NCBI GenBank assembly: GCA_041753875.1 | Contig: CM085492.1 | Coordinates: 12,319,563 to 12,383,562 of the forward strand | From: Acanthopagrus schlegelii | Lineage: Eukaryota | DNA length: 64,000 nt | Direction: 5' to 3' | Part shown: one piece after another, positions 1 to 64,000 of the stretch | Layout of the letters: every line of letters starts with the position of its first letter | Numbering within the stretch: position 1 is the first letter of the stretch | Notes under the pieces: model-generated | The model's database searches: none | Seen by the model: only the letters and a program-made list of their open reading frames with translations | Told to the model about the DNA's origin: nothing | Position numbers and translations under genes: made by a program

Positions 1-2
1 AA

Positions 3-257
3 GGTGCAAAGTCAGAGTTCGCCAAGAAAATCAGGGAGGTGTCCACGCAGCTGCACGACGGTCTGGTGGAGCTCAACGGGATACGAGAGGAGCTGCAGTG
101 CACTGCACCAGAAAACAAGGACGAAGGCGATGATACAGCTGCTTTGGACAGTGACAAGAAAGAGAAAGAAGACAAATACGACAGCTCAGAGGAGGATGAA
201 ATCGACCGCATTAAAAAAGCCATCAAAAAGGACTATGAGAACCGAGAATACCTTTGA
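3..257 (+). CDS. 3' end (last coding exon, partial at window edge) of an apolipoprotein L-like gene. It encodes ...GAKSEFAKKIREVSTQLHDGLVELNGIREELQ followed by an acidic tail. Stop TGA at 255..257.
   Basis: Frame-3 ORF is open from the window edge. The peptide is paralogous to the C-terminal ApoL helix of the large gene (GAKTKFATKIRDVCKELQDGLLELNKVKTQLQ) and matches the conserved ApoL C-terminus (..EGAKSE.AEELKKVAQELEE..). Confidence 0.6.
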   Translation, partial: GAKSEFAKKIREVSTQLHDGLVELNGIREELQCTAPENKDEGDDTAALDSDKKEKEDKYDSSEEDEIDRIKKAIKKDYENREYL

Positions 258-3200
258 CCGTAACCCAAAACCTGGACAAGCACTGAAACTAGACTCTAAT
301 GTTGAGATTCAGTGTGAGGATTCGAGCATTGTCAGTTTCCCAGGATCCCTACAAAGTGTTTTTGTGTCTCAAAACTTCAGTATACTTCTGCTTTGTTGGC
401 ATTGATGAGGTGGAGGGTGCCAATCTTTTGAAATTGTTTCTAAAGCTTCAGGACTTCTTTTTGGTACCTGACTTCTTGAATCTAAACAGCATTTACAGTC
501 CTGGGATGAACTGAGCTTTTGCGGTAGATTGAGTTTCACATCGCTTCTCTGGCAATTGTGCCAACGTTAAACTGCCATGATGTCTTCAAGAATATGAGAT
601 TTAGAGATTTAACCGATTCATGTATTTGGTTAGTCCAGTTTTAGATTAATTAAATAAGTAGATGCAAATTATTTTCTCTACTTTATAACTTAGACTTTAA
701 ACTGCTGCTTAGAGTTTCATGTTGGTTCATATTGAAACACATATATTAATCGGGTGTGGAGACTGTGGGTGAATAGTGCCTTTATTATTTATAATTCTGT
801 GTGCAATGTAGTGTTACAATGTTTACTGATGTTGTTTTATTTGGTTATCAGGGCTGCAAAAAAAGATATTTCCCCCATGATGGAGGTTTTGAATCTGATG
901 TGGAAGTTTTTGTTGGGCTTGATGAAATTTCTCTCAGAATGGACGTAATAAGCTTAGTTTTTTACAGAACAGCCAAAAGTGACAATAATGACAGTGCTAA
1001 AGAACCAGGATGAGGTTGCACCAGCTGTTCGTAGATCCATCACTAAGATTGTGTCTAAAGCCACAGTTAGTTGCCACAGTTGGCGGTTACTCTAGCGATA
1101 CACTGCTGCCTGAGTAAGAATTCAACAGGTGGCCAATTCTTACATTTGGCTGTTTTTTAAAACTTAAATGTCTTCACAATTAAAGATTTTAGTAATGTTA
1201 AACAGATGTTAGGAAAAGTGTGTAAACAGGAAGTCACAAGCTGAAGCAAAACTTTTAAACATTATGCTAACCTAGCTTATGTTAAGGCCATTGACTTGGT
1301 GTAACATTTTAGTTTTTGTGTATGTTGTGTTTCTTCCCACTTTGTGTAAGTATTAAACAGGATTTTAATCAAGTCTCAGGTCACATGTCAGTTATATTTC
1401 GTAATCTCTCAGTCACATATTTGAAAGCTAACGTTCTGTTAGCGACATAACATGTACACCTCACAGCTACTGGTTGTAAATATTTAGTAGCAACTAAGGT
1501 TGGAGCAACCAGTTTTAATTCTGTGTTAGGAAGCATAAATCAGCACTAAGTAAACACTATGAAGTTTGAGAGTCATTTTGAGTTTTTGAACAACTGGTAC
1601 AACCGGATCCAGGGGAAAAACAACACAAAAACCAGTCTGAGGTGAACTTATTCAACATATATAGGTCACTGATGATCTTTTCTTTCCTTTGGTTTCCATA
1701 CCATCAGGTGTAAAATGATCTCTTAAAATGCAACTTGGATAACACAGGACTGCAAAAAAAACAGGACTGCTTGTCAGCTCTTTGTTATTTCCTTTTATCA
1801 TGGCATCATTTTTTTAAGACCATTATTTCAATGTTTGATATTCGATCTGTACTAGTCTGATTAATGATCCTCATATTTATTTTTCAGTCCTCTTCTGGGT
1901 GTTGTTCATTCACCTTTTTTTATGTGCAATATATTGTAGAACTCCATGTGTAATAAATGTAAATGTAAAATTGATAAATAAAGGCCATAGAAACATTTTC
2001 TCTCAATCTGTGCTTCTTGTACAGTCAACATGCCACTGAGCAAACATTTCATTTCCTTATACGAGCTACTGTGCACTCTCTGAGTTTTTATTTGCTCATT
2101 TAATAACCGAGATAAACACGTCTCCTTTACTTTTCTTCAGAGATTTCCATGACGAATGTAGGTGGAAGTCAGCTAGGTGCAAAAGTCTCAGTGTTTTACC
2201 ATCCTTTTTTGTCTGGTGTGAGAAAGAGTTTATATGAAAGTTTGATTTTTTTAAATAAACGCAGACATGAGACTGATGTTGAATTTATATCGAAATAACA
2301 GTCAACATTTGAGGTAGAGGTTCAGTGATTTTGTATGAACTGACACAAGTGAATGTAACTGAAACCTATTTACTGTTATACTAAATCCTTATGACTGTAA
2401 ATAAATTATTAATTCAGAAATAATTTTACAAAAATACATGCCTGTTTACACTTCATGCAGCTGTAATGTCAAAATAATCCTTCATAGTGGAGCGATTTAA
2501 TGATTCAGACCAAATAAAACATGAATATATTAAACAATAACAATCTAAACATATACAGTCGCATACAATTAAATAAAATGAACTTCCTGCAAGTGATTTT
2601 TACTAATATCTGCACAGCTAAAAAGTTTATTTTTCTATAGTACATTTGAAGACACAAAGTTCATATTGTTGGTATTGTTTTCTGGAAATTTGGGAGCTCG
2701 TGTGATCTGAGGAACAATTCACATTTCACAGTAAATTCTAATTTTTTAAGGCTGATTTCAGAATATCTCTAAAGAACTATGACTAAACATCAGACAAAAA
2801 CATTAATTGTTTCCCTGATTTTTCATGGATGTTTTCAAGGTTCATTTCAATGTTTCATATATATGGAAGTCCATTTCTGTCAGTTAAAGAAAAGAACTCA
2901 TCAAAACATGTCCTTGATTATATGAAAAACAAAAACTCTATAGTAAGTCATGATTATGAGATAAAAAGACAAAATTATGTGATCAAAGTCAAAATTATGG
3001 GATAGAAAGTCAGAAATATTATTTAAAGCCAATTATGAGACAAGAAGTCATTTTTTAAATCTTGGTTTATTTACAGAGATCATATTTTCAGAAAATAAAA
3101 CTGAGCAGTAGAATAAAAAAAAGAAATAATGAAACATCATATGTGAGAAAAGACATACTGAACAAAAATGAGCACGTTAATCCATTTCTCAGTGTGTCAT

Positions 3201-4659
3201 CCTGATCTTTTCTATTTTGGGTTTGTGTTTGGGTTTCGGTTTACATCTAGCTGACTTGTAAAACTGCTGAGTCAGACTCTCACCGCCTGGGAAACGCGTT
3301 TCTTTACCTCCCACAGACACAGGTAGTCCTCACACTGACCACGCCCTCTACCAGGTGAGTCAAATCCACAGCCAACAAAGCCAGGCAGGATTTCACAGCT
3401 CGCATCTTCTCCAAAAACCAGGTGAGATGTTCGACTTTTATTGTTCGCCTTCACCTTGGGAACTATTATCAGACGAGAATGTGATGGCTGAAGTCTGTAG
3501 TGACGCAGGAGGTCGTCTTGTTATACAACAGATGATTTCCCTGTTGGCGTTTGAGGCGCAGGAGCTGTCAGGGCGTTCTGAGGTGTGTTTGAGATGCTTT
3601 GTTCGACCTGTAACTACTGTTGCCTTTGGGTGGTGTCGGAAATATTTGGATTACTTAACGGGGAGGTAAACACCCTTCAGAAACAGAACGTTAGATAGTC
3701 AGGCTGAGTGTTCATGAGTGGTTGAGATGTTTTGTATTTATGTGAGCTAAATAAGTAATATTGCATGGGTCCATTTCTCGTTAACGCGTAGTGTATTTAT
3801 TTAGTTATTTGCAATTTTTTGTGATTGTATTTTATTGTTTTTGCGCACTATTTCATATAGTTTGTCACATTTCCAGATGAAACAGGATGTTGACACTAGA
3901 GTTATTTTTTATTTTTTTAATTGATTGATGCTTGTGCCAACACGTGGGTTTTAGTACACTGACATATTTGTGCTAAGTGACTTCGATGAGCAGTAAACAT
4001 CTTTTCTAATACCTTCTGTTTTCCTTTATGATAATAGCCCTGATGTCTCAAATACATCACAAATGCAAAGGCTTCTTAGTTCGTCCCAACAAAAACTGCA
4101 CTCAAGAACATAATCTAAACAGTATTGTCATCTAAAATCTGACCAAATTATACAGTAAGATGAGTTATAACTGTATTCAGCGAACTTAGCATACCTAGTA
4201 AAATAAATGTATACAGAACATGTATATAAATGAAATAATTTTGCTTTCCAGAGTCTTTTTATTAATTAAAAATAAGGATAAGTGTTTATTTTCTATGTTT
4301 TACAAAACTGTACAAATGTACAATTTTGAGGTACTTGTATTTTCCTTAAGTATTTTCAAATTTGGCCACTTTAAACTATTGTACTTTTGACTCCACTAAA
4401 GTAAATTATAATTGAATATGCGTATATATCATCTTGATGTAAATAGATTCAACACCACTTACCACATCGCAAAAGAAAGAAAGACAGAAAAATAAGTGCT
4501 TGGGTTGCTGTGACTTGAAAGCTGTGATTTCTGAGCTTTGGAGGAGCTCGTGAACGCCTCCTGTGTGCAGATGTTGTTGTATGCGGGTGTGGTGAAGTTT
4601 AAAACTCCTGGGAATGTCGTGAACGTGAAGGAACCTATCTGCTGCTCTTCTCATGTTAT

Positions 4660-4706
4660 CTGGTACAAAGTTGAGGTGAAGTGTCTCTGAATTTTCTCCA
4701 AATCAT
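4660..4706 (+). other. Possible non-coding 5' exon (ends in donor ggtaggtg) with a palindromic CRE tgacgtca just downstream at 4722..4729. It might belong to the large gene.
   Basis: Donor-like site and CRE palindrome only; no coding support. Confidence 0.15.
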
Positions 4707-5418
4707 CGGTAGGTGAAAATCTGACGTCAGCGTGATTTAAATACAGAGTTTTAGTCACTTGTCAGCTATAATTTATGATTTACTGTCCGTCTAACTAGCT
4801 CGTGTATTTTTAGCTTATAACTGTTAGCTAACGTCAGCTAAAGGTTTTTAGCCTATAAGCTAACGTTAATGTTCAGAGCTGAGTTCAGACAACCGGCTCC
4901 AGTTAAAAGAAATGTGTAGTGTTTTACTTCTCCAAATGAGTCACACAGTAAGTGACCACTGTAACTGTAATCTGTATTTCTTCCTGTATTATGTACTGGT
5001 ATGTTTCTGCTGTGATGACTGCTTTCATCAACATTTGTGAACTAATTTCAGACTGTAGAGCTATAATTAAGTGTTGAGGAACTTAAAAAATACCATGTTT
5101 TACCCTCAGATATATTCCATTATTATTCATTGTATTGCACACTGCTGTTTATATATTATTTCAGCTACATATAAATATCATACAGGTAAGATAGATATAA
5201 ATATGATGAATTGCTGTTAACCCCTGAACTGCATGTGCATTATGTTGGGGTTTTAGTGTTGCAGACGGTCAGGAAAATCATCTGGATATTTGTGTTTGAA
5301 ACAGCTGGAATATTTAGCATTTCCCAGCAGTCCGGATAAAAACAACAAAAGACAAACAAAAACAATTGTTAAAATTGTTGCTAATTCCTTTTTTTTTTGG
5401 TGATTTATTAATCAGCTT

Positions 5419-5516
5419 ATGCTCTCAGTTCTGGTGGTCTTACCTGAAGTAAAGGTCCTGAATGCATCCTTCAGTCAAGAGGAAAAGAGAGATTACGTAG
5501 ATTTGGCTGAAATAGT
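5419..5516 (+). other. Possible upstream exon (acceptor ..ttaatcag, donor gtaagt). An ATG-initiated 32-codon ORF is out of frame with exon 1 of the large gene, so it would be 5' UTR with a uORF if real.
   Basis: Splice-site-like boundaries and open frame only. Confidence 0.2.
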
Positions 5517-6639
5517 AAGTTGGCAACACTTTGCTTTCTTGAGCCAGAGTCAAGACTATATAAATGTAAGTGAGCCCTTGAATGGGTCAATAAAAGATTA
5601 AGTAGACCACAGTTTACCCACAAGAGATTGAGAAAGGTTGAGTGACTCAGATCTACTGAAGTAAGTAACTCTGACTAACGAAAATCTGCTGTCGTATATG
5701 ACATATTAAAACAGCAAGGTAAACTGAATCCTGAGCATTTTTGCCAGAAAAGTGAAAAGCTCAACAGTGAACATCATGGCCAGTGTAGTTGACCCGAATG
5801 CAGTTTCACACAGAGTGGTACAACAGTACAGTGATGTATATCATTGCACTGTTATGCATCATCTTTGGTTCAGTGCTCATGTCCCAAAATGCAAATGACA
5901 AAGGACATAGAGGAGGTTGCCAGACATGGCAAGAAATGGGGGACAGAGCTTGCAAAAGATCATGAAAATGATAAACAAGCTTTGAATCTTTGGAAGCAAT
6001 GCTCCTCCTTTATGTTGCGTTCATGTCGATCAGATGGATGGTGAAGCTGGAAAAGATTCTCTCAAGTCCAAGACTGGTGAGCATTCACATCCTCAGACAG
6101 CTCAAGATGGTTGTGTGACTACAGAGCTGGTGGTGTAAAAATGCCATGCATTGATAATCTAATACCATATTCATGAAATTATAGTTTCAATTCACTAAGT
6201 GATAAACTCTGGCTAATGTGAGGCATCCATGTGTGTTTGGCTTTCAGTATTCAGTATTGTTGTACCATGTCAGTTATATAAGAACTTTCAGTAAAGTCAG
6301 CTTTCCAGATTTTGACTTGGAAGTTATATGGTCAGACTGTATAGTCTATTCAGAATCTACTAACAGTTTGCACAAAACTTTGAACCACAATGATTTCTCA
6401 CCTACTTACTGAACAAAACAGACAGTTAATAAATAGTATGTACAAGGTAAGTATCTAGTATTGAAGTCGTAAACATCTGGTCAGAGTTAAATAGATTGTT
6501 ATTAATAACACCTGTGCTTTTCCTGTTATGAAATGTCAAAAGGTACGCTGTGAAGAACAGTGGAAGTTACGAAGTTGTTTGTCTCTTACTTCCATATGGT
6601 CCATCTGTCATATATATAGACTTAGTGCTTTATCATAGG

Positions 6640-6920
6640 TGACTGGACTTGTTTCAGTTTCTTGAAGACGTGTCACCTCTCATCCAAGAGGCTTCTTAAG
6701 TTCTAACTAACTGGAGTGGAGTCCAGGCTTTCAACCTCTGTGTGGGAATGTCCTTACAGAGTAGTTGAGGACATGTGTGACCTCTGAGTTTCAGAGACAT
6801 TAGGGCCACTTGTGGGTCTTGACCCAATAGGCCTTGGTGTGGGTTGCCAGGGCTAGTTGAGCCCAGGTGTGAATGGTTGTTGAGCTGTCTGGGGAGGGAC
6901 CTCAGTACTGCATTCTAAGT
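6640..6920 (+). mobile_element. Copy of a dispersed ~280-bp repeat family (second copy at 55860..56120). Probable non-autonomous element.
   Basis: About 80% identity to 55860..56120 over ~260 bp (cttgaagacgtgtcacctctcatccaagaggcttctt...gagcccaggtgtgaatggttgtt). Confidence 0.6.
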
Positions 6921-7083
6921 GGCTGACAGGTAATGTTGCAGGCCACCTCCTCTGTTGGGAGATGCCCGCTCTAGTTTGACTTAGATGGATTAATTTACTC
7001 CTCTTTACAATCACAAAACAACACAAACCTGTGATCGGTCATGTTTACACGTTTTCTCTCTGTTTGTCATTCTCTCAGGAAGG

Positions 7084-7131
7084 ATGGAGGCGTGTATGAT
7101 GAAGCCAGAAGTCAAAAAGAAACCAAAGCCG
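7084..7131 (+). CDS. Large gene exon 1 (coding part): MEACMMKPEVKKKPKP.
   Basis: ATG in a good Kozak context (gaaggATGg) directly after acceptor tctctcag. Donor is gtgaga. In frame with all downstream exons. Confidence 0.5.
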
Positions 7132-7286
7132 GTGAGAATACCTACAGCTAACACAAAACACTGAACTAACTCAAAACACAGTCTGAGTATTGTAATTTTA
7201 TTTTCGCATACCAACTACAGATGTAATTATAACCTGCTGTATCATATATTATACGGCACACACTCAGTTCTCTTCTCTGTTCACAG

Positions 7287-7313
7287 CCTAAACCACCTCC
7301 AAAACCTGCAGAG
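7287..7313 (+). CDS. Exon 2: PKPPPKPAE.
   Basis: Acceptor ttcacag, donor gtactg, phase 0, 27 nt. Confidence 0.55.
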
Positions 7314-7465
7314 GTACTGTGATAAAGCTTTGATTATCAATGTTACCAAGTCAGTCATGAGTTTGCCTGTTTGCTGAAGTGTTTGAACAGGACTTGAGGA
7401 TGTTTTTAGGAGTGATTTCAGGATTTTGAAGCAAAGCAGCACACTCGAGTAAACTATCTTTACAG

Positions 7466-7534
7466 GCGAAAAGAAATGACCCAGAGAGACATGAGAAAAC
7501 ACATCCTCTGGTGCCTCCACGACCGACAGACTCT
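7466..7534 (+). CDS. Exon 3: AKRNDPERHEKTHPLVPPRPTDS.
   Basis: Acceptor tttacag, donor gtaagt, 69 nt, phase 0. Confidence 0.6.
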
Positions 7535-8363
7535 GTAAGTTGTCTCTGACCTGGAAGATGCTACTGATTTTTTAGAGACCAACAGTTTTTGTCTGTAATG
7601 TAATTTTCTTTTAACAAATCTAGTTATTAGTCTTGTACTGAGCAGGTGTGGTGGGTCAGTCTTTCTTAAACTGGTGACAGAAAAGTGTTTTGCTTCAACG
7701 TATCAGAATGAAATGGCTATAAAATAAAGTTAAATTGGCTCCTTACTACCCTCACTTTCATGTATTTTGTTGCTTACTTTTTACACTGGTTGCACTGGTG
7801 CACTTAACATTTTCATTTAGGCACAGCAGCATATCATCAAGGTGAACCCAATATTAAATTTAACTTAACTTATTATGTAAATGATTATAAACAGGAAAAC
7901 AGAAAAAAAACCCATATTTTTGTCTTCAAAGCGAGCCAGGTACACTGCTGTGAACATTGAAAATGTTTAGTAGCACTTGGCAGACTTTACGGTGCACGTG
8001 CACCCTGGCGCTGACGGGTGTCTGTTTCCACTTCAAACATCTGGAACAACTTAAGTCAATTAGGTAGTCTGTGTTCCAGTGGAGAGGTTTTTGTTCACTC
8101 TTTGAAGATAAACTCTGGGATATTCAATAAAATTCTTACAAAAACACAAAACTATAACTAAGTTGATTGAATGATACTTATCATTACTGTTAAAGGCAGT
8201 TTAAAAAAAAAAAAAGACTTGAAAGAAAAAGCATCACTAGTGTTTTTATTCAAATATATAGTATCTTTTACAAGAGGTGTAAAAGACAAAGGAGAGGAAA
8301 TGAGAATGAGAATTGGCCATTTAAGATTTGAAAGCAAATCAACTTTTTGTGTTTTCTGTGCAG

Positions 8364-8417
8364 GAACTGAATCATACACAGTACCGCACGAAAACAGCAG
8401 CAACAGCAAACAAAGAG
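8364..8417 (+). CDS. Exon 4: ELNHTQYRTKTAATANKE.
   Basis: Acceptor tctgtgcag, donor gtactc, 54 nt. Confidence 0.55.
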
Positions 8418-9054
8418 GTACTCAACGTTCTTTTGAATTGCCATTGTTTATATTTTACTACGATGCATAATCGGGAAACACAGAGATTTTAAAGAGGGGG
8501 AGGGTGCTGTGGTGTTTTTGAGGCTGAAACCAGGTTTCTATCATACCTCTGGTTCAGATCCGGTCACGGATGGGGCTGAAATTTAAGATAATTTTGACTG
8601 TTGATGAATCTGTTGACCTTTTTCTTTTATTGATCAGTGGCAGTTGTTTAGTCTATAAAATGCAGAAAATGGTAAAAAAAAATGTCGATCAGTGTTTCCC
8701 AAAGTGCAAGATAAAATGCTCAGATGTCTTGTTTTGTTCAAAGATATTTCATTTGCTGTCATAGCGGGGTAAAGACACAACAAAATACTTTAAAGAAACT
8801 ATTAATAAATGCCAAATCATAGTTAAAAAGAAACATGACAAACAATGTTTAAATCATGTCGGCATTCCCCTTCAGACCAATGCATTAAACATCACTGTGA
8901 TGATTCAGTGTGTGGCTTTACTTATGAAAATACATATATTCATACTATTAAAACGCTTTTGTGAATTTTATGATGCCGTCATGCAGCGGATACATCTAAA
9001 TAGTCTGATACCATTTTAAAGAAGTGTTTGGTCCCCTCTTCCCATGTGTATCAG

Positions 9055-9135
9055 GTTAAAGAGCACTTGAAACAAAGGGAGACAAAAGTGAAACTGGATG
9101 AAACTCCCATGGTTCCACCCAGACCAACAGACCAG
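9055..9135 (+). CDS. Exon 5: VKEHLKQRETKVKLDETPMVPPRPTDQ. It repeats the VPPRPTD motif of exon 3.
   Basis: Acceptor tgtatcag, donor gtacag, 81 nt. Confidence 0.65.
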
Positions 9136-9358
9136 GTACAGTACCCTCAAATACTCTTAATATCTACTAAAACACATCCATGCACTGAACTATCTATCTA
9201 TCTTAAATAGGAATCAGGAAGAATCTGTAGTTATGCGTTAGAACAGTTTACAGTAAAGAATTGAATGAAGCTACACAAGGTTTCATTTTTCTGTTCCTCT
9301 TCAAAATATCTGTTTTTGTTCCCTCCTGGGCTTTTACTGTGTGTGTGTATGTGTGCAG

Positions 9359-9418
9359 GAAATGAGGGCTACAACCAGGTACAGCCAGCGCAGGAGTGTA
9401 CAGGCTGAGGACACACAG
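9359..9418 (+). CDS. Exon 6: EMRATTRYSQRRSVQAEDTQ.
   Basis: Acceptor gtgtgcag, donor gtatac, 60 nt. Confidence 0.55.
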
Positions 9419-9420
9419 GT

Positions 9421-9438
9421 ATACACACACACACACAC
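9421..9438. repeat. (CA)n microsatellite (intronic).
   Basis: acacacacacacacacaa. Confidence 0.9.
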
Positions 9439-9514
9439 AATTATATCTTGTTCCTCCTCATTTGTTTTTGTTTTTAAATAAAAACACGCTAAGGTCCTTC
9501 CTCTTCCTTATCAG

Positions 9515-9574
9515 AGCTCCAGAACAAATGACCAGTCAGACGTTCCCAAAGATGAAGCAGACTTCATCAAACAG
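9515..9574 (+). CDS. Exon 7: SSRTNDQSDVPKDEADFIKQ.
   Basis: Acceptor ccttatcag, donor gtattc, 60 nt. Confidence 0.55.
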
Positions 9575-10549
9575 GTATTCCTTTTGGAGTCAGTAACTTT
9601 CAGCTCGGACTTAATACAGAATCGAAAAATAATCGTGTCATTGTGTCAACAACAGCAGTCACTTCCAGGCAGACAGCTGGCAGTTGATTTGCATTGTGGA
9701 GATGTGTGATTCCAGCAAACCTGTTTTCTTCCATTTGGCATTTTCAGTCGTAACCGAAGTGTTTAAAGACATATTAAAACACAATGGTCCGACCTGTCTG
9801 ATATTTCTGTTCGGCTGTTTTGCTAGTGTCTTTCATATCTACTCAGTGACATCTAACCTAACTGTTAGTTTGGGCTAACTCAACCTTTAGTTTTCTTCAG
9901 TCCAGCAGGTAAATAAGTTAAGCATTATTGTTAATGAGATAAGAAAAGCATCAAACATGCATTTTCAGATTAATTAAATGTTCACACTTCGTTGATCAGA
10001 GAATGAGACTCAAAAATCGGCTATAATGAGAACAGCTTCAAAACTTAACCTGCTTTACTTGTCCACATTAATGCTTGTTTCTCACTCCTTTCCGTTTTCT
10101 CTCCCAGCAGTGTTATCTGCTTCTTTCAACAGCTGTAATTTTTATAAATGCACCAAAAAACACACCTTGTGTTTAGGATTTTTTTCACCTGCAATTCTGT
10201 TGAAGGTAAACTCTGTGTGGAGGAAGCTTGTTGTTAATAATGTAGCCAATAAACCAACGTACACCATCATGATCAGTGCATTTACAGGAGGGATGTGTTG
10301 CCGGAGAACGTCTGCCTCACTCTGTCTTCAGAGCATGTGTGACAGTAGACAGGATGGAGGAGCGAGGGCGGACTGTCCGGAGTTTTTTCATCGGATAGGG
10401 GGAAAAAAAGAATTAAAGGCTAAAATGGGTTACCAAATATACTTGGGCAGTCATTAGTATACCCTGGTGTTCAGCCAAAACTAAGTATATGTGTGGGATA
10501 CACTGTTTATACACTGTCTTCATCTTTATGTCCATGTGTTTTGTTGCAG

Positions 10550-10615
10550 AGTGATCAGACGGTCCTGACTGGGATGTTTCAGCGGAGCCGAAAAGAAAAA
10601 ACACCTACGTTTACT
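10550..10615 (+). CDS. Exon 8: SDQTVLTGMFQRSRKEKTPTFT, a degenerate B-type repeat exon.
   Basis: Acceptor ttgttgcag, donor gtaagc, 66 nt. Confidence 0.6.
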
Positions 10616-11109
10616 GTAAGCGATGCACCTGCAGCTCTTCTCTGCACAAAACATTTAATTATTATGCGTTTTATTCATTTTAGATTTTGGAGTAGAGCTG
10701 TGTTCTGGCCTTGACGCCACCTTTTCTAATAGTGGCACACTTTTTGAGTTAATTAAACTGCCGCAGCTTGACAGGCTCCTGGTGGCAAACGGGTGTGTGT
10801 GGGTGTGTACACAAATGAACAATAGGCATGTAGTTAGACAAACCTTAGGAGTGTATCAGATCCCGCTAGAATGAGTCAGTGTTGTAACCCATCAGATCAA
10901 AGAGAATGTTATAATTATCAAATAGAGGAAAAAAGAGGCACTAAGTATAAACATGTCATGGGAAAAATGTAATAAACACAAAACTATAGAATGTTTTATA
11001 GACTCTCTGTGCAGCACCGTAGTTACTGTGTTTAAAGCTGAATTTTTTTCATAATGCAGGTGTTGAATCAGCAGTTATTGAGTTTATCTGATTTTTTTTT
11101 CTTCATCAG

Positions 11110-11187
11110 AGTTATGTGTTCGATGACTCTGACAAAAAGGAAAAAACTGATGATGTTCCTGCCAAACAGGCTTCTGGCAGCAAACCG
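11110..11187 (+). CDS. Exon 9: SYVFDDSDKKEKTDDVPAKQASGSKP.
   Basis: Acceptor cttcatcag, donor gtatgt, 78 nt. Confidence 0.6.
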
Positions 11188-11416
11188 GTATGTGTGCTTG
11201 TCTTTGTATCTTTCAGTGAACAGACTTTGTCTTTCAACCAGTTTTGTGAGGACATTTTGGCTGGTTCTCCGGACTTCAAAGGACTGTTGGAAAGTTTTAT
11301 GGTTATGGTCAGATCAAGTTTAGATCTGGGTTAGACATTTAGTTCTGACAGTTACAGATAGGGTAAGGCAATATGCATTATGTCATTGAATGTCTTCACT
11401 AGTGATGCAGATCTGT

Positions 11417-11417
11417 G

Positions 11418-11446
<29 letters not shown>
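11417..11446. repeat. (GT)n microsatellite (intronic).
   Basis: gtgtgtgtgtgtgtgtgtgtgtgtgtgt. Confidence 0.9.
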
Positions 11447-11449
<3 letters not shown>

Positions 11450-11494
11450 CACTGTTGATCAGCTGGTTTGTGACATGTGACTATGATCTAACAG

Positions 11495-11545
11495 GGCGGT
11501 CTGAAGGGAGTAATGAAAGGGTTGCAATTCAAGTCGTCACCAAAG
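11495..11545 (+). CDS. Exon 10: GGLKGVMKGLQFKSSPK, a degenerate B-type exon.
   Basis: Acceptor tctaacag, donor gtatga, 51 nt. Confidence 0.6.
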
Positions 11546-12165
11546 GTATGAAACACCGTCTGCTTTGGTGTTTTCTGCTGGTGGTGGCTGCAGTATTTTA
11601 CAGAGTTTTTGTTTTTTTTAACATGGAAATACTTGTTCTTGGGTGGTGGTGGTGTTGATGGTAGCGGTTTTCATTTTAACTTGTTCGTGAACTGAGACAT
11701 CCCGGGTTCACAACCAGCCAGGGGCCTTTGTTGTCTGCCCTTGACTTTCTAATAAAGGCCCCAAAACAGAAAATGTTTATGCCACTGTTGATGTTTCAAA
11801 CCTACAGTTTCACAACTTGACAAAGTGACATGTGTGACTTATGAGTCAAGTATCCTTGCCTCAGTTTAATTTGTTGTTCAACTACTTATTGTTCCTTTTT
11901 AAGAATTTAAGTTTGTGAAAATTCTTATTTATCAAAGTTATTTAAACCTTAAAGGACTTTTGACACATTTTATGTTCCACTTGAAATAGAACCTATTGTA
12001 TTCATGAAGCAGCAGTAAAGGAATGATGATAAGTTGACTGGAAGCAATCAGATGATCTTAATGAAATTTTAAGCATCTATTTGATTGATGTCCTTTCTTG
12101 TCTGGTTGTTTTGATGGAAAAAGTACAGGATGATCATATTGTGCTGAAAATAATTGTTCTCAAAG

Positions 12166-12270
12166 GCCAGCAGAGAGCCGAGTCCAGACCCGAGCGCAGA
12201 GGAAGCAGCCTCCGAAAAGGAACAATCCGTAGAAAAAAACAAGCAGGAGAAGAATGTGAAACCCAAAGAG
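12166..12270 (+). CDS. Exon 11: ASREPSPDPSAEEAASEKEQSVEKNKQEKNVKPKE.
   Basis: Acceptor ctcaaag, donor gtaaga, 105 nt. Confidence 0.6.
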
Positions 12271-12587
12271 GTAAGAGATTAACAACCGTGTCTGACTCCC
12301 TTCTCTCATGTTAACACGCTAGTTCTGCTTTTTCAAAACAAATTAGAAGTGACAGGGGAACAACAAAGTGGATATGTATTCTTTTGAAAATGAGATTATT
12401 TTAAAAGTTCACTTCCTTTTAATGTGCAAACGACACTAGAGAAGCCACATAATAAGATTAATTCTAAATTAACATAAATTTTAACAGTGCTCAATTGCGC
12501 AACAGTTCAGTTTCTGTGAGGTAAACATAAAGGCATCTTGTCATTAGATGAGTAGACATCAGATTTTTTTCTCAATCTGTGTTTCAG

Positions 12588-12659
12588 GACATAGGAGATC
12601 TGATTGCTGGAATGTTCCGGAAATCTCCCAGAGAGAAATCACCGTCTCCAGCAGTGACG
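12588..12659 (+). CDS. Exon 12: DIGDLIAGMFRKSPREKSPSPAVT, a B-type repeat exon.
   Basis: Acceptor gtgtttcag, donor gtaaca, 72 nt. Confidence 0.65.
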
Positions 12660-12747
12660 GTAACATCGACTCTTCTGCTCCTTTTCTGAACGTTAACTTT
12701 CACTGTCATCGTCTTGTTGCCTTACGTGTTGTTTTGCTGTTTGCCAG

Positions 12748-12816
12748 GTCAGCAAAGCTGACTGCGATCCGGAAGATAATGAAGAAGCAGATAAGAAGAG
12801 TTCCGAACAATCCCAA
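12748..12816 (+). CDS. Exon 13: VSKADCDPEDNEEADKKSSEQSQ.
   Basis: Acceptor tttgccag, donor gtaggt, 69 nt. Confidence 0.55.
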
Positions 12817-13639
12817 GTAGGTCTCGTTTTATTGGCCTTATGTTTCTGAAGCGTTCGTGATATCACTCGCCCATCTCATGGACCCGATACAGTTGGATTT
12901 TAGCAAAAGTACTGACTGTATTGGCTGCCACTGATGACTTGACAGCTCTCCAAAAATTAAGCAAAATTGCTTCCTGGTGGCTGGCTGCAGTGAGTGGGGC
13001 ATGAACCAAACTAAATACTCAAAGTACATGTCAAATAACATTTGTCCAAACATAACTTCTGTCATTTTGAGTAGGTGGTTCTGATAAGTGAATGACTTAT
13101 TTGAGACATAAAAATGGCATATGATATCACGTGGCAGCAGAGCCCCGCTTGCCACTTAGGCCAAAGATGTACTTGCTTTTAACCACACATCCGGGTATGC
13201 ACGAGTCCTGCGAGATGTGGAGTGTAGGTCCAGTATGGGGACATGTCAGCAGCAGGGACAACAACAGAACAACAAGCAAACGTATGCCCTCTAGTTTTAT
13301 CCTCCAGTAAAAAACATTGTATGTAGGCACTTATGTGACCATCTTTGTTAACAATTCAGCCAGTTGTCTATGTGAACATATGGTTCTAAACAAGTAAATG
13401 TCCGGCCTTAGTCAGGTGGGTGTATATGAGGTATCTCAATACCAAGCTCCACTGTCCTATCACTGCTGCGTAGACTTTTGTTTTCCATCTGTCTTGCTAG
13501 TGAAGCTTAATTTCACCAGACAGACACATAGAAGACTTATGATTTAATCAGAATTTCAGGTGTTTTGTTGTATTTTTATGTATGTTATCACAAATGCAAA
13601 AAGAAAAAAAAGCATAAATAATTACTGTATTGTTCATAG

Positions 13640-13708
13640 GGAAGAGGAGGCTTGTTCTCTGGCATCCTTAAGAAACACAATAAAACAGCAGATGAGGCAC
13701 CTGCGCAG
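13640..13708 (+). CDS. Exon 14: GRGGLFSGILKKHNKTADEAPAQ (B-type).
   Basis: Acceptor tgttcatag, donor gtgagt, 69 nt. Confidence 0.7.
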
Positions 13709-13825
13709 GTGAGTAAGAATAGCCTCCTCTTTCTTAGAATACAAAATGAACATCTGTTGATACTTTTCATTATTTTTTTGTGTGTTTTTTCATTTTTTAT
13801 TGTTTTTTTTACATTTGTGTTTCAG

Positions 13826-13894
13826 GACAGTCTGAGTGTCAACAGTGAGCTGTCTGCCAGCAGCGACAGTCTGTCTGAAAGCAACAGCAACAAG
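13826..13894 (+). CDS. Exon 15: DSLSVNSELSASSDSLSESNSNK (A-type).
   Basis: Acceptor gtgtttcag, donor gtgaga, 69 nt. Confidence 0.75.
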
Positions 13895-14026
13895 GTGAGA
13901 AGTTCTGTGTCACAGTGCAGATAAAGTTATCTTTAAGTACAGTGTACACACAGATTAGCAGTTCGTCATGCAGAAAAGCCCCTCACTGACCTTCCATAAC
14001 TGAGCCTTTGCTTTTGTCTGTTTCAG

Positions 14027-14098
14027 GAAAAAGGAGGAATATTCAGCGGGATGTTCAAGAAGTCTCCGAAACCAGCAGAAGCTGCTCAGACTGATGAG
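14027..14098 (+). CDS. Exon 16: EKGGIFSGMFKKSPKPAEAAQTDE (B-type, canonical).
   Basis: Acceptor ctgtttcag, donor gtgatg, 72 nt. Confidence 0.8.
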
Positions 14099-14201
14099 GT
14101 GATGCAGCTGAAAACTATTTAAATAAAGACCGAATGGTCGACTCGTTAGTAAGATCCAGTGGCCTGATGCTCACATTGAACTGGTTCATTTTATCTTCTA
14201 G

Positions 14202-14264
14202 GACCAACAGGCTCTACAAGAGAATTTGTCAGGCAGTAATGATAATCTGTCTGAAAACACAAAG
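14202..14264 (+). CDS. Exon 17: DQQALQENLSGSNDNLSENTK (A-type).
   Basis: Acceptor tcttctag, donor gtgagc, 63 nt. Confidence 0.75.
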
Positions 14265-14375
14265 GTGAGCTCAGTACTTGGCTGTGAAGTGACTGGATTA
14301 TACCTGCAGCATCATCATCGTTATGATTATGTAACAGTCACTGATGGTGTGAATCAATCTCTCTGGTGTCACCAG

Positions 14376-14447
14376 GAGAAAGGAGGAATTTTCAGCGGGA
14401 TTCTCAGAAAGTCTCCCAAGCTTCCAGGAGAGGGAACGCCGGGGCAG
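14376..14447 (+). CDS. Exon 18: EKGGIFSGILRKSPKLPGEGTPGQ (B-type).
   Basis: Acceptor gtcaccag, donor gtagaa, 72 nt. Confidence 0.8.
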
Positions 14448-14992
14448 GTAGAAAATGTTTTTGCACACATTTTAGACACTCTAGTTATCACTGAAAATGT
14501 TTCAGACTGCCTTGTTTTTCACCCCATCAGAAAAAATGAATGCAAGTGTAAATAAAAGGAGGTTCAGGGTTTTGAACATATTAATGATGCAATGCAAACG
14601 CCTAATAAAACATGGAGTGTAGTTAAAATGTTTGGGTTAAGTGGGTTTCTTATGTACAACAGTCATGTTCCTACTTAAAGGATTCAACAAATTTGGGGAT
14701 CCTTTGTGGTTTTGGTGTTGTTGTCTGCTTGTTTGTGAGTTGTATTAAAGGACAACAAGAAAGGACATATTGATGGTGCAAAGTCTTACTGTCCATCTGT
14801 TGCAGTCCTCTGATGCTCTTTGTAATTGCCAGACTCTTCATAATTTTAAATACAGAATTGACATGAAAGAGAAAATGTAAGACAGTAAATAAAAAGATCA
14901 GAGAGCAAGAAAATTAAAACTGAACACTTGGTGGATTCTTGTTCATTGATCAAACAACTGAGGCGTCGTATTGTTCTTTGTTTTTGTTTCAG

Positions 14993-15055
14993 GATAAAGA
15001 GTCGCTGCAAACGGACCCATCAGACAGTAATGACACTAATGAGAACGGCACCAAA
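14993..15055 (+). CDS. Exon 19: DKESLQTDPSDSNDTNENGTK (divergent A-type).
   Basis: Acceptor tttgtttcag, donor gtaagg, 63 nt. Confidence 0.6.
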
Positions 15056-15649
15056 GTAAGGAGCCCAGATTGACTGGGTTGATGACAGCGGCTGAATCTT
15101 ATATTTACTTTCAACCCTCCCCTATATTTAGAAAAAACTGCAACACCCTCATTGTTAAAGACGCTTTGTTACATACATTCAAAATTATACTTAAACTGAC
15201 AACTTTTATACATATTGTTATGAAGTAAATGTTGATTGCACAATGTAATGGCTGTAGAAGATGATATTTTGTCTGCTACCTGGCACAAAATCTCATGAGA
15301 AAATGAAGAACGACTGATGATCCAGTCGTCCTTTTTAAGGTCAGTTTGATTATTCAGTTCACTCAGTCATGGAAACAAAGAGTTTGGAGTTCGCATTTGA
15401 CAAAGAAAAGGAAAGCAAACTGAACTAGTTTGACGTGAGGTGGAAAATGAAGCCCTGATAAAGAAACAGGATGTGCTCTGTGCCCTTCCATGAGCAAAAA
15501 GAAAAAAATACATGAACCTTCCCCTTTTCTGTCAAACTCACCACAAGGTGATTTTTCCAAATTATCCAAACTTTAATTATAAGTATGTAACTTCACATAC
15601 TTCCTTTCAGTGTCCAGAAAATGAATTCCTATTTGTCTTTATGTTTCAG

Positions 15650-15727
15650 GAGAAAGGAGGAGGAAGTGTTTTCAGTGGGATGTTCAAGAAATCTCCCAAA
15701 CTGTCTGAGGCCCCCCGACTGAAGGAG
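15650..15727 (+). CDS. Exon 20: EKGGGSVFSGMFKKSPKLSEAPRLKE (B-type).
   Basis: Acceptor atgtttcag, donor gtaaaa, 78 nt. Confidence 0.8.
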
Positions 15728-16139
15728 GTAAAACTTTATATACTTAATGTCTGCGATAGTATATGTTGTGCAGTAAGATCATCATATGTTTTTTGCATCT
15801 TGGTCAACATTTCAGAAGAAAAAAGTCTATTTTCAGCATTGTGATGATGCATTTTGCAGCTAAGGCGAGAGGTTTTTTTAAATTTTTTATTTTTCACAAT
15901 CAGTAAAGGAATGATTGATCACTCAGTGTATGAAGGAACAAATCAGATTCAAAATCTCCTAAGCCGGAGATACATGATTGTCACTGGACAGGAGGGTTAT
16001 TACAGTCCACTGCTGCATTCGAAGCCTTGAATGTAAAGAGCTGCGGACTCCTGCTTTAACCTGTTTTGTGTCAGTAATTGGATCCCTGCAGTCAATATCC
16101 ATGTCCACACAGGTTGAGTAACATTTTTGTTGTGTTTAG

Positions 16140-16199
16140 GAAGCAGAGACGTTACACAGTGAGCTCTCTGCCAGCACTGACAGCCTGACGGAGAACAAG
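16140..16199 (+). CDS. Exon 21: EAETLHSELSASTDSLTENK (A-type).
   Basis: Acceptor tgtgtttag, donor gtgagt, 60 nt. Confidence 0.75.
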
Positions 16200-16395
16200 G
16201 TGAGTCTTCATGATGGAAGTGACAGTGACGGATCCTCCCGCGCACCCACAGAAACTCCATGAGTCACCGTGACTCACATGATCAGCAACACTAATGTGGG
16301 AAAATATCTGCAGCTCTGTCGCTGGATAATCTTCAATCTGGAATTCAAGAAAATAATTTGTCAGTTTCATTTAACATGTTTTCTGCTCGGTGTAG

Positions 16396-16452
16396 GAAAA
16401 AGGCGGTTTGTTCAGCGGACTCCTCAGAAAGACTCCAAAAACAGCCGTAGAG
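16396..16452 (+). CDS. Exon 22: EKGGLFSGLLRKTPKTAVE (B-type).
   Basis: Acceptor ggtgtag, donor gtacac, 57 nt. Confidence 0.8.
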
Positions 16453-16781
16453 GTACACTGACTCAAATCCAAGTTTCTTTGCTTTCAGGCAGACACAGAA
16501 TGGAAACACCATCTAATCCAACCACCTTGATGGTTTCAATGTCAATGTCATTCCTACAACCTCATTTGTTGCTTGTACTCAATTGAATCACCCATCCTTT
16601 ATGCTATGTTTAGAAATAACAAAATAAATGGAGCACAGCTAAGTATGTGTGGCAGTGTGCTCAAATGCTGTAATGTAGAAGTTGAATTGAAATTTTTACA
16701 CATTCTTCTACAGATTTATTTTTTGTAACTCTTTCCTGTGGAGCTACTTTCCGTTTCTGACAGACTGAATTCTTGTTTCAG

Positions 16782-16850
16782 GAGAATCTTTCGGCACGGA
16801 AAGAACTTTCAGCCAGCAACGACAGTCTGTCCGAGACCGCCAACACCAAG
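16782..16850 (+). CDS. Exon 23: ENLSARKELSASNDSLSETANTK (A-type).
   Basis: Acceptor cttgtttcag, donor gtcagt, 69 nt. Confidence 0.75.
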
Positions 16851-17266
16851 GTCAGTTTTTGGTATAAAAGCACACTTTGTCACTTCATTTGAAAGCTGAT
16901 ACATTAAGAAATTGAGCAGGACATCTTGTTCCAGTTTCCATAAACAAATCTGATAATAGTGTTTTTGTGCAGATTTCCTGAAATGTAACCCCAGGTTGAA
17001 CAATGTGAACAATGGGGAAAAATGAAGCACTGAGAACAAAAGAGAGGCTGACATTTTTTCTTGGGAATTTTTTTGTTGTTTAGAACAGCAGGACTTACGA
17101 CTAGAGCTGAAACGTTTAGTCAACTGGAAATTATTCTGCAACTACTTTGATTAGTTGGTGTCATTTAAATGTTTAATTGTTAAATAATTTTTAAATTTCA
17201 AATGAAAAGTCAAAAAAATGTCAGGTGATGTATTTATGTTCTGTAAGCACTTCAACTGTGTTTCAG

Positions 17267-17338
17267 GAGAAAGGAGGTGCGTTCAGTGGAATATTCAAGA
17301 AGTCATCAAGACTTGCAGACGGTCATCACACTGAAGAC
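17267..17338 (+). CDS. Exon 24: EKGGAFSGIFKKSSRLADGHHTED (B-type).
   Basis: Acceptor gtgtttcag, donor gtaaga, 72 nt. Confidence 0.8.
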
Positions 17339-18163
17339 GTAAGAAGTGGCTTCTCTGTTTTTCTGTCTCCATCCAGTCATCCCTTTAGAAGTCTTGAACT
17401 TTAACTCTTTAACTTGTTCACTTTTCAAGCTGCATATTGCCAAAATGTCATCAGAGTACACTGAGTACACAAGTGACTTGAAGGCTGCTTGTTTGAATCC
17501 CAGAAACAACATGAGTAACTTATTTTAAGTTAACATAAGGTTTCTTCCAGGACATGGTTTGGCCTAGGTAGCAAGCCATCCAGATCTGGAAATGATGTAA
17601 TTCTTATCACCTGCACTTTAAATGCTTTAAAGGAGGACTCTGTCCATCAGTCCAACAAAGTTACAGCAGCAACATTTAAAAGAAAAGGATCAAAAATTAA
17701 TGCACCAGAATCAGAGATGCTGTCTTCTTAACCCCACGTTTTCTTCTTCCTTGTCTAAATCAAATGCATACATTATCTAAAGTCTAACTTAAACACTGAC
17801 GGTTTGATCAGAGATCCAGATGTTTTATACTGGTAGCATCTAATGAAGCCACGAGCTGCTAAGCTTAAGAGAGAAAAACAAGAGCTTTTCAGACCTCAGT
17901 AGCCCACTTCTCTCTAACTCCACACTGCCAGATTTTTTAAATTTTAAAACTTGTAGTCAAGACTGACTTAAGTGTCACTTGCTGTGATACTCCCGCAACA
18001 CCTCTAAAGAAACATAAATGTGTAATCTGGGGAGTTTCCCTTGAATCTGACATGGTAGCGGTAAAAGAGCAGTAAAAGTGCTTGGTTCCCCCACACTGTT
18101 ACTGATGACATGTCAATTGTCTGTAGTGTGTCAAAAGCTCTGATTGATTTAATCTTTTCTCAG

Positions 18164-18229
18164 GAAAAGCAATCAGAAGATGATGAGCTCTCAGGAAGCA
18201 CTGAAGCGCTGTCCGAGAACAACACAAAG
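18164..18229 (+). CDS. Exon 25: EKQSEDDELSGSTEALSENNTK (A-type).
   Basis: Acceptor tttctcag, donor gtgaat, 66 nt. Confidence 0.75.
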
Positions 18230-18310
18230 GTGAATTCTTTTTACACATCATTTAGAAGCCCGTCCTGACTAACTGTAAGAGGGAGCCCTCACTGTCTGAA
18301 TATGTTTCAG

Positions 18311-18382
18311 GAAAAAGGAGGAATATTTGCTGGAATGTTCAAGAAAGCCCCCAAACCTGCAGAAGCTGCTCAGCCTGAGGAG
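18311..18382 (+). CDS. Exon 26: EKGGIFAGMFKKAPKPAEAAQPEE (B-type).
   Basis: Acceptor atgtttcag, donor gtaaaa, 72 nt. Confidence 0.8.
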
Positions 18383-18794
18383 GTAAAAGTCTAATTTACT
18401 TCATTATTAGCCTGTCTATTAATTGTTTAAATAAAATACAGCTCTCGATCTTCATATATTAGTTTTCTGAAAATGTAAGTTGTAAAGCATCATTGCCTGT
18501 TTGTTAGCAAGGTATCTGAGAACGTTATGATGTTTTGAAAAGAGATTTCCTAACTTTTCTTCACATCTTCTCCATGTTCACATGAACTACTTCACTGAAA
18601 ATCTGGCAAATGTGTCGCATCATTGACTATGATAATGCAAAAATATGCACGGATGTTGATTTCATATTTTCACTAAGAAATATACTGTGAACCGATAGGT
18701 GCCACTCAAATTACTGCCACCTTTTTTATCAATGTAACGACTGAAATAATGTATTCCCCACGCAACATGTTTATAACCTGATGACTTTTAACAG

Positions 18795-18854
18795 GACGAG
18801 TCTGCTGACAAAGAGCTCTCAGCCAGCAATGAGAATTTATCAGAGGGCAAACAG
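18795..18854 (+). CDS. Exon 27: DESADKELSASNENLSEGKQ (A-type).
   Basis: Acceptor tttaacag, donor gtcagt, 60 nt. Confidence 0.75.
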
Positions 18855-18943
18855 GTCAGTGAGTTAAGTCCAAGATGGGTAATGAGTTTGAGTCTCTCAG
18901 CCCATCATGAAGCCTTTTTTCTGTCTTTTGTCTGTTTCATCAG

Positions 18944-19018
18944 GAGAAAGGTGGAGGTTTGTTCAGAGGCCTCAACAAAAAGCCTCCCAAAGCGTCTGGA
19001 GAAAAAACAGAGTCACCG
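18944..19018 (+). CDS. Exon 28: EKGGGLFRGLNKKPPKASGEKTESP (B-type).
   Basis: Acceptor tttcatcag, donor gtgagt, 75 nt. Confidence 0.8.
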
Positions 19019-19108
19019 GTGAGTTTGTGTTTTCTGGAAGTGCCATTAGTCTCGTAACTTCAACAAAATTTTCAACTGTTTCATTAAACATCTGTTTCTC
19101 TGTTTCAG

Positions 19109-19174
19109 GATGCAGAGGCTCGGAAAGAGTTGTCTGGCAGCAACGACGACCTGTCTGAGAATAACACCACTAAG
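19109..19174 (+). CDS. Exon 29: DAEARKELSGSNDDLSENNTTK (A-type).
   Basis: Acceptor ctgtttcag, donor gtgagc, 66 nt. Confidence 0.75.
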
Positions 19175-19255
19175 GTGAGCAGCATAATGTGACAAAAAAC
19201 ATGCAGATGAAATGTCTTCAGAGGGAACGTTCACTGACACCAGATTATTTTTCAG

Positions 19256-19324
19256 GAGAAAAACATTTTCAGCAACATGTTCAAGAAGCAACAGAAACCA
19301 GCAGAGGGCGCTGCAGCAGAGAAG
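19256..19324 (+). CDS. Exon 30: EKNIFSNMFKKQQKPAEGAAAEK (B-type).
   Basis: Acceptor tttttcag, donor gtgcca, 69 nt. Confidence 0.75.
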
Positions 19325-19417
19325 GTGCCATGATGTGATATAATTGACTGAATACATTCGGTTTATTGAGAATGGATGTTAATATTGTAATGAACTGTTT
19401 TCTGGCTTTGAATTCAG

Positions 19418-19483
19418 GAGCTGGAGGTGAACAGTGAAAGTCAGATATCTGGTAGCTGTGAGAATCTGTCTGATGCCCCAAAG
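19418..19483 (+). CDS. Exon 31: ELEVNSESQISGSCENLSDAPK (A-type).
   Basis: Acceptor gaattcag, donor gtactt, 66 nt. Confidence 0.7.
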
Positions 19484-19602
19484 GTACTTTTCGTTCTTTA
19501 AAAAGACTCTTTTCTCTGTTTTTCTGTCTTGGAGTCTCTGTAGTTTTATTAACATGTTTCTGAATATTTTCATTTGAGAGAAATAACTCAAATCTGTTTT
19601 AG

Positions 19603-19668
19603 GAGAAAAAAGGAGGCCTGGCTGGCATCTTCAAAAGATCAGGCAGCATCGACAACCTGTTTGATGAG
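19603..19668 (+). CDS. Exon 32: EKKGGLAGIFKRSGSIDNLFDE (B-type).
   Basis: Acceptor ctgttttag, donor gtcagt, 66 nt. Confidence 0.75.
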
Positions 19669-19852
19669 GTCAGTGTGAACCTAGTGAGCACAGTATCACA
19701 GTAGCAGCCCTACTACAATTAAGGCACCCATGAGCAGATACTTTTACTTCTGATTATAGTTACCTATAGCATTTTCAATGCATTAAAAGTTATTTTTCAT
19801 AACTTTTCAACAACTTAACTTGCATGCTTTTTTCTTTTTTTTTACTCACCAG

Positions 19853-19924
19853 GAGAAAGGCGGGCTGTTCAGTGGACTCCGTAAGAAAACACCCAAAGCG
19901 TCTGGAGATGAGGCGGCTGTAGAG
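19853..19924 (+). CDS. Exon 33: EKGGLFSGLRKKTPKASGDEAAVE (B-type; a second consecutive B exon).
   Basis: Acceptor tactcaccag, donor gtgagt, 72 nt. Confidence 0.8.
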
Positions 19925-20008
19925 GTGAGTGTGTGTGACCTCGGACACTGTTAGGATCACTCAGCATCATTGTCCATGTTTGTATACTGTGAAATTCTCT
20001 TTTGTCAG

Positions 20009-20074
20009 GACAAAGATGATCAGATGGAGCTGACGGCGAGTAATGACAGTCTGTCAGAAACCAACAACACTAAG
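20009..20074 (+). CDS. Exon 34: DKDDQMELTASNDSLSETNNTK (A-type).
   Basis: Acceptor ttttgtcag, donor gtactg, 66 nt. Confidence 0.75.
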
Positions 20075-20296
20075 GTACTGTGTTGAGATTTTTTTTTTTT
20101 TTAAGCATAAAAGGAACTTCTGCACTATAAACTTTATTCAAATTCACTCTGACATGCGTAAGTTTTCTCATGTACATTTAAAAACACATTCTTTTAATGC
20201 TGTTTATTTTTTATTGTACTTTTTAGCTATGACACATTACAAATAAACCTGGTGTAGTCTTCAACGCCACTTACTGTCTGTCTTGTCTGTTTTCAG

Positions 20297-20365
20297 GAGA
20301 AAAGTATTTTTAGTGGCATGTTCAAGAAGACTCAGAAACCAACAGAGGGGGCTACAACGGATGAG
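20297..20365 (+). CDS. Exon 35: EKSIFSGMFKKTQKPTEGATTDE (B-type).
   Basis: Acceptor ctgttttcag, donor gtgcag, 69 nt. Confidence 0.75.
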
Positions 20366-20439
20366 GTGCAGTAAATGACCCTTTAATGTTCAAAATGTAT
20401 TTCTGTTCGTCTCTTTTTGATCTTTGATTTTCTCTGCAG

Positions 20440-20511
20440 GAGTTAAACTGGGATGAGGATAATACGTTGTATGGCAGTGGTGAAAATCTCTTAGAAACAA
20501 CCACATCAAAG
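20440..20511 (+). CDS. Exon 36: ELNWDEDNTLYGSGENLLETTTSK (divergent A-type).
   Basis: Acceptor ttctctgcag, donor gtaaaa, 72 nt. Confidence 0.65.
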
Positions 20512-20605
20512 GTAAAAATGTGGTCCAACAAACACAATCTCAGTCTGTTTTTATTCTGTTCTGCAGCTGAATATCAACTGTTAACAAGTGTTTCATACAT
20601 TTCAG

Positions 20606-20677
20606 GAGAAGAGTGGTGGACTGGCAGGGATCTTCAGAAAGTCTCCAAAACCAGCTCCTCGATCGATCGCTACAGAG
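20606..20677 (+). CDS. Exon 37: EKSGGLAGIFRKSPKPAPRSIATE (B-type).
   Basis: Acceptor catttcag, donor gtgacc, 72 nt. Confidence 0.75.
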
Positions 20678-20825
20678 GTGACCAAGGTTTTTTTTTTTGT
20701 GCGGTTGTATGTATGATTATTCATGATTGAGATTTCTGCGGAAGCGCTCGTTTAAATTTTTGTGCTAACATTGTTTAAAAATAACCTTCAGCAAGTTCAC
20801 ACAGAGGTTCCGTCGTTTTTTCCAG

Positions 20826-20888
20826 GATCCCCTCACTGCCTCTAAGGAACTATCCGCCAGCTGCGACAGCCTCGTAGAAACTGCAGAG
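20826..20888 (+). CDS. Exon 38: DPLTASKELSASCDSLVETAE (A-type).
   Basis: Acceptor ttttttccag, donor gtgaga, 63 nt. Confidence 0.7.
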
Positions 20889-21231
20889 GTGAGAGATACT
20901 CAGAATCTGTGGATGCACTTGGATGCAACTTGTTTTGTTTATTTTAACCCATTGAGACAGAGGATGCCCATTTAAAAAAAAAACATTATAAAACCTTAGG
21001 CATTGTTTGAAAACACCTCCTGAAACCTGAGGCATAACTGAAAGATGTGACAGAACTGTCAGTGTTCACTAAAACCTTTATTTCTCAGCTTCTGGAGAGG
21101 AAAGAACATGAAATAAAGAAACATTTGAATTACTGTGAGAGTTGTGTCCAACAACCATGCCAAAAAGTTTCAGTGATAGTAATTTCTGACAAAATTCTTG
21201 TTTTGTTCCGTCTATTAATTTTATTTTAAAG

Positions 21232-21294
21232 GATGACCTTCCTCGATTATCGGCCAGCACAGATAATCTTGTAGAAGCTTCAAGTGCCACGAAG
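21232..21294 (+). CDS. Exon 39: DDLPRLSASTDNLVEASSATK (A-type; a second consecutive A exon).
   Basis: Acceptor ttattttaaag, donor gtgagt, 63 nt. Confidence 0.7.
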
Positions 21295-21382
21295 GTGAGT
21301 TAATTATTCTGCTTGACTGTATTAGTTTATTTTCCCATTTAAAATACTTGAATTAATGCTCCTTGTTTTATTTTTTGAAAAG

Positions 21383-21442
21383 GAGAAAAAAGGAGGGTTC
21401 GCTGGAATCTTTAGAAGAACGCCTAAAACAATTGAACATCAG
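21383..21442 (+). CDS. Exon 40: EKKGGFAGIFRRTPKTIEHQ (last B-type).
   Basis: Acceptor tttgaaaag, donor gtatgt, 60 nt. Confidence 0.75.
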
Positions 21443-21754
21443 GTATGTATATCACTATTACAGATGTGTACAATCATTAGTAGTTAGCACAACTAATACT
21501 GGTCACAGTGATTATATTTGATCTAACCCAGAAAAAAAGTAGGTTTATGATGTAGATAAATTGCCAATCTGTGAATTTAAGATGTAAGATTGTCAGTGAG
21601 GCGAATGAAAATGCTCTAAATACATAAAACGCATTTAGGGATTTGATTTGAGCATTGAGAGCTGGTTAGTTGATCCCTATAGACTCCTGGATCATGTGTG
21701 TGTGCAGCTGCTAAACAATCCTCTCTGCTGCCCATTTTCTGTACCAATTTTCAG

Positions 21755-21826
21755 GAAAGTGCAGACATGGAGTCTCCACAAGGAGGCGGGCTGAAACGCA
21801 GGAGAACCATCAAGAAAAAAAGACGA
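21755..21826 (+). CDS. Exon 41: ESADMESPQGGGLKRRRTIKKKRR (strong basic cluster).
   Basis: Acceptor caattttcag, donor gtgagt, 72 nt. Confidence 0.65.
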
Positions 21827-21939
21827 GTGAGTTGTCGTTTATTCACTGTAACATCCAGAGACACGATTATTGCAAACTGTGTTTTTTTTTTTCTTCTCTT
21901 CTGGTTGTTAAATCCCTCTTCTCTTTTTTGTTTTCTCAG

Positions 21940-22002
21940 GTTACTTCATTCCGAGTCAAGAAAACGCTTCCCAAAGTACCCAAACTTAATCTGACATCTC
22001 AG
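21940..22002 (+). CDS. Exon 42: VTSFRVKKTLPKVPKLNLTSQ.
   Basis: Acceptor gttttctcag, donor gtatct, 63 nt. Confidence 0.6.
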
Positions 22003-22322
22003 GTATCTACTGATTCCTTCTAGTTATTCCTGAGTTACTCACTTTCTCACTGCTGCTGCATCACTGCAGAGAAACTTGGTCCTGATATCAAGTCCCATGT
22101 CACCTTTTTAAAAAAATATTTGATCGCTTGAAAGGCTTGGAAAAAAAAAAAAGCCTTGAATAAAGTTTACGAACAGGTTGTTTTATGTTGCTGCTTCTTA
22201 TTAAGGTGCATAAGTTATGAGGATCAGTTGAAAAGGTGATTAGAAATCATGCTGGGTCATTTTTACAGGCACCCACATTCTCCACAAATATCTCTTTTTT
22301 ATTTATATTTCCTTACTTTATT

Positions 22323-22418
22323 TACTGATTATTATTATTGTTGTTATTATTATTATTATTATTATTGTTGTTATTGTTATTGTTATTATTATTATTGTTG
22401 TTGTTGTTGTTGTTATAT
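22323..22418. repeat. Compound (ATT)n/(GTT)n microsatellite, ~95 bp, in the intron just upstream of exon 43.
   Basis: ttattattattgttgttattattattatt...gttgttgttgttgtt. Confidence 0.9.
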
Positions 22419-22460
22419 TTTGCTGAGTTAATGAGATTGAGATTATTTTTTAATCCACAG

Positions 22461-22523
22461 AGTTCAGATAAAATGACTATTATTGAGGAGGCTGTTGAGC
22501 TGCAGGAGCTGAACCCAGCACAG
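22461..22523 (+). CDS. Exon 43: SSDKMTIIEEAVELQELNPAQ.
   Basis: Acceptor taatccacag, donor gtaaac, 63 nt. Confidence 0.6.
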
Positions 22524-22545
22524 GTAAACACAATGATGTTATTAA

Positions 22546-22567
22546 GTGTGTGTGTGTGTGTGTGTGG
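22546..22567. repeat. (GT)n microsatellite.
   Basis: gtgtgtgtgtgtgtgtgtgtgg. Confidence 0.85.
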
Positions 22568-23039
22568 TAAATGTGATATTCTGTTCAGTTTCATACCTTT
22601 TAAAGCATAACTGACACAATGAAAATGTTGAATATGTTGTTTTGTTCACACATTGCATCCTAGCATGTTTTGCATGATATTCGAAACTTGTAACTTATGA
22701 TAATTTGCTCACTGAATGCTTGTAAGAGTCTGAGCCCACATTAAACAGTGAAATGATTAGTTTAAGGGGCAGTATGTAAGAACTGGCATATTTCTAATTA
22801 TATTATAGGTAACATGATACAATTCATGTCATGTAATTATCTTTTTCATCATCTCTAGACATCTGCAGCCCTTGAAGTGGCGACAGTTAGCATTTAGCAT
22901 GTAGCTAGTGATCACTGAACAGACTTACACCTGTGATGCCAACAGGAATACAGGAAACTGTGATGACAGTAGTTACACAAAATGACTCTTTAAAGTGAAT
23001 TTAATGTCATAATGTTGTGTTGTTGTGTTTGTTTTCTAG

Positions 23040-23114
23040 GAGAGCTCAGTGGAGGTTCAGCCTGTGGAGATGGCATCTTTCCCCACTGAAGAAAACCCAC
23101 TGGAAGCTGACGAG
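23040..23114 (+). CDS. Exon 44: ESSVEVQPVEMASFPTEENPLEADE.
   Basis: Acceptor gttttctag, donor gtgtgt, 75 nt. This is the last of 44 consecutive exons whose lengths are divisible by 3. Confidence 0.6.
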
Positions 23115-23292
23115 GTGTGTTTTTTGGGGGCACTTTCGACACTTGTAGTTTGGATTTGTAATGTCCGAACCAAGAGAAAGAATTATGTATTGTTGCATTT
23201 TAGTTGTGGCCTGTTTCGGTTTTAGACTTTGATATAAAAGAAGAACATCAATGTACTTTAGGGTTTTCTTTGACAAAGTTCTCTGTTTTCAG

Positions 23293-23332
23293 GAAAATGA
23301 TGAGTTGATGGAGTGGTGGAACACTGTCAAAG
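23293..23332 (+). CDS. Exon 45: ENDELMEWWNTVK plus one carried nucleotide (40 nt, ends in phase 1).
   Basis: Acceptor ctgttttcag, donor gtttgt. Frame is restored across exons 45-47 (40+52+415 = 507 nt). Confidence 0.55.
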
Positions 23333-23468
23333 GTTTGTGTGTTTGTCTTCAACTTTAATTGGTTCAGACTAGTTAGTTTATTCACACACACGCATACATA
23401 CACACTAACACATACAAGAAATCAGCACATTTATTACTAATTCTGTCACAACTTCTGCCGGTTGCCAG

Positions 23469-23520
23469 GTTGGGCAGAGTGGAACGAGACATCCAATTTC
23501 CAGGAGGATGATGAGGAAAT
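23469..23520 (+). CDS. Exon 46: (G)WAEWNETSNFQEDDEE(M), 52 nt.
   Basis: Acceptor gttgccag, donor gtaagc. Confidence 0.55.
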
Positions 23521-24047
23521 GTAAGCATAGTTTTATTTTCTTAAACACCCTTTCATTCTGATTTACACAGAAGATGTTATTTTAGCATTTTGAGGAATAT
23601 TTTTTATGCTTACTGTCTTAAAAAGCATTGAAATCAGTTTCTTCCAAAAACGGCTTTAGAAGGCATTTAAGTCTTACATCATATTCACAAAAAAGTTATT
23701 ATATTTTGATGTTTTCTCTTGCTTTCTGTAGGCAGTAATGTTGTGAAATATTATTGTATTTAAAATGCGGGAGGTTTAGAGACGTAACATCAGTACACTA
23801 AAATCAGGATTGTTGCAACAGGAGGCTGTTGCTGTAAATCCTTACAGTTGGAGTCAAATGTCATAATTTCGACTTGTGCAGATGCCCTCTTTTTATTTAG
23901 TTAGTTATGTAGTATTTGTGTTTGTGCTCAAATGATGAATGTAAATATTTTCAAGACCCCATGTTTTACTGTGTGCACATGTACAACCTACCAGCATCTA
24001 ACTTTAAACCTAACAGACACACCATCTCTTCACATCCTTCTCTGTAG

Positions 24048-24462
24048 GGCGATGGAGCAGGCAGCTGATCGTGTCTACATGGCCGCCCGTCTGTTCGTGC
24101 GTCTCTTCAACAATCGGGGGGCGTCCCTGCAGAGTCGCATCCTGGAGCTTGTGGCTCTGGCCGACGCTGCAGATGAGTTCCACAAGAAAACGGTGAAGGC
24201 TGCTGTGGGTGGAGGGGTGGCCAGCGTCGCTGGCAGCGTGGCGACAATCACGGGCCTCATTCTGGCACCTTTCACTTTCGGTGCGTCGATTATCGTCACG
24301 GCGGTGGGGATCAGCGTGGCGACAGCGGGCAGCATCACCTCAGCGACGGCCAACATCACCGATACGGTTCACTCCAGCATGGACCGTAAGAAGCTGGAGA
24401 AGATGATCCAGGGCTACCAGGAGGAGATCAAAGACATCAGGGAGTGTTTGGAGTTTGTGCAG
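24048..24462 (+). CDS. Exon 47: core ApoL domain, AMEQAADRVYMAARLFVRLFNNRGASLQSRILELVALADAADEFHKKTVKAAVGGGVASVAGSVATITGLILAPFTFGASIIVTAVGISVATAGSITSATANITDTVHSSMDRKKLEKMIQGYQEEIKDIRECLEFVQ.
   Basis: Acceptor tctctgtag, donor gtgagg. Matches the conserved APOL block (LAD...VHKG..IA.VVG.S...SG.L.L.GL.LAPFT.GGSL...) including the hydrophobic helix-hairpin. Confidence 0.85.
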
Positions 24463-24614
24463 GTGAGGAAATGTAGATAAAGTCAAATGAGTCACAATTC
24501 TCATTACGTTATCTTACATTATACGTCAAGTGCAGACTAGACCACAACTAGAGATAAGATACCATCTTGCGTCACAGTTCTTACAGCCCCTTTCTCTCTC
24601 TGTGCGTCCTGTAG

Positions 24615-26222
24615 GCGGGTATGGACACCCTGCAGGAGTGGGACTTTGAAAAGTATTCTGAGAGTGCTACCAAGAAGGCGCTGAACCACAACCTCAAGCA
24701 CGTGATGAAGGAGGGCGGTCGCGCCGGAAAAGCCCTGATGATCAACACCGATAAGCTCATCAGCACTGTGCAGATTTTGGGCGCTGCAGGCGGCGCCGCC
24801 AAAGCTGCCCAGGCCATCAGCGTCACCACAGGGGTCATGTCGGCGCTCTTCCTCGCTCTGGACGTTTTCTTCCTCGCCAAGGACTCCCATGAGCTCCGCA
24901 AAGGCGCCAAGACAAAGTTCGCCACCAAGATCAGGGACGTATGTAAAGAACTTCAGGATGGCCTCCTGGAGCTGAACAAGGTGAAGACGCAGCTGCAGAA
25001 GACCATGGACGGCATCGAGGTGGAGGAGTACGAGGAAATTGAGGAGGTGGAGGTGGAAGTTGAGGACGAATTGGAGTCGGATCCGAAGAAGCTGGCTGAG
25101 CTGGAGCAGGAGCTGGACCTCCTGGAGGAGAAACTGGACAAGAAGGCAGAGGAGCAGCAGAAGAGTAAAGGGATGGAGAAGGAAAATTTGAAAAGTAAGA
25201 AACAGGAGGAGAAGAGCATGAAGGAGAAAGAAGAAGTGGGAAATGATGCTAAGAAAGAAGGAAAGAAGGAAAGCAAAAAGGACAAAGTTGAGGGAGAAAA
25301 CAAGCTTGAGATGAAAAAATTAGATAAGATCTCTGATGAGGAAGTGGAGCAGAAAAATGAGACTGTCAAAGAAGCCAAAGAGGAGGTTTTAAAAGAACAG
25401 TCTCAGAAAGGAAAGAAGAAAGACAAAGAGACTGAAAACCGAATTACGGCTGGAAAAGAAAAATATGAAAGCAAGAGAGACACGGCAAAAGAAGAAAATG
25501 TTCCAAATAAAAAGGCAGGTGAGAAGGAAAAAGAACCCGAGGAAATTAAGATCAGATCAGGCCATTCAAAACAACAGGAACAGGTTGAAAAAGTACATTC
25601 TGGAAGGAGTAAGAGCAGCAGAGAGGTAGACAGAGGGATAACCGAAGAAAAAGAGGTGAGAAGTGGGAGTAAGGGGAGGCGCAGGAGCGAGAAAGATCAA
25701 CCCCATAAGAGTGAAAGGGGGAGCGTGCACGAAACGAAAGAGACAGACAAGGACAGAGGCAGCCGGCGAGAGGAGGAGAGAGGAGCGAGGAACTGGAGGG
25801 CTGAGGTGGCTAAAAGTAGAGACGGCAAGGAAGGAAGAGAATCAAAGGGGGAGGATCACGCGAGGAAAGATTCGCACCGGAGTCACGGAACGTCGTCGGT
25901 GAGGGAGCGTCAGGAGAGAGATCGGGGGCACAGCAGAAAGGGATCTGACTCGGAGAGGAGTCACCACAGGAGAGGATCGGACGAGCACAGGGAGAGAGGA
26001 GACGAGAAGCGAGGGAGCAGGATCGAGAGCGCGAGGAGGCAGTTCGAGCGAGCCGGGGGAGAGAAGGAGGAGGAGGAGAGGGGGAAGAGGAGAGAGGATG
26101 GGGGGAGTCAGAGGGGGGAGAGAGAGAGGAGAGGGAGTGACAGAGACAGAGAGCACCGACACAGCCACCGAGGATCTCGATCGCGATCCAGCGTGCTGCT
26201 GGAGGACGGACTTTATATTTAG
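24615..26222 (+). CDS. Exon 48 (last): ApoL C-terminal region AGMDTLQEWDFEKY...GVMSALFLALDVFFLAKDSHELRKGAKTKFATKIRDVCKELQDGLLELNKVKTQLQ, then a ~430-aa tail that is E/K-rich and then R/S/D/E/G/H-rich. Stop TAG at 26220..26222.
   Basis: Acceptor cgtcctgtag. A single 1.6-kb ORF (24621..26222 in the ORF track). Matches the APOL C-terminus (LDVV.LV.ESKHL.EGAKSE.AEELKKVAQELEEKL). Confidence 0.85.
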   Translation, partial: AGMDTLQEWDFEKYSESATKKALNHNLKHVMKEGGRAGKALMINTDKLISTVQILGAAGGAAKAAQAISVTTGVMSALFLALDVFFLAKDSHELRKGAKTKFATKIRDVCKELQDGLLELNKVKTQLQKTMDGIEVEEYEEIEEVEVEVEDELESDPKKLAELEQELDLLEEKLDKKAEEQQKSKGMEKENLKSKKQEEKSMKEKEEVGNDAKKEGKKESKKDKVEGENKLEMKKLDKISDEEVEQKNETVKEAKEEVLKEQSQKGKKKDKETENRITAGKEKYESKRDTAKEENVPNKKAGEKEKEPEEIKIRSGHSKQQEQVEKVHSGRSKSSREVDRGITEEKEVRSGSKGRRRSEKDQPHKSERGSVHETKETDKDRGSRREEERGARNWRAEVAKSRDGKEGRESKGEDHARKDSHRSHGTSSVRERQERDRGHSRKGSDSERSHHRRGSDEHRERGDEKRGSRIESARRQFERAGGEKEEEERGKRREDGGSQRGERERRGSDRDREHRHSHRGSRSRSSVLLEDGLYI

Positions 26223-27575
26223 TTTTAAAGACGTCACAATAATCCTTTTTCAAAGATTAGGTTTAGATTCTTTTAAAGGGACAGTACACCCCAAAATCTG
26301 TAGTGCGATTTATCCATGTACATAGTTTTTTGGAGATGTCAACAAAAGAGATATTTGCCTTCTCTGAATATATTGGAACTAGACGGCGCTCGTCTTGTGG
26401 TGCTCCAAGCGCCAAAACACACATTTTATGAAATCAACAGGAAGTCTCTTTCCTGAAATCATGACTCAAGGACCTGGTTTTTGGCAGTTTGATATAAAAA
26501 ACATTTACTATTCAAGACTTCCTCGACTGAACTGGAACTTCCTGTGTGTGTGGAAATGTCACGTTATCATGGCCTCGTTCATTAAATTCATCATATTGTG
26601 AAGTTTTTGTTTGTTGAAAACTCAGATAAGACTTGGAGTGCCAATAAGGTGCTTTTATCAGTTTCTGCACCAGTGTTTCTTTGGATACGACCACTAGGAG
26701 TTTTATCACTTCCTTCCTTTTTCTTTTTTTAAAAAGTGCTTTTTTGTTTGTTAGTTTGTTTTGGTGCCCCAGGATCAGATTTCTTCACAGCAAAGCACAT
26801 ATGTCACTTAAAGCAACAGAACAGCTGATTGTTGAGTCACGCCGACAGGTCGTCAAATACTGACTCTTTGGACCTGAGCTGCTATCCCACGGCGTCAGTA
26901 ATTGCCCAGATTTTTTTGCTTTAATCCGTAGACAGGCTGCTTGTTAACGATTTCAGATTTCAGATTTCAGATCACCTTTAAACAAATATCTAAAACCTTT
27001 TCATGTGTTTCTAAAACATGTATTTCTGAACGGTGTCTGTTACTTTATATATTTCTGGTGTTTCAGGGTAAAACTACTTGTTTTTTGCAGTAGGATTGTT
27101 GAAGTCTGTATTGTGCCTTTTTATATGAACACACTGTGTGTATATTGTGTTGTCTATTGGACCAGTGTTGTTATGTCACAAAAACACCAGTATGTGAAGA
27201 GTTTTTCATGCAGTCGTTGTATCTCAGGAAGTACAGAAACGTGCTCTGGGGAGATGTACCAGAGTGGTACAATGATAATCACCATTCCTGGAAATTAATC
27301 ATGAGTTTTTGGTCTTTACGATCATCTGTTACTATTTCCACTCAGTGCACTTTAGTCAGGCGTTGCCTTCCTCACGTCTGCGCTCTCAAGTTTTACATCA
27401 GAAATGACTACTTCCTGATGTTTCTGCAATGTTGTGCAATGGTACAATTTTTCTGTTTTCATCACCGGTGTCTTCTTTTATACTTTATATGTTTGTCATT
27501 TTATATGGGTAAATATTTTTTATGGTGCTGGTTTCTTACTGAACAAATAAATTACTACTACTGAACGGTATGATT
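26223..27575 (+). other. Probable 3' UTR of the large ApoL-like gene, with an AATAAA at 27546..27551.
   Basis: AT-rich sequence with no coding signal. One canonical poly(A) signal lies ~1.3 kb after the stop codon. Confidence 0.35.
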
Positions 27576-30553
27576 TTGGCTCTCAATTTCTATCACTTTT
27601 TTTTTTCTTTTCTAGTATTTTCTGCTGTTCACTTCAAGTCATTCACCTCAGAAATGAACTATTTGATGGCATAAGTGAACAATTAGTATATTAAATGCAT
27701 AGTAAATAATTTCTGCCACTTGCTCAATCATAACAGTAACAAACAACATAGTTTGCTGACCTCAATGCATGTGAAAATATATACCGATAAGACTAGGTAA
27801 GCTTGCGTCCGTGTGTTTAAATATAGGACATTCACACCCACCCCGATGTTTTCAATTTTCATTAGCCCTCTCTCCAGGATGAAGTAAGGTGGGGCATCTG
27901 GGGGTGGAAAAATACGTACAGTGTCACACCCTCTCAGGCCTGAGGAGAGCCTGTGGGTTTACAAAGGGTATGTGTGAGCTTTTTGCCTTTACGGAAATTG
28001 TTTGTCATCACGCGGTGTGCGAGCAGGTGCCAGGCTTCTGAGTGATGTCAAATCAGTGATCCCTCTGAAACACTACAATTAAGAAAGGGGAAGTTATTGA
28101 ACGGGTGTGTTTTTAAAAAACAGTTCCTGGGTTCAGGTTGTGAGTCTGGAGACACTCATATAATCTCATCTTGATCTCTTCTTATCATGAGTTTGTTGGC
28201 TTTTCTTGTCTTAAGAGGTGACAAGAAATGAATAGGCGGAAATGAGCAGCTCTTAAAGTATTTTCCATCTTGTCACTTCATTTTCTGCCGATTCATATCT
28301 CACATGCTCAGCAATCCCAGGCATCTGTACTGATGTTATCTCACAGAATGAGGAAGTGTTCACAAGACTGACAGGATGCCAGGACGAACACAGAACATTG
28401 TCTCTATTGTCTGTTTTTGTTGTGTGCTCAAAAAGTTTACTGTGCACCAAACTGTGTATATTTACATATTTAGTGACATACATCCGCAAAACTAGATATT
28501 GTGATCGCTTTGGAAGTTCTGTTCTGTCATATGTCCAAAATGATTCATGTGTCAAATCATTCTGTCTTTCTGGTGACCTGTTTTCCTAAATTCTACATGC
28601 AAATGTTTTTGCGTGTGTTGGGGGGAAAAAAGAGAAAAAGATCTCAATAGAAAACATTTTTTTCATGTGTAGAACCGAGTGGAAAAAAACGTTTTTCGCA
28701 AGAAAATCGTAGAAATCAAAATAGAGGTAGAGGAAGATGAAATATTTTTTTCACAAATCAACTGATATTCTGATATTCTCTGTTTTTCAGAGGATCTTTC
28801 CCTTGTTTCATGTGAATCCCCCCCCCCCCCTGATATTTTTTGGTCTCTTTGAAACCAAATGAAATTTTTTTATTTTTTTATTTTCTTTAACCAGAAAAAA
28901 ATCTCACTTGCCCCTCAGGGACAGAGAGCAGGATGTCATTAAGGGGACTTTTGCAATCTCAAAAATACAGTAACAATACAATACAATAAAAAACAATAAC
29001 AAAACAACAAACAACAATAAAACACCAACCATACAACACAATAGATGTTGTACAATAGAAGTTTTGGTTTTTGGCCTCTAAGAGAGAAAGTTGTGAACCG
29101 TTGGTGTTGGCATGTTAACATGCTAACAGTGACAATGCTCACATTCTGGTGTCAAGGAGGTGACGTGTTAAGCATTACCTGTTATTTTTTGCGAACAGAT
29201 TGCCATTCTTTATAGCACAGCACTTGTACACATTTAAAAACGGACATCTTGACTTGAGTGACATTCCAAACTGCTCAGTATTACACACAGATTGACTGGT
29301 TTCCATCACGCTGTGTAAAGAACCCACCTCCATTTTCTTCAAGAAATGCTTTTTCTAGTTTCAGTACTGTTTCTTTGCACTCTCGTTCTTCATGTTTGTT
29401 TTGTCTTTACAAAAGGCACGGACAGACGCGCACACTGGGCTCGTCACAGCTTACTTAAAGTGTATGTTTTGGTCAAACAGTCCAGACCCACAGAACAAAC
29501 AGATTACTCAGAGAGCCAATGGACGTGGACACATCAGACCTGCACAGCCCTGCAGTCTGTTTGTTGAGGGATCAGTTTGAGCAAAACCTGTTTTAACATA
29601 AATGTAAATAGTTTTTTTTTTATGCATATTACATCGCTGAGACAATATCGCAGGGTGGAGCTGCCTCTCGGCTGAACTCGAAGGGGAGCACAGGGCAAAC
29701 AATTTGAAACAACATCAAGTTGGATCCGTCACCAAAGAAAACTCCACATCGTCACATTATCAACATGAACAGCTGATCATTATATTCTTGTAGCTCTGAA
29801 TGAGTTCATTTTTAATCATCCTGCCAAGAATAACATTTACGGTACTCAAGACACACTCAAGAGCTGCTGCCAGACATTTTCACGTCAGTAGTCTCATGGA
29901 TCCCGTTTGATAGGTGATGTATTCCATCATCAGAGTCAGGAAATCTGAATGTGGGCCAGATATGTGTGAAGTCAAGAGAGGGTCATCGACACGTAATTAT
30001 TACCTCTTGAGCTTTTAGCTATTTGGTTGATTTTCTAAATTCTCGTCCAGGTAGAAGAAAAACTGACTTTACTTATTCATTTATTTTATTTTAACATTGT
30101 TCCTCAAAGAAGACTTGGAAACAGATCAGAGATGAAAACAAAATGTACGAGAAAATACAACTTCATTTTTAACTGAATACATGAAACGTTAACTCTTTGT
30201 GGGTGGTCGGGGTTGTGTTGTGAGACTCACGACTTCAGCTAGTATTACACATGTTGCTCCACTATCTGAAATTGTGTCTTTGATTTTGAAACTTTGTAAC
30301 CATTTATTGTACATGCACTGCCACCATAATTAAAATGAGCTGTTGTTATTTTGTTATTGCTGCTTGTTTTGACCAGTTATTTCTGAGGTTTTGTATTATT
30401 AGTATTCATCATCGTGTATTCATTTATCCAGTCTTTGTGAAGTGTTTTGGCCTGCGCATTTGCATGAAAGGTGCTATATGAATAAAGTTATTATTAGTGG
30501 TATTATTAGTAGTATGGCTGTATTGTATTTCTGGTACAGCACAAAATAAGCAT

Positions 30554-30554
<1 letters not shown>

Positions 30555-30588
<34 letters not shown>

Positions 30589-30590
30589 CT
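30555..30590. repeat. (AAT)n microsatellite.
   Basis: aataataataataataataataataataa. Confidence 0.9.
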
Positions 30591-32479
30591 GTCTTACGTT
30601 ATGTTTTATGCCTTTTGAAACAAATTTTACAAAGTGCTGTGACAGAGAAGCAAAAGCAGGAAACTTGATACAGAACAAACACTCAACATTCAACAAGGAA
30701 GCTTAGACCAAGGAGAAGTTAAAACAAGACAGCAAACACAAAATGGTGATAAGTAATTACAAGAAAAAGGAGGCAGGCAAAATCACAGGATAAAAGCAAT
30801 GCAGATTAAGAGATAAAAGAAGAAAATCAATAATGGACGATACAGGGATGAAATCAGAGGATTTAAAAAATGGAGTAAGAACTGTAAAAGAATCAAATTT
30901 GAACATGAGTTAACGGTAAACACATAAAAGCCACACAGGACGGTTAGAAAAAGAAGAATTAACATCAGAGGCAAACAAAAAAGACATGAGTCTATTAAAG
31001 TGGCTTTTAAGACGTGATGTATGAGAAGTTACTGAATCTCCTCAGGTAGGTCGAAAAAGCAGAAGCGAGGTATATGTAGCGTAGTGAATTTGTTAGTAGC
31101 CACAGCAGCACCGATTGCTGCAAAAGGTCCAGTGGGTTGGATTTATGGAGATCTATTCGCAGAAATATTCGAAAAGGTGCAGTGCTGTAGTTCCTCATCT
31201 ATCGTTTCACTGCACGCTGCAGGTGACACCAGGTGCTCTGTACTGAATTATATAAGCACAGATGACACCTTATATTGTGTTTAGAGGACATAAATCCATT
31301 ACCCGCTCGCTCAGGTACACCAGACAATACAAGAGCAGCCGTGGACGAGCTGAGTTTCACTCTGAGATTGAGTTTCAGATAAACCAAAAACTGGTTCCAT
31401 CTCTCAACATCTCCTTCGTAATCATAGTTCCGGCAACCCGTAGGAACAATCTAAATCAGCTGTTGACCTTTTTTTGACAATAACTCAGATAATGGAGGTT
31501 TCTTCCCTAATGATAGTGTGAAGACAGGGTCCTTCTTCTTTGTCTTTAAGGGAATTAATTCTTCACTTTGGAGGGTCACCTCCTGTTGTTGGGTAGGGGT
31601 CCGCCCTGCTTAAAAGATCAGGTGACAACAAGAGAAATCTGATCCGTCTGTGTCTCAGGAGAGAGTTGAAGGTCTCACAAAGGGTTAAATATAGTTTCAT
31701 ATAGGCTCTCAGCGTCGATAGAATTGAAAAACAGGGGGGAGTCACCTAAATCTTGTCAATTTTAGCGTGTCAGAATCAAATCTATCCACATTGAATGTTT
31801 GTTTATTAAAAATCAATGCAGCTCTCTTGATAACTTTTAGTAACCCCACGACACGCAGCTCAAAAACTGCTGAGCGGGATGGGCGAGATCATAGCTGTTG
31901 CCAACAAACAAAAAACTTCCTGATTAGGAAAGAGGAAACCGATTACTGAGCCGAAAAGAATGTTGGGTCACGATGTTCCGAGGGTTTCACCTGAAAACCT
32001 GAGGAGTGACAGCCAGCAGTCTGGTATTCGTGGTCACGCTGGCTATGACGTCATGTCAGCAGGTGACACTGGAGGGGCGACTGAGAAAAGCAGTGATGGA
32101 TGACATTTTATAGTATCAGTTACAAGTTGTCCAGGTGAGTAAGATACAATATGCCAAATCAAATCAGTCTGCCAATTAAAGGTCCAATATGTAATTACTA
32201 CGTGAGCATTGAAGCTAGAAAAAGGTGGCAGGGTCCGCCACACATAAACAAAGTGAAACAGTATGAATCTGTGTCGCCCTCTAATCCTTTAAGTCAATTT
32301 GTTCATCCAGTTTGTTCAGTTGTGAAGACAAAGAGAAGTGTGTTTATTCAGTTTGTTCAGCCCGTATAAATCAGTTACATTCCATCACTGCTGCTCATCA
32401 AGATAGTTAATACAACAAAATGTGCGTTGAGAAGAACTGCCATCCACTTCAGTGAACCGCAGATTTTACAGCAAAAAAA

Positions 32480-32701
32480 AGCTTCCTGGGAGAGCACACC
32501 TTCCTGGCAGGTAGTGGGTCAGGTGAATTCTCACAAAGCCCCGCCCCCTCCCTCAGGATGCTGCAGACCCCGCCCTCCTCTGAGCATCAGCGCTGACATG
32601 AGCCGACTTAAATCTCCTCAAGGATCAAATGCACACAGAGCAGCAGAGACAGCTGAGCAGAGAACATTCCCGCGCATCAACATCTCACACCTACAGCTCA
32701 G
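32480..32701 (+). promoter_or_regulatory. Putative promoter plus non-coding first exon of the DOMON-domain gene. GC boxes (ccccgccccctccc, ccccgccctcc) lie at ~32540..32580 and the exon ends at donor cagctcag|gtaaga at 32701.
   Basis: Sp1-like GC boxes followed by a consensus donor. The next acceptor is at 33444, just before the ATG exon. Confidence 0.35.
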
Positions 32702-33446
32702 GTAAGACCCTCTGAAATAAGGAGGAAAAAAAACTTGATCGAGTCACATTTTTGTATTCAGTATTAACTGAGTCTGTACTATTATTTATTGTGATTATTG
32801 TTAAATTACTTTTCATTATTATTATTATCATATCATTTTACTAACCAGATCAATGGAAGGATAAATACGTTGCTGTGTGATTTGAAAGAAGATGAAAGTG
32901 AAGCTTGTTTTCTTTTGAACTACACAAAATGGGATGATTTAAAATTTTCCATTTTTTTTCCGTGAACTTGCTCGACAAAATTAAAACATCCAGATGTACA
33001 AATAATCAGAAACTGGACCTGTGTTCTTTTTTGTTTTGTTTAATTTGGTACTTTTGAAGTTCTCCTTTGTCTCGAACTCCTGGTAAAGAAGGAGAGACCG
33101 ATTTAATATAACAGTATTGATTCTGATTCCTTCACTAGAAAAGAACTACACATCATGGTACACACAGTATAATAGAGTTATTTTTTTTGTTTTCACTAAA
33201 GGTGTTCTGTTTTGAACGCGGTTTGAGTTGGTTTTCTTTATCCTTAGACTTGACACAGCACTCTTGTAGGCTTACATGGATTTATGGATGCACGGCTGTA
33301 AAAACCTTGTTAATAATGTACATTCTAATCTAACTTGTACGTTTAAGTATGGTTAAGTTGTTGATTTGCCTATACAATACCTTATTTGTCTGGTTTGAAT
33401 ATTGACCCTATATTTCCTGTTCGCTCTCTGTGCCTTCCCGTCAGGA

Positions 33447-33545
33447 ATGGAACGAGGATTGATCCTGCTGGTTTCAGCGTTGATGGCCTTTATGGCCGCA
33501 GGTGTCCAAGGAACGTTTCATCTGTCATTTGCCAATAATACAGAG
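33447..33545 (+). CDS. DOMON-domain gene exon 2 (coding part): MERGLILLVSALMAFMAAGVQGTFHLSFANNTE, a signal peptide.
   Basis: Acceptor ccttcccgtcag, ATG, hydrophobic h-region then AGVQG|T cleavage-like site. Donor is gttcgt. Confidence 0.65.
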
Positions 33546-34299
33546 GTTCGTTTTCTTTATCTTTCATCCTCTCAGTGTAGATATCACCATGACCTTTGTA
33601 ATCTAAATGGAGAGCTAAAACATTTGTTTAAAAACTACTTTAAAATCAGCAAACATATTCTTACTTCTCGTCCAGAATTTGTCTTAGGACCCAGAAACTG
33701 CTGGGAACTACATTTCCCACAATGCAAACCAACAGTATATTTCTTCAGTTAACAGCTTTTGCCTGGCTGAGTTGTACTCCTCATCTTGTGCTAAAGATTT
33801 AATATGTAACATTTCTGCATTAAAGTGTCGAAGAAATGACGATGCCCTCATGATGTATTCATTCGAGCTAATGGCACATTTCATTTGGTCACCAGTCACT
33901 TTAACTGTCTGTAGAGAGCCAGAGAGCGAGAGAGGAAGTCGGCAAAGTAAACTAAATATAATGTGATGAAAACTTTAAAACAGAGTCAGTTTCGTCAGCG
34001 GTGGTGGTTGTTTGATCGGGAAGTCAGCATCTTTTCTATGATTCCACACTGCTTAAGTCCTTTGTTTTGTTCTACTAGCCGCTGATATCACATACTGTGT
34101 GTTTAATGGAAACTTGACCGTAAAATTGGTGTCATTACCCTTTATCCAATTACCCACAGAAAAGTTTTTCTGATAACTCAGTCAAACTCTTTTTTTGTTT
34201 TTTGGAACAGCCACTCCCTCACAAAGTCAGTTTTCACAGATCTCTGCATGACAGTCTATTCTCGTGACTTGGTGTTTAAACGACTGTGTGTTTTACCAG

Positions 34300-34506
34300 G
34301 TGAACATCACTCGCAACGGCTGCGGCGTCTCTAAACTGTGCGTGGAGACGCCAAATGACTGTGACCCTGCTGCCAACAGCACCTGTCTGTTCGCGTCTTT
34401 GACCGCCTCCACCCCGATGGCCCCCAACGGCACTGTCCTGTCCGTCGAGCTCAGGGGAGAGTCCATGGGATACATTGCACTGGGACTGACTCAGAACGCC
34501 TCAGAG
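34300..34506 (+). CDS. Exon 3: VNITRNGCGVSKLCVETPNDCDPAANSTCLFASLTASTPMAPNGTVLSVELRGESMGYIALGLTQNASE, the start of the DOMON domain.
   Basis: Acceptor gttttaccag, donor gtaacg, 207 nt in phase 0. Shows the DOMON hallmarks (R.GCG..K.C...P..C.P.....C.F.S... ; Y.ALG.S). Confidence 0.7.
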
Positions 34507-35658
34507 GTAACGAACACAACTATTCAAACATCCTCTTGCTCAGTTGAACAAATAACTGTCCCAGTTCTCAAATGTACGGTGTGTTGTCCCAAAGCAAATG
34601 ACCCGACCAACAAAGGGGCACTCGTTCGGCGAAAGTTAAAGCCTGACGGGACTTCTTCCTCTTCCCCAAAACCAGACGGTCCAGAAGAGATCGGCTGTAA
34701 TGTTAATGTTAAAAGGAGACAGGCTTAATGACACCTGAGCAAATATTATATAATGTCCAGTTGTTATCATGTCCGAGCTCACGTCAAAGGGCGAACTGAC
34801 ATCCTTCTTTATTGATACCTTTTATAGACCTGGTTAAACACGACATGGCCGTCTCACATATTGACCTGAAGTGTGATGTGTTGAGCTCATGAAAAGAACC
34901 TGAATGTTCCATTAAAACTGACCAATAGTCGACATCCTCTGTCTGAGCTCCTGACTTTGGTAATGATCAGTATGAAGCAGCCGACCATTTTTCCTTAATG
35001 TTTGACGGCAACGGTGTTTGACTGGTGTCTGGCTGACTGCTGTAGCTACTCAAAATTGAAAATTACCAGGGATTATTTCAACAATAACAAGTTTCATCTA
35101 TCAGTATAGTATGTTATTAATACAGCAGCTCAAGCCTTCATTCTGTGAAGATTGTAGGCTGCTAGTGTCCTGTCGACTAAACAAAAGGACGTAAAAATTT
35201 CAAACTGGACAGAAACATTGTTTACAAGCTGGTTACTTCAGCCTTTTTCACAGAATCTGGGTCACTGCGGGTTTCAGTTTTTCTTATAAAGTCAGTGGAA
35301 TTTTGTCCCCAGTGGCTGCAGACAGAAATCTGATTATCTTAGACAAACAGGTTGTCATACAAAGTATATCGTGCAATATGATAGACTTTGCGGAGGCATA
35401 TACCTTGGCATGAACACACAGTGTGCAAACAGGGAAGCAGAAGTTCAGAAAATAAAGCACAACGGCTCCAAAAGCGGTCACAGGTGAGCTCATGGGGAAC
35501 AAAGAAGAACCGGAATTGTTACCATTGTCTGGACTGTTGCATCACTTTATTGACTTATGTCCAACACTAACAAAGAGACTGCGCATGACTTTGCAGTTTG
35601 TTAATGTCTTCACTTTAAAGAAGTCCTCTCATCGCCTCACCACAAATTCTTTCCTCAG

Positions 35659-35760
35659 GGCATCACCGCGCTTTTCATCTGTGCGCAGAACAATGGGTCG
35701 TTCTTCTTCCGGACAATGACCAGGAACAACACTGACGGGATGCTCTCTTCAGTAGAGACG
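35659..35760 (+). CDS. Exon 4: GITALFICAQNNGSFFFRTMTRNNTDGMLSSVET.
   Basis: Acceptor ttcctcag, donor gtgagg, 102 nt. Confidence 0.65.
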
Positions 35761-36135
35761 GTGAGGCCTCAAATTAACTGTCATGAGGAGTGATTAAAAA
35801 ACCGCATTAACTAAATTTACATTCTTCAGGCATATGGAAATTTACATGTTTATGTCAACAATGGATGAGCATAAATCTAATATATGTGCTTACAAGCACT
35901 TAAAGATGATTAGATCTGGGTTTTTAAAATTGCTTTTGATTAAAACTAAATCCAAATATGCTGATATTTAATGCAGTTTTATTAATGCACCAACCAAATT
36001 TGGGACACAGATTGTAAAAATTGAAGAAGCCTTTTGGATGAGAGGTGAAACTAGATTTACACGTTTACATCTTTCACTTAAATTGTGCTATTCCCTTCCC
36101 ATCTCACTTCACCGTATCTTACTTTCTGTTGTTAG

Positions 36136-36277
36136 ATCGTGAGAGAAATTCGAGGCATGGTGGTTGGCAACGTGATCAAGTGCGAGTACGACATCCCAAA
36201 TGTGAACGCCACCAGCACCAGAACCAGTCACAGTACAACCTTCCAAGTCCTCCTCGGGAATGGAACTGTTAATGGAA
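36136..36277 (+). CDS. Exon 5: IVREIRGMVVGNVIKCEYDIPNVNATSTRTSHSTTFQVLLGNGTVNG.
   Basis: Acceptor ctgttgttag, donor gtaagt, 142 nt. Confidence 0.65.
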
Positions 36278-37257
36278 GTAAGTGGAAACACATTAACATT
36301 CACTGTGGATAGTGTAATGTTGGTTCACAACATGATATAGCCCAATAGAAATAGTAGCTGATGATATGGTACTTCCCCCAGAGCATGGAAAGGCTGACCA
36401 TAAATGGAAAAACAACCTAGCATTACCATTTTCCCCAAAAACCAGGTGAAATATGGCTGGACAGCTGACTTTTTAAATTAAACATATATTAGGTAGTTTA
36501 AATCACTACCAAGTGCTCCTGCATAGTTTTGGCACTAATCCCAGTTAACAGCTTAATATCATGCTAGCAGCTAGCAAGCAAATTAGTCACAGTGTAGCGA
36601 GATATAGAGGCTAGCCCCAGATCAGTGAATTAATGTGAAAAAGTTTCAGTCAATGTGCACTGAAGTAAAAAAATAAATAAAATACAAACAAAAACCCCCT
36701 ACTTACTCTGAAATAGGTAGTTGTATTTTAATTTGAGTGTTTTGTCTGAAATTAAAAGCAACAGCTAAGCTAGGCTAACTAGCCTTGATACTGAGTTTGT
36801 TTTAATGTAGATAAACCTTCCCCAAAGTGTGGACTGTGTTTTAAAGTAATTTAATTTTCACTTAATTAAATAGTATAGTATATCACTTATTTAATTAACT
36901 TAAGCTTTGTAAGCCAAAGTAAAATTTTACATGTTTGCTTCATCCAAATAGTTGGCTGACAACCCTATTTATTTTACCTAGCTATTGTGGAGCTAATGCT
37001 AGCGAGTTAGCTTTGGACACCCCGCTAGTCTGTTTTTCAATCTCACATCTCAAAGTGTGGTGAGATTTTAAAACAAACTCCAGAGATACTGAAGGATTTA
37101 GGCGATGCTCTCTCTTTCAAACTGATACCGATTTACATTACATTTCATCTGTTAATTAAGTGAATTGATGCATTTTATTGTGAGTAAGCTACGCTGCTGC
37201 CCAGCTGTCAATGTGAACATGTCTACCCTCCTAATGCTCTGTCTCCTGACTATTCAG

Positions 37258-37359
37258 CTGCTCTTGGTAGATTCAACACTGTCCTGAACAGCGGCACTCT
37301 GAACGTGGCAGACCCGAACAGCAACACCGTCACAACGAGCGGAGCTGACCGCCCTCATG
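37258..37359 (+). CDS. Exon 6: TALGRFNTVLNSGTLNVADPNSNTVTTSGADRPH.
   Basis: Acceptor gactattcag, donor gtaaac, 102 nt. Confidence 0.55.
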
Positions 37360-38135
37360 GTAAACAACACAACAATGCCATCTTAAATATGAACTAGTTT
37401 TAGGTTTCTACATGCAGGGGGTGTCCTGATTCAACAGATTTAAGGGATAGTAATGTCTATGGGGAGATAAAAATCAGGTGCATCAATTAAAGGACACCAA
37501 GAAATTATTTGAAAGTTGTCCAGAAAGATGTATGATGCCCTGCAGGAAGCACTGCTAGGGCCATAAATAATAGTGATTATATCATGTAAATTAATTTGAG
37601 GTTCTGGGGTGGGGGAGATGCAAGTTGGTACTAATTGTGGGAAGCAACTGACTCAGAAATCCTTTCTGTCGGTGCAAAGTGAGTCATCTGAGTATATAAT
37701 TTGATGGGGAAATTGTCTTATCCGGTGCTGTTGCCAAGATCAGCAATAATAACAATAAGCAGGCAAGCAGACATAAAGAAATCAGGTCACAAGATTCCTC
37801 TAGAATTGAACGGATGTTTATTAGCTTAATAAGACAAATATGTAAAACTAGAGCACCCAAAGACATCACTTGGAACATTCATCTTAACGGCTTTGTCCTG
37901 AATAAATAATTCCAATAAAACTGTTAACATATCCCGATAATTATTGGAGCATTTCTTTGGAAAAGAGATGTAGCCCTCAAGCTTTATTGATGGAGGGTAG
38001 CGGCATAAATATCGCAGAGCCCAATGCCACTGAGAAGTTTTTTTGTGTGACAAAATCACCACAGCACTGAACAATCAAGCTTTTCGATAACAAACATTTT
38101 CAGATAAATGCTTTTTTGTCTTTTCCCCCTTCCAG

Positions 38136-38188
38136 CTGTGCTGCTCCTGCTGACTGTCCTCACAGTGCCCCTCATGCTCAGAGCCTAG
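38136..38188 (+). CDS. Exon 7 (last): AVLLLLTVLTVPLMLRA, a C-terminal hydrophobic segment (GPI-anchor signal or TM helix). Stop TAG at 38186..38188.
   Basis: Acceptor cccttccag. The hydrophobic tail lies immediately before the stop. Confidence 0.6.
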
Positions 38189-39719
38189 AAGTCCCAGAGG
38201 AAGTTGAGGACGGTCGGATATAATGAAGACGGCTAATGCGCTGGATTTACGCAAGAGTGCCAAACTGTTTATAAAATGTTTTACACTGAACTTATTTTCA
38301 CCTTTTTAAAGTCTCTTTTGCACTATGTTAGTACCTGAGATGAAGCTCAAAAGTTAAAAAAGCATGATATCGATATGTTGTTTCCAAACACTGCTTGTGG
38401 TTTTAGTTACCTATTATTTAATGTTTTTCTTTGCATGGCCATGGAAGTGGTGTTGAAACGGCTGTCTCACACTTGTGTAAACATAAACCTGTTGATCTGG
38501 CGCCACAAGCCTTTTTTCGCAAACATACAGACTTCGGTGGAACGAGTTTGAGCTGTAGCCTGGCAGCCAACTTCGACTGACAATCAACCAACATCCTGGA
38601 TGTCTTGAGTGCTCTGTGCATCTTTGCTGCCAGGAAGGTTATTAATACGTTTTAATATTTACATGTATGTGTATGTACTGTGACTGTAAATTATTTGTTG
38701 AAAAGGACGACCTGAGGGGCTCCATCTAATCTAGTAATAAAGGTTAAGCTGTTGTTCACTTGTTGGCGTCAGTGGTTTTTTTTGCGCCGTCATCTTAATA
38801 GTCGGGCCTTTGTTTTCTATCTAAACATATTTGACTGAGTCTGAGGGTGCGGTTACCACCGGCCTGGCCATCGGAACTCGCTGCCAGCATGGAAATTTAT
38901 TGAAATTTTAGATCATCAGGAGATTAAACCGCAGTAAACAACATTTTCAAATTCCAAGTTCCAGTGAACAGGTTTTAGATAGGTGCTCATACATGAATGA
39001 AAACCTGAGCTAGTTTTTGACTGATGGGAGGGACAGATGACTTCTAGTACTGCTATGCTGCAGTACAAATGTGTCAAATTACAAATATTACAGGTCTTGA
39101 ATTTTTTTCCCTTCCAATTGAAATGGGATTTAAAGGACCTGTGGTAACTTTGACTAGGACAATAGAAGGGTAAGGTATGGATCGGATCACCATTTGACAT
39201 CCCACCAATATAATTTCATTTCCCATGCGAGAGCTAGTTTTATCAGCCCAGAACTACTTCTCTTGCCAGAGCCAATATCATGTAAATCTACCCTTTGTAT
39301 GCAATGTGTTTAAATAAAGTGGCTTTGAATGCAATTCACACAGCGGTTAAAGTACCAGTTACCCTCTCACCCCGATGCTGATAGAAAGTTGTTTAGGGAG
39401 AATTTTACAACACTGTTTTGCTGTGAAGCTCCACAAATGATTTGTTGACTCACCTGACTTTCCATCAGCATGGGGGTGAATATATATTAAGTGAATTTTC
39501 ATTTCTAGGCAAACTTCCATATTTTGGAGAGTAAATTCAGGGCAGACAGTGAAATTTGGGTAAAACAAGAGAAAAGATGTCTCTCACCAACAATGACCAA
39601 TTTCTCTTTGTTGAAATCATTTTAGCTGGTCTCATTTAAACTATAAATTCCATGTGTTTCCCCCCAGAAACCACTGATGAACTTTTTTGGAATGAAGAGA
39701 ACAAAGCAAAACATAAGAG

Positions 39720-40232
39720 CGCTTTCCGTTTTAATATTTTATTGCAATTTAATCCTTTACAGTTAAACTGAAACTGAATAGTATAAAAAACTGACATTGA
39801 CATACAGACACACAAGGTCAAACAAACTCACCGTTGAGGGAAACAAATACATTGAACCTAAAAACGGCCTTTTGTAGCTGAATTTTCGTCCTCGCGTTAA
39901 GACATGTCCTTCGAGCTGTTGTCTCTGAGAACATGAACAGTCCATGTTTCTGCTATCTCCTGAAGACCAGTGAGGACGCAGTAAAAACACAATCCGAAAC
40001 CTACAGCTAATTATTCCCATTACAGTGATACTGGACAACTGGCAAACAAAATAAACCAAAAAAAAAAAAAAAAAAATATAGACGACTTTTGGGACAATGG
40101 AACAACAGAGTGTGTGCACCATGCTTGTGTGTGCACGCTTGCTTTTTGTATCTACAATATGAGTGTTAAAACAGGAGTCCGAGTTCCTACTGGAAGCTGT
40201 GTGTACGCCGCATGCGTCGGTGTGGTCCGTGT
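39720..40232 (-). other. hnrnpc: hnrnpc 3' UTR, with an AATAAA on the - strand at 39743..39738.
   Basis: Region downstream of the TAG at 40235..40233. The - strand poly(A) signal appears as tttatt on the + strand. Confidence 0.4.
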
Positions 40233-40346
40233 CTATGAGTCCTCATCGCCGTTGACACTGTCGCCATCGTCGTCGCCTTCAACGTGCTCGCCTTCCTCCT
40301 CCTCCTCCTCTTCTTCCTCTTCGTCCTCCCTCTCTTGACTCTTCAC
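40233..40346 (-). CDS. hnrnpc: hnrnpc last coding exon: VKSQEREDEEEEEEEEEGEHVEGDDDGDSVNGDEDS, then stop.
   Basis: Acceptor aaacggcag on the - strand. Acidic C-terminus typical of hnRNP C. Confidence 0.75.
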   Translation of the reverse strand: MKSQEREDEEEEEEEEEEGEHVEGDDDGDSVNGDEDS

Positions 40347-40592
40347 CTGCCGTTTGAAAAAGTGTGAGGGCTGTATGAGCGACGGAAGGTTAAGGGATGA
40401 AAGTGGATCAAGTTAAGACCATGTAATACCAACAGTTTAAACACTTGAACACTTTAAAAAACAGGATTAGAGTTTTACCACATTTTGTATTTAGGACTAC
40501 AAGAACTAGGTTCTGATGGAGAGGTGTTAAAATCTGTTAGTTTAGAACAGTGTCTGCACTTCCAATTTGTGTAGTAAACCTTTCAGTCTCAC

Positions 40593-40759
40593 CTCTTCGT
40601 CCTCCAGCAGGTCTCCTTCCTCCTCTTCATCGTCGTCATCTTCATCTGAGTCATTCATCTCCTGGCTCTCCCTGTCTCTCTTCAGTCCCTCGTCCTTCTT
40701 GTTACTCGGGTGCGGAGGTGAGGTCACTTCTCCTGGCTCAGTTTTTGTACTCTTAGCAT
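40593..40759 (-). CDS. hnrnpc: hnrnpc exon: DAKSTKTEPGEVTSPPHPSNKKDEGLKRDRESQEMNDSDEDDDDEEEEGDLLEDEE.
   Basis: Acceptor tttggcag, donor gtgaga. Frame is consistent with the adjacent exons. Confidence 0.75.
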
Positions 40760-40924
40760 CTGCCAAACAGGAAGGGGTGTTTGAGTTCATTGTCCGTCAT
40801 TTAATGTGCTTATAAACACTCACTGTGGTCATTTTGTTACCATATGGCTGTATTATCCATCTGATATTTCGGTTTTATAGGTTTTAGTTTATAACTTGAT
40901 CTAGGCTGGATTTCTGTCAGATTA

Positions 40925-41137
<213 letters not shown>

Positions 41138-41426
41138 TTAAAAGATGTAGATGGGCAACTTGAGTGAGGTGTCATACAGAAAAATCTTGAAAATAAATCT
41201 TCACCATTCACAGCCAAGAAACCAAGTGTTCACTGAGCACAGCTGAGATAGTAACCATGACTATGACAAATAATTCAGGACTGTGCCCAGTGTTTATTTT
41301 TGACTTATCGATTGATTTTTTCCCCCCTAATAATCTTTAAAATATCAGAAAATCGTTAAAATGTAATCTACAATATTATAATTCTTACATTCAAGAACTG
41401 CAACAAGCTAAGGTTTGTCTTGTTTA

Positions 41427-41699
<273 letters not shown>

Positions 41700-41884
41700 T
41701 TACCACATGTGTCTTTGTAGCTGTGGTGGATTTAGACACTTTATTGAATGAGGTAAACACTGTTGGAAACCAGTGTGACCGACTCTTACACACTGAAAAA
41801 TAAGATTAAGGATTACTCTCCTCAACAAAACATCCAGGGGCTTTTTCTTTCAAACTGAGAGGAAAATGAAACCATTTAACCCAC

Positions 41885-41935
41885 CTGTCATAATAATCTC
41901 TCTGAAAGTCATAGTCGAGGTCAAATGAGGAACTG
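41885..41935 (-). CDS. hnrnpc: hnrnpc exon: SSSSFDLDYDFQRDYYD(R).
   Basis: Identical motif to human SSFDLDYDFQRDYYDR. Acceptor cctaaacag, donor gtgggt. Confidence 0.85.
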
Positions 41936-42112
41936 CTGTTTAGGAAGAAGAACAAGAAAAGTCCACATGAGGTAACAAGAAAACGGAAACCTTTTCTGGT
42001 TTTAGACATGTAGAGACTTCCCTTTGTGGCTGTGCTGACTTGTGATATTTAAGTATATGTGAATATGTGTACATCAGCCCTAACTGTTCCTAAAGGTATG
42101 TTTATGAATGAC

Positions 42113-42185
42113 CTGTACATGTCTCCAGCGGAGCGTTTGGTGGTTTTTGACCTGTGAGGTTTGGGTTCTCCAGCCAGGTTGATGT
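42113..42185 (-). CDS. hnrnpc: hnrnpc exon: DINLAGEPKPHRSKTTKRSAGDMY(S).
   Basis: Matches human [27 protein letters not shown]. Acceptor ttctcag, donor gtcatt. Confidence 0.8.
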
Positions 42186-43090
42186 CTGAGAAGGAAAAGG
42201 GGAAAAAACAGATCACAGATCAGTAAACAATGCAACAACAAAGCACTTCAGATTTTCACATTTTCTCAACAGTTTGAGGGTATAAATATTCAAAGAACCT
42301 TTCTGTTATTTGTGCCAAGTAACAACTTTTCAGTGACGCCAGAAGACATCTATGAATCAATAGTTACATGTTCATAGATTCTAGATATTTTTTCCTCAGT
42401 GACAGTAGATTTCATTTAAAGAATCCGCTAGATTATTGAACTTTATCCTTTGTCGTTTTAAAATTATCTCTAACCTTTTTTTTTTTTTAGTAAAGGTGCA
42501 CCAAAACTGGACATATCAGACACCTCATTTTTATTTATTTTTTTAAATATATATTTTGTCCAGCTTCAGTATCACAGTATCCTCCTACAATGGTTCCAAA
42601 CAAGGTCAGACAGTAAATCTTTATTAAGTAGTAATTATTATTTTAATACATTTCTTCAAGTAGGTTTACCTTCTGACAACCTCAAATATATTTTGTCCAC
42701 AAGCCAAACATATTCAATTTACTCTGAAAGGAGTAGTAAAGACACCAGAAAGTATTACATTTAAGAAGCTGGAATCAGAATATTGACTACTTAAAAAAAA
42801 AACATAAGGGGTGATTCATTTAATAGGTGATCCATTAATTGTCGCAGTTATTTGTCTACTCTACTAGCAACTAAAACATACCCAACCTGTGACAGAAAAT
42901 AAATTGCTTGGTTTTAAGGGGTCACAAGCTGAAAAGGATCGAGAACCACTTGCTGAAAGAACAGCTTTACTATAGACGTGTACATTCACATGCTCATGGG
43001 AGCGTCTGGTGAAAATAACTTGTTGAGATGACTAATCAAAAACTGGCTTTGATGTAAATATAACCAAAATGTATCAAATAAAAAAAGCTA

Positions 43091-43411
<321 letters not shown>

Positions 43412-43715
43412 TTAGTCAAAGAATTAGTACTGATCTGCTCCTGTTCCTTGGTCAAATACTGGAGAGTCCCCAGATGTGGTAGACAAAAGCAGAGACGATC
43501 TGCAGGCCTTCCTGGAAAATTAAGACGTTTAAATCAAAGCGCTCGACAACACGAACTGCTGCTATGACACCATTTACCCTGTTTGTATCAACAGGAGACA
43601 TGTTTGCAGTGTGTCCTAATTTGATGCTTTGAAATTTCCATGAGACCAAATGTGCATAAAATCTACAAGCTGCATGTTTCCAGTCTCTTCTTATCAAAAC
43701 GACAACAACCTCCCT

Positions 43716-44617
43716 CACAGTCTAAAAATAATCAGGAGGGGTGGAAAAAAAATAATTTCTCATTTGGCACCACATGCTTGCACAAACCAAACAAATGAAG
43801 CATGATAAACTTAATATTTTAGGCCTGTCACAAACTCAGACACAGACTGACCAGACACTACATGTCAGATCACAGGCCCAAACACAAAATTAGTCTTTAG
43901 TTTTCTTACCACACAGCATTATATTGCTATATGTAAAACACAGTGAGATGTGTGTTCAGCCTTATTTGAATAGATTCCAATGTGCTTCTGGACTTTATAT
44001 TTAGAATATGAAAACACAGAGGAGCCACTGTTTCAGTAATGGCCTGCTGAAGTTATGACATCAATGTTTAATATAAAATATTACTTAATCGCCACCACCA
44101 GTATTTTAAAGATTATCTTTACATGCCTGATGAGGAAACAAAAAAGGCATATTCATGAATTTCTGAGCACAGTCTAAAAATAATCAGGAGGGGTGGAAAA
44201 AAAAAATTCTCATTTGGCACCACATGCTTGCACAAACCAAACAAATGAAGCATAATAAACTTAATATTTTAGGCCTGTCACAAACTCAAACACAGACTGA
44301 CCAGACACTACATGTCAGATCACAGACCCAAACACAAAATTAGTCTTTAGTTTTCTTACCACACAGCATTATATTGCTATATGTAAAACACAGTAAGATG
44401 TGTGTTCAGCCTTATTTGAATAGATTCCAATGTGCTTCTGGACTTTATATTTAGAATATGAAAACACAGAGGAGCCACTGTTTCAGTAATGGCCTGCTGA
44501 AGTTATGACATCACTATTTAATATAAAATATTACTTAATCGCCACCACCAGTATTTTAAAGATTATCTTTACATGCCTGATGACGAAACAAAAAAGGCAT
44601 ATTCATGAATTTCTGAG
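43716..44617. repeat. Direct tandem duplication of ~452 bp, at ~98% identity (copy 1 43716..44167, copy 2 44168..44617), inside hnrnpc intron 1.
   Basis: Two adjacent near-identical copies were read directly. The differences are mostly transitions plus one small indel. Confidence 0.85.
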
Positions 44618-46908
44618 CTATATTTCACCTTCGAGACAAACCAGTGAATTTTCAACACATTAACACGTGCCGTTCCCCCCCAAAATCTCAAGACAATAGC
44701 TTGTTTAAAGCTTATAATTGACATGAACAGGGATACATAAGAGGTTTAAAATGTTAGCCTCAGCTGTAGCTAGTATTTCATTTTTTACTTTCAAAAGGAT
44801 AAAATGGCCATTATGGTGCAATGTTATGCAATGAAAACCAACTGCTACATAGCTGGACAAGATATATGGCACAGTTATGTCATTCTGTACTTTGTTACCT
44901 GGTTACTGTATTGACTGGTTCAAAAGTAGCACCTGTTAGAAAAAAAGCCAACAAAGACATTTTGTGGGAGAAAACACAACTGAGTGTTGAAATATAATTG
45001 CTCATGTGATTTTATACATCCATAGTGTTGAGAAATAAATTAATGCATTATAATGGCATATCATTTAAATCTATAATTGTTGGATCTTTGTGAGGAGATT
45101 GTGCCACATGGTTCAGCTTAACATAACCACCCTTCACTTACACCCAGGTGGTGGAAACAGGACCTGTAGCCACCGGAAGCTTGTTACCTTATATTAAAAA
45201 ATGCCGTGCTATTAAATGTAATCTAGTGAGGCCAAAGGTTTAGAGGTGTGGGATAAAGGAAATTTCACATTACTCTAATGTTGATTGACTCAATCAGGGC
45301 TGGATGATTTTGTTTCTGGGGATCAGTTGGGTTAAAATGATGGTGAAGCAGATAGAAACAAAGACTGTTCATGTCAAAAGGAGCAGTTCAACTGGTTTAT
45401 GAATACTTTAGCTGTAATTCACCATTAAAATCCACCGTATTATTGTATAGTTTGTATCATTCTATAAATGTTTTTTTCCCATAGAACAGGGGCTTGTTTC
45501 CAAGTCTGTGACTTCTCTCAATATCCATAAAACAGGATGAGATGTGAGCACCCAGTGAAGCCCAGAGCTGTGTGGAAATTGGGACATGGGAAAGTTGAGC
45601 TCCGATACAGAAAACATGAAAACAGCAGTGGCATCAACAGTAACCCCATCACATTCATCACTCACTCCATAGCGTCTGTGTGCAGGGCTGTCGTCTGTCT
45701 GATGTTTGACACTGTGGGCTGGGATCAGTTTGGGCTGGTGTCTCGACCTTCACCTTCGCCCCTCACGATTTATACTGAGGTGACAGAAAACACACCTCAG
45801 TCAAGCTGAGCAGGGTTATGTTGCACCAAGTCTTACCTGGTTGAAGTGTGTGCAGGAGTCAGTGACGAGGAATGTGCAAACCACTACTTACAACTAAACT
45901 ACGTCGGGACTACAATCGGACCCTAAGGCATGTTTAAGCGCAACGTCTAACAGAAGCTACGAGAAGTGAGGGGAATAAAACACACACACACCCAAGGACC
46001 ACAAGCCTGGGACTGAACAAGAAAGTGACAAAACCACTACATTCATATCATTTACGGGCAGAAAACGTGGGCCCCGACTAATTCACATAGGCTTGTGTTT
46101 GAGTGAAACATGGTTGTAAGAGTTAAGAAATGAGTCTGTGCCATTAAAAACAGTGACAGTGAAGCCCTTTAGGAGAGCAGATCAACTTGATCTGGAACTT
46201 GAGGAACATGCCTGAGTGCAAAAATGTGTAAAGTTGATGTTTTTTTTTTTTAAAACCATGAGCTGACAAGTCATGGGAACATACCAAAGGGTATTTCACG
46301 TTGTGACAAATGTAACAAACAACTGTTGTGGCTCGACAGGTATGACTAGCTAAGCAGGGTTATTGAAGTCAATGAAGTTTCACCAATGGTGTAATCAAAC
46401 TCTAAACAAGGATTTTCCCATTTCTTTAATACTCCTTACACATGGAGAAACGTCTGCTTGGAATGACAGATTTAACAGTTGAGGAAATAACTTCTACTAT
46501 ATAAATAAAGCAAAACCCGATGCAGGATGTGAAAAACAAAATAAAAAATAAATTGCGTTTCACTTCTTCAAAATGGTGGAAAGTAGATATGTAAATGGGA
46601 TTGTGTATGGAGAAAATACTCCACTTATAAATAGAATAAATGCTCCTGTCTAGAGCTGTCACATGATCTTAGAGATCCACACTTTTAGTGTACATGCAAC
46701 CCTCCAGTGATGTGTATTGGCGTTTGTCTCTACTGAAAAGACTACATGGGGCTTATGATTGAACGTGCAGCCCAGGAATGAACATGAAGTCGTGAGTTGA
46801 TTTTAAATACACATAAACAGCCATAATACTCGTTCAGATTGATCAACGTTTAATTATAATAAATGTGTATTTGTTAAACGTTATGTAACAACACTGGCAG
46901 TCCAAAGC

Positions 46909-47060
46909 TTGCAAAATCAGAAAAATCACTCTTCATCAGGGGAAGAAAAAAAAAAAAACAAAGGGGAAAAAAAAAAATCTACTCCACCAAAAAAAGAAAA
47001 AAGGAAGAAGAAAAAAAGAAAAAAAAAAAGAAAAAAGGGGAAAAAGGGCAAACAGACTGA
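46909..47060. repeat. Long homopurine (A/G-only) tract of ~150 bp in hnrnpc intron 1.
   Basis: gggaagaaaaaaaaaaaaacaaaggggaaaaaaaaaaatctactccaccaaaaaaagaaaaaaggaagaag..., almost exclusively purines on the + strand. Confidence 0.8.
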
Positions 47061-47748
47061 GCAGTATGAGCCAGAAAGTCGGGGTATCAAAAATTACCTA
47101 AACCATCCACAACAAACCCGCCTGGAGCATCGACAGAGCGCCACCGTCAGGCTTCAGTGTGAAACACAGGCCCTGCGCCAGCCTCGGCGGCTCAAAGCCG
47201 GCCAGCATGGCTAACGTTAGCCAACCACCAATTAAAGAGCACAAAAAAATACACTGCAAATCAGACCAGTTCCACTGCTTGCAAAAACCAAAACCTGCAA
47301 AATTCTGACGGAACTGTCGTCGATAATCTGTAATCAATAATGGATCAGGTTGAAGCAGCGACTACAAAACCAAAAGAGCATCAGACGATGTTAGCTAGTG
47401 CTAACTTAGCTGGTGGGCTGATTGAGAAGCGTGCCAAAAACATTATTAGTCCCGTCAAGGAAAAGTCTTCACAGTAAAGGCTACAAAAACAAAGCTACAC
47501 CAACTTGCAAAAAAGGCGGATGAAGCAGTAGCTAAGATGCATCCACAGCGTCGTGTTTCTTAAAACCACAACCAGCGTTCGTGTATTTGTGGGGGTTGAG
47601 CGTCTCCAAGCTAGCTAAGCTAGCTACTTGGCTAGCCAGCACATTACGTTCTGTCCACTCGCAAAATAGAAAAAGCATCGTGGAAAAAAATCCAAAAACA
47701 AAGAAAAAGGAAGGAAAAATGAAAAATGTCTGGGAACAAAATACTCAC

Positions 47749-47900
47749 CACGACCTTTACGAGTAAAATGTCTTGCTTTCGGTAAAATCTGTCAAATTGT
47801 TAGTTAGGTCGTCCCTTTTGAGCACAAGCGATTCGCCCCCTTAAGCAGCGAGCTAGCTTTCTTCTAGCCACTGAGCTAACGTAACGAGATGGCGCAGTAC
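47749..47900 (-). other. hnrnpc: hnrnpc non-coding exon 1 (5' UTR) and core promoter region. The donor aaggtcgtg|gtgagt ends the exon at 47749 on the - strand.
   Basis: Perfect GTGAGT donor on the - strand with CpG-containing sequence upstream (47800..47960). Exon 2 acceptor is at 43373. The TSS is not determinable from sequence. Confidence 0.4.
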
Positions 47901-48333
47901 CGGACAGAGGCGCTGGTTTTATGTCACAGAGCAGCCCGGGGGAGCGGGGTCGGGAGCTAAGGTACCACATTAAGAACACTACCGACTCCGGTGTGACCTG
48001 TGGCTTAAAGCGTTCTCACTTGTTGTCTTTGAAAAGCTGTCCGTCTTCCCTCCTATACAGCCTTTTTTAAATTTGCAAGATTTTGCTTAAATTTGTCATT
48101 AATTTTACTGGAAAACGTGTCGTGTATCTCCAAATCAAACGGCTATATAACCACGATTCATCAGTCTGAAATCACAAACTTTTTCATTTCATGGTCTTAG
48201 TGTTCATGGCAGAAACAATGAATGATTGTCAATATTGTCACCTGTATTTCTCTTTAAACATATAAAGGCATAAAAAAAAATCGTTCTACGTGGATTTTAA
48301 TAACATGACGTAAACTTAAAGGAGATTAATCCA

Positions 48334-48336
<3 letters not shown>

Positions 48337-48363
<27 letters not shown>
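48337..48363. repeat. (CAA)n microsatellite.
   Basis: caacaacaacaacaacaacaacaacaa. Confidence 0.9.
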
Positions 48364-48366
<3 letters not shown>

Positions 48367-49437
48367 ACATATTTATTAAATCTATTCATTTTTTATTATT
48401 TAATTTGCATTTTTTGTTATGGGTGCGCTTCCTCTCTTGCTGTTGTGAAAATGTACACATCACAGTGACTTCCAAAGATAAAATTTACAAAAAGCTGTTA
48501 CACCATACAAGTGGCAATCAATCTGAGTCACATTTGCAGCTGTGATCAATTATAACTGGATTATTATGATTAGATAACAGTGTTGCAACAATGGATCCAT
48601 TTTTGTTCCATGTTTATCCCACAAAAAAATAAAAGAGAGAAAGATTTTTACTATCCGCATAATTTTTCAAAATCCTTTTGTAGTTACGCAAATATACTTT
48701 AAGAAGGAGCACAAAGCAGCAGGTCACTGAAATAATACCACAGCCAGCCAGGAGGTGGCACTGCTGTTATCAAAATGAATGAACGTTGACCATTGGCAAG
48801 ATTTTTTCACGAATTCTTTATTCAACAAAACTAGTGCTGAACTGTCCAGTAAGAGGTTTTATAATGTAATGACAATCCCCTACGCAAATTCTCCTATATA
48901 CAGTAATTAAAATCAAAAAAAGGAGTAGGACTCACTCAGATTATTAGGCGATAGGGACAATGTGTTATTTTCTTTAGACTACGACAAATTAAGTTAACTC
49001 ACTTCTATTTATATAGCCCAAAATCACAATCACATTACCTCAGTGGACAATCACAATCTGAAGAGTGAACATCCTGTCTCCTTAGACCCTCGATTCGAGT
49101 GAGGAATAACTAGCAATATTGGAGAAAAAAAAACAAAAAAACAAACAACCTTTCAACAGGGGAAAAATAAGATGGAGGAAACCTCAGGAAGAGCAACAGA
49201 GGAGGGATCCCTCTCCCAGGACGGACAGAAACGCATTAGATGTCACATATTCAGAACACAGCAACACAGCTGACAAACTTAATTGATAGAATGTCTGATA
49301 GATGTAAATGTATATAGAATATGTGAACAGTGAACACGAATGAGCAAGTCGAGGCACTGCCATGTGGTGCCATAAGGCCTCCAGTCCACTGTGGCGATCT
49401 GGAAGAGGACAGGCCACACAAGATAATCAGCACACAC

Positions 49438-49480
49438 AAAACAAACAAACAAACAAACAAACAAACAAACAAACAAACAA
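49438..49480. repeat. (ACAA)n microsatellite.
   Basis: aaacaaacaaacaaacaaacaaacaaacaaacaaacaaa. Confidence 0.9.
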
Positions 49481-50339
49481 AAAACACATCAATATGTGTA
49501 AAGCAGCAGTTCTTCCCAACCTCCTACGAAGGTTCAGTCTTTGCATTTAATTGTGGGATACTGGAGAGTTTTACTACAACCCCAACAGATTTTAAAAAAG
49601 AAAAAAAAGAGTTACTTGAGACAACAGTGGAGAGGAACATCACTGCTGAAGTGCTGTAAATGTCTAAAAAAGCTGGGAGCCACGGTACAACAGGATATGG
49701 TAGACCTCCAGCAGATGAACTTCATGTCCAGTTTCTTCTTCCTCATCTGGAATCACCGAAAAGATCTTTAGATGGATGCAATATTCAAAAGAATAAAGTT
49801 TGGCAGCTCTCTACAAGCCTCAGCACATTCACGTTGCACCTTAACTGTTGTTTTGTTTGTTTTTCCTTGACTTGACCTCAGATCAGAACTGCTTCACTCT
49901 CTGGCCAGAGCCGTTAACGTCAGACAGCTCACATCCTTATCATTTTTGGCAAATTGAGTTTGTGGCCCTTACACAATCCTCTCCTTAGCTCTGCCCGATT
50001 TCAGCCTGACCAGTCAGCCTTACTGAAACTCCCAGCGAGGGTGAGCAGGACCTTTGAATATACGCTGATGCCAGGACTATCAGATAAGTTGCCATCTTCT
50101 CTTGCAGAAGCTTTGATTCTGATTTGGTTCAGTGGAAGATGAGGCATCCATCTCACACACGTTTTACAACAACATTGATGTAGTGGCCTTTTATCCAAAA
50201 AATGTAAATCAACCATTCAAAATGCAAATCAGAGAGCCACTGCTGCACTATGGGCTTGTATTGTATGCAGGGTAAGTAACTTCAATGTCCAGTGAGCAAA
50301 CAAAGAACAAATTAATCCTGCATGCCTCTCCTGCTCTGG

Positions 50340-50340
<1 letters not shown>

Positions 50341-50364
<24 letters not shown>
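50341..50364. repeat. (AAT)n microsatellite followed by a poly-A run.
   Basis: aataataataataataataataaaaaaaaaa. Confidence 0.85.
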
Positions 50365-50371
<7 letters not shown>

Positions 50372-52839
50372 CATAGGTTCACCCAGGTGCATCATGGCCC
50401 TACACCTATCCTTTTACCTGACCTATCTAACCATGGCCTCCCACAGTGTTACCCAAATTTTTAAACAGAACAAAACATTTTCAAGACAAAACTGAACATT
50501 CTAAACATGGAAATAATTAAACTAAACAAATAACTAGCAAGAGTAAATGCTACCAAACTCTAATCCAAATAAAGCAAACACTGGAACAATAACTGTAAGC
50601 TGAAGCTGAAATTTACTACACTAAGGGTCAGAGACATCATTTAAAATCGAGCCAGTGATCTGCTGCCAACAGGGGGTGACACCATGTCAGTTTGCACAGG
50701 CCCTGAGTCAGGAGAGGGCATGAAACGGCCCAAAAGGCCTCTGTGACCCTGAAGATAACATGCTGGGGGTGCTTTCGGAAAGTATCTAGCCTTGGGCACG
50801 AGCAACACTATGGGCGGCCCTGACTTGGATGCTGGGTTAAGCTGTGACTCACCAAACTGGTGAAAATATGTTGAAGTATTGTTTCTAGCATCTTATCTTA
50901 GCTGCCAACACAGGTGGGAAAACTGGCTGAGGATGTCAGTGTACAGGTGTTGTACAGCAGACCTTCTTCATAGCGCACATGTTGACTTGTCACATAGTTA
51001 AAAGCACAGCTGTAACGCCATGAGACACAATACCAACCAGGTATTATGCATACAGTAATGCATTCATTATCTATGTTATTAATTACATTCTTTTGCCTCA
51101 TGACTCTTACGGCCTCTCCTATCACATGTTCTTTGAGATGAAGTTCCCTGCACTTACATCATTTGCAAGGGTTTCAGAGGCCTGGAGAAGTTAAACTGTT
51201 CAGCATTTCACAACAAAACCGGCACGATTTGAAAAAGTAAAATACAGTGTAGCATTTGTGTCTCAAAAAGGTGTAGTTTTTCTTCTAGTTTTCTAGTTGT
51301 CATGTTACGAACCCTCAGATTTACAGTAAAAATCGTGAAAATGCTTCTTGGACACAAACAGGATTCATATGAAGAAAACACTGGATAGAGCTCATGTAAA
51401 ATGTGGGACTCATTTTGCTCTACAAGCTGGTCTCATTTGCACCGTGTCATTTCCAGTAACACATTTGGAGTTCATTTGATCGTATGAGATGGGATAAAAA
51501 ATAGAAAAAAAACTTTGAATCAGCCCTCTGTTAAATACTGTAAGACAGTTCAACATGAGAAACACAAGTGTGAATAATGAAAACGAAGGATGGCAGTTTC
51601 AGGGTCCTGGTGTTGAGCGTGTCCCTGTCACACACTGACACTTGAATAAAACAGAGCCATTTTTTAATGTTATGAGTCACACCAGTTCCGTTCCTGCTAT
51701 GACAAGTCAGAATGTGGGCTGTGAAAAAGGTCTATTAATATTTCCCGATGGCTTTGTTGCACCTGAAGAAGGGAGACACACAAACAGACAGGATGGCAAG
51801 CGAAAGAGACCAAAACCAGCTGTTTTCTGTATCTAGTTAGCCAATGAAACCCCTACAATGTTCCAATTTTTCATGGAGAATATGTTCTTTTGTGAATTGT
51901 CTTCACCCATCTGGTTTTGCTTTGAGCAGCCGTCCCAGAGGACTTGTTTACAGCTCTGTGCATCATCTCGGGAATCAGAAATACAACTCCGGCTTGAAGT
52001 CTCACCGTGTAAGCAGATACATTGATAAAAGGTTTCTATGCTCGTTCGCCTCCTTCGTGTATTCATGTCAGTCTTAACGGTGCGAAGACACGTCCAGATG
52101 TTTGACAGGCTGTCATAAAGTACGTCCAAGTTTGGACGTGATTGGTGTAAACGTGGGAGGAGCAGGGAGTTCACCCTGAGTGAGAGGACGGTCATATTTA
52201 GCATTAATTTTCGACCACGCATACATGTATTTATCAATATATGTGGTGTTATGATAGTTATAAAAGAGAAACAGGACACTGGCAAGACCAAAAATAGATT
52301 ATGGTCAGATCAAGGTTGATACAGCGTACAGGGCTACAACTGGAAAAGGAAACTCTCTGTGTGCAGTAGAACCCATGTGGATTCACTACAAGGTACTAAA
52401 CACAGTGATGGAATGTAACTAAGTACATTTACTCAAGCATTGTATTCAAGAGCAAATGCCAGATTCTTATTGTAAAAGTAGACACTATGCAGAAAATTAC
52501 TTTAAAAGCATTTAATATCAGACACTGTAAGACTTATACTCACATACTCAAATAGGTTACTATGTGTATGGGTGTGTCACTTTTACCAAAGTAATATTTC
52601 ACACAGTATCTTTACTTTTACTCAAACATGACTTTTGGGTGCTGGACATTGGTGATAATAACAAAGACGAGTGATGAGGTCACCATGATGGAGTCCTTAA
52701 ATCAGATATGAAAACACGATATCTCTGAATATCTGTAGTCCAGTAATGTAAACTTATAAAAGCACTTCTGATCACTCACACTTACATTACGTGACTGTGA
52801 TCAGCTGCACGCGCCTCAGAGGATGAAGACAACAGAACA

Positions 52840-53005
52840 ACAAAAAAAAGTTCGCCTTAGCGCGCGTACATGTGCGCGCGCAGCAGAGCCGAGGCAGACA
52901 GAGCGCGCGGCAGTGACAGCGGGGCAGCAGCGCAGTCCGCGTGCAGCCAGCGCGAGGCGAAGACCCACCAGCGAGCTGCGAGGATGAGAGGACACAAAGC
53001 GGTAA
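52840..53005 (+). promoter_or_regulatory. CpG island (gcgcgcg runs) ending in a possible first coding exon ATGAGAGGACACAAAGCG|gtaaga (MRGHKA, 52984..53001). It looks like the promoter and first exon of an unidentified + strand gene.
   Basis: Very high CpG density over ~160 bp in an otherwise AT-rich region, followed by an ATG and a consensus donor. No downstream exons were identified. Confidence 0.3.
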
Positions 53006-55844
53006 GAGGAGCGCTCACTGCGCTTTAAATGTGCTTCCATGTCCAAAACCTGTCGACCTGTAGCACCCGTGCTGTCACGGCTGCTTAAGAAACCGTTAGC
53101 GCGTGTTATGTTGTGTTCTAAGGTTTTTTTTAGTCTCAAGTTCAGTCAAATATATCGTCTTTCTTCTTTTGATAACGAGCGTAAATGCAAAAATGATTGA
53201 GGAGGAATTCATGGGTGTAAATGTTAACAGCGGTCTGTGCGCATTTGAAGTGACTCCAGCCGAGACACGAACCGTTTTGTGCTGGATGCAGGATGTGCAG
53301 GAATTCTCTACAACCCACTAAGTTGTCAAGAAATGTTGATTAATGAAGAAAACCTCCTGAGATAGACGGAAAAAAAAGTTGGACAAAACTCCGTGTTGTT
53401 ACAATCAGGTCTAATTTTACCTCCTGGATTGCACAAGAACTTGTTTTGATTGTGCAACTCAAAGGAATTGAGGAAGGCAATTAATAGATGTGCTGCTCTA
53501 TACTGTAGTATAGAGAGCCCCCCCCTTATTACTTATGGGACTCTTCCTTTCCACTCCTTTGCAGACCACTGATTTATGTAATGTAGCTGGAATGAAAAGT
53601 GCTGCACAGGGGGTGGAAATCTGGCTTTCTGAAAGTCAAACAGATGAGGAGGCTTGTTTTAATCATTAGTCTCAGGGTATCACTGGCATGGAGTTTAGCA
53701 GCGGGATCATGGTTTGTACCTCGCAGGCCTCGGCCAGCGTCCCCACAGCATTAGCTGTGTGTGCAGGGAGTTGATTTTTACCATTTAATCTCATGTATGT
53801 GGCCATTAAAGAGGTAATAAACAACGTTTTTACTCTTCTGTAAAGTATTACCGTAATGTGCCTTTGGGAGGGTGACCAGCTTGTTGATCAATACCAGTGA
53901 GTCAGCGATTATTTCACCAGATGCTCAGATTGTTTGTTCAAGTGCTCTGATGGAGAGTGGTGCTCCGTGCAGCGGGCCAAGATTTGTTTCGCCCTAAACT
54001 ATTTGTTTGCCCTGGCACTGTATGTTTGCCTCAATTTCACACTAGGGGGAGAAAATAACAAAAGCATTTCAGTTTTAAGGGGACTGCTTTCCTCGGCTGA
54101 CTTTGCAAAATCTAGCGATTTCAAAACATTTCACAAGTGGAAGTAGTGATTGAATGAATTAAGTCAATTTGCCACTGCACGTATGGGGTAAAACTAAATA
54201 AAAGACAAAGGGTGAGAGGCCACATTGACAGGGAAAGCATTGTTTTATGCCAGACACAAAACGTATTGAGTTTGACACTTAAGTCTTGACCTTGACCAAG
54301 CAAGCAACATGTTATTACTAAACTTGGGATAAAACTGTTGCATGTAATTTGATAAAGGTTCCTGGCTGAAGGTGGAAGTTGTAGTTTAGAAAATGATCTT
54401 CACTCAAGGTCCATTCACAAACTTTTACCGAAGCTTTCAACAACCAAATCTTGATCAGCATAATAAGAAATAGCTCCTTTACCAAAAAAGGTGCTGTTTT
54501 CCTCTCTTCTTAGTGTCTGTACTGGACCTAACAATTAAGTGGGGTAAAAAAAGTACAATATTTGTGTACAAAATAAAGTGGAGTGGAAGTACAAAGACAC
54601 ACTGATACAGTGACGACAACGAAAGGAACTTATTTGAAAAGTGGCACTCAAGAGTATTATTAGAAAATGTCACAGCACAAGTGATGGTAATAACCAGTGA
54701 TGGAATGCATTTAAGTACATTTAAAAGAGCAAATGAGGCAGAAACAAATCTGTCACAGCTTGATCAGTGACTAAAACTTCATACTATGACACTCTACCTA
54801 CTCCTCTAGAGTCAGTTTGACACCTGAAGAGCTCCAGGGCCATGTTAGCAATAGTACGTAATACACTCAGAATAAAGCTTGATGGCAAACATTTCATAGA
54901 TAATGATATATTATGGTTTTGGACTGTAAATAACATTGGGAACATTGGCACATTTTGATCAGGGTTTCGGGACATGTTTAGGACAAGATCATACTTTAGG
55001 TTAAAATAGGCCAGCACTTCCGAAAATTACGTCACGTGATTTCTGTAAGTTAACTCACCTGCGTAACATAACTGAAAATGTTTTTTGGCAAAGTCTTGTG
55101 TATGATAATTCCAGCTCCCAGCTTTGGCTTTTTGTGCTCTTTACACAACTGCATGAGAGGGATGCTGCAGAAGTGACACTATGGGTTTACTACAGCGTCA
55201 AACTTAGAAGCATCGGGCCACAGACGAGGGCAATACCATGGCTTGTTTAGACACACTCTTCACATGTATTTTATATAATTTACATGTATCAGATATTCTA
55301 TCTGTGAAATTTGTGAACTGTGATTTTTTTGTTTCCATTCTGTACAATGCGACATCTACTGCAGTCTGTCTGTCCTGGAAGAGGAATCCCTCCACTGTGG
55401 CTTTTATTGAAGTTTATACCATCATGTTTTACCCCTGTTGAGTTTTTCCTCAGTCGTATCGAGAGTTGAAGGACAGAATGTTCCGTTCATTGTACAGATT
55501 GTAAAGCCCACTGAGGCAATGTGATTGTGATTAGACTATATAAATAAATTGATTTGATTTGATTTGATTTGACACACTGGGTGTTAGAACTGGCTGCTAA
55601 ATGCCAATGAAACACATCTGCTATCGTCTGATGAGGTAATTTTCTATTTTTTTAAAGATAGATTTATATTAATATGCAAATAGATTAAGAGTTCAAATCC
55701 AACTCCATTCTCACATCTTAAAAGTGCAACATGTAAGAACTGGCCACATGTCAAATTCATGCCCAAAACACACAGGGGGGCAGCATATCACCAGTCTATG
55801 TGTTGATGAAGGTTCTCAGTCTTCCAGGTCATGGTAATTCTCAG

Positions 55845-56290
55845 TGCTGTATCATAGGCAGCTGGACTTTCTTGAAGACGTGTCACCTCTCATCCAAGAG
55901 GCTTCTTCAGTTCTAACTAATTGGAGGAAAGTTGCTGGCTTTTAAACTCTGTGTGGAAGTGTCCTTATGGAGTCATTAAGGACCCATGTGAGCCCTGAAT
56001 CATTAGGGCCTGTTGTGGGTCGTTGACCCAACCAGCTTTCATGTGGTTAGGGTTAGGTGAGCCCAGGTGTGAATGGTTGTTAAGCTGTTTGAGGAAGGAA
56101 TGAAGTACTGCATTAGGTTGCATAGGTTATAGGTAGTGTTAAAGTAAATAGAGGTGGAGGCGGTCACAGGTGGACTACGACACTACCTATCACCCACTTA
56201 CAATGCAGTACCTAGTTCCCTCCCCAGACAGGTTAACAGAGAGAGGTGAAACGTCTTCAGGAAACTGAAACAAGTCCAGTTGCCTACAAT
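55845..56290 (+). mobile_element. MITE-like element. Its body is homologous to 6640..6920, and it is flanked by inverted terminal sequences (left ctggact..ttcttgaagacgtgtcacctc; right ggtgaaacgtcttcaggaaactgaaacaagtccag).
   Basis: Right end 56245..56285 is the reverse complement of the left end and of 6641..6680. Confidence 0.5.
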
Positions 56291-57527
56291 ATAGCACTTA
56301 GAATCACCAGAGTACCCAGTTAGTTGTGCAGCTGGTTGTTCGGCCTGGGAGCTCGGGGACCAGGGAGTGTTAGTCTTTACACTGCTTGCTGTGGCTAAGC
56401 AACTAAGACTTGACCCTGTTTTCAGTATTTATGTGACGCTATACTAAGCTAGTAACCTCATAGCTCTGTACTTAGTTGTGTTAATCTTTTCATCTAACTC
56501 AAAAAATCTAATTATTCTTAAAATGTGAAACCATTCCTTACCCAGCAAAACACAAAACTGAAAAACACAAATGGCAGTAAATGATAAACACCATATCGTA
56601 GAAACAAAACAAATGTAGGTCCTGTTGGGAGAAGTTGGAAGCAGAAGAGTTACTGGATCCCTTTTGATTTTGTAATCTTGTTACACCCTCTTCATACTAT
56701 TTACAACCAGCTGATGGAAACACCTGATCAGCCAAATTATTCTGTGTTGACTTTTCGGAAATGTCATCAAATCCAAGCAACATTTAGATGGATGCAACTT
56801 ATTATGGAGGTCATTCTAAGTCATAGCTTACTTACTAGTGTGCCATTAATACGCATGTTTATGTTACGCAGAACAAGGTGACCTAATGTACTTAATTAAG
56901 GCTTCAAAGTCAGTGAGAAACTGATCATATGGGACATATTAGTGTGAGGCAAGAAACAAATTTGCTTTTTCCTACATAAATATTTGTTACCGTGTCTTCG
57001 AGCCTGGAGTCTGAATTTGTCACATCCGATCTCATTCTAGTTAAAACCGCTGTCTTATGACAGAGGTGCCTGTGTTCAAAGCACGTTGATGAAATGGTTC
57101 GTCACTTGTTTTTCTCCTTACATACCTTTCACGGACATTAAAAGTGATTGCCCTACAAGCAGAGCTCATTTTGGTTTGGTTCAGAAATATTATTCCTGGC
57201 TGGAGGTGCGTGCTCTTTTGCAACACCCAAGGGTGACACAGCTGGGTAATACGACCCGCTTCGAGTATCAGAGGTAACTGTTTCAACATTGTTTCTGGTG
57301 CGTATTAACTGCAGGCCAATGTCTTTTTAAATCTTGTTTACTTGGCAAATTATTTCAAGTCCCAGATGGTTTGTTCTTCGCAAAAAGGCAAGTGAATTAG
57401 TGGGATTTCAAAAGCTCCGGTTAATGTGCGGAGGGCAGTTTATCTCTCAGTGATTATTATAAACTCCAGAGTCTTTCTTGAGGTTATTCTCACAATAGTT
57501 AAATAGAAAACAAATGTAATAAAGAAA

Positions 57528-57530
57528 TGT

Positions 57531-57581
<51 letters not shown>

Positions 57582-57625
57582 CGTGCGTGTATACGTGTGC
57601 CTGTGTGTGTGTGTGTGTGTGTAGC
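57528..57625. repeat. (GT)n microsatellite with an embedded (GC)n stretch.
   Basis: tgtgtgtgtttgtgtgtgtgtgtgtgtgtgtgtgtgtgtgtgtgcgcgcgcgcgtgcgtgtatacgtgtgcctgtgtgtgtgtgtgtgtgtgtag. Confidence 0.9.
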
Positions 57626-60600
57626 CTCTTTGGTTTAGATTTGATTCCATATTTAGTTGCAGGCAAACCCTTCATGTTTGTGGTTGAATGATTTATTGTG
57701 TCAGTCTTGGACGTTGGTGTAAGAAATATTCACATCCTTTAATTAAAGTAGCAATACAACAGCTGGATTACAAGTTTAAGCCCTGCATTTAACAACAAAT
57801 ATTATAAAGTATAAAAAAATGCAGTAAAAGTAGTAAAATCATTGTACTTAAAGTAAACATGCTCAAGTTACAAAGTCTGACTTCAGAATTAATCAGAAAC
57901 TTGTCTTTAGTCCACTGATTGCTTAATTGATTGGCTGGCTGCCAAAATATATTAACTTTAAACAGCTCTGTGCTCTGTTTCACCAGCTTCAGGTGTCTCC
58001 TTTCTCAGAGTCATAGTTCCTGAGTCCTGGTCAGAGCTGCTGTAAATCACCTCCATACTGTCTCCTTTGTCTCAGAGCTTGTGTTTGGTCACATTCTCTT
58101 CACTGGGAGGCTGCTGAGCTGAATCCTTGAGCCCAAGATGACTCTCCCTGTCCTCCCTTTCAGTGCGAGCAGACTCTCGGGCCACTTAGCTCCATGGTTA
58201 ACTGAGCTAATTCCAATTCCAGTGCATTGAGGAGAAGTTAGCAGCTAAGCTGTCTTCCATAATTTTGGAGCCACCTTTGACTTACAGCTAATTCTCAGAA
58301 ATTACCGTAATAATAGAATTTTGGACACCTTGGAACTGCTAATCAATATCTGACCAACGGTGTTTTGGACCAAACAGCTCTGGAGATTGTGCACCATCAA
58401 GGGCTTTTTTTTCTGCTGGCATTCGCACATCTAGTTGGAATACTGAGGTGATTAAAGCCAGCCGTTCTTCTTTACAAGCTGTCTTTTGTGTTGTCTGTTG
58501 TTTGCACAGCTGACAGGGTTTTCGAAATGGCAGTTGCAGACGCTGGCTCCTGAGATTGACCAATCAATGTATACTAACATCACTCAAAGTTTCTCTGGAG
58601 CCCTGGAGAGTACCTACTCTGACAAAACTCCCTCAAAACAGAGTTCTAAGACCTACGATCATTAACAGTTTTTGTGATGTGAAAACAGCTAGTGGACTTT
58701 TAACCAGGACAAATTGGAGATTTCATATTACATCAATTTTTTGCCTCATTGCAATTCCAGTTAAGTTCAGGATTGCTTTGAAGGCATTACATGGCTACTC
58801 ACCACTTATACCACTGACTGTCCGCTTAGATCATCCAACCAGAATCTATTGGCAACACCATGTACGAGACTGAAAACTAAAGGGGACTGCTCTTTAGAAG
58901 TCTTTGCACCCGGACTAACGAACAATCTCCTCCCTCCCATAAGATCAGCTGAATCCTGAATATTATTATTATTATTATACAATTAAAATGGGGTTGCAGT
59001 ACTGAAAAGGTTCCTCTGGTCCAAAAACACCTGTAACAGCCCTTCATTAGTGTGATATGGTGAATTTGGAAGCGAATAGTTGCCTACTTTCACATCCAGC
59101 AGATACAGACAACTCTAGCATTCATTTGGAGTTGTGATTTTGGTCAATCCGTGTCCAAAATTCAATCTTCTTTCAGTTGAGGTCTGACTTATACCACCTT
59201 GTGAGAGAAATATCTGGGTGTTTAGCTGCTAAATACTTCACTATGTTCACCAGCTAATGGCTAACTTTGTCTGTCTGCTGTTTACAGTTGCTTCAGTTTT
59301 TTTTGTGCTGAAAACAGCTGCATGTGAATTGGGTTGATGAGAGAGGCAAGAGTGAACCAAAATAGTAAAGTTGTGGGCCACCCCAACCAAATTTTATTTT
59401 TAACAAATATCTACCAGCACAGCTTTAAGATGAGCAGACAACCCGTTCATCCAACTTCATGAAGCTCTGTTGTTCTTTGTTCTTGAAAAGTTTACATGTT
59501 GGAGATGAAGACAAGGTTTCATGAGGAATAACACAATTAGACTAATTCATTTGAGTTCCCATGAGGTCTTCAGTGGGAGGTTGGAGATGCAGCTGCACAG
59601 CAGCAAGAGAGGGGAAAGTTTATTAAATCAGTACAGCAGCGGTTTACAATATTACTGTATCCAAATTAAAAGTATGCATTAGTCACAGCCAGTAGCAACA
59701 AAATGTACTGTTTTTGAATGAGTTAGTGTTTGGACGCGTACACTTAAGACAGAACCAAACTCACTGTAGAGGGAGCTGTGGCAATAAAGTTTAAATATTA
59801 TTTCTGGGAGCCACCTAAAACTAACATACAGACATAACAAGTATAGCAGTTAAATTAAAGAGATCTGTCAAGATAAATGACGCCTCGCAGAACGTGTGAA
59901 GCAGACGTACACACAGCTCTCCTCGATTCATCCGCTCCCAGAGGAAAATGAATTTACATTTCAAAGCTCGAGTACAAAGAAAATAAAAGAGGAGTGTTTT
60001 AAAGGATTCAGAGGCCCGGCTGGAAACAGAGGGAGAAATGTTTAAACAGGAACTAAAATGTGAGTTTCAGTGATGCTCAGACAGAAAAGTGTTGTTTTGG
60101 CAAAATAAATAAAGTGTATGTTTAAAGTATTAAATCATTTTCCCTTTACCCTACTTTCCCCTCTAATCCCAAATGTACTCGCAATATAACTCCAACACAC
60201 TCCTCCACTCCTACAAATAACTGAATCAACAAGTAAACACATGGATCTCTGCTGATTATTATTATCTTCTCAAAACAAGATGTGCAGCTTTCACTATGAG
60301 GTTTTAGAGCATTTATAAAAGTAGTTTCAAACTCTGAACTCTCATTATGAAGGAAAATCCTCAGAGGGTAGCCGACTGAAGTTGGTCACCATCATACACC
60401 TCCAGTTCAAGGCCTGTCCATTCCGAGTACAGACACTAATACAGATAAAGTAGTTGATTGAACAGATACAGGCGCATATACAGTCAATGATGTATTTCAT
60501 CCCTTGTTGGATGGTTGAACAGCTTTAGAAACCCTCTCCCTAACTTTCTGAAACTGCCACTTGACATTTGCATTTACTTCTTCTTTACCTGACCTCTAAC

Positions 60601-60954
60601 CTCTGTAGAGGTTAGAGGTTAGGTCTCTCTGTCCTGTTTCATTCTTGTTACAACTATTTCTGTCACTCCTAACATGAAACAACTGACTGTAACACTATGA
60701 AATATCTTCCAGGAGACTGAAATCATCAGCTTTTTACTTCACCTCCTGGTATAAATACTTTTGATTTCCAGTGATACCAGATAAGATTGTTCCAATACCT
60801 ATACCTGTATCATATTTACTTTTAGAGGTCCAAAAAAATAAGGTAATGCTTTATATTAAGGTCCTTGTAATGAGCATTAATTTATAGGGAATAAGGAAAC
60901 TTATAAGTCCAAGTAAGACATTTATTAAAATTAGTAAAAAATAAATACCCACAG

Positions 60955-61200
60955 AATCGAGCTTGTGACTGGGAGGGCTGCCGGTTCAACCCCCAGACCG
61001 GCAGGATAAATCTGGATGGGGAAAGTGAAAGGCAGCGCTTGCTCCACCTTTATTACCACTACTGAATTGCCCTTGAGCAAGGCCCTGAACCCTGACTGTT
61101 CCAGTGGAGCCTCTCAGTGGCCAACAGATCAGACTGTGGTTGAGCTGGTGTCAATGTGTAAATCTGAGTTCTTAACCAGCCTGTAAATTGTCAACAAGTG
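60955..61200 (+). mobile_element. tRNA-derived SINE (probably 5'-truncated), with a B-box-like ggttcaacccc and a teleost SINE body (ttgcccttgagcaaggccctgaaccctgactg).
   Basis: gggagggctgccggttcaacccccagaccggcagg resembles a tRNA T-arm/B box, and the downstream motif is typical of fish SINE families. Confidence 0.5.
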
Positions 61201-64000
61201 AAAAATTGCTCATAAATGTCTTATAAAATAGCAATAAACGTTTTTACAATGCTATTATTAACACTAACATAGGCTTATTAATCCTAATAAGAAATCTATC
61301 AGCATCTTATGAGGACGTATAAGGGCCTTAATAAAAAACATTACCAATAATAATAACTAAGAGAAAGAATAACTGTATTGCTGTTGCAGAACAGAAGTAA
61401 CAGCGTGTTGCAAATCTCCTTCTGCTGAAAATATCTGTTGGAAATGACTTTCAGCGGCCACGTTATGAGCTTATCTTGTCTTGCTTCCTGAGTAATATGA
61501 TCAGATGGTGATGATGGGCCCGCAGTTGATCCTCTCTCTGTGGCTGTTTCTGAAATGGAACAATGCTGCTTCATTTGTCAGCAAGACAAGACTGTGATGA
61601 TAGTAGTTTACAAGATGTGGCATATACTGATATTCAGGGTTGGGAGGGTTACTTTGAAAATGTATTCTGATACAGTTACTAATTACCTGTTAAAACATCA
61701 GACAGTAAAGTGTTAAAAATATCACAATATGAAAGTAATGTTACTTGATTACTTTCAGTTACTTTTGACTTACCTCAATAACAAATGATATACAAATAAA
61801 GACCAGTGAGAAATATCAATAAAATGACTTTTAATTTATCTTAACTATGTATTTGGTTTTTACCCGAGTGATGAGAGAGACTTGTGAAGTCATGTTCATG
61901 TGTTCACATTAGGGGCAGGCTGATTATAAACCTGGCCTAATATTCTTTTTCTGTCAGATTGCAGATAAAAGACACTGCAAAATTTCAAAATTGCCGCTAA
62001 AAACAGACTTTGGTGCCTTGCACCCTTAATTCCTGTCAGTACTTAACACTTGTCTGTTAGTTGTGTTAAATAAATTCTGCCATGACATCACACTGAGGAG
62101 TTCACCATGAAGAGCTGGAAAGTGTCATTGATGTAGTCCTGCTTGATCTTTTGGCAAAAATACTGATGTTACACCAAATGTGGTCTATAAAAACCTGCAA
62201 AACATAATCTGTTTTCACCAGCTAAGGTTTCTCAGACCAAACACCACCCAAAATTTGTTTGGAAAGACACATTGGAGTCAGTCCGTACCCACCACACCAG
62301 ACGCCCTCCATCACAGAAGAGTTTTAACAGGCGTCTTGTGAAGCTGCTCCTATTTCAAGACGCTGGCAGGCTGGGGGAGTCCAAGTTGAGTCCATAGGCT
62401 GCTGCCGCCGCCGCTACTGGCCCTGCTGTATCTGGTTCACGGGCTCTGCTCACACTGTCTTGCGGTTTGGACTCAGCCACTGTCATTTCACTGGAATTTC
62501 CTGCCATCTGTGCTCAGTCAAAGTTTCTCACAGATCCACACCTGCTTGTAAATGTTTAGGTTTTAGCCCAGGAGGAGAGGACGGAGGGATAGGTGAGCAT
62601 GATGGAGGAAGAGCAAGAAGATCCACACCCGCCTTCTGGCTCCAGTTTAGAAGTTATAAAATGTAAAGCAGTTTGCAGACAGAATGATGAGACAGAATGA
62701 TGAGACAGCGTATTTCGACCCCAACCTAATAAAATAACTGAAACCTATTCACATTTCCAGAAAGTTATATCCTGTATCTTCATTACTATGTTTATTACTT
62801 ATCAATGGTGGAGGAAGTTTTCACATCTTTTGGCAAAACGACAATGTTGAAATACTGTGTTAAAAAAAACAAAAAACTTAATGAGTATTTAGTGCTACAT
62901 TTTGGAAGCTTTTTCGTTTTATTGCTGATAGTTGAGAATATTACAACTCTAATATCTGTAATGTAAACATGAAGCATGAACAACAGATTAGCATATCTTA
63001 GTGTAAAGAGTTGAAACTGTGGGAAACAGGTAACTTCATAGGTGTCCTCCAACACCTGTTCAGGCTCACTTATCAACATGTTGTATCTTGTTTGTTTGAG
63101 AAATACAGAAAACAAGATGAAAAACCTCCATAAGTAAACAATGTATCTGTCAATTCACAAACTGTGTAATTGCACAATACTTCTCTTAGTGTTGATTGTC
63201 ACCAATTATATCTAAGTGAAATCTCATTACAGTATTAACATTTTCAATTATAAGAAACTGTATATTGTATGTTTATGTGGAAGAAAAATCAATTTCTGTT
63301 AAATAAAAAAAACATTTTATGGTACATCACATTTACAGTTTTTCTGTGTGATTTAAAAGATAAAGGGGAAAATCTGTGAAAAATTACAGAAACCACTCCT
63401 GAAAACACTACTGACAATGTTGTCAACAGCTGTGTTCCCTCCTATTGTATTCTGTCTCACTCCTCTCTTTCTTTTCTCTGTTGTTAACCTGACTTTTATT
63501 TTTTTGTAATGACATGATTGCTTTAAAGTTCCTCATTATAAACTTGTTGTCAGTGTACAGGTGGACAAAACCTTATGCACCTTTCAGAGAGCCTCTAATA
63601 TTGTTTTGGATACATAAAATATTCTGCCAAACTATCTATTCAGCCAACAGTTACAGTTATATGTTGTCAAGTAAAAAATGCTAAATGTCAGAATTACAGA
63701 TAAAATAATCTTTTTTGCTTTCTACAGTGTAACATATCATAAAGTGAGCTTCAGAGGTTCACTGTTTCTCTCTATTTACAAGAGTGCTTTTAATTTGTAA
63801 AAGCAGAAAAGTTTAAACCTCAATAAAATTTAGCTTTAAAGTGGCAACAGAAAACTTTACCACCGCCTAGCGTTTCCCATTGGCATTATCGTTGGTGGCA
63901 GTGTTTTCATTCAATCATTTAGCCTATAAAGGAGAACAAAAAAAGTACATAGACATGGTGGCAAGCTGCCAGCTTGTTCGGATCACCAGCTATCCTTTCT

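What the first reader, a model, noticed from the sequence alone, without database searches (positions are those of the whole stretch)
7084..23114. 44 consecutive symmetric phase-0 exons (every length divisible by 3) give a fully modular, cassette-like coding region of ~950 codons
Exon lengths are 48, 27, 69, 54, 81, 60, 60, 66, 78, 51, 105, 72, 69, 69, 69, 72, 63, 72, 63, 78, 60, 57, 69, 72, 66, 72, 60, 75, 66, 69, 66, 66, 72, 66, 69, 72, 72, 63, 63, 60, 72, 63, 63, 75. Any subset can be skipped without breaking the frame. Only the last three exons before the final exon (40+52+415 nt) break this pattern, and together they restore the frame. This predicts extensive in-frame alternative splicing or isoform-length variation, and makes the locus prone to exon-level copy-number change.
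Basis: seen in the sequence. Interest (0 to 1): 0.7.

Follow-up and report, generated by a model that had tools for sequence, protein, structure and literature searches.

The report
Phase-0 repeat-exon array in fish apold1a
The 44 in-frame mini-exons are real: they form the disordered, repeat-built front end of a fish apolipoprotein-L-domain gene (apold1a), made by repeatedly duplicating a two-exon unit. This is a tidy example of a known way genes grow, not a new mechanism.

Summary
Observation confirmed. All 44 exon lengths were reproduced exactly with AG/GT-bounded phase-0 exons at 7084-23114 (+ strand). They are followed by exons of 40, 52 and 415 nt and a 1.6-kb last exon. The 1682-aa product aligns collinearly (76% identity, 100% coverage) with teleost proteins named apold1a / si:rp71-1g18.13 and carries a Pfam ApoL domain.

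Exons 14-40 alternate two types. Type A is basic-aromatic ('EKGGLFSGMFKKSPKP', 14 copies). Type B is acidic and Ser-rich ('ELSASNDSLSETNNTK', 13 copies). Exons 8, 10 and 12 look like degenerate A copies. The region is predicted disordered.

The same all-phase-0 layout holds in tarpon (32 exons), Anableps (41) and trout (about 29), and tarpon and trout keep the same 40/52/415 exons. The array is therefore ancient in teleosts. It is best explained by tandem duplication of an A+B exon pair.

- Annotated isoforms in other species differ by whole in-frame exons; this was mapped exactly in trout.
- Motif and exon numbers vary between species, and Anableps and tarpon carry recent duplications.
- In this window the introns share no similarity and the longest exact repeat is 25 nt, so the locus is not a good recombination substrate now.
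- No transcript data exist for this species.

This is a known kind of architecture (collagen, titin PEVK). The gene itself is uncharacterised.

The parts
7084..7131 (+). Exon 1, coding part (48 nt, ATG at 7084; acceptor AG at 7077-7078): MEACMMKPEVKKKPKP
   Evidence: N-terminus conserved in orthologues
7287..7313 (+). Exon 2 (27 nt) PKPPPKPAE, phase 0-0
   Evidence: A 10-aa block at the corresponding position of the protein is the only difference between the two Salmo salar isoforms; orthology was not tested.
7466..7534 (+). Exon 3 (69 nt) with PLVPPRP (PxxPxR, SH3-ligand-like)
8364..8417 (+). Exon 4 (54 nt)
9055..9135 (+). Exon 5 (81 nt), second PMVPPRP motif
9359..9418 (+). Exon 6 (60 nt)
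   Evidence: The two L. crocea isoforms differ by 5 aa at the end of the corresponding exon.
9515..9574 (+). Exon 7 (60 nt)
10550..10615 (+). Exon 8 (66 nt), degenerate A-type (LTGMFQRSRK)
11110..11187 (+). Exon 9 (78 nt), acidic linker
11495..11545 (+). Exon 10 (51 nt), degenerate A-type (GGLKGVMKGLQFK)
12166..12270 (+). Exon 11 (105 nt), acidic/Ser-Pro linker
12588..12659 (+). Exon 12 (72 nt), A-type (DLIAGMFRKSPR)
12748..12816 (+). Exon 13 (69 nt), acidic linker
13640..13708 (+). Exon 14 (69 nt), A-type
13826..13894 (+). Exon 15 (69 nt), B-type
14027..14098 (+). Exon 16 (72 nt), A-type
14202..14264 (+). Exon 17 (63 nt), B-type
14376..14447 (+). Exon 18 (72 nt), A-type
14993..15055 (+). Exon 19 (63 nt), degenerate B-type
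15650..15727 (+). Exon 20 (78 nt), A-type
16140..16199 (+). Exon 21 (60 nt), B-type
16396..16452 (+). Exon 22 (57 nt), A-type
16782..16850 (+). Exon 23 (69 nt), B-type
17267..17338 (+). Exon 24 (72 nt), A-type
18164..18229 (+). Exon 25 (66 nt), B-type
18311..18382 (+). Exon 26 (72 nt), A-type
18795..18854 (+). Exon 27 (60 nt), B-type
18944..19018 (+). Exon 28 (75 nt), A-type
19109..19174 (+). Exon 29 (66 nt), B-type. L. crocea has an extra A+B pair after it.
19256..19324 (+). Exon 30 (69 nt), A-type (EKNIFSNMFKK)
19418..19483 (+). Exon 31 (66 nt), B-type
19603..19668 (+). Exon 32 (66 nt), A-type variant (GGLAGIFKR)
19853..19924 (+). Exon 33 (72 nt), A-type
20009..20074 (+). Exon 34 (66 nt), B-type
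20297..20365 (+). Exon 35 (69 nt), A-type
20440..20511 (+). Exon 36 (72 nt), B-type
20606..20677 (+). Exon 37 (72 nt), A-type variant
20826..20888 (+). Exon 38 (63 nt), B-type
21232..21294 (+). Exon 39 (63 nt), B-type
21383..21442 (+). Exon 40 (60 nt), A-type variant (GGFAGIFRR); last repeat
21755..21826 (+). Exon 41 (72 nt), polybasic (GGGLKRRRTIKKKRR)
   Evidence: conserved columns in A1
21940..22002 (+). Exon 42 (63 nt) VTSFRVKKTLPK...
22461..22523 (+). Exon 43 (63 nt), acidic
23040..23114 (+). Exon 44 (75 nt) ESSVEVQPVEM...; last phase-0 exon
   Evidence: The similar 25-aa block (ESTVELQPVEM...) is missing from O. latipes isoform X21.
23293..23332 (+). Exon 45 (40 nt, phase 0 to 1), start of the conserved ApoL-side region (ENDELMEWWNTVK)
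   Evidence: The same 40-nt exon is present in tarpon and trout.
23469..23520 (+). Exon 46 (52 nt, phase 1 to 2)
24048..24462 (+). Exon 47 (415 nt, phase 2 to 0), ApoL domain with hydrophobic hairpin (aa 1058-1109)
   Evidence: 415 nt also in tarpon and trout
24615..26222 (+). Terminal exon: rest of the ApoL domain (hydrophobic segment aa 1211-1236) plus a Glu/Lys/Arg-rich tail of about 390 aa; stop codon ends at 26222

Best explanation
The interval is the N-terminal coding region of the teleost gene annotated elsewhere as apold1a (si:rp71-1g18.13). The gene encodes a 1682-aa protein with four parts:
- a 978-aa intrinsically disordered N-terminal region;
- an ApoL membrane-hairpin domain;
- a highly charged C-terminal tail;
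- no signal peptide-like hydrophobic segment in the N-terminal region.

The run of phase-0 exons is the footprint of how the N-terminal region was built. A two-exon cassette was duplicated in tandem many times. Exon A (about 23 aa) is basic-aromatic, 'EKGG[ILV]FSG[MIL]FKKSPKP'. Exon B (about 22 aa) is acidic and Ser-rich, 'xxxELSASNDSLSExNTK'. Both are bounded by phase-0 introns. Only copies whose boundaries lie between codons keep the downstream ApoL domain in frame, so every surviving copy is symmetric. The non-repeat exons at either end (1-7 and 41-44) are also phase 0.

Shown here: the array is old and conserved across teleosts, individual exons are orthologous between species, and A+B pairs are gained or lost in particular lineages. 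Annotated isoforms in other species remove whole exons in frame.

Inferred, not shown: the array acts as a multivalent string of short linear motifs tethered to a membrane by the ApoL hairpin, and its number of motifs is set by exon number (in evolution) and possibly by exon skipping (in expression).
For:
- Gene identity: Pfam ApoL E=5e-31, 108.7 bits against a 25.9-bit cut-off, aa 1014-1268. Best hit is L. crocea at 76% identity and 100% coverage. Many hits are named apold1a or si:rp71-1g18.13. The alignment is collinear over every exon.
- Repeat structure: 12 A-type and 10 B-type DNA copies at 60-85% identity, confined to exons. HMMs built from this window's own A and B exons (so their recovery is circular) gave no further hit anywhere else in 7000-24000; the one added hit was exon 12 for A. 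Exon order from 14 to 40 is ABABABABABABABABABAABABABBA.
- Age: no intron-intron similarity.
- Conservation of the architecture: tarpon has 32 phase-0 exons then 40/52/415; Anableps has 41 phase-0 exons; trout has about 29 phase-0 exons then 40/52/415.
- Gain and loss: A counts 2-18 and B counts 0-13; recent duplications in Anableps and tarpon; an extra pair in L. crocea.
- In-frame isoforms in orthologues, mapped to whole exons in trout.
- Disorder: AlphaFold2 on the Anableps N-terminal protein with a 32-sequence alignment gave mean pLDDT 41.9, no residue at or above 70 and no secondary structure. The charge-hydropathy calculation places aa 1-978 on the disordered side. The highest 19-residue hydropathy in the N-terminal region is 0.15.
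- Motif cores (F, G, F, K; L, S, S, L) are at least 90% conserved at aligned positions in 32 teleosts.
- General principle: disordered proteins are enriched in symmetric, tandemly duplicated exons (PMC3632108).
Against: - There is no transcript evidence for this species, so splice sites and inclusion levels are inferred from sequence and orthology.
- Exons 1-7, 9, 11, 13 and 41-44 show no clear similarity to A or B. Duplication does not explain their phase-0 boundaries directly.
- Orthologue isoforms are computational predictions. Multi-exon skips between near-identical repeats could be read-mapping artefacts.
- The recent duplications in Anableps and tarpon could in part be assembly artefacts.
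- The functional reading (multivalent motif array) rests on composition and conservation only. No known motif, Pfam family or solved structure matches the region.
Confidence: 0.8

Rival explanations
1. The array is purely historical. It arose by exon duplication, but in this species all 44 exons are constitutively included, as in fibrillar collagen genes. The 'cassette-like' modularity then has no consequence for expression.
For: All 44 exons have canonical AG/GT sites, most with pyrimidine-rich acceptors. Each exon is individually conserved in the L. crocea protein. Motif cores are conserved at orthologous positions, which suggests each copy is under selection. Phase symmetry alone does not imply skipping.
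Against: Orthologues in at least seven species have annotated isoforms that remove whole exons in frame. Several acceptors and donors in the window are weak: exon 11 'caaag', exon 39 'ttaaag', exon 40 'gaaaag', and donors 'gtgcca' and 'gtgcag' of exons 30 and 35.
Confidence: 0.3
2. Two separate genes were joined by mistake: a repeat-protein gene (exons 1-44) and a short APOLD1-like gene (exons 45-48).
For: The Anableps annotation splits the locus into an 866-aa N-terminal model with no Pfam domain and an adjacent 755-aa ApoL model. Mammalian APOLD1 is described without any such extension (PMC8557400, PMC11726835).
Against: All but one of the 120 listed homologues combine the region with a precomputed ApoL hit, and many cover 95-100% of the query, which spans both parts. 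Tarpon and trout models run from the phase-0 exons straight into the 40/52/415 exons in one frame. Exon 44 ends in phase 0, and exon 45 continues the frame into a conserved 'ENDELMEWWNTV' segment. The 40-nt exon 45 has an acceptor and no start codon of its own. The tandem paralogue has the same combined architecture.
Confidence: 0.05
3. The pattern is chance, or an artefact of a reader who chose only frame-preserving ORF segments.
For: A reader without tools would naturally favour open, frame-compatible segments. My first greedy search on lengths alone produced many spurious 'exons'.
Against: The probability of such a run with independent exons is 2e-15 to 5e-8. Each exon is matched by orthologue proteins. 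Independent annotations in three other genomes are also all phase 0. No conserved coding segment was found outside the model.
Confidence: 0.01

Closest known systems
Fibrillar collagen triple-helix exon arrays (e.g. COL1A1: about 40 consecutive 45/54/99/108-bp exons); from my own knowledge, not tested here
   Same: A very long uninterrupted run of short phase-0 symmetric exons, each encoding a whole number of repeat units. The run is thought to derive from duplication of an ancestral exon.
   Different: Collagen exons encode Gly-X-Y that folds into a triple helix, and they are largely constitutive. Here two different exon types alternate, lengths vary (57-78 nt), the product is predicted disordered, and orthologues show exon skipping.
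Titin PEVK and nebulin repeat exons; 'PPAK motif' is listed among families enriched in symmetric disordered exons (PMC3632108)
   Same: Tandemly duplicated symmetric exons encode a disordered repeat region. Isoform length is set by exon skipping, and exon number differs between lineages.
   Different: Those are sarcomeric spring or ruler proteins. Here the array sits in front of an ApoL membrane-hairpin domain, and the repeat is a two-exon unit of opposite charge. Splicing has not been demonstrated for this gene by experiment.
Mammalian APOLD1 / VERGE (PMC8557400, PMC11726835)
   Same: An ApoL-type domain with a flexible hydrophobic hairpin. The source databases name the fish gene apold1a.
   Different: The papers read here describe APOLD1 only through its ApoL-like domains and trace it to amniotes. 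By my own knowledge the mammalian protein is short (about 250-280 aa). They mention no N-terminal repeat array and no long charged C-terminal tail. The array was detected only in teleosts.
Tandem teleost paralogue named 'apolipoprotein L1' by NCBI (e.g. P0155, P0135, P0158)
   Same: The same overall build: A/B-like repeats, a PPRP motif, an ApoL domain and an acidic tail. It lies directly upstream in this window; its last exon ends at 256.
   Different: It is shorter (about 770-1040 aa), has fewer repeats, and the repeats precede rather than follow the PPRP motif. Its exon phases were not examined.

Membership tests
ApoL family (Pfam PF05461) | Match to the family profile above the curated cut-off | tested here: met
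   108.7 bits against a 25.9-bit cut-off, E=5e-31, aa 1014-1268, profile positions 42-297 of 298
ApoL family (Pfam PF05461) | Hydrophobic hairpin with membrane-insertion potential (described as the major characteristic of APOLs in PMC11726835) | tested here: met
   The only segments with 19-residue Kyte-Doolittle mean of 1.4 or more are aa 1058-1109 and aa 1211-1236. Actual membrane insertion was not tested.
Teleost apold1a / si:rp71-1g18.13 orthologue group | Full-length collinear similarity to proteins carrying that name | tested here: met
   Best hit has 76% identity over 100% of the query. Hits named apold1a occur in Gasterosteus, Osmerus, Sardina, Alosa, Chanos and Xiphophorus. Collinear alignment shown.
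Teleost apold1a / si:rp71-1g18.13 orthologue group | Shared exon structure at the array-to-ApoL junction | tested here: met
   Exons of 40, 52 and 415 nt with phases 0 to 1, 1 to 2 and 2 to 0 are identical in the window, tarpon and trout.
Teleost apold1a / si:rp71-1g18.13 orthologue group | Orthology to mammalian APOLD1, as the name implies | not tested
   No tetrapod sequence or synteny was examined. The name is taken from the source databases.
Tandem exon-duplication arrays of symmetric exons encoding disordered repeats | Consecutive exons of one symmetric phase class | tested here: met
   44 in the window; 32, 41 and about 29 in three other teleosts
Tandem exon-duplication arrays of symmetric exons encoding disordered repeats | Sequence similarity between exons of the array | tested here: met
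   DNA families D1-D6 are confined to exons. A and B HMM hits have E from 1e-5 to 2e-15 for exons 14-40, plus a weak A hit to exon 12 (E=0.0018). Exons 1-7, 9, 11, 13 and 41-44 show no such similarity.
Tandem exon-duplication arrays of symmetric exons encoding disordered repeats | The encoded region is intrinsically disordered | tested here: met
   AlphaFold2 mean pLDDT 41.9, 0 residues at or above 70 (orthologue P0109). Charge-hydropathy calculation. Prediction only.
Tandem exon-duplication arrays of symmetric exons encoding disordered repeats | Exon number varies between lineages | tested here: met
   Annotation completeness differs between species.
Cassette-exon alternative splicing of the array | Transcripts of this gene that omit whole exons in frame | tested here: inconclusive
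   Seen in annotated isoforms of orthologues and mapped to exact exons in trout. No transcript data for the window's species; not testable with these tools.
Mutually exclusive exon clusters (Dscam-type) | One exon chosen from an array of alternatives that encode the same protein segment | tested here: not met
   Orthologue proteins contain many copies in series. Isoforms remove contiguous blocks rather than swapping copies.

The most novel reading that the evidence does not exclude
The alternating A/B array could be a previously undescribed, teleost-restricted class of short linear motifs. The candidates I considered are a MARCKS-effector-like or FG-like basic-aromatic motif ('GG-Phi-FSG-Phi-FKK') paired with a phosphorylatable acidic motif ('ELSASNDSLSE'). 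Such an array would give the membrane-anchored ApoL protein a multivalent binding or condensate-forming arm, with the number of motifs tuned by regulated exon skipping. The motif comparisons come from memory and were not tested.
Probability: 0.15. Interest if true: 0.55.

Novelty: new member of a known kind. Interest (0 to 1): 0.3.

Why it matters
The locus is an unusually clean and long example (44 consecutive phase-0 exons) of modular gene growth by tandem duplication of a two-exon unit that encodes disordered motifs. The same process can be seen at several stages in different fish: old and diverged here, recent in tarpon and Anableps.

It also shows that the teleost gene annotated apold1a differs greatly from the short mammalian APOLD1 studied in endothelium. 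About 75% of the fish protein is disordered sequence (the N-terminal array plus the charged C-terminal tail) that the APOLD1 papers read here do not mention. This should be kept in mind when fish are used to model APOLD1 function.

It does not reveal a new mechanism.

Tried and rejected
I replaced it with splice-site scoring plus motif and orthologue support.
I used the N-terminal-only orthologue P0109 instead.
- Look-up of O. latipes isoform X5 found no record. Trout X1 worked.
- Hidden or decayed exons: gapped tblastn coverage outside exons was only read-through of short introns. Ungapped tblastn gave only chance-level hits of 29 bits or less. A/B HMM scans of all three forward frames found no copy outside the model. 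A weak 'B+A-like' match in intron 24 (17567-17737, 24.9 bits) was not confirmed by the HMMs and was dropped.
- Recent duplication in this window: intron all-against-all blastn gave a single 18-nt hit. The tandem-repeat finder found only microsatellites.
- Known-family identity for the repeats: no Pfam family at E up to 1 for P0109 or P0130. The UniRef label 'FAM21/CAPZIP domain-containing' on P0130 was therefore not reproduced. No PDB sequence match at E up to 10.
- WH2, MARCKS-effector, FG-repeat and CPI-motif resemblances were considered from memory only. None could be tested, and none is claimed.
- Relatives of the array outside teleosts: 65 cluster representatives among 1.84 billion proteins. 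All 26 that carry a name, of 30 looked up, are teleosts.
- Literature: no paper contains 'apold1a'. The APOLD1 papers read do not mention fish long forms.

Full report
**1. The observation**

The window is eukaryotic DNA of about 38-40% GC, with one purine-rich block of 52% GC at 24-26 kb. The exons run from 7084 to 23114 on the + strand. Every exon has an AG acceptor and a GT donor, and every length is a multiple of 3.

The next exons are 40, 52 and 415 nt (23293-23332, 23469-23520, 24048-24462). Their lengths sum to 507 = 3 x 169. The terminal exon is 24615-26222.

Three small corrections apply:
- The 44 exons sum to 2934 nt = 978 codons, not about 950.
- The first 'exon' is only the coding part of an exon whose acceptor lies at 7077-7078.
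- That exon holds the ATG, so it is not a skippable cassette.

**2. Is the model real, and is the run more than chance?**

The spliced product is 1682 aa. It aligns collinearly with an annotated protein of Larimichthys crocea at 76% identity over 100% of the query, and every exon is represented. Orthologue proteins hit each of the 48 exons by tblastn.

No conserved coding segment lies outside the model. Ungapped tblastn gives only hits of 29 bits or less. HMMs of the two repeat types find no copy outside the predicted exons in any forward frame.

I mapped independent annotations exactly onto their own genomes:
- Tarpon (Megalops atlanticus): 32 consecutive phase-0 exons, then exons of 40, 52 and 415 nt.
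- Anableps anableps: 41 consecutive phase-0 exons.
- Rainbow trout: about 29 phase-0 exons, then 40, 52 and 415 nt. One 15-nt 'exon' in my trout map is a seeding artefact.

For a background I used human values from PMC3632108: 46.28% phase-0 introns, and (0,0) exons at 23.75% overall and 35.72% in mostly disordered proteins. With these, a run of this length among independent exons has probability between 2e-15 and 5e-8. The exons are not independent, and that is the real explanation (section 4).

**3. What the gene is**

Pfam finds an ApoL domain at aa 1014-1268 (E=5e-31, 108.7 bits against a cut-off of 25.9). The closest homologues are all teleost proteins. Where they are named informatively, the name is apold1a or si:rp71-1g18.13. 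The other names (futsch, titin-like, myb-like protein X) reflect low-complexity matches.

The protein has three parts:
- A 978-aa N-terminal region encoded by the 44 exons.
- The ApoL region. It contains the only hydrophobic segments in the protein, aa 1058-1109 and 1211-1236.
- A tail of about 390 aa made largely of Glu, Lys and Arg, encoded by the purine-rich terminal exon.

The N-terminal region has no hydrophobic segment (highest 19-residue hydropathy 0.15). It falls on the disordered side of the charge-hydropathy boundary.

I ran AlphaFold2 on the Anableps protein P0109, which consists of the N-terminal region only, using a 32-sequence alignment. It gave mean pLDDT 41.9, no residue at or above 70, and no secondary structure. 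No Pfam family matches the region at E up to 1, and no PDB sequence matches it at E up to 10.

**4. Anatomy of the array and its origin**

From exon 14 to exon 40 two exon types alternate:
- Type A: 14 copies, about 23 aa, net charge +1.5, core 'EKGG[ILV]FSG[MIL]FKKSPKP'.
- Type B: 13 copies, about 22 aa, net charge -3.5, six Ser/Thr per exon, core 'ELSASNDSLSExNTK'.

The order is ABABABABABABABABABAABABABBA. Exons 8, 10 and 12 look like degenerate A copies. They are separated by acidic exons 9, 11 and 13. Exons 3 and 5 share a 'P[LM]VPPRPTD' motif.

DNA similarity between copies is 60-85% and stops at the exon borders. An all-against-all blastn of the introns gives a single 18-nt hit. The longest exact direct repeat in 12-22 kb is 25 nt. 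The copies in this genome are therefore old.

The simplest account is repeated tandem duplication of an A+B exon pair bounded by phase-0 introns. Only symmetric copies keep the ApoL domain in frame. This is the mechanism PMC3632108 describes as typical for genes of disordered proteins.

Duplication does not directly explain why the non-repeat exons 1-7 and 41-44 are also phase 0. That part is consistent with the general enrichment of (0,0) exons in disordered proteins, but I have not explained it further.

**5. Evolutionary behaviour**

The motif cores are at least 90% conserved at aligned positions in 32 teleosts, from eels to percomorphs. Individual copies are thus maintained.

The number of copies nevertheless changes:
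- HMM counts per annotated orthologue range from 2 to 18 for A and from 0 to 13 for B. Incomplete models and isoform choice are caveats.
- L. crocea has one extra A+B pair after the counterpart of exon 29.
- Comparing the exon peptide lists by eye, window exons 18-19 and 33-34 (two A+B pairs) have no counterpart in the Anableps model. Anableps in turn has four extra exons (A, B, A, B).
- Anableps carries a 463-nt duplicate at 99.35% identity that spans three exons and their introns. Tarpon has a 484-nt pair at 95%. Exact repeats reach at least 199 nt in Anableps and 133 nt in tarpon.

Gain and loss therefore happen in units of whole exons, usually pairs. In this window, however, the copies are too diverged to be good substrates for homologous recombination now.

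**6. Alternative splicing**

No transcript data can be examined here. Indirectly, annotated isoforms of orthologues differ by in-frame blocks:
- Oryzias latipes: 24, 24 and 25 aa. The 25-aa block, ESTVELQPVEM..., resembles window exon 44.
- Oncorhynchus mykiss: 119 and 16 aa.
- Anguilla rostrata: 120 and 181 aa.
- Simochromis: 23 and 45 aa.
- Osmerus: 21 and 45 aa.
- Salmo salar: 10 aa.
- L. crocea: 179 aa, plus a 5-aa alternative donor.

Single-residue differences at block junctions also occur; I read them as NAGNAG-type acceptor variation, which I did not test.

In trout I mapped the isoforms onto the genome. X4 omits exactly five whole phase-0 exons (72+69+75+72+69 = 357 nt). X5 additionally omits one 48-nt exon.

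These are computational isoform models. Large skips between near-identical repeats may be mapping artefacts.

**7. Distribution and context**

I ran phmmer with the N-terminal-only protein P0109 against 1.84 billion cluster representatives. It found 65 proteins. Of 30 looked up, all 26 that carry a name are teleosts; the other four are unnamed environmental or Logan fragments.

The hits include a second, shorter family that NCBI names 'apolipoprotein L1'. It also carries A/B-like repeats in front of an ApoL domain. The first 256 nt of the window encode the C-terminus of exactly such a paralogue (68% identity to P0158). The two genes therefore lie in tandem, and the A/B cassette probably predates their duplication.

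The searched literature contains no paper with 'apold1a'. Papers on APOLD1 trace it to amniotes and describe only its ApoL-like domains. They do not mention fish or an N-terminal array.

**8. How it most likely works**

Shown: the exon structure, the repeat types, predicted disorder, conservation of the architecture, lineage-specific gain and loss, and in-frame isoforms in orthologue annotations.

Inferred: the N-terminal region is a cytosolic, multivalent string of short linear motifs of alternating charge. It is tethered to a membrane by the ApoL hairpin. The phase-0 modular encoding lets the number of motifs change without harming the ApoL domain, through exon duplication or loss and possibly through exon skipping.

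What the motifs bind is unknown. Resemblances to MARCKS-effector, FG or WH2 motifs come from memory only and were not testable.

**9. Verdict**

The explanation is ordinary in kind: a tandem exon-duplication array of symmetric exons encoding a disordered repeat region, comparable in gene architecture to collagen or titin PEVK. The gene is annotated but uncharacterised. It is a new member of a known kind, of modest interest.

Noticed in passing
window 1-256 (+): The window starts inside the last coding exon of another ApoL-family gene. The peptide is GAKSEFAKKIREV...DRIKKAIKKDYENREYL, with the stop codon at 254-256. It is 62-68% identical to the C-termini of teleost proteins that NCBI names 'apolipoprotein L1'. 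Those proteins also carry A/B-like repeats, so two repeat-bearing ApoL paralogues lie in tandem.
   Followed up: partly
window 7466-7534 and 9055-9135 (exons 3 and 5): A duplicated proline motif, PLVPPRPTDS / PMVPPRPTDQ, fits the class II SH3-ligand pattern PxxPxR. The same motif in the paralogue P0158 gives a weak Pfam p47_phox_C match (E=0.18, below the cut-off).
   Followed up: no
window 21755-22002 (exons 41-42): A polybasic stretch, GGGLKRRRTIKKKRRVTSFRVKKTLPK. Several of its residues (R, S, F, R, T, P) are at least 90% conserved across 32 teleosts. It could be a nuclear-localisation-like, kinase-site or membrane-binding element; its function is unknown.
   Followed up: no
window 24615-26222: The terminal exon is strongly purine-rich (window 24001-26000: GC 0.516, AT skew 0.35). 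Beyond the ApoL domain it encodes a Glu/Lys/Arg-rich tail of about 390 aa, with imperfect purine tandem repeats at 26058-26145.
   Followed up: partly
window 34378-34488 and 35671-35745 (+): Downstream coding segments resemble the C-terminal part of the Chanos chanos model P0117 (tblastn E=8e-6 and 0.008). Precomputed Pfam hits for P0117 include PF03351; its position within the protein was not checked. P0117 looks like a read-through fusion of apold1a with its neighbour, which would suggest conserved gene order. Pfam found nothing for the window ORF 34264-34725 itself.
   Followed up: partly
window 11414-11445 and 22328-22416: Microsatellites within introns of the array: (TG)16 in intron 9 and an ATT/GTT-rich repeat in intron 42.
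   Followed up: no
L003 (Oncorhynchus mykiss) 9258-16913: The trout orthologue has a 7.6-kb intron in the middle of the repeat array, far longer than its neighbours. It contains a 57-nt exact repeat pair (10504 and 15408). Its content (transposon or unannotated exons) was not examined.
   Followed up: no
L002 (Anableps anableps) 2001-30153: The Anableps annotation splits the locus into an 866-aa N-terminal model without an ApoL domain and an adjacent 755-aa ApoL model. This is probably an annotation break rather than two genes.
   Followed up: partly

Follow-up and report, generated by a model that had tools for sequence, protein, structure and literature searches.

The 64,000-nt stretch of Acanthopagrus schlegelii DNA analyzed here (the window) carries a long run of short exons of two kinds, which raises the question of whether they are genuine parts of a single gene and, if so, what the encoded protein would do with so many copies of the same two modules. 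Between positions 13640 and 21442 on the plus strand, to which all features described below belong, there are 27 consecutive exons of 57–78 nt, each bounded by AG...GT, a multiple of three in length and entered in phase 0, and splice bounds and frames agree throughout, as the initial annotation had proposed for at least 27 exons in two classes. The array consists of 14 B exons (EKGGIFSGMFKKSPKP...) and 13 A exons (..ELSASNDSLSENNTK). Class A exons encode an acidic serine cluster and class B exons a basic and hydrophobic patch of Gly-Gly, Phe, Lys-Lys and Ser-Pro-Lys, so that the proposed unit of ~45 aa is indeed split between one A and one B exon.

The B exons are located at 13640–13708 (GRGGLFSGILKKHNKTADEAPAQ), 14027–14098 (EKGGIFSGMFKKSPKPAEAAQTDE), 14376–14447 (EKGGIFSGILRKSPKLPGEGTPGQ), 15650–15727 (EKGGGSVFSGMFKKSPKLSEAPRLKE), 16396–16452 (EKGGLFSGLLRKTPKTAVE; at 57 nt the shortest), 17267–17338 (EKGGAFSGIFKKSSRLADGHHTED), 18311–18382 (EKGGIFAGMFKKAPKPAEAAQPEE), 18944–19018 (EKGGGLFRGLNKKPPKASGEKTESP), 19256–19324 (EKNIFSNMFKKQQKPAEGAAAEK; 96% identical to its Scomber unit), 19603–19668 (EKKGGLAGIFKRSGSIDNLFDE), 19853–19918 (EKGGLFSGLRKKTPKASGDEAA), 20297–20365 (EKSIFSGMFKKTQKPTEGATTDE), 20606–20677 (EKSGGLAGIFRKSPKPAPRSIATE) and 21383–21442 (EKKGGFAGIFRRTPKTIEHQ), the last being the final repeat exon. 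The A exons are located at 13826–13894 (DSLSVNSELSASSDSLSESNSNK), 14202–14264 (DQQALQENLSGSNDNLSENTK), 14993–15055 (DKESLQTDPSDSNDTNENGTK), 16140–16199 (EAETLHSELSASTDSLTENK), 16782–16850 (ENLSARKELSASNDSLSETANTK), 18164–18229 (EKQSEDDELSGSTEALSENNTK), 18795–18854 (DESADKELSASNENLSEGKQ), 19109–19174 (DAEARKELSGSNDDLSENNTTK), 19418–19483 (ELEVNSESQISGSCENLSDAPK), 20009–20074 (DKDDQMELTASNDSLSETNNTK), 20440–20511 (ELNWDEDNTLYGSGENLLETTTSK), 20826–20888 (DPLTASKELSASCDSLVETAE) and 21232–21294 (DDLPRLSASTDNLVEASSATK). The eleventh of these, at 20440–20511, is degenerate; it was missed by BLAST and recognised from the reading frames, and corresponding units exist in both Micropterus and Scomber. 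Alternation of the two classes had been described as strict, but it is interrupted twice, by the B-B pair at 19603/19853 and the A-A pair at 20826/21232, and both irregularities are also present in Scomber and Cottoperca. The intron length first given, ~80–130 nt, holds for about half of the array introns, the full range being 74–825 nt. The label of micro-exon had to be dropped: usual upper limits for micro-exons are ≤27–51 nt, and the array exons are short exons above that size.

The array is the central portion of a protein-coding teleost gene that has been automatically annotated as 'apold1a', 'si:rp71-1g18.13' or 'uncharacterized protein'. In the window this gene has 48 exons over 19 kb (7084–26222) with AG/GT boundaries at 47 of 47 introns, and the joined exons read through as a single open frame 1680 codons long. 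The start codon lies in exon 1 (7084–7131, MEACMMKPEVKKKPKP), which was placed by tblastn of orthologs P0001, P0003 and P0006 and by the gene model. Next come exons 2 (7287–7313, PKPPPKPAE, phase 0), 3 (7466–7534, ..THPLVPPRPTDS, a proline motif), 4 (8364–8417, ELNHTQYRTK..), 5 (9055–9135, ..ETPMVPPRPTDQ, a second copy of the proline motif), 6 (9359–9418) and 7 (9515–9574). The degenerate B-like exons that had been noted upstream of the array are present as exons 8 (10550–10615, LTGMFQRSRKEKTPTFT), 10 (11495–11545, GGLKGVMKGLQFKSSPK) and 12 (12588–12659, DIGDLIAGMFRKSPREKSPSPAVT), and among them are an acidic exon 9 (11110–11187), a Ser-rich and acidic exon 11 (12166–12270) and a degenerate, acidic A-like exon 13 (12748–12816, VSKADCDPEDNEEADKKSSEQSQ). 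Downstream of the array are four linker exons, at 21755–21826 (with a basic cluster, ..GGGLKRRRTIKKKRR), 21940–22002 (VTSFRVKKTLPKVPKLNLTSQ), 22461–22523 (SSDKMTIIEEAVELQELNPAQ) and 23040–23114 (ESSVEVQPVEMASFPTEENPLEADE), the last of which ends the series of phase 0-0 exons (exons 2–44). The exon at 23293–23332 encodes ENDELMEWWNTVK(G), a Trp motif that does not vary in either paralog type and makes up the first predicted helix, and that at 23469–23520 encodes (G)WAEWNETSNFQEDDEE(M).

Fusion of the array to an ApoL domain, also claimed at the outset, was borne out by a Pfam match (PF05461; E 1.4e-31, 110.5 bits versus a cut-off of 25.9) in the C-terminal part of the frame. The first ApoL-domain exon (24048–24462) contains a hydrophobic stretch rich in Gly, Ala, Ser and Thr (GGGVASVAGSVATITGLILAPFTFGASIIVTAVGISVATAGSI); the last exon (24615–26222) encodes the remainder of the domain (to ~24980), an acidic coiled segment and a Lys/Glu/Arg-rich tail of ~380 aa with the conserved C-terminal LLEDGLYI, and its stop codon is at 26220–26222. 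With the degenerate copies upstream, the array supplies an arm of ~600 residues that precedes the membrane-inserting ApoL domain and the long, charged tail. The predicted protein, of ~185 kDa, aligns over its full length, at 68–70% identity, with the 1627-aa Solea and the 1660-aa Clinocottus orthologs, and the differences are whole-unit indels. Since each module occupies its own symmetric phase-0 exon, gain, loss or skipping of a module keeps the frame.

The array exons are genuine coding sequence. Exon-exon identity within the array is 55–58%, compared with 30–36% for flanking introns and 27% for random 66-mers of the window, and dN/dS relative to Cottoperca is 0.20 for B exons (0.17 for the B core), 0.30 for A exons, 0.10 for the ApoL domain and 0.29 for the tail; the excess in identity and the dN/dS of 0.2–0.3 together argue that the array is not a product of chance. 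Nucleotide identity to Cottoperca is 83% in exons and 58–68% in short introns. Splicing of the segments into one mRNA, one of the points that the initial annotation had offered for refutation, is evident in a 4743-nt, RNA-derived and intron-free Logan contig (SRR10006208_539) from another teleost, probably a salmonid. It has an uninterrupted 1118-aa ORF that runs from A/B units through the linker and the ApoL domain into the tail, and in its upstream part four further A/B exons are spliced together. In automatic gene models, and in species other than that of the window, modules are also skipped: in Micropterus, a single B, A or linker exon is missing from each of isoforms X3, X4 and X5 (in X5 the ortholog of the linker exon at 21940–22002), and Gymnodraco isoform X10, from the paralog, lacks three AB units.

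The array is a real feature, conserved among the teleosts. Automatic models of the gene, with uninformative names, exist in more than 100 teleost species, and a tandem paralog, 'apolipoprotein L1-like', has the same repeats. From eels to percomorphs the unit has the consensus ELSASNDSLS..TKEKGGxFSGMFKKxPKP, in which conservation reaches at least 90% at S12, L16, K23 and K38, and in both the eel (L001; 48–75 nt) and Cottoperca (L003) loci each A or B unit is a separate phase-0 exon. Repeat number varies among orthologs (~6–18 modules by species), and the units of the window are collinear with those of Scomber and Cottoperca, most being closer to their cross-species counterpart than to other units of their own array. 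These comparisons show that one A and one B exon, both short and in phase 0, formed an ancestral pair that was tandemly duplicated before the teleost radiation, and that the copies have since diverged and been individually maintained by purifying selection. The repeat had no significant Pfam match, and no paper describing it was found in a literature search; it is an undescribed repeat family, as first suspected. A profile of 46 units gave 101 matches among 1.84 billion protein representatives, and those looked up by name were all teleost. Large matches with a Pfam scan or precomputed Pfam domains all contained ApoL, except for P0191, P0195, P0204, P0226, P0229 and P0239, which matched weakly or to the B half alone. 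One match to the B half, P0229/P0258, is a different teleost protein, in which Gln-rich spacers carry more than 12 motifs of the GGLLSGLFK type.

AlphaFold2, run with a 37-sequence alignment, gave the repeats a pLDDT of 30–45 and no secondary structure, and predicted helices starting only from the WWNTVKGW motif; on this model we read the array as disordered. Its composition is low in complexity. Charge alternates with a period of ~46 residues, from about +3 in the B core to about –3.5 in A, and is more segregated than in shuffled sequences (z about 3); Ser and Thr make up 28% of the A exons. On balance, we lean towards reading the array as a multivalent, splice- and phospho-tunable arm of an ApoL membrane protein. 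The B modules would be multivalent short linear motifs of an extended basic/aromatic type, making many weak contacts with membranes, a partner or the acidic A modules. Those A modules, in turn, would be clusters of sites for acidophilic (CK1/CK2-type) kinases, so that phosphorylation would probably tune these contacts, while splicing would tune module content, and in this way the array may determine valency, reach and self-association in an ApoL membrane protein that faces the cytosol. We infer this function from composition and from the apparent likeness of the B core, FSGMFKKSPK, to basic/aromatic membrane-binding patches. The repeat region has a net charge of –24 (86 K/R versus 110 D/E), a value that speaks against plain electrostatic attachment to acidic membranes. 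The charge of only about +3 per B core we also counted against the proposed mechanism, together with the absence of a match to any known short linear motif in the tools used.

An array serving as a passive spacer, whether as entropic bristle or as a linker that sets length, in which only length, disorder and overall charge matter and the A/B motifs themselves bind nothing, would suit the absence of AlphaFold-predicted structure, the low-complexity composition, the spread of unit counts and the dispensability of single units in isoforms. However, a pure spacer should keep composition and not motifs, and the retention of motif positions from eels to percomorphs counts against it, as do the collinear conservation of single units and the dN/dS of the B core; we regard it as unlikely. 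An equally doubtful proposal is a scaffold of stickers and spacers, in which Phe-bearing B modules and oppositely charged A modules would drive self-association or condensates and cluster ApoL domains on the membrane, the B modules being likened to FG-nucleoporin repeats with their cohesive Phe stickers and charged spacers. The segregated charge blocks, the multivalent and unstructured units, the confinement of nearly all Phe to B cores and the repeated motifs of P0229/P0258 speak for it, but strict FG, GLFG and FxFG motifs are absent from the array and Phe density is low (22 of 605 repeat residues, 3.6%); moreover, it overlaps with the tunable arm and does not exclude it.

A polyprotein precursor, cleaved at Lys-Lys to free many copies of a small peptide, is very improbable: the tandem near-identical units with a dibasic KK/RK/RR site do recall peptide precursors, but a signal peptide is absent by inspection (the N-terminus is MEACMMKPEVKKKPKPPKPPPKP), Ser-Pro follows the KK, the conserved core extends across the dibasic site and in every species the repeats are joined in frame to a large membrane domain. 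Scarcely tenable, and already contradicted, is the idea that repeat and ApoL exons belong to two genes, or that many repeat exons are unused pseudo-exons and their common frame a coincidence. In its favour, the locus is split in some automatic models (Cottoperca P0019 and P0010) and truncated in several others (400–800 aa). Yet only 280 bp separates the two Cottoperca half-models, which are collinear with the gene of the window, and full-length models of 1450–1700 aa exist in many species; the single frame through 48 exons, the repeat-exon dN/dS and the RNA-derived contig, which links the repeats to the ApoL domain, also speak against it.

For the array, which we continue to read as a tunable arm, there are parallels at two levels. 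Locally, the B modules appear similar to the basic/aromatic effector domain of MARCKS. In architecture, the A/B array is of a known kind, alike to tropoelastin and the PEVK region of titin, in which alternating arrays of same-phase cassette exons encode a disordered repeat.

Between 13640 and 21442 the window gene contains 27 consecutive exons, 14 encoding the basic Gly-Gly/aromatic/Lys-Lys peptide (B) and 13 encoding the acidic serine cluster (A), all of 57-78 nt, bounded by AG/GT, multiples of three and in phase 0, in agreement with the lengths and phase described in the initial annotation. Direct reading of 12400-16000 revealed a series of short open segments, each with a polypyrimidine tract and AG before it and GTRAG after it. 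A tblastn search with the two peptides originally proposed returned B-type and A-type matches on the + strand from 12.6 to 21.4 kb and nothing comparable in the rest of the 64-kb window. One A exon (20440-20511) is degenerate and was recovered solely by inspection of the frame. The alternation that had been called strict holds overall, as B-A-B-A, but is interrupted twice, once where two B exons adjoin (19603/19853) and once where two A exons do (20826/21232), and the introns inside the array span 74-825 nt, a wider range than the ~80-130 nt first estimated between A and B. The term micro-exon is also not appropriate for the repeat exons: usual limits are ≤27-30 nt, or at most ≤51 nt, and the exons of ≤51 nt in this gene are numbers 1, 2, 10 and 45 (48, 27, 51 and 40 nt), none of which is in the array.

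Ortholog-guided tblastn identified eleven further phase-0 exons 5' of the array, back to an ATG at 7084, and among these were the degenerate B-like exons suspected at 10550, 11495 and 12588. On the 3' side of the array, six short linker exons continue in frame and are followed by two large exons (24048-24462 and 24615-26222). The full model comprises 48 exons, 5043 nt of coding sequence and 1680 residues, with exons 2-44 symmetric (phase 0-0). The predicted protein aligned end to end with the independently annotated orthologs of Solea senegalensis (1627 aa, 68% identity) and Clinocottus analis (1660 aa, 70% identity), with most differences being indels of whole A/B units. Its N-terminus (MEAC..) is basic and proline-rich, without a hydrophobic signal sequence and without Gly2, and its C-terminus is a ~380-residue Lys/Glu/Arg/Ser-rich low-complexity tail (25080-26219) with a conserved end, LLEDGL[YN]I. 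The window is AT-rich (GC ~0.35-0.43), and its single GC-/purine-rich block, at 24-26 kb, is explained by the coding of this tail in the last exon. A smaller second repeat was observed in exons 3 (7466-7534) and 5 (9055-9135), which encode ..THPLVPPRPTDS and ..ETPMVPPRPTDQ. This proline motif, a candidate SH3/WW ligand, is conserved; it was also found in Scomber, and in several copies in the tandem paralogs referred to below as type 2 and in a catfish protein (ETPxVPPRPSEEEL). The intron that separates linker exons 42 and 43 holds a compound (ATT)n/(GTT)n microsatellite (22328-22416), and (TG)n runs are present at 11414-11445 and 57528-57622.

To judge the coding status of the repeat exons, the gene was compared with its collinear counterpart in Cottoperca gobio. 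Nucleotide identity was 83% in exons versus 58-68% in orthologous short introns, and Nei-Gojobori dN/dS was lowest in the ApoL domain (0.10), followed by B exons (0.20; 0.17 for their 14-codon core), the charged tail (0.29), which is also kept by purifying selection, and A exons (0.30). The European eel branches off at the base of the teleost tree, and in its ortholog each A and each B unit is likewise its own phase-0 exon, of 48-75 nt, and many of the introns are ~80-130 nt. The Logan contig SRR10006208_539 (4743 nt) has a single uninterrupted ORF of 1118 codons that leads from several A/B units through the linker and ApoL domain into the charged tail, and it carries four more A/B exons, joined directly, 5' of one retained intron in the repeat region. 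This contig must be RNA-derived, since genomes spread the same region over >15 kb with dozens of introns, and its source is another teleost, probably a salmonid. It joins A/B units to the ApoL domain in that other teleost, and so the possibility raised initially, that such segments are not spliced together, was not realised. In addition, automatic models of the Micropterus salmoides ortholog in RefSeq include isoforms that each differ by exactly one exon (a B exon in X3, an A exon in X4 and a linker exon in X5), and isoform X10 of the Gymnodraco paralog, also an automatic model, is missing three AB units, which is the pattern expected of cassette exons. Given the exon versus intron identities, the dN/dS values, the eel layout, the RNA contig and the isoforms, the repeat exons are real coding sequence, and the original reading of them as coding exons fused to an ApoL domain is supported. 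Among the database entries, the Cottoperca gene is annotated as two models 280 bp apart (P0019 and P0010), and truncated models are present in several species.

At the DNA level, Tandem Repeats Finder called no repeat in the array, because the copies are too diverged in nucleotides and the repeat is visible in translation alone. Exon-exon identity within the array is 55-58%, compared to 30-36% for the flanking introns and 27% for random 66-mers of the window. As the introns are at background and there is no DNA-level tandem repeat, the duplications must be old, with the coding parts alone having been retained. Most window units are closer to the collinear unit of Scomber or Cottoperca than to other window units, and since units are positionally orthologous within percomorphs, the array evolves by occasional birth or loss of units and not by homogenisation. 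Unit counts per protein are lowest in cichlids (~6) and Micropterus (7) and reach 15-18 in Scomber, pufferfish and salmon. B exons are 63% purine versus 48% for the intervening introns; 13 of the 14 begin GAR-AAR (the first, at 13640, begins GGA-AGA), with GGN Gly codons next in most, and GGA is used for 25 of 49 Gly codons in B exons versus 2 of 21 in the ApoL exons. Most A exons have AAG/GT at their 3' end. Based on this purine richness, the GGA bias and the A exon ends, splicing signals or enhancers may act alongside the protein as constraints on the conserved K/EKGG junction.

The window protein matched the Pfam ApoL family (PF05461) over profile positions 42-297 of 298 with 110.5 bits (E 1.4e-31), where the gathering cut-off is 25.9, and its orthologs carry precomputed PF05461 assignments. 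The exon at 24048-24462 encodes a Gly/Ala/Ser/Thr-rich hydrophobic stretch, GGGVASVAGSVATITGLILAPFTFGASIIVTAVGISVATAGSI, which is a putative site of membrane insertion; many of its positions are invariant in an alignment of 38 sequences, and the helices that flank it were modelled by AlphaFold with pLDDT of 60-80. Having both of these features, the window protein is an ApoL family member by domain. A PDB sequence search with the ApoL part (24048-24980) gave weak matches (E 0.0011) to NheC of B. cereus (6tao) and MakE of V. cholerae (6w08), which are components of ClyA-family alpha-pore-forming toxins. Foldseek against the PDB with the model of the Cottoperca ortholog gave nothing significant, and its non-significant matches include the ClyA-family toxins YaxA, SmhB, AhlB, HblL1 and ClyA.

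The repeat itself, as had been suspected, lies outside described families, with neither a significant Pfam match nor a describing paper found. Against Pfam-A, the best E-values for the 628-aa repeat region were 0.05-0.85, all far under the cut-offs, and Pfam searches of three repeat-only homologs (P0006, P0019 and P0029) gave no families. A match to SPAR_C in the Albula protein P0075 was discounted, being limited to 30 residues of one protein and missing from the window protein, as was the label PF26369 (UPF0426) on Cottoperca P0019, which is marked as faint and was not reproduced. No description of the repeat was found in the literature on apold1a, si:rp71-1g18.13 or teleost ApoL. Studies of zebrafish apol1 were based on a locus of 2.6 kb, and there is no mention of repeats in them (PMC4492502, PMC4854397); a paper on the evolution of the APOL family does not cover fish repeat-bearing forms (PMC8557400). 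A search with the repeat and linker returned 216 proteins, teleost in all those listed, most of which are 1000-1200 aa in length with PF05461. Their names are uninformative or misleading, and include apold1a, si:rp71-1g18.13, apolipoprotein L1 isoform X, claspin-like, dao-5-like, titin homolog (a label that reflects composition alone) and starmaker-like.

Two types of protein were distinguished in this family. Those of type 1, to which the window gene belongs, start with MEACMMKP.., have WWNTVKGW ahead of the ApoL domain and a long K/E/R-rich tail, and end with LLEDGLxI. Those of type 2, usually named apolipoprotein L1, start with MERYDDLDLDLEC.., have WWNTVESW and end with DRIKKAIKKDYENREYL. 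The two types are tandem neighbours, as the first ~250 bases of the window (3-~255, + strand, 5' of the window gene) encode the last exon of a type-2 ApoL gene (GAKSEFAKKIREVSTQLHDGLVELNGIREELQ...DRIKKAIKKDYENREYL and stop). In the eel, three ApoL genes lie side by side. As both types carry A/B repeats, the array is older than the duplication that produced them. By the symbol apold1a that several databases assign to it, the window gene would be the ortholog of tetrapod APOLD1, and by name the type-2 gene, with orthologs called apolipoprotein L1 isoform X and Apolipoprotein L, 1, would be the counterpart of zebrafish apol1, which serves as a kidney-disease model. A search seeded with a catfish paralog identified no cyprinid among its matches. 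Downstream of the window gene, at ~33400-35750 on the + strand, is a gene with a DOMON-type domain (..STCLFASLTASTPMAPNGTVLSVELRGESMGYIALGL..). An automatic model of Chanos chanos (P0056) wrongly fuses this neighbour to the apold1a protein (PF05461 and PF03351), from which it can be concluded that the synteny of the two genes is conserved. An ORF with an RNA-recognition motif of hnRNP C/RALY type (43088-43402, - strand) is probably an exon of a minus-strand neighbour gene. At 43716-44618 there are two tandem copies of a 450-bp unit with 98% identity (Tandem Repeats Finder score 1743), which either arose by a recent duplication in place or belong to a repeat element. No RNA family was identified with Rfam anywhere in the 64-kb window.

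In order to determine how widely the repeat is distributed, a profile of 46 A+B units from the window and diverse homologs was searched against 1.84 billion cluster representatives, which gave 101 matches at E ≤ 0.001. All large matches with a Pfam result contain an ApoL domain, except for those matching the B half alone or weakly, and the family matches that were looked up by name are all from teleosts, from eels, tarpon, herrings, catfishes, characins and salmonids to percomorphs. Within the limits of the database searched, the A/B repeat therefore accompanies ApoL domains in teleosts only, and represents a repeat family, restricted to teleosts and not previously described, in an ApoL gene that is itself uncharacterised. 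Three kinds of candidate relative were rejected because they match the B half alone or weakly, namely the nematode (Bursaphelenchus) GKIVGMFKRTPAHEDYP-repeat proteins, a Sel1-repeat protein and an Oreochromis GGLLSGLFK protein. The last kind (P0229 and P0258 of Oreochromis niloticus, 1442-2840 aa, no Pfam family, B half match E 3e-5) has >12 copies of a GG[LF][LF]SG[LIF][FL]K-type motif separated by Gln/Ser/Pro-rich spacers, and this may represent a related short linear motif that occurs in a different setting. P0191 of Bursaphelenchus xylophilus, P0195, P0204 and P0226 carry long arrays of ~95-residue repeats with GKIVGMFKRTPAHEDYP or ITGLFKKSPSHLDYP, and their likeness to the B core (GxFK[KR][ST]P) is probably convergent.

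The consensus of the family unit is D-x-L-S-x-x-S-E-L-S-A-S-N-D-S-L-S-D-x-x-T-K / E-K-G-G-x-F-S-G-M-F-K-K-x-P-K-P-x-E. B exons of the window have a charge of +2 to +4 over their first 15 residues, and A exons, 28% of whose residues are Ser/Thr, have a charge of -1 to -5 (mean -3.5). Of the 605 residues of the repeat region, 32% are charged, with a net of -24; the region contains 22 Phe, one Trp, one Tyr and two Cys; its charge period is ~46 residues, with segregation above that of shuffled sequences (z ~3). An AlphaFold2 run on the Cottoperca ortholog, with an alignment of 37 sequences, gave pLDDT of 30-45 and no secondary structure over the repeats. The first helices in the model begin at the invariant DELMEWWNTVKGWxEWNE and run on into the ApoL domain, with pLDDT of 60-80. 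We consider the structural statements, namely the structure of the gene, the selection on it and its product's lack of predicted structure, to be close to certain.

We propose that the array serves a membrane-inserting ApoL protein as an intrinsically disordered, multivalent arm that faces the cytosol and along which the charge alternates. The B core, with its Gly-Gly, two large hydrophobic residues around Ser-Gly, Lys-Lys and Ser-Pro-Lys, resembles extended basic/aromatic patches such as the MARCKS effector domain, and with fourteen copies it would bind with avidity to a membrane surface, to a partner or to the acidic A blocks. The spacing of residues in the A blocks suits hierarchical phosphorylation by acidophilic kinases (e.g., the Ser of DSLSE has Glu at +3), which would add negative charge. 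Since the repeat region is net acidic, A-B self-interaction, leading to compaction or clustering, is at least as likely as direct membrane binding. Having one module per exon, all in phase 0, makes the number of modules changeable by both evolution and splicing. This specific mechanism, with basic/aromatic B modules and A modules tuned by phosphorylation, is offered as a tentative idea that is rather doubtful in its details. A more novel reading, which seems quite improbable, is that the array is a teleost-specific module setting valency through splicing and phosphorylation: the count of basic/aromatic and acidic phospho-acceptor modules that a cell includes would determine the strength with which ApoL domains are clustered on the membrane or kept away from it, and a pore-forming-type domain would be regulated via a disordered arm of alternating charge. 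Among the less probable alternatives, the array would be a passive spacer, in favour of which stands the lack of predicted structure and against it the dN/dS of the B core, or it would serve as an FG-like sticker-and-spacer condensate scaffold. The proposals that it is the precursor of cleaved peptides, or that the segments are separate genes or unused exons, are contradicted by the data.

APOL1 is known for trypanosome killing and kidney disease and APOLD1 for endothelial biology, and fish are used as models. The ApoL genes of teleost genomes come in tandem groups of two or three, and in each of their proteins a conserved, undescribed array of alternating basic/aromatic and acidic/serine modules, without predicted structure and with one exon per module, makes up over half of the length. 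Fish ApoL gene models, and experiments on short models, may therefore leave out a large part of the protein; if the type-2 gene is zebrafish apol1, a large repeat-bearing N-terminus would be expected there too, beyond the published 2.6-kb model. The A/B repeat family could be added to domain databases, doing away with misleading automatic labels like titin homolog, claspin-like, starmaker-like and dao-5-like. In addition, the natural series of 6-18 modules and the exon-skipping isoforms could be used to test effects of valency and charge patterning on a membrane-inserting domain.

With respect to known systems, the window protein resembles APOLD1 (VERGE) and APOL1-6 in having an ApoL domain in its C-terminal half with a Gly/Ala/Ser/Thr-rich hydrophobic stretch. 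To our knowledge, mammalian APOL and APOLD1 proteins are of 250-450 aa and have no N-terminal A/B array or 380-aa charged tail, and the window protein differs from them in having both. It shares the absence of a signal peptide with APOLD1 and, as noted in PMC4492502, with the zebrafish apol1 product. The B core, G-I-F-S-G-M-F-K-K-S-P-K, resembles the MARCKS effector segment in having Phe flanked by Lys and Ser beside basic residues, and in having no predicted secondary structure. That segment (..FSFKKSFKLSGFSFKK...) is highly basic (~+13) and rich in Lys, Phe and Ser, in an N-myristoylated protein. However, the B core is ~+3, is repeated 14 times and is interleaved with acidic blocks; no MARCKS family was identified in the Pfam scan of the window protein, which has no N-terminal Gly for myristoylation. 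FG nucleoporins carry repeated FG, FxFG or GLFG motifs, and the array is similar to those of Nsp1 type in its recurring short Phe/Gly hydrophobic patches, long disordered chain and charged Ser/Thr-rich spacers. For one homolog, automatic annotation took the name from a nuclear pore protein. B cores in the array read F-S-G-[MIL]-[FL], F-A-G or L-A-G-I-F, none being FxFG or GLFG, and the window protein is not a member of this class; its F-S-G-[MIL]-F-K-K core, 45-residue period and ApoL membrane context set it apart.

There are also likenesses in gene architecture. In tropoelastin (ELN), short hydrophobic and cross-linking domains alternate, each encoded by one small exon with a single border phase, and the number of domains is varied by alternative splicing of cassette exons and between species, giving a largely disordered product. 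The window array shares the two alternating classes, the one exon per domain and the one phase (27 exons, 0-0; also in the eel). Tropoelastin is secreted, with VPG-type and Lys-Ala/Lys-Pro domains and Lys residues cross-linked by lysyl oxidase, whereas the array has unrelated sequences, has no signal peptide and is attached to a membrane-inserting domain, and we regard the resemblance as one of architecture, not homology. The PEVK region of titin, and nebulin, have tens of tandem short exons of the same phase, each encoding one disordered repeat of ~28 residues, and in titin the length of PEVK is tuned by differential exon inclusion. No sequence similarity to the window array was found. PEVK, an entropic spring in a sarcomeric filament, has one repeat class and, separately, poly-E segments, whereas the window array has a two-exon unit with opposite charges. 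By analogy with tropoelastin and titin PEVK, the architecture of the A/B array has a precedent and reveals no new principle.

What the first reader, a model, noticed from the sequence alone, without database searches (positions are those of the whole stretch)
24048..26222. ApoL domain fused to an atypical ~430-aa charged tail: E/K-rich coiled-coil-like segment, then an R/S/D/E/G/H-rich RS-like segment
After the conserved ApoL C-terminal helix (..GAKTKFATKIRDVCKELQDGLLELNKVKTQLQ) the ORF continues for ~430 residues. First comes EEYEEIEEVEVEVEDELESD...KKEGKKESKKDKVEGENK. Then comes an RS/RD/RE-type low-complexity region: RGSDSERSHHRRGSDEHRERGDEKRGSRIESARRQ...RERRGSDRDREHRHSHRGSRSRSS. Known ApoL proteins end shortly after the C-terminal helix. 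RS-like tails are characteristic of nuclear speckle and splicing proteins.
Basis: partly seen in the sequence, partly recalled or inferred. Interest (0 to 1): 0.6.

Follow-up and report, generated by a model that had tools for sequence, protein, structure and literature searches.

The report
Fish apold1a gene's long charged tail
This is the end of the fish gene databases call apold1a, a membrane-inserting ApoL protein whose roughly 400-residue charged, disordered tail is real, translated and shared by many fish, but is not a splicing-type RS domain and is undescribed in the papers searched.

Summary
Exon 24048..24462 and terminal exon 24615..26222 encode an ApoL domain (Pfam E=5.7e-31) followed in the same exon by 406 further codons with no stop; shuffles expect about 19 stops.

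The tail is coding. Orthologues keep it to the same C-terminus (..DGLxI). A spliced wolffish transcript carries it unspliced in one exon. dN/dS is 0.14-0.34 in the tail against 0.05 in the ApoL part.

The gene is the teleost orthologue of the predicted "apold1a" (si:rp71-1g18.13). A tail-only profile found just 23 representatives among 1.84 billion. Every full-length hit has ApoL directly upstream and every named one is a euteleost. Eel and bonefish have different long tails, cyprinids short ones, amniote APOLD1 none.

The tail fails RS-domain criteria: at most 20% RS/SR dipeptide residues per 50 residues, and S+R at most 0.45 per 60. Only residues 295-331 look helical with a heptad pattern; the rest is predicted disordered.

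Best reading, inferred: a disordered tether carrying conserved short motifs, namely [KR][KR]xS sites including an invariant serine, a WRAE island and a hydrophobic C-terminus.

This is an ordinary member of an annotated but unstudied gene family, of modest interest.

The parts
14042..21442 (+). Array of upstream mini-exons of the same gene. Each encodes a copy of the motif EKGG(I/L)F(S/A)G(M/I/L)(F/L)(K/R)K(S/T/A)PK, the N-terminal disordered repeat region. Exact exon boundaries were not resolved.
   Evidence: tblastn with orthologue N-termini. A motif scan found 7 copies, all on the + strand, at 14042, 14391, 15671, 16411, 18326, 20621 and 21398.
21937..22550 (+). Two further upstream coding exons, about 21937-22008 (RRRRTIKKKxRVVSFR-type basic stretch) and about 22458-22550.
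   Evidence: tblastn matches to Cottoperca P0001 and Pelmatolapia P0002.
23040..23114 (+). Coding exon ESSVEVQPVEMASFPTEENPLEADE.
   Evidence: Read from the sequence with AG/GT boundaries. Matches orthologues.
23294..23333 (+). Coding exon ENDELMEWWNTVK(G).
   Evidence: Collinear with wolffish transcript L001.
23469..23521 (+). Coding exon (G)WAEWNETSNFQEDDEE(M). It ends with AT, which joins G at 24048 to make an ATG codon.
24048..24462 (+). Coding exon for the first half of the ApoL domain, including the hydrophobic hairpin (residues 49-100).
   Evidence: Pfam ApoL. Hydropathy. 92-93% identical to orthologues. This is the part that aligns to human APOLD1, at 31% over 121 aa.
24463..24614 (+). 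Intron with GT..AG boundaries. The donor scores 11.4. The acceptor's upstream tract is 79% pyrimidine.
   Evidence: Absent from transcript L001.
24615..25001 (+). Start of the terminal exon: second half of the ApoL domain, with hydrophobic segment 202-227 and C-terminal helix 239-269.
   Evidence: dN/dS is 0.05 against Cottoperca.
25002..25193 (+). Tail zone 1 (residues 268-331): the acidic run TMDGIEVEEYEEIEEVEVEVEDELESD, then a helix at 295-331 with a leucine heptad (L298/301/305/308/312).
   Evidence: Residues 268-316 are conserved in all aligned teleost apold1a proteins; apold1b keeps the stretch as far as ..DPKKLAxLEE, where it ends. AlphaFold2 helix 295-331 with pLDDT 72-75 at 301-320. 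Heptad spacing. dN/dS is 0.14.
25194..25544 (+). Tail zone 2 (residues 332-448): K/E-rich polyampholyte, fast-evolving, with one moderately conserved island at 392-414 (AKEEVLKEQSQKGKKKDKETENR).
   Evidence: Composition of the E/K zone as computed for residues 316-448. Conservation. dN/dS is 0.26 for that E/K zone. Predicted coil, pLDDT below 50. No single-alpha-helix pattern.
25545..26219 (+). Tail zone 3 (residues 449-673): R/S/E/D/G/H-rich segment with five [KR][KR]xS sites and conserved islands.
   Evidence: Composition and motifs. Conservation. dN/dS is 0.34 overall and 0.18 in the last 60 aa.
25764..25808 (+). Conserved island RREEERGARNWRAEV (residues 522-536).
   Evidence: Alignments A1 and A2. 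Present in salmonid, Aplochiton and percomorph tails.
25998..26060 (+). Conserved island GDEKRGSRIESARRQFERAGG (residues 600-620). It contains Ser606 (26016-26018), the only invariant serine of the tail alignment, in a K-R-G-S context.
   Evidence: Alignment A2: invariant columns are S289 and I356 of the tail query. Conservation profile.
26172..26222 (+). C-terminal motif HRGSRSRSSVLLEDGLYI and stop codon TAG (26220-26222).
   Evidence: Of 79 retrieved proteins with long tails, 53 end in [GA]LxI. Salmonids end in QFYI and Albula in PLSI. D, G and L are at least 90% conserved and the final I is invariant.
26223..27076 (+). 3' UTR, minimum extent.
   Evidence: Patches at 26604-26696 and 27032-27076 match the 3' UTR of wolffish transcript L001. 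Poly(A) signals lie at 26581, 27546 and 27690.

Best explanation
The finding is the last two coding exons of the teleost gene that databases call apold1a (si:rp71-1g18.13). The gene spans at least 14.0-27.1 kb of the window on the + strand.

Shown:
- The protein has a membrane-inserting ApoL domain flanked by two long low-complexity regions.
- The C-terminal region is translated from the same exon as the second half of the ApoL domain.

Predicted: the tail beyond residue 331 is intrinsically disordered.

Inferred from composition, conservation pattern and topology by analogy:
- The tail is a cytoplasm-facing, flexible, highly charged tether, not a folded or RS domain.
- A short conserved acidic stretch and a leucine-heptad helix (295-331) sit next to the membrane domain.
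- A fast-evolving K/E spacer and an R/S/E/D/G/H segment then present a few conserved short linear motifs.
- These motifs are several [KR][KR]xS sites that suit basophilic (PKA/AGC-type) kinases, including the invariant Ser606, a WRAE-containing island, and a hydrophobic carboxy-terminus (..DGL-x-I).
- That terminus could dock onto a scaffold such as a class II PDZ domain.
- Phosphorylation of the many serines would switch the arginine-rich part from net positive to a balanced mixed-charge state.

The tail most likely arose inside this gene lineage by extension of the reading frame and expansion of purine-rich sequence, not by capture of a foreign domain.
For: Gene identity:
- The best hits over 100% of the query are teleost apold1a or 'uncharacterized' proteins, 58-71% identical.
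- Exon structure matches Cottoperca and Anarhichas.
- A tandem ApoL paralogue lies upstream in the window, eel and Garra.

The tail is coding:
- The open frame contrasts with shuffles.
- dN/dS is 0.14-0.34, below 1.
- The C-terminus and islands are conserved.
- Intron-less Logan contig L001 maps to the A. minor genome with four introns removed. Its last block, covering the tail and about 1 kb of UTR, is contiguous.
- Salmonid contig L004 (3654 nt) likewise carries a 748-aa ORF that includes the tail.

Disorder and helix: AlphaFold2 with 30 sequences gives only helix 295-331 at pLDDT above 70. Residues 332-673 are coil with pLDDT below 50. Mean hydropathy is -2.0.

Motifs: five [KR][KR]xS sites and the invariant serine and terminal Ile.

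Charge switch: no 60-aa window meets the mixed-charge criterion as is. If serines count as negative, 47 arginine-rich windows spanning 466-665 meet it (criteria).

Origin within the lineage:
- The tail-only profile finds 23 proteins among 1.84 billion. All full-length hits have ApoL immediately upstream.
- The tail shares the exon with the ApoL domain.
- Eel has a different long tail built of tandem units in the same position.

Cytoplasmic side by analogy: ApoLs without a signal peptide sit on the cytoplasmic leaflet (PMC8557400).
Against: - No experiment or expression data for this species were available. Kinase sites, PDZ-type docking and topology are inferred from sequence only.
- The hydrophobic segments (49-100 and 202-227) could give an odd number of membrane spans. 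That would put the tail on the luminal or extracellular side.
- Most of the tail evolves about ten times faster than the ApoL domain, with many indels. A 70-residue block is simply missing in wolffish.
- Cyprinids and apold1b do without the tail, so much of it may be dispensable.
- dN/dS on protein-guided alignments of low-complexity sequence is biased downward.
- Two strong donor-like sites lie inside the tail (25519 and 25656), so truncated isoforms cannot be excluded.
Confidence: 0.55

Rival explanations
1. The tail is largely non-functional. On this view it is a tolerated by-product of purine-rich repeat expansion in the terminal exon, kept open only because T-poor sequence rarely makes stop codons and because truncation is not selected for.
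For: - The DNA is 76% purine and only 10% T, with GA/GAG microsatellite-like arrays.
- The protein evolves rapidly, with many indels.
- Tail sequence turns over completely between eel or bonefish and euteleosts.
- Cyprinid apold1a and apold1b are short or lack the tail.
- The tail is predicted to be disordered.
Against: - Even with this base composition, shuffles give 18.7 stops and are never open. The other + frames carry 9 and 28 stops.
- dN/dS is 0.18-0.34, not about 1.
- Discrete islands, an invariant serine and the extreme C-terminus are kept from salmonids and smelt to percomorphs.
Confidence: 0.25
2. The R/S/D/E-rich end acts like an RS or arginine-rich mixed-charge domain. It would drive condensation, either in nuclear speckles after cleavage or as a membrane-tethered condensate.
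For: - The last 225 aa are 21% R and 14% S, with 26 RD/RE-type dipeptides.
- If serines are counted as phosphorylated, 47 arginine-rich 60-aa windows meet the mixed-charge criterion of Greig et al..
- That paper argues that RS domains behave as phosphorylation-regulated mixed-charge domains (section list).
Against: - The tail fails the RS criteria: best S+R is 0.45 against 0.6, and at most 20% of residues lie in RS/SR dipeptides.
- It fails the mixed-charge criterion unphosphorylated: best fraction of charged residues is 0.65 against 0.7.
- There is no RRM or other RNA-binding domain.
- The protein carries hydrophobic membrane segments.
- No cleavage site or nuclear localisation was tested.
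Confidence: 0.08
3. The tail is a gene-model artefact. Part of 24615..26222 would really be intron or 3' UTR, and the true protein would end soon after the ApoL helix, using one of the internal donor-like sites.
For: - Donor-like CAG|GTGAGA at 25519 scores 10.9 and GAG|GTGAGA at 25656 scores 9.9, against 11.4 for the real donor.
- Several database models in other fish are truncated inside the tail. An example is Anguilla P0077, although its genome keeps the frame open for 503 codons.
Against: - Spliced transcripts from a wolffish relative and a salmonid contain the whole tail unspliced.
- There is no acceptor-like site inside the ORF downstream of the donors. The best pyrimidine fraction there is 0.53, against 0.79-0.84 at the real acceptors.
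- Coding-type conservation runs to the shared stop codon.
Confidence: 0.05
4. The E/K-rich part is a rigid single alpha-helix or a long coiled-coil spacer, as the reader's 'coiled-coil-like' label suggests.
For: - The zone has high E and K content (K 28%, E 25%) with few G or P residues (7%).
- A genuine helix with a leucine heptad lies at 295-331.
Against: - The i/i+3 and i/i+4 opposite-charge pairing is not enriched over shuffles (z=-0.8).
- AlphaFold2 predicts coil with pLDDT below 50 beyond residue 331.
- There is no hydrophobic heptad beyond about residue 312.
Confidence: 0.07

Closest known systems
Predicted teleost apold1a proteins (si:rp71-1g18.13), for example Cottoperca gobio LOC115022310 (P0001), Pelmatolapia mariae apold1a (P0002), Cynoglossus semilaevis apold1a (P0008) and Osmerus eperlanus apold1a (P0129)
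   Same: - The match is collinear over the whole 673 aa at 58-71% identity, and about 90% in the ApoL domain.
- The exon structure is the same.
- The three-zone tail, its conserved islands and the ..DGLxI C-terminus are the same.
- The repeated N-terminal FKKxPKP motif exons are the same.
   Different: - Only ordinary orthologue-level divergence and indels in the low-complexity zones.
- These entries are computer predictions with no described function.
- Several carry misleading names driven by composition, such as 'titin homolog', 'futsch', 'myb-like protein X' and 'neurofilament medium polypeptide'.
Amniote APOLD1 / VERGE (apolipoprotein L domain-containing 1)
   Same: - It has the Pfam ApoL domain.
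- The helix-plus-hydrophobic-hairpin half aligns at 31% over 121 aa to human and 34% over 112 aa to alligator.
- The databases use it as the namesake.
- It is reported at endothelial junctions and Weibel-Palade bodies (PMC9973481).
   Different: - Amniote proteins are 161-352 aa with neither the N-terminal repeat region nor the tail.
- The second half of the fish domain does not align significantly by BLASTP.
- One-to-one orthology and endothelial expression of the fish gene were not tested.
- A published family history traces APOLD1 only to amniotes (PMC8557400).
RS domains of SR proteins and arginine-rich mixed-charge domains of nuclear-speckle proteins (Greig et al., 10.1101/771592)
   Same: It is arginine-rich, serine-containing, disordered and highly charged. 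It meets the mixed-charge criterion if serines are counted as phosphorylated.
   Different: - It fails the RS and unphosphorylated mixed-charge thresholds.
- There are no RS repeats beyond SRSRS.
- There is no RRM.
- It is attached to a membrane-insertion domain.
Teleost apold1b and cyprinid apold1a
   Same: They share the ApoL domain, the N-terminal repeat region, and the acidic stretch through ..SDPKKLAxLE(E). Cyprinid apold1a also keeps the helix through LDQK.
   Different: - apold1b ends at ..DPKKLAxLEE, about 30 aa after the domain.
- Cyprinid apold1a ends 45-80 aa after the domain.
- In Garra an AT-rich UTR follows the stop, with no remnant of the long tail.
Membrane or channel proteins with long charged disordered extensions, such as the glutamic-acid-rich GARP region of the rod CNGB1 channel subunit. 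This is recalled from general knowledge and was not tested here.
   Same: In concept, a membrane-embedded module carries a long, highly charged, disordered arm thought to act as a tether or spacer.
   Different: There is no sequence relationship. This is an analogy for how the tail might work, not a membership claim.

Membership tests
ApoL family (Pfam PF05461) | Significant match to the ApoL profile above the curated threshold | tested here: met
   E=5.7e-31, 108.5 bits against a cut-off of 25.9. Residues 12-259 match profile positions 49-297 of 298.
ApoL family (Pfam PF05461) | Hydrophobic helix hairpin with membrane-insertion potential (Pays 2024, PMC11726835) | tested here: met
   A hydrophobic stretch at 49-100 (maximum KD 2.13) is rich in G/S/T/V/I. 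A second segment lies at 202-227.
Teleost apold1a orthologue group (database annotation) | Best database matches are apold1a proteins and are collinear over the full length | tested here: met
   The top hits cover 100% of the query at 58-71% identity. Many are named apold1a or si:rp71-1g18.13.
Teleost apold1a orthologue group (database annotation) | Same exon layout, with the tail in the same exon as the second half of the ApoL domain | tested here: met
   Seen in Cottoperca L002, Anarhichas L003 and eel L005.
Teleost apold1a orthologue group (database annotation) | Conserved neighbourhood | tested here: met
   A tandem ApoL paralogue lies immediately upstream in the window (3..254), in eel and in Garra. 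A DOMON-type ORF lies downstream, and the Chanos model is fused to a DOMON domain.
Amniote APOLD1 / VERGE | Sequence similarity across the whole protein, supporting orthology | tested here: inconclusive
   31-34% identity over only 112-121 aa, and the second half does not align. No phylogeny or reciprocal test against APOL1-6 was run.
Amniote APOLD1 / VERGE | Compact protein of about 250-280 aa that ends soon after the C-terminal helix | tested here: not met
   The amniote hits are 161-352 aa. The window protein has 406 aa after the helix and a long N-terminal region.
Amniote APOLD1 / VERGE | Endothelial immediate-early expression, with junction and Weibel-Palade body localisation | not testable with these tools
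   Known only from the literature on human and mouse (PMC9973481).
SR-protein RS domain | At least 50-60 aa dominated by R and S with consecutive RS/SR repeats. The thresholds are more than 40% RS content (Manley and Krainer nomenclature, from general knowledge) or S+R of at least 0.6 in 60 aa (Greig et al.). | tested here: not met
   At most 10 of 50 residues lie in RS/SR dipeptides. The best S+R fraction is 0.45. The only repeat run is SRSRS (criterion).
SR-protein RS domain | Accompanying RNA-recognition motif | tested here: not met
   Pfam finds only ApoL and a sub-threshold CD20 match.
Arginine-rich mixed-charge domain (Greig et al.) | A 60-aa window with a fraction of charged residues of at least 0.7 and a positive-to-negative ratio of 1 +/- 0.3 | tested here: inconclusive
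   No window qualifies as is; the best fraction is 0.65. If every Ser is counted as negative, 51 windows qualify, 47 of them arginine-rich and spanning 466-665. Phosphorylation status is unknown.
Single alpha-helix (E/K/R) domain | Enriched i/i+3 and i/i+4 opposite-charge pairing and a predicted long helix | tested here: not met
   z=-0.8 against shuffles for residues 316-448. AlphaFold2 predicts coil beyond residue 331.
Coiled coil / leucine zipper | A helix with an a/d hydrophobic heptad over several heptads | tested here: inconclusive
   Only about 2.5 heptads are present (L298, 301, 305, 308, 312), within predicted helix 295-331. Oligomerisation was not tested.

The most novel reading that the evidence does not exclude
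The tail would be a lineage-born coding extension. An ancestral fish ApoL gene would have read through into purine-rich 3' sequence, and the new disordered arm later acquired selected motifs. Its arginine- and serine-rich end would work as a phosphorylation-switched mixed-charge module that clusters the membrane-bound ApoL protein into a membrane-tethered condensate or scaffold. Such a mode of regulation is unknown for any ApoL protein.
Probability: 0.1. Interest if true: 0.6.

Novelty: new member of a known kind. Interest (0 to 1): 0.3.

Why it matters
ApoL proteins are studied almost entirely in mammals (APOL1 kidney disease and trypanosome lysis; APOLD1 in endothelial integrity and bleeding). 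The published family history starts APOLD1 at amniotes (PMC8557400).

Fish carry a much larger ApoL-domain protein, with a repeated N-terminal motif array and a roughly 400-residue charged tail. The tail has been kept for a long evolutionary time. No paper in the searchable library mentions apold1a or apold1b.

The practical value is modest:
1. The gene model here is sound, and the tail should not be trimmed as UTR or intron.
2. Names such as 'titin homolog', 'futsch' or 'neurofilament' on orthologues are artefacts of composition.
3. Zebrafish lacks the long tail, so medaka or another euteleost is the right model for testing it.
4. The conserved Ser606 context and the ..DGLxI end are concrete handles for experiments.

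Tried and rejected
- **RS-domain reading.** Rejected on three quantitative criteria.
- **Single-alpha-helix or long coiled-coil reading of the E/K zone.** Rejected.
- **Tail as a captured domain from another protein family.** Pfam finds nothing in the tail. PDB sequences give no hit at E<=1. An exhaustive profile search finds the tail only behind ApoL domains.
- **Tail built from long tandem DNA repeats.** Only short GA-type arrays were found.
- **'Exitron' explanation for the 70-residue block missing in wolffish.** Rejected. The A. minor genome itself lacks the block, and the transcript is contiguous there.
- **Zebrafish genomic comparison.** The protein could not be looked up, so Garra was used instead.
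- **Literature search for apold1a or apold1b.** No papers found. The APOLD1-plus-zebrafish search gave nothing on the fish protein's architecture.
- **Fold search.** Not run, because the model's mean pLDDT of 45 would make matches meaningless.
- **Full reconstruction of the N-terminal mini-exons.** Not attempted beyond locating them.
Full report
**1. What is in the sequence**

The window is AT-rich vertebrate DNA (about 38% G+C). The block 24001-26000 stands out at 52% G+C and is strongly purine-rich on the + strand.

Reading the sequence gives the following structure:
- An exon at 24048..24462, with AG at 24046-47 and GT at 24463-64.
- A 152-nt intron.
- A terminal exon at 24615..26222 ending in TAG.

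The first base of exon 24048 completes an ATG begun in a small exon at 23469..23521.

The spliced 673-aa product matches Pfam ApoL over residues 12-259 (E=5.7e-31, 108.5 bits against a cut-off of 25.9). The frame then continues for 406 codons (25002..26219).

This open frame is not a side-effect of T-poor sequence:
- Shuffles of the tail give 18.7 stops on average, and none of 2000 is open.
- The other two + frames have 9 and 28 stops.

The quoted peptides and compositions are correct. The tail is 406 aa, not about 430.

**2. The tail is coding, not intron or UTR**

Orthologues keep the same tail to the same end. Cottoperca gobio (71% identity over the whole query), cichlids, wolffish, tongue sole, snakehead, pipefishes and others all finish ..DGLxI.

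Transcript evidence comes from two contigs:
- A 3056-nt contig assembled from sequencing run SRR28473478 encodes an intron-less 668-aa orthologue.
- Against the Anarhichas minor genome it aligns in five blocks with four introns removed. The last block, covering the second ApoL half, the entire tail and about 1 kb of 3' UTR, is contiguous.
- It is collinear with the window's exons.
- A salmonid contig (L004, 3654 nt) likewise carries a 748-aa ORF that includes the tail.

Codon-level comparison with Cottoperca gives the following dN/dS values:

| Region | dN/dS |
|---|---|
| ApoL part | 0.05 |
| Acidic/helix zone | 0.14 |
| E/K zone | 0.26 |
| R/S-rich zone | 0.34 |
| Last 60 residues | 0.18 |

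These values are approximate, because alignment of low-complexity sequence is uncertain.

Two strong donor-like motifs lie inside the tail, at 25519 and 25656. No acceptor-like site follows within the ORF. Minor truncated isoforms cannot be excluded without RNA-seq from this species.

**3. What gene it is**

The best matches are proteins named apold1a, si:rp71-1g18.13 or 'uncharacterized' in many teleosts.

The gene is much larger than the finding:
- tblastn with orthologue N-termini finds many small + strand exons between about 13.6 and 23.5 kb.
- Seven of them encode the motif EKGG(I/L)F(S/A)G(M/I/L)(F/L)(K/R)K(S/T/A)PK.

The very start of the window (3..254) is the end of a second ApoL-domain gene with only a short acidic tail. 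The same tandem arrangement is seen in eel and Garra.

Against real amniote APOLD1 proteins (161-352 aa, none with a tail), only the first half of the domain aligns. Identity is 31% over 121 aa to human and 34% over 112 aa to alligator.

The database name therefore signals family resemblance. Strict orthology was not tested here. A published reconstruction traces APOLD1 only to amniotes (PMC8557400).

**4. Anatomy and distribution of the tail**

Conservation across 28 long-tailed sequences (the window protein plus 27 orthologues) divides the tail into three zones.

1. Residues 268-331. An acidic run is followed by a helix. Residues 268-316 are conserved in all aligned teleost apold1a proteins, and apold1b keeps the stretch as far as ..DPKKLAxLEE, where it ends.
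   - AlphaFold2 (30 sequences, mean pLDDT 45) gives its only confident tail element here, helix 295-331 with pLDDT 72-75.
   - Leucines 298, 301, 305, 308 and 312 follow a 3-4-3-4 heptad.
2. Residues 332-448. This is a K/E-rich, fast-evolving spacer.
   - It is predicted to be coil.
   - It shows no single-alpha-helix charge pattern (z=-0.8).
3. Residues 449-673. This zone is R/S/E/D/G/H-rich, with conserved islands:
   - RREEERGxRxWRAE (522-536).
   - EKRGSRIESARRxFERAGGE (600-620), holding the only invariant serine, Ser606.
   - RRGSDR (641-650).
   - The C-terminus ..DGLxI, with an invariant final Ile.

A profile of the tail alone, searched against 1.84 billion representative proteins, found 23 hits.
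- Every full-length hit has an ApoL domain immediately upstream; three hits are short fragments.
- All named hits are euteleosts, from salmonids, smelt and burbot to percomorphs.

Other lineages differ:
- Bonefish and eel carry long charged tails of unrelated sequence in the same exon.
- The eel genome keeps 503 codons open although its database model truncates them.
- Cyprinids stop 45-80 residues after the domain, and an AT-rich UTR follows.
- apold1b stops about 30 residues after the domain.

A long, compositionally similar extension is thus old and recurrent in this gene. The specific euteleost tail is confined to it.

**5.

*RS-like.*
- At most 20% of residues in any 50-aa window lie in RS/SR dipeptides.
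- The only alternating run is SRSRS.
- RD/RE-type dipeptides outnumber RS/SR by 26 to 15.
- Under the explicit criteria of Greig et al., no 60-aa window reaches S+R of 0.6 (best 0.45).
- No window qualifies as a mixed-charge domain (best fraction of charged residues 0.65 against 0.7).
- If every serine were counted as phosphorylated, 47 arginine-rich windows across 466-665 would qualify.

*Other points.*
- There is no RRM.
- Hydrophobic segments at 49-100 and 202-227 mark a membrane protein.
- The speckle or splicing analogy is therefore not supported as stated. A phosphorylation-dependent mixed-charge behaviour remains a low-probability possibility.

**6. How it most likely works**

Shown: the tail is translated, conserved in islands, and tied exclusively to this ApoL domain. 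Predicted: it is disordered beyond residue 331.

Inferred:
- The tail faces the cytoplasm. The protein has no signal peptide, and signal-peptide-less ApoLs sit on the cytoplasmic leaflet.
- It acts as a flexible charged tether that displays short motifs.
- These motifs are [KR][KR]xS sites suited to basophilic kinases (five in the window protein), a Trp-containing island, and a hydrophobic C-terminus of the phi-x-phi type that could engage a PDZ-like scaffold.
- Of 79 retrieved long-tailed proteins, 53 end in [GA]LxI. Twelve salmonid entries end in QFYI.
- Human APOLD1 is reported at endothelial junctions and Weibel-Palade bodies (PMC9973481). This makes scaffold docking plausible, but nothing here tests it.

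The main rival is that most of the tail is tolerated low-complexity expansion with little function.

**7. Verdict**

The feature is real and the gene model is sound. It is an ordinary orthologue of an annotated but unstudied teleost gene family, and its tail is not an RS domain. Interest is modest.

Noticed in passing
window 14042-21442 (+): Seven mini-exons each encode EKGG(I/L)F(S/A)G(M/I/L)(F/L)(K/R)K(S/T/A)PK, right after a splice acceptor. Together they form a modular N-terminal repeat array of the same gene. The basic-aromatic motif looks like a membrane-binding peptide. Orthologues have 300-940 aa of this region and many predicted isoforms.
   Followed up: partly
window 3-257 (+): This is the 3' end of a second ApoL-domain gene (GAKSEFAKKIREVSTQLHDGLVELNGIREELQ..), with only a ~50-aa acidic tail and a stop at 255-257. 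It is a tandem paralogue cut by the window edge. The same upstream ApoL neighbour is called in eel (L005 1-2026) and Garra (L006 1-1939).
   Followed up: partly
window 34264-34728 (+): An ORF with DOMON-like sequence (..LSVELRGESMGYIALGLTQNAS..) lies downstream of the gene. The Chanos chanos 'apold1a' model (P0055) is fused to a DOMON domain (PF03351). This suggests conserved synteny and a mis-merged database model.
   Followed up: no
window 25519 and 25656 (+): Two near-consensus splice-donor motifs (CAG|GTGAGA and GAG|GTGAGA) lie inside the tail ORF, with no matching acceptor in the ORF. They could feed rare truncated isoforms or mislead gene predictors.
   Followed up: partly
L005 20585-22096 (Anguilla anguilla): The eel genome keeps the terminal-exon frame open for 503 codons. 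The tail is built of tandem units (GKSGKGEGDERWKDA(K/R)RE..). The deposited protein model (P0077) leaves the tail after about 70 residues, so the database model is probably truncated.
   Followed up: partly
orthologues P0039, P0032, P0015, P0011 (cyprinodontiform fishes): Their E/K zone contains one to six tandem copies of a ~33-aa unit (EPKKSKESVLDMFKIKKEKKEEKS..). Its (D/M)IFKIKK core resembles the N-terminal FKKxPKP motif.
   Followed up: no
database names of orthologues: Orthologues are variously named 'titin homolog', 'microtubule-associated futsch', 'myb-like protein X', 'neurofilament medium polypeptide', 'eIF3 subunit A-like', 'myosin-1' and 'Apolipoprotein L3/L6'. These look like composition-driven mis-annotations.
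   Followed up: partly
window 46001-48000: This is a second stretch with a strong A-over-T skew (AT skew 0.228) in the composition profile. It was not examined.
   Followed up: no
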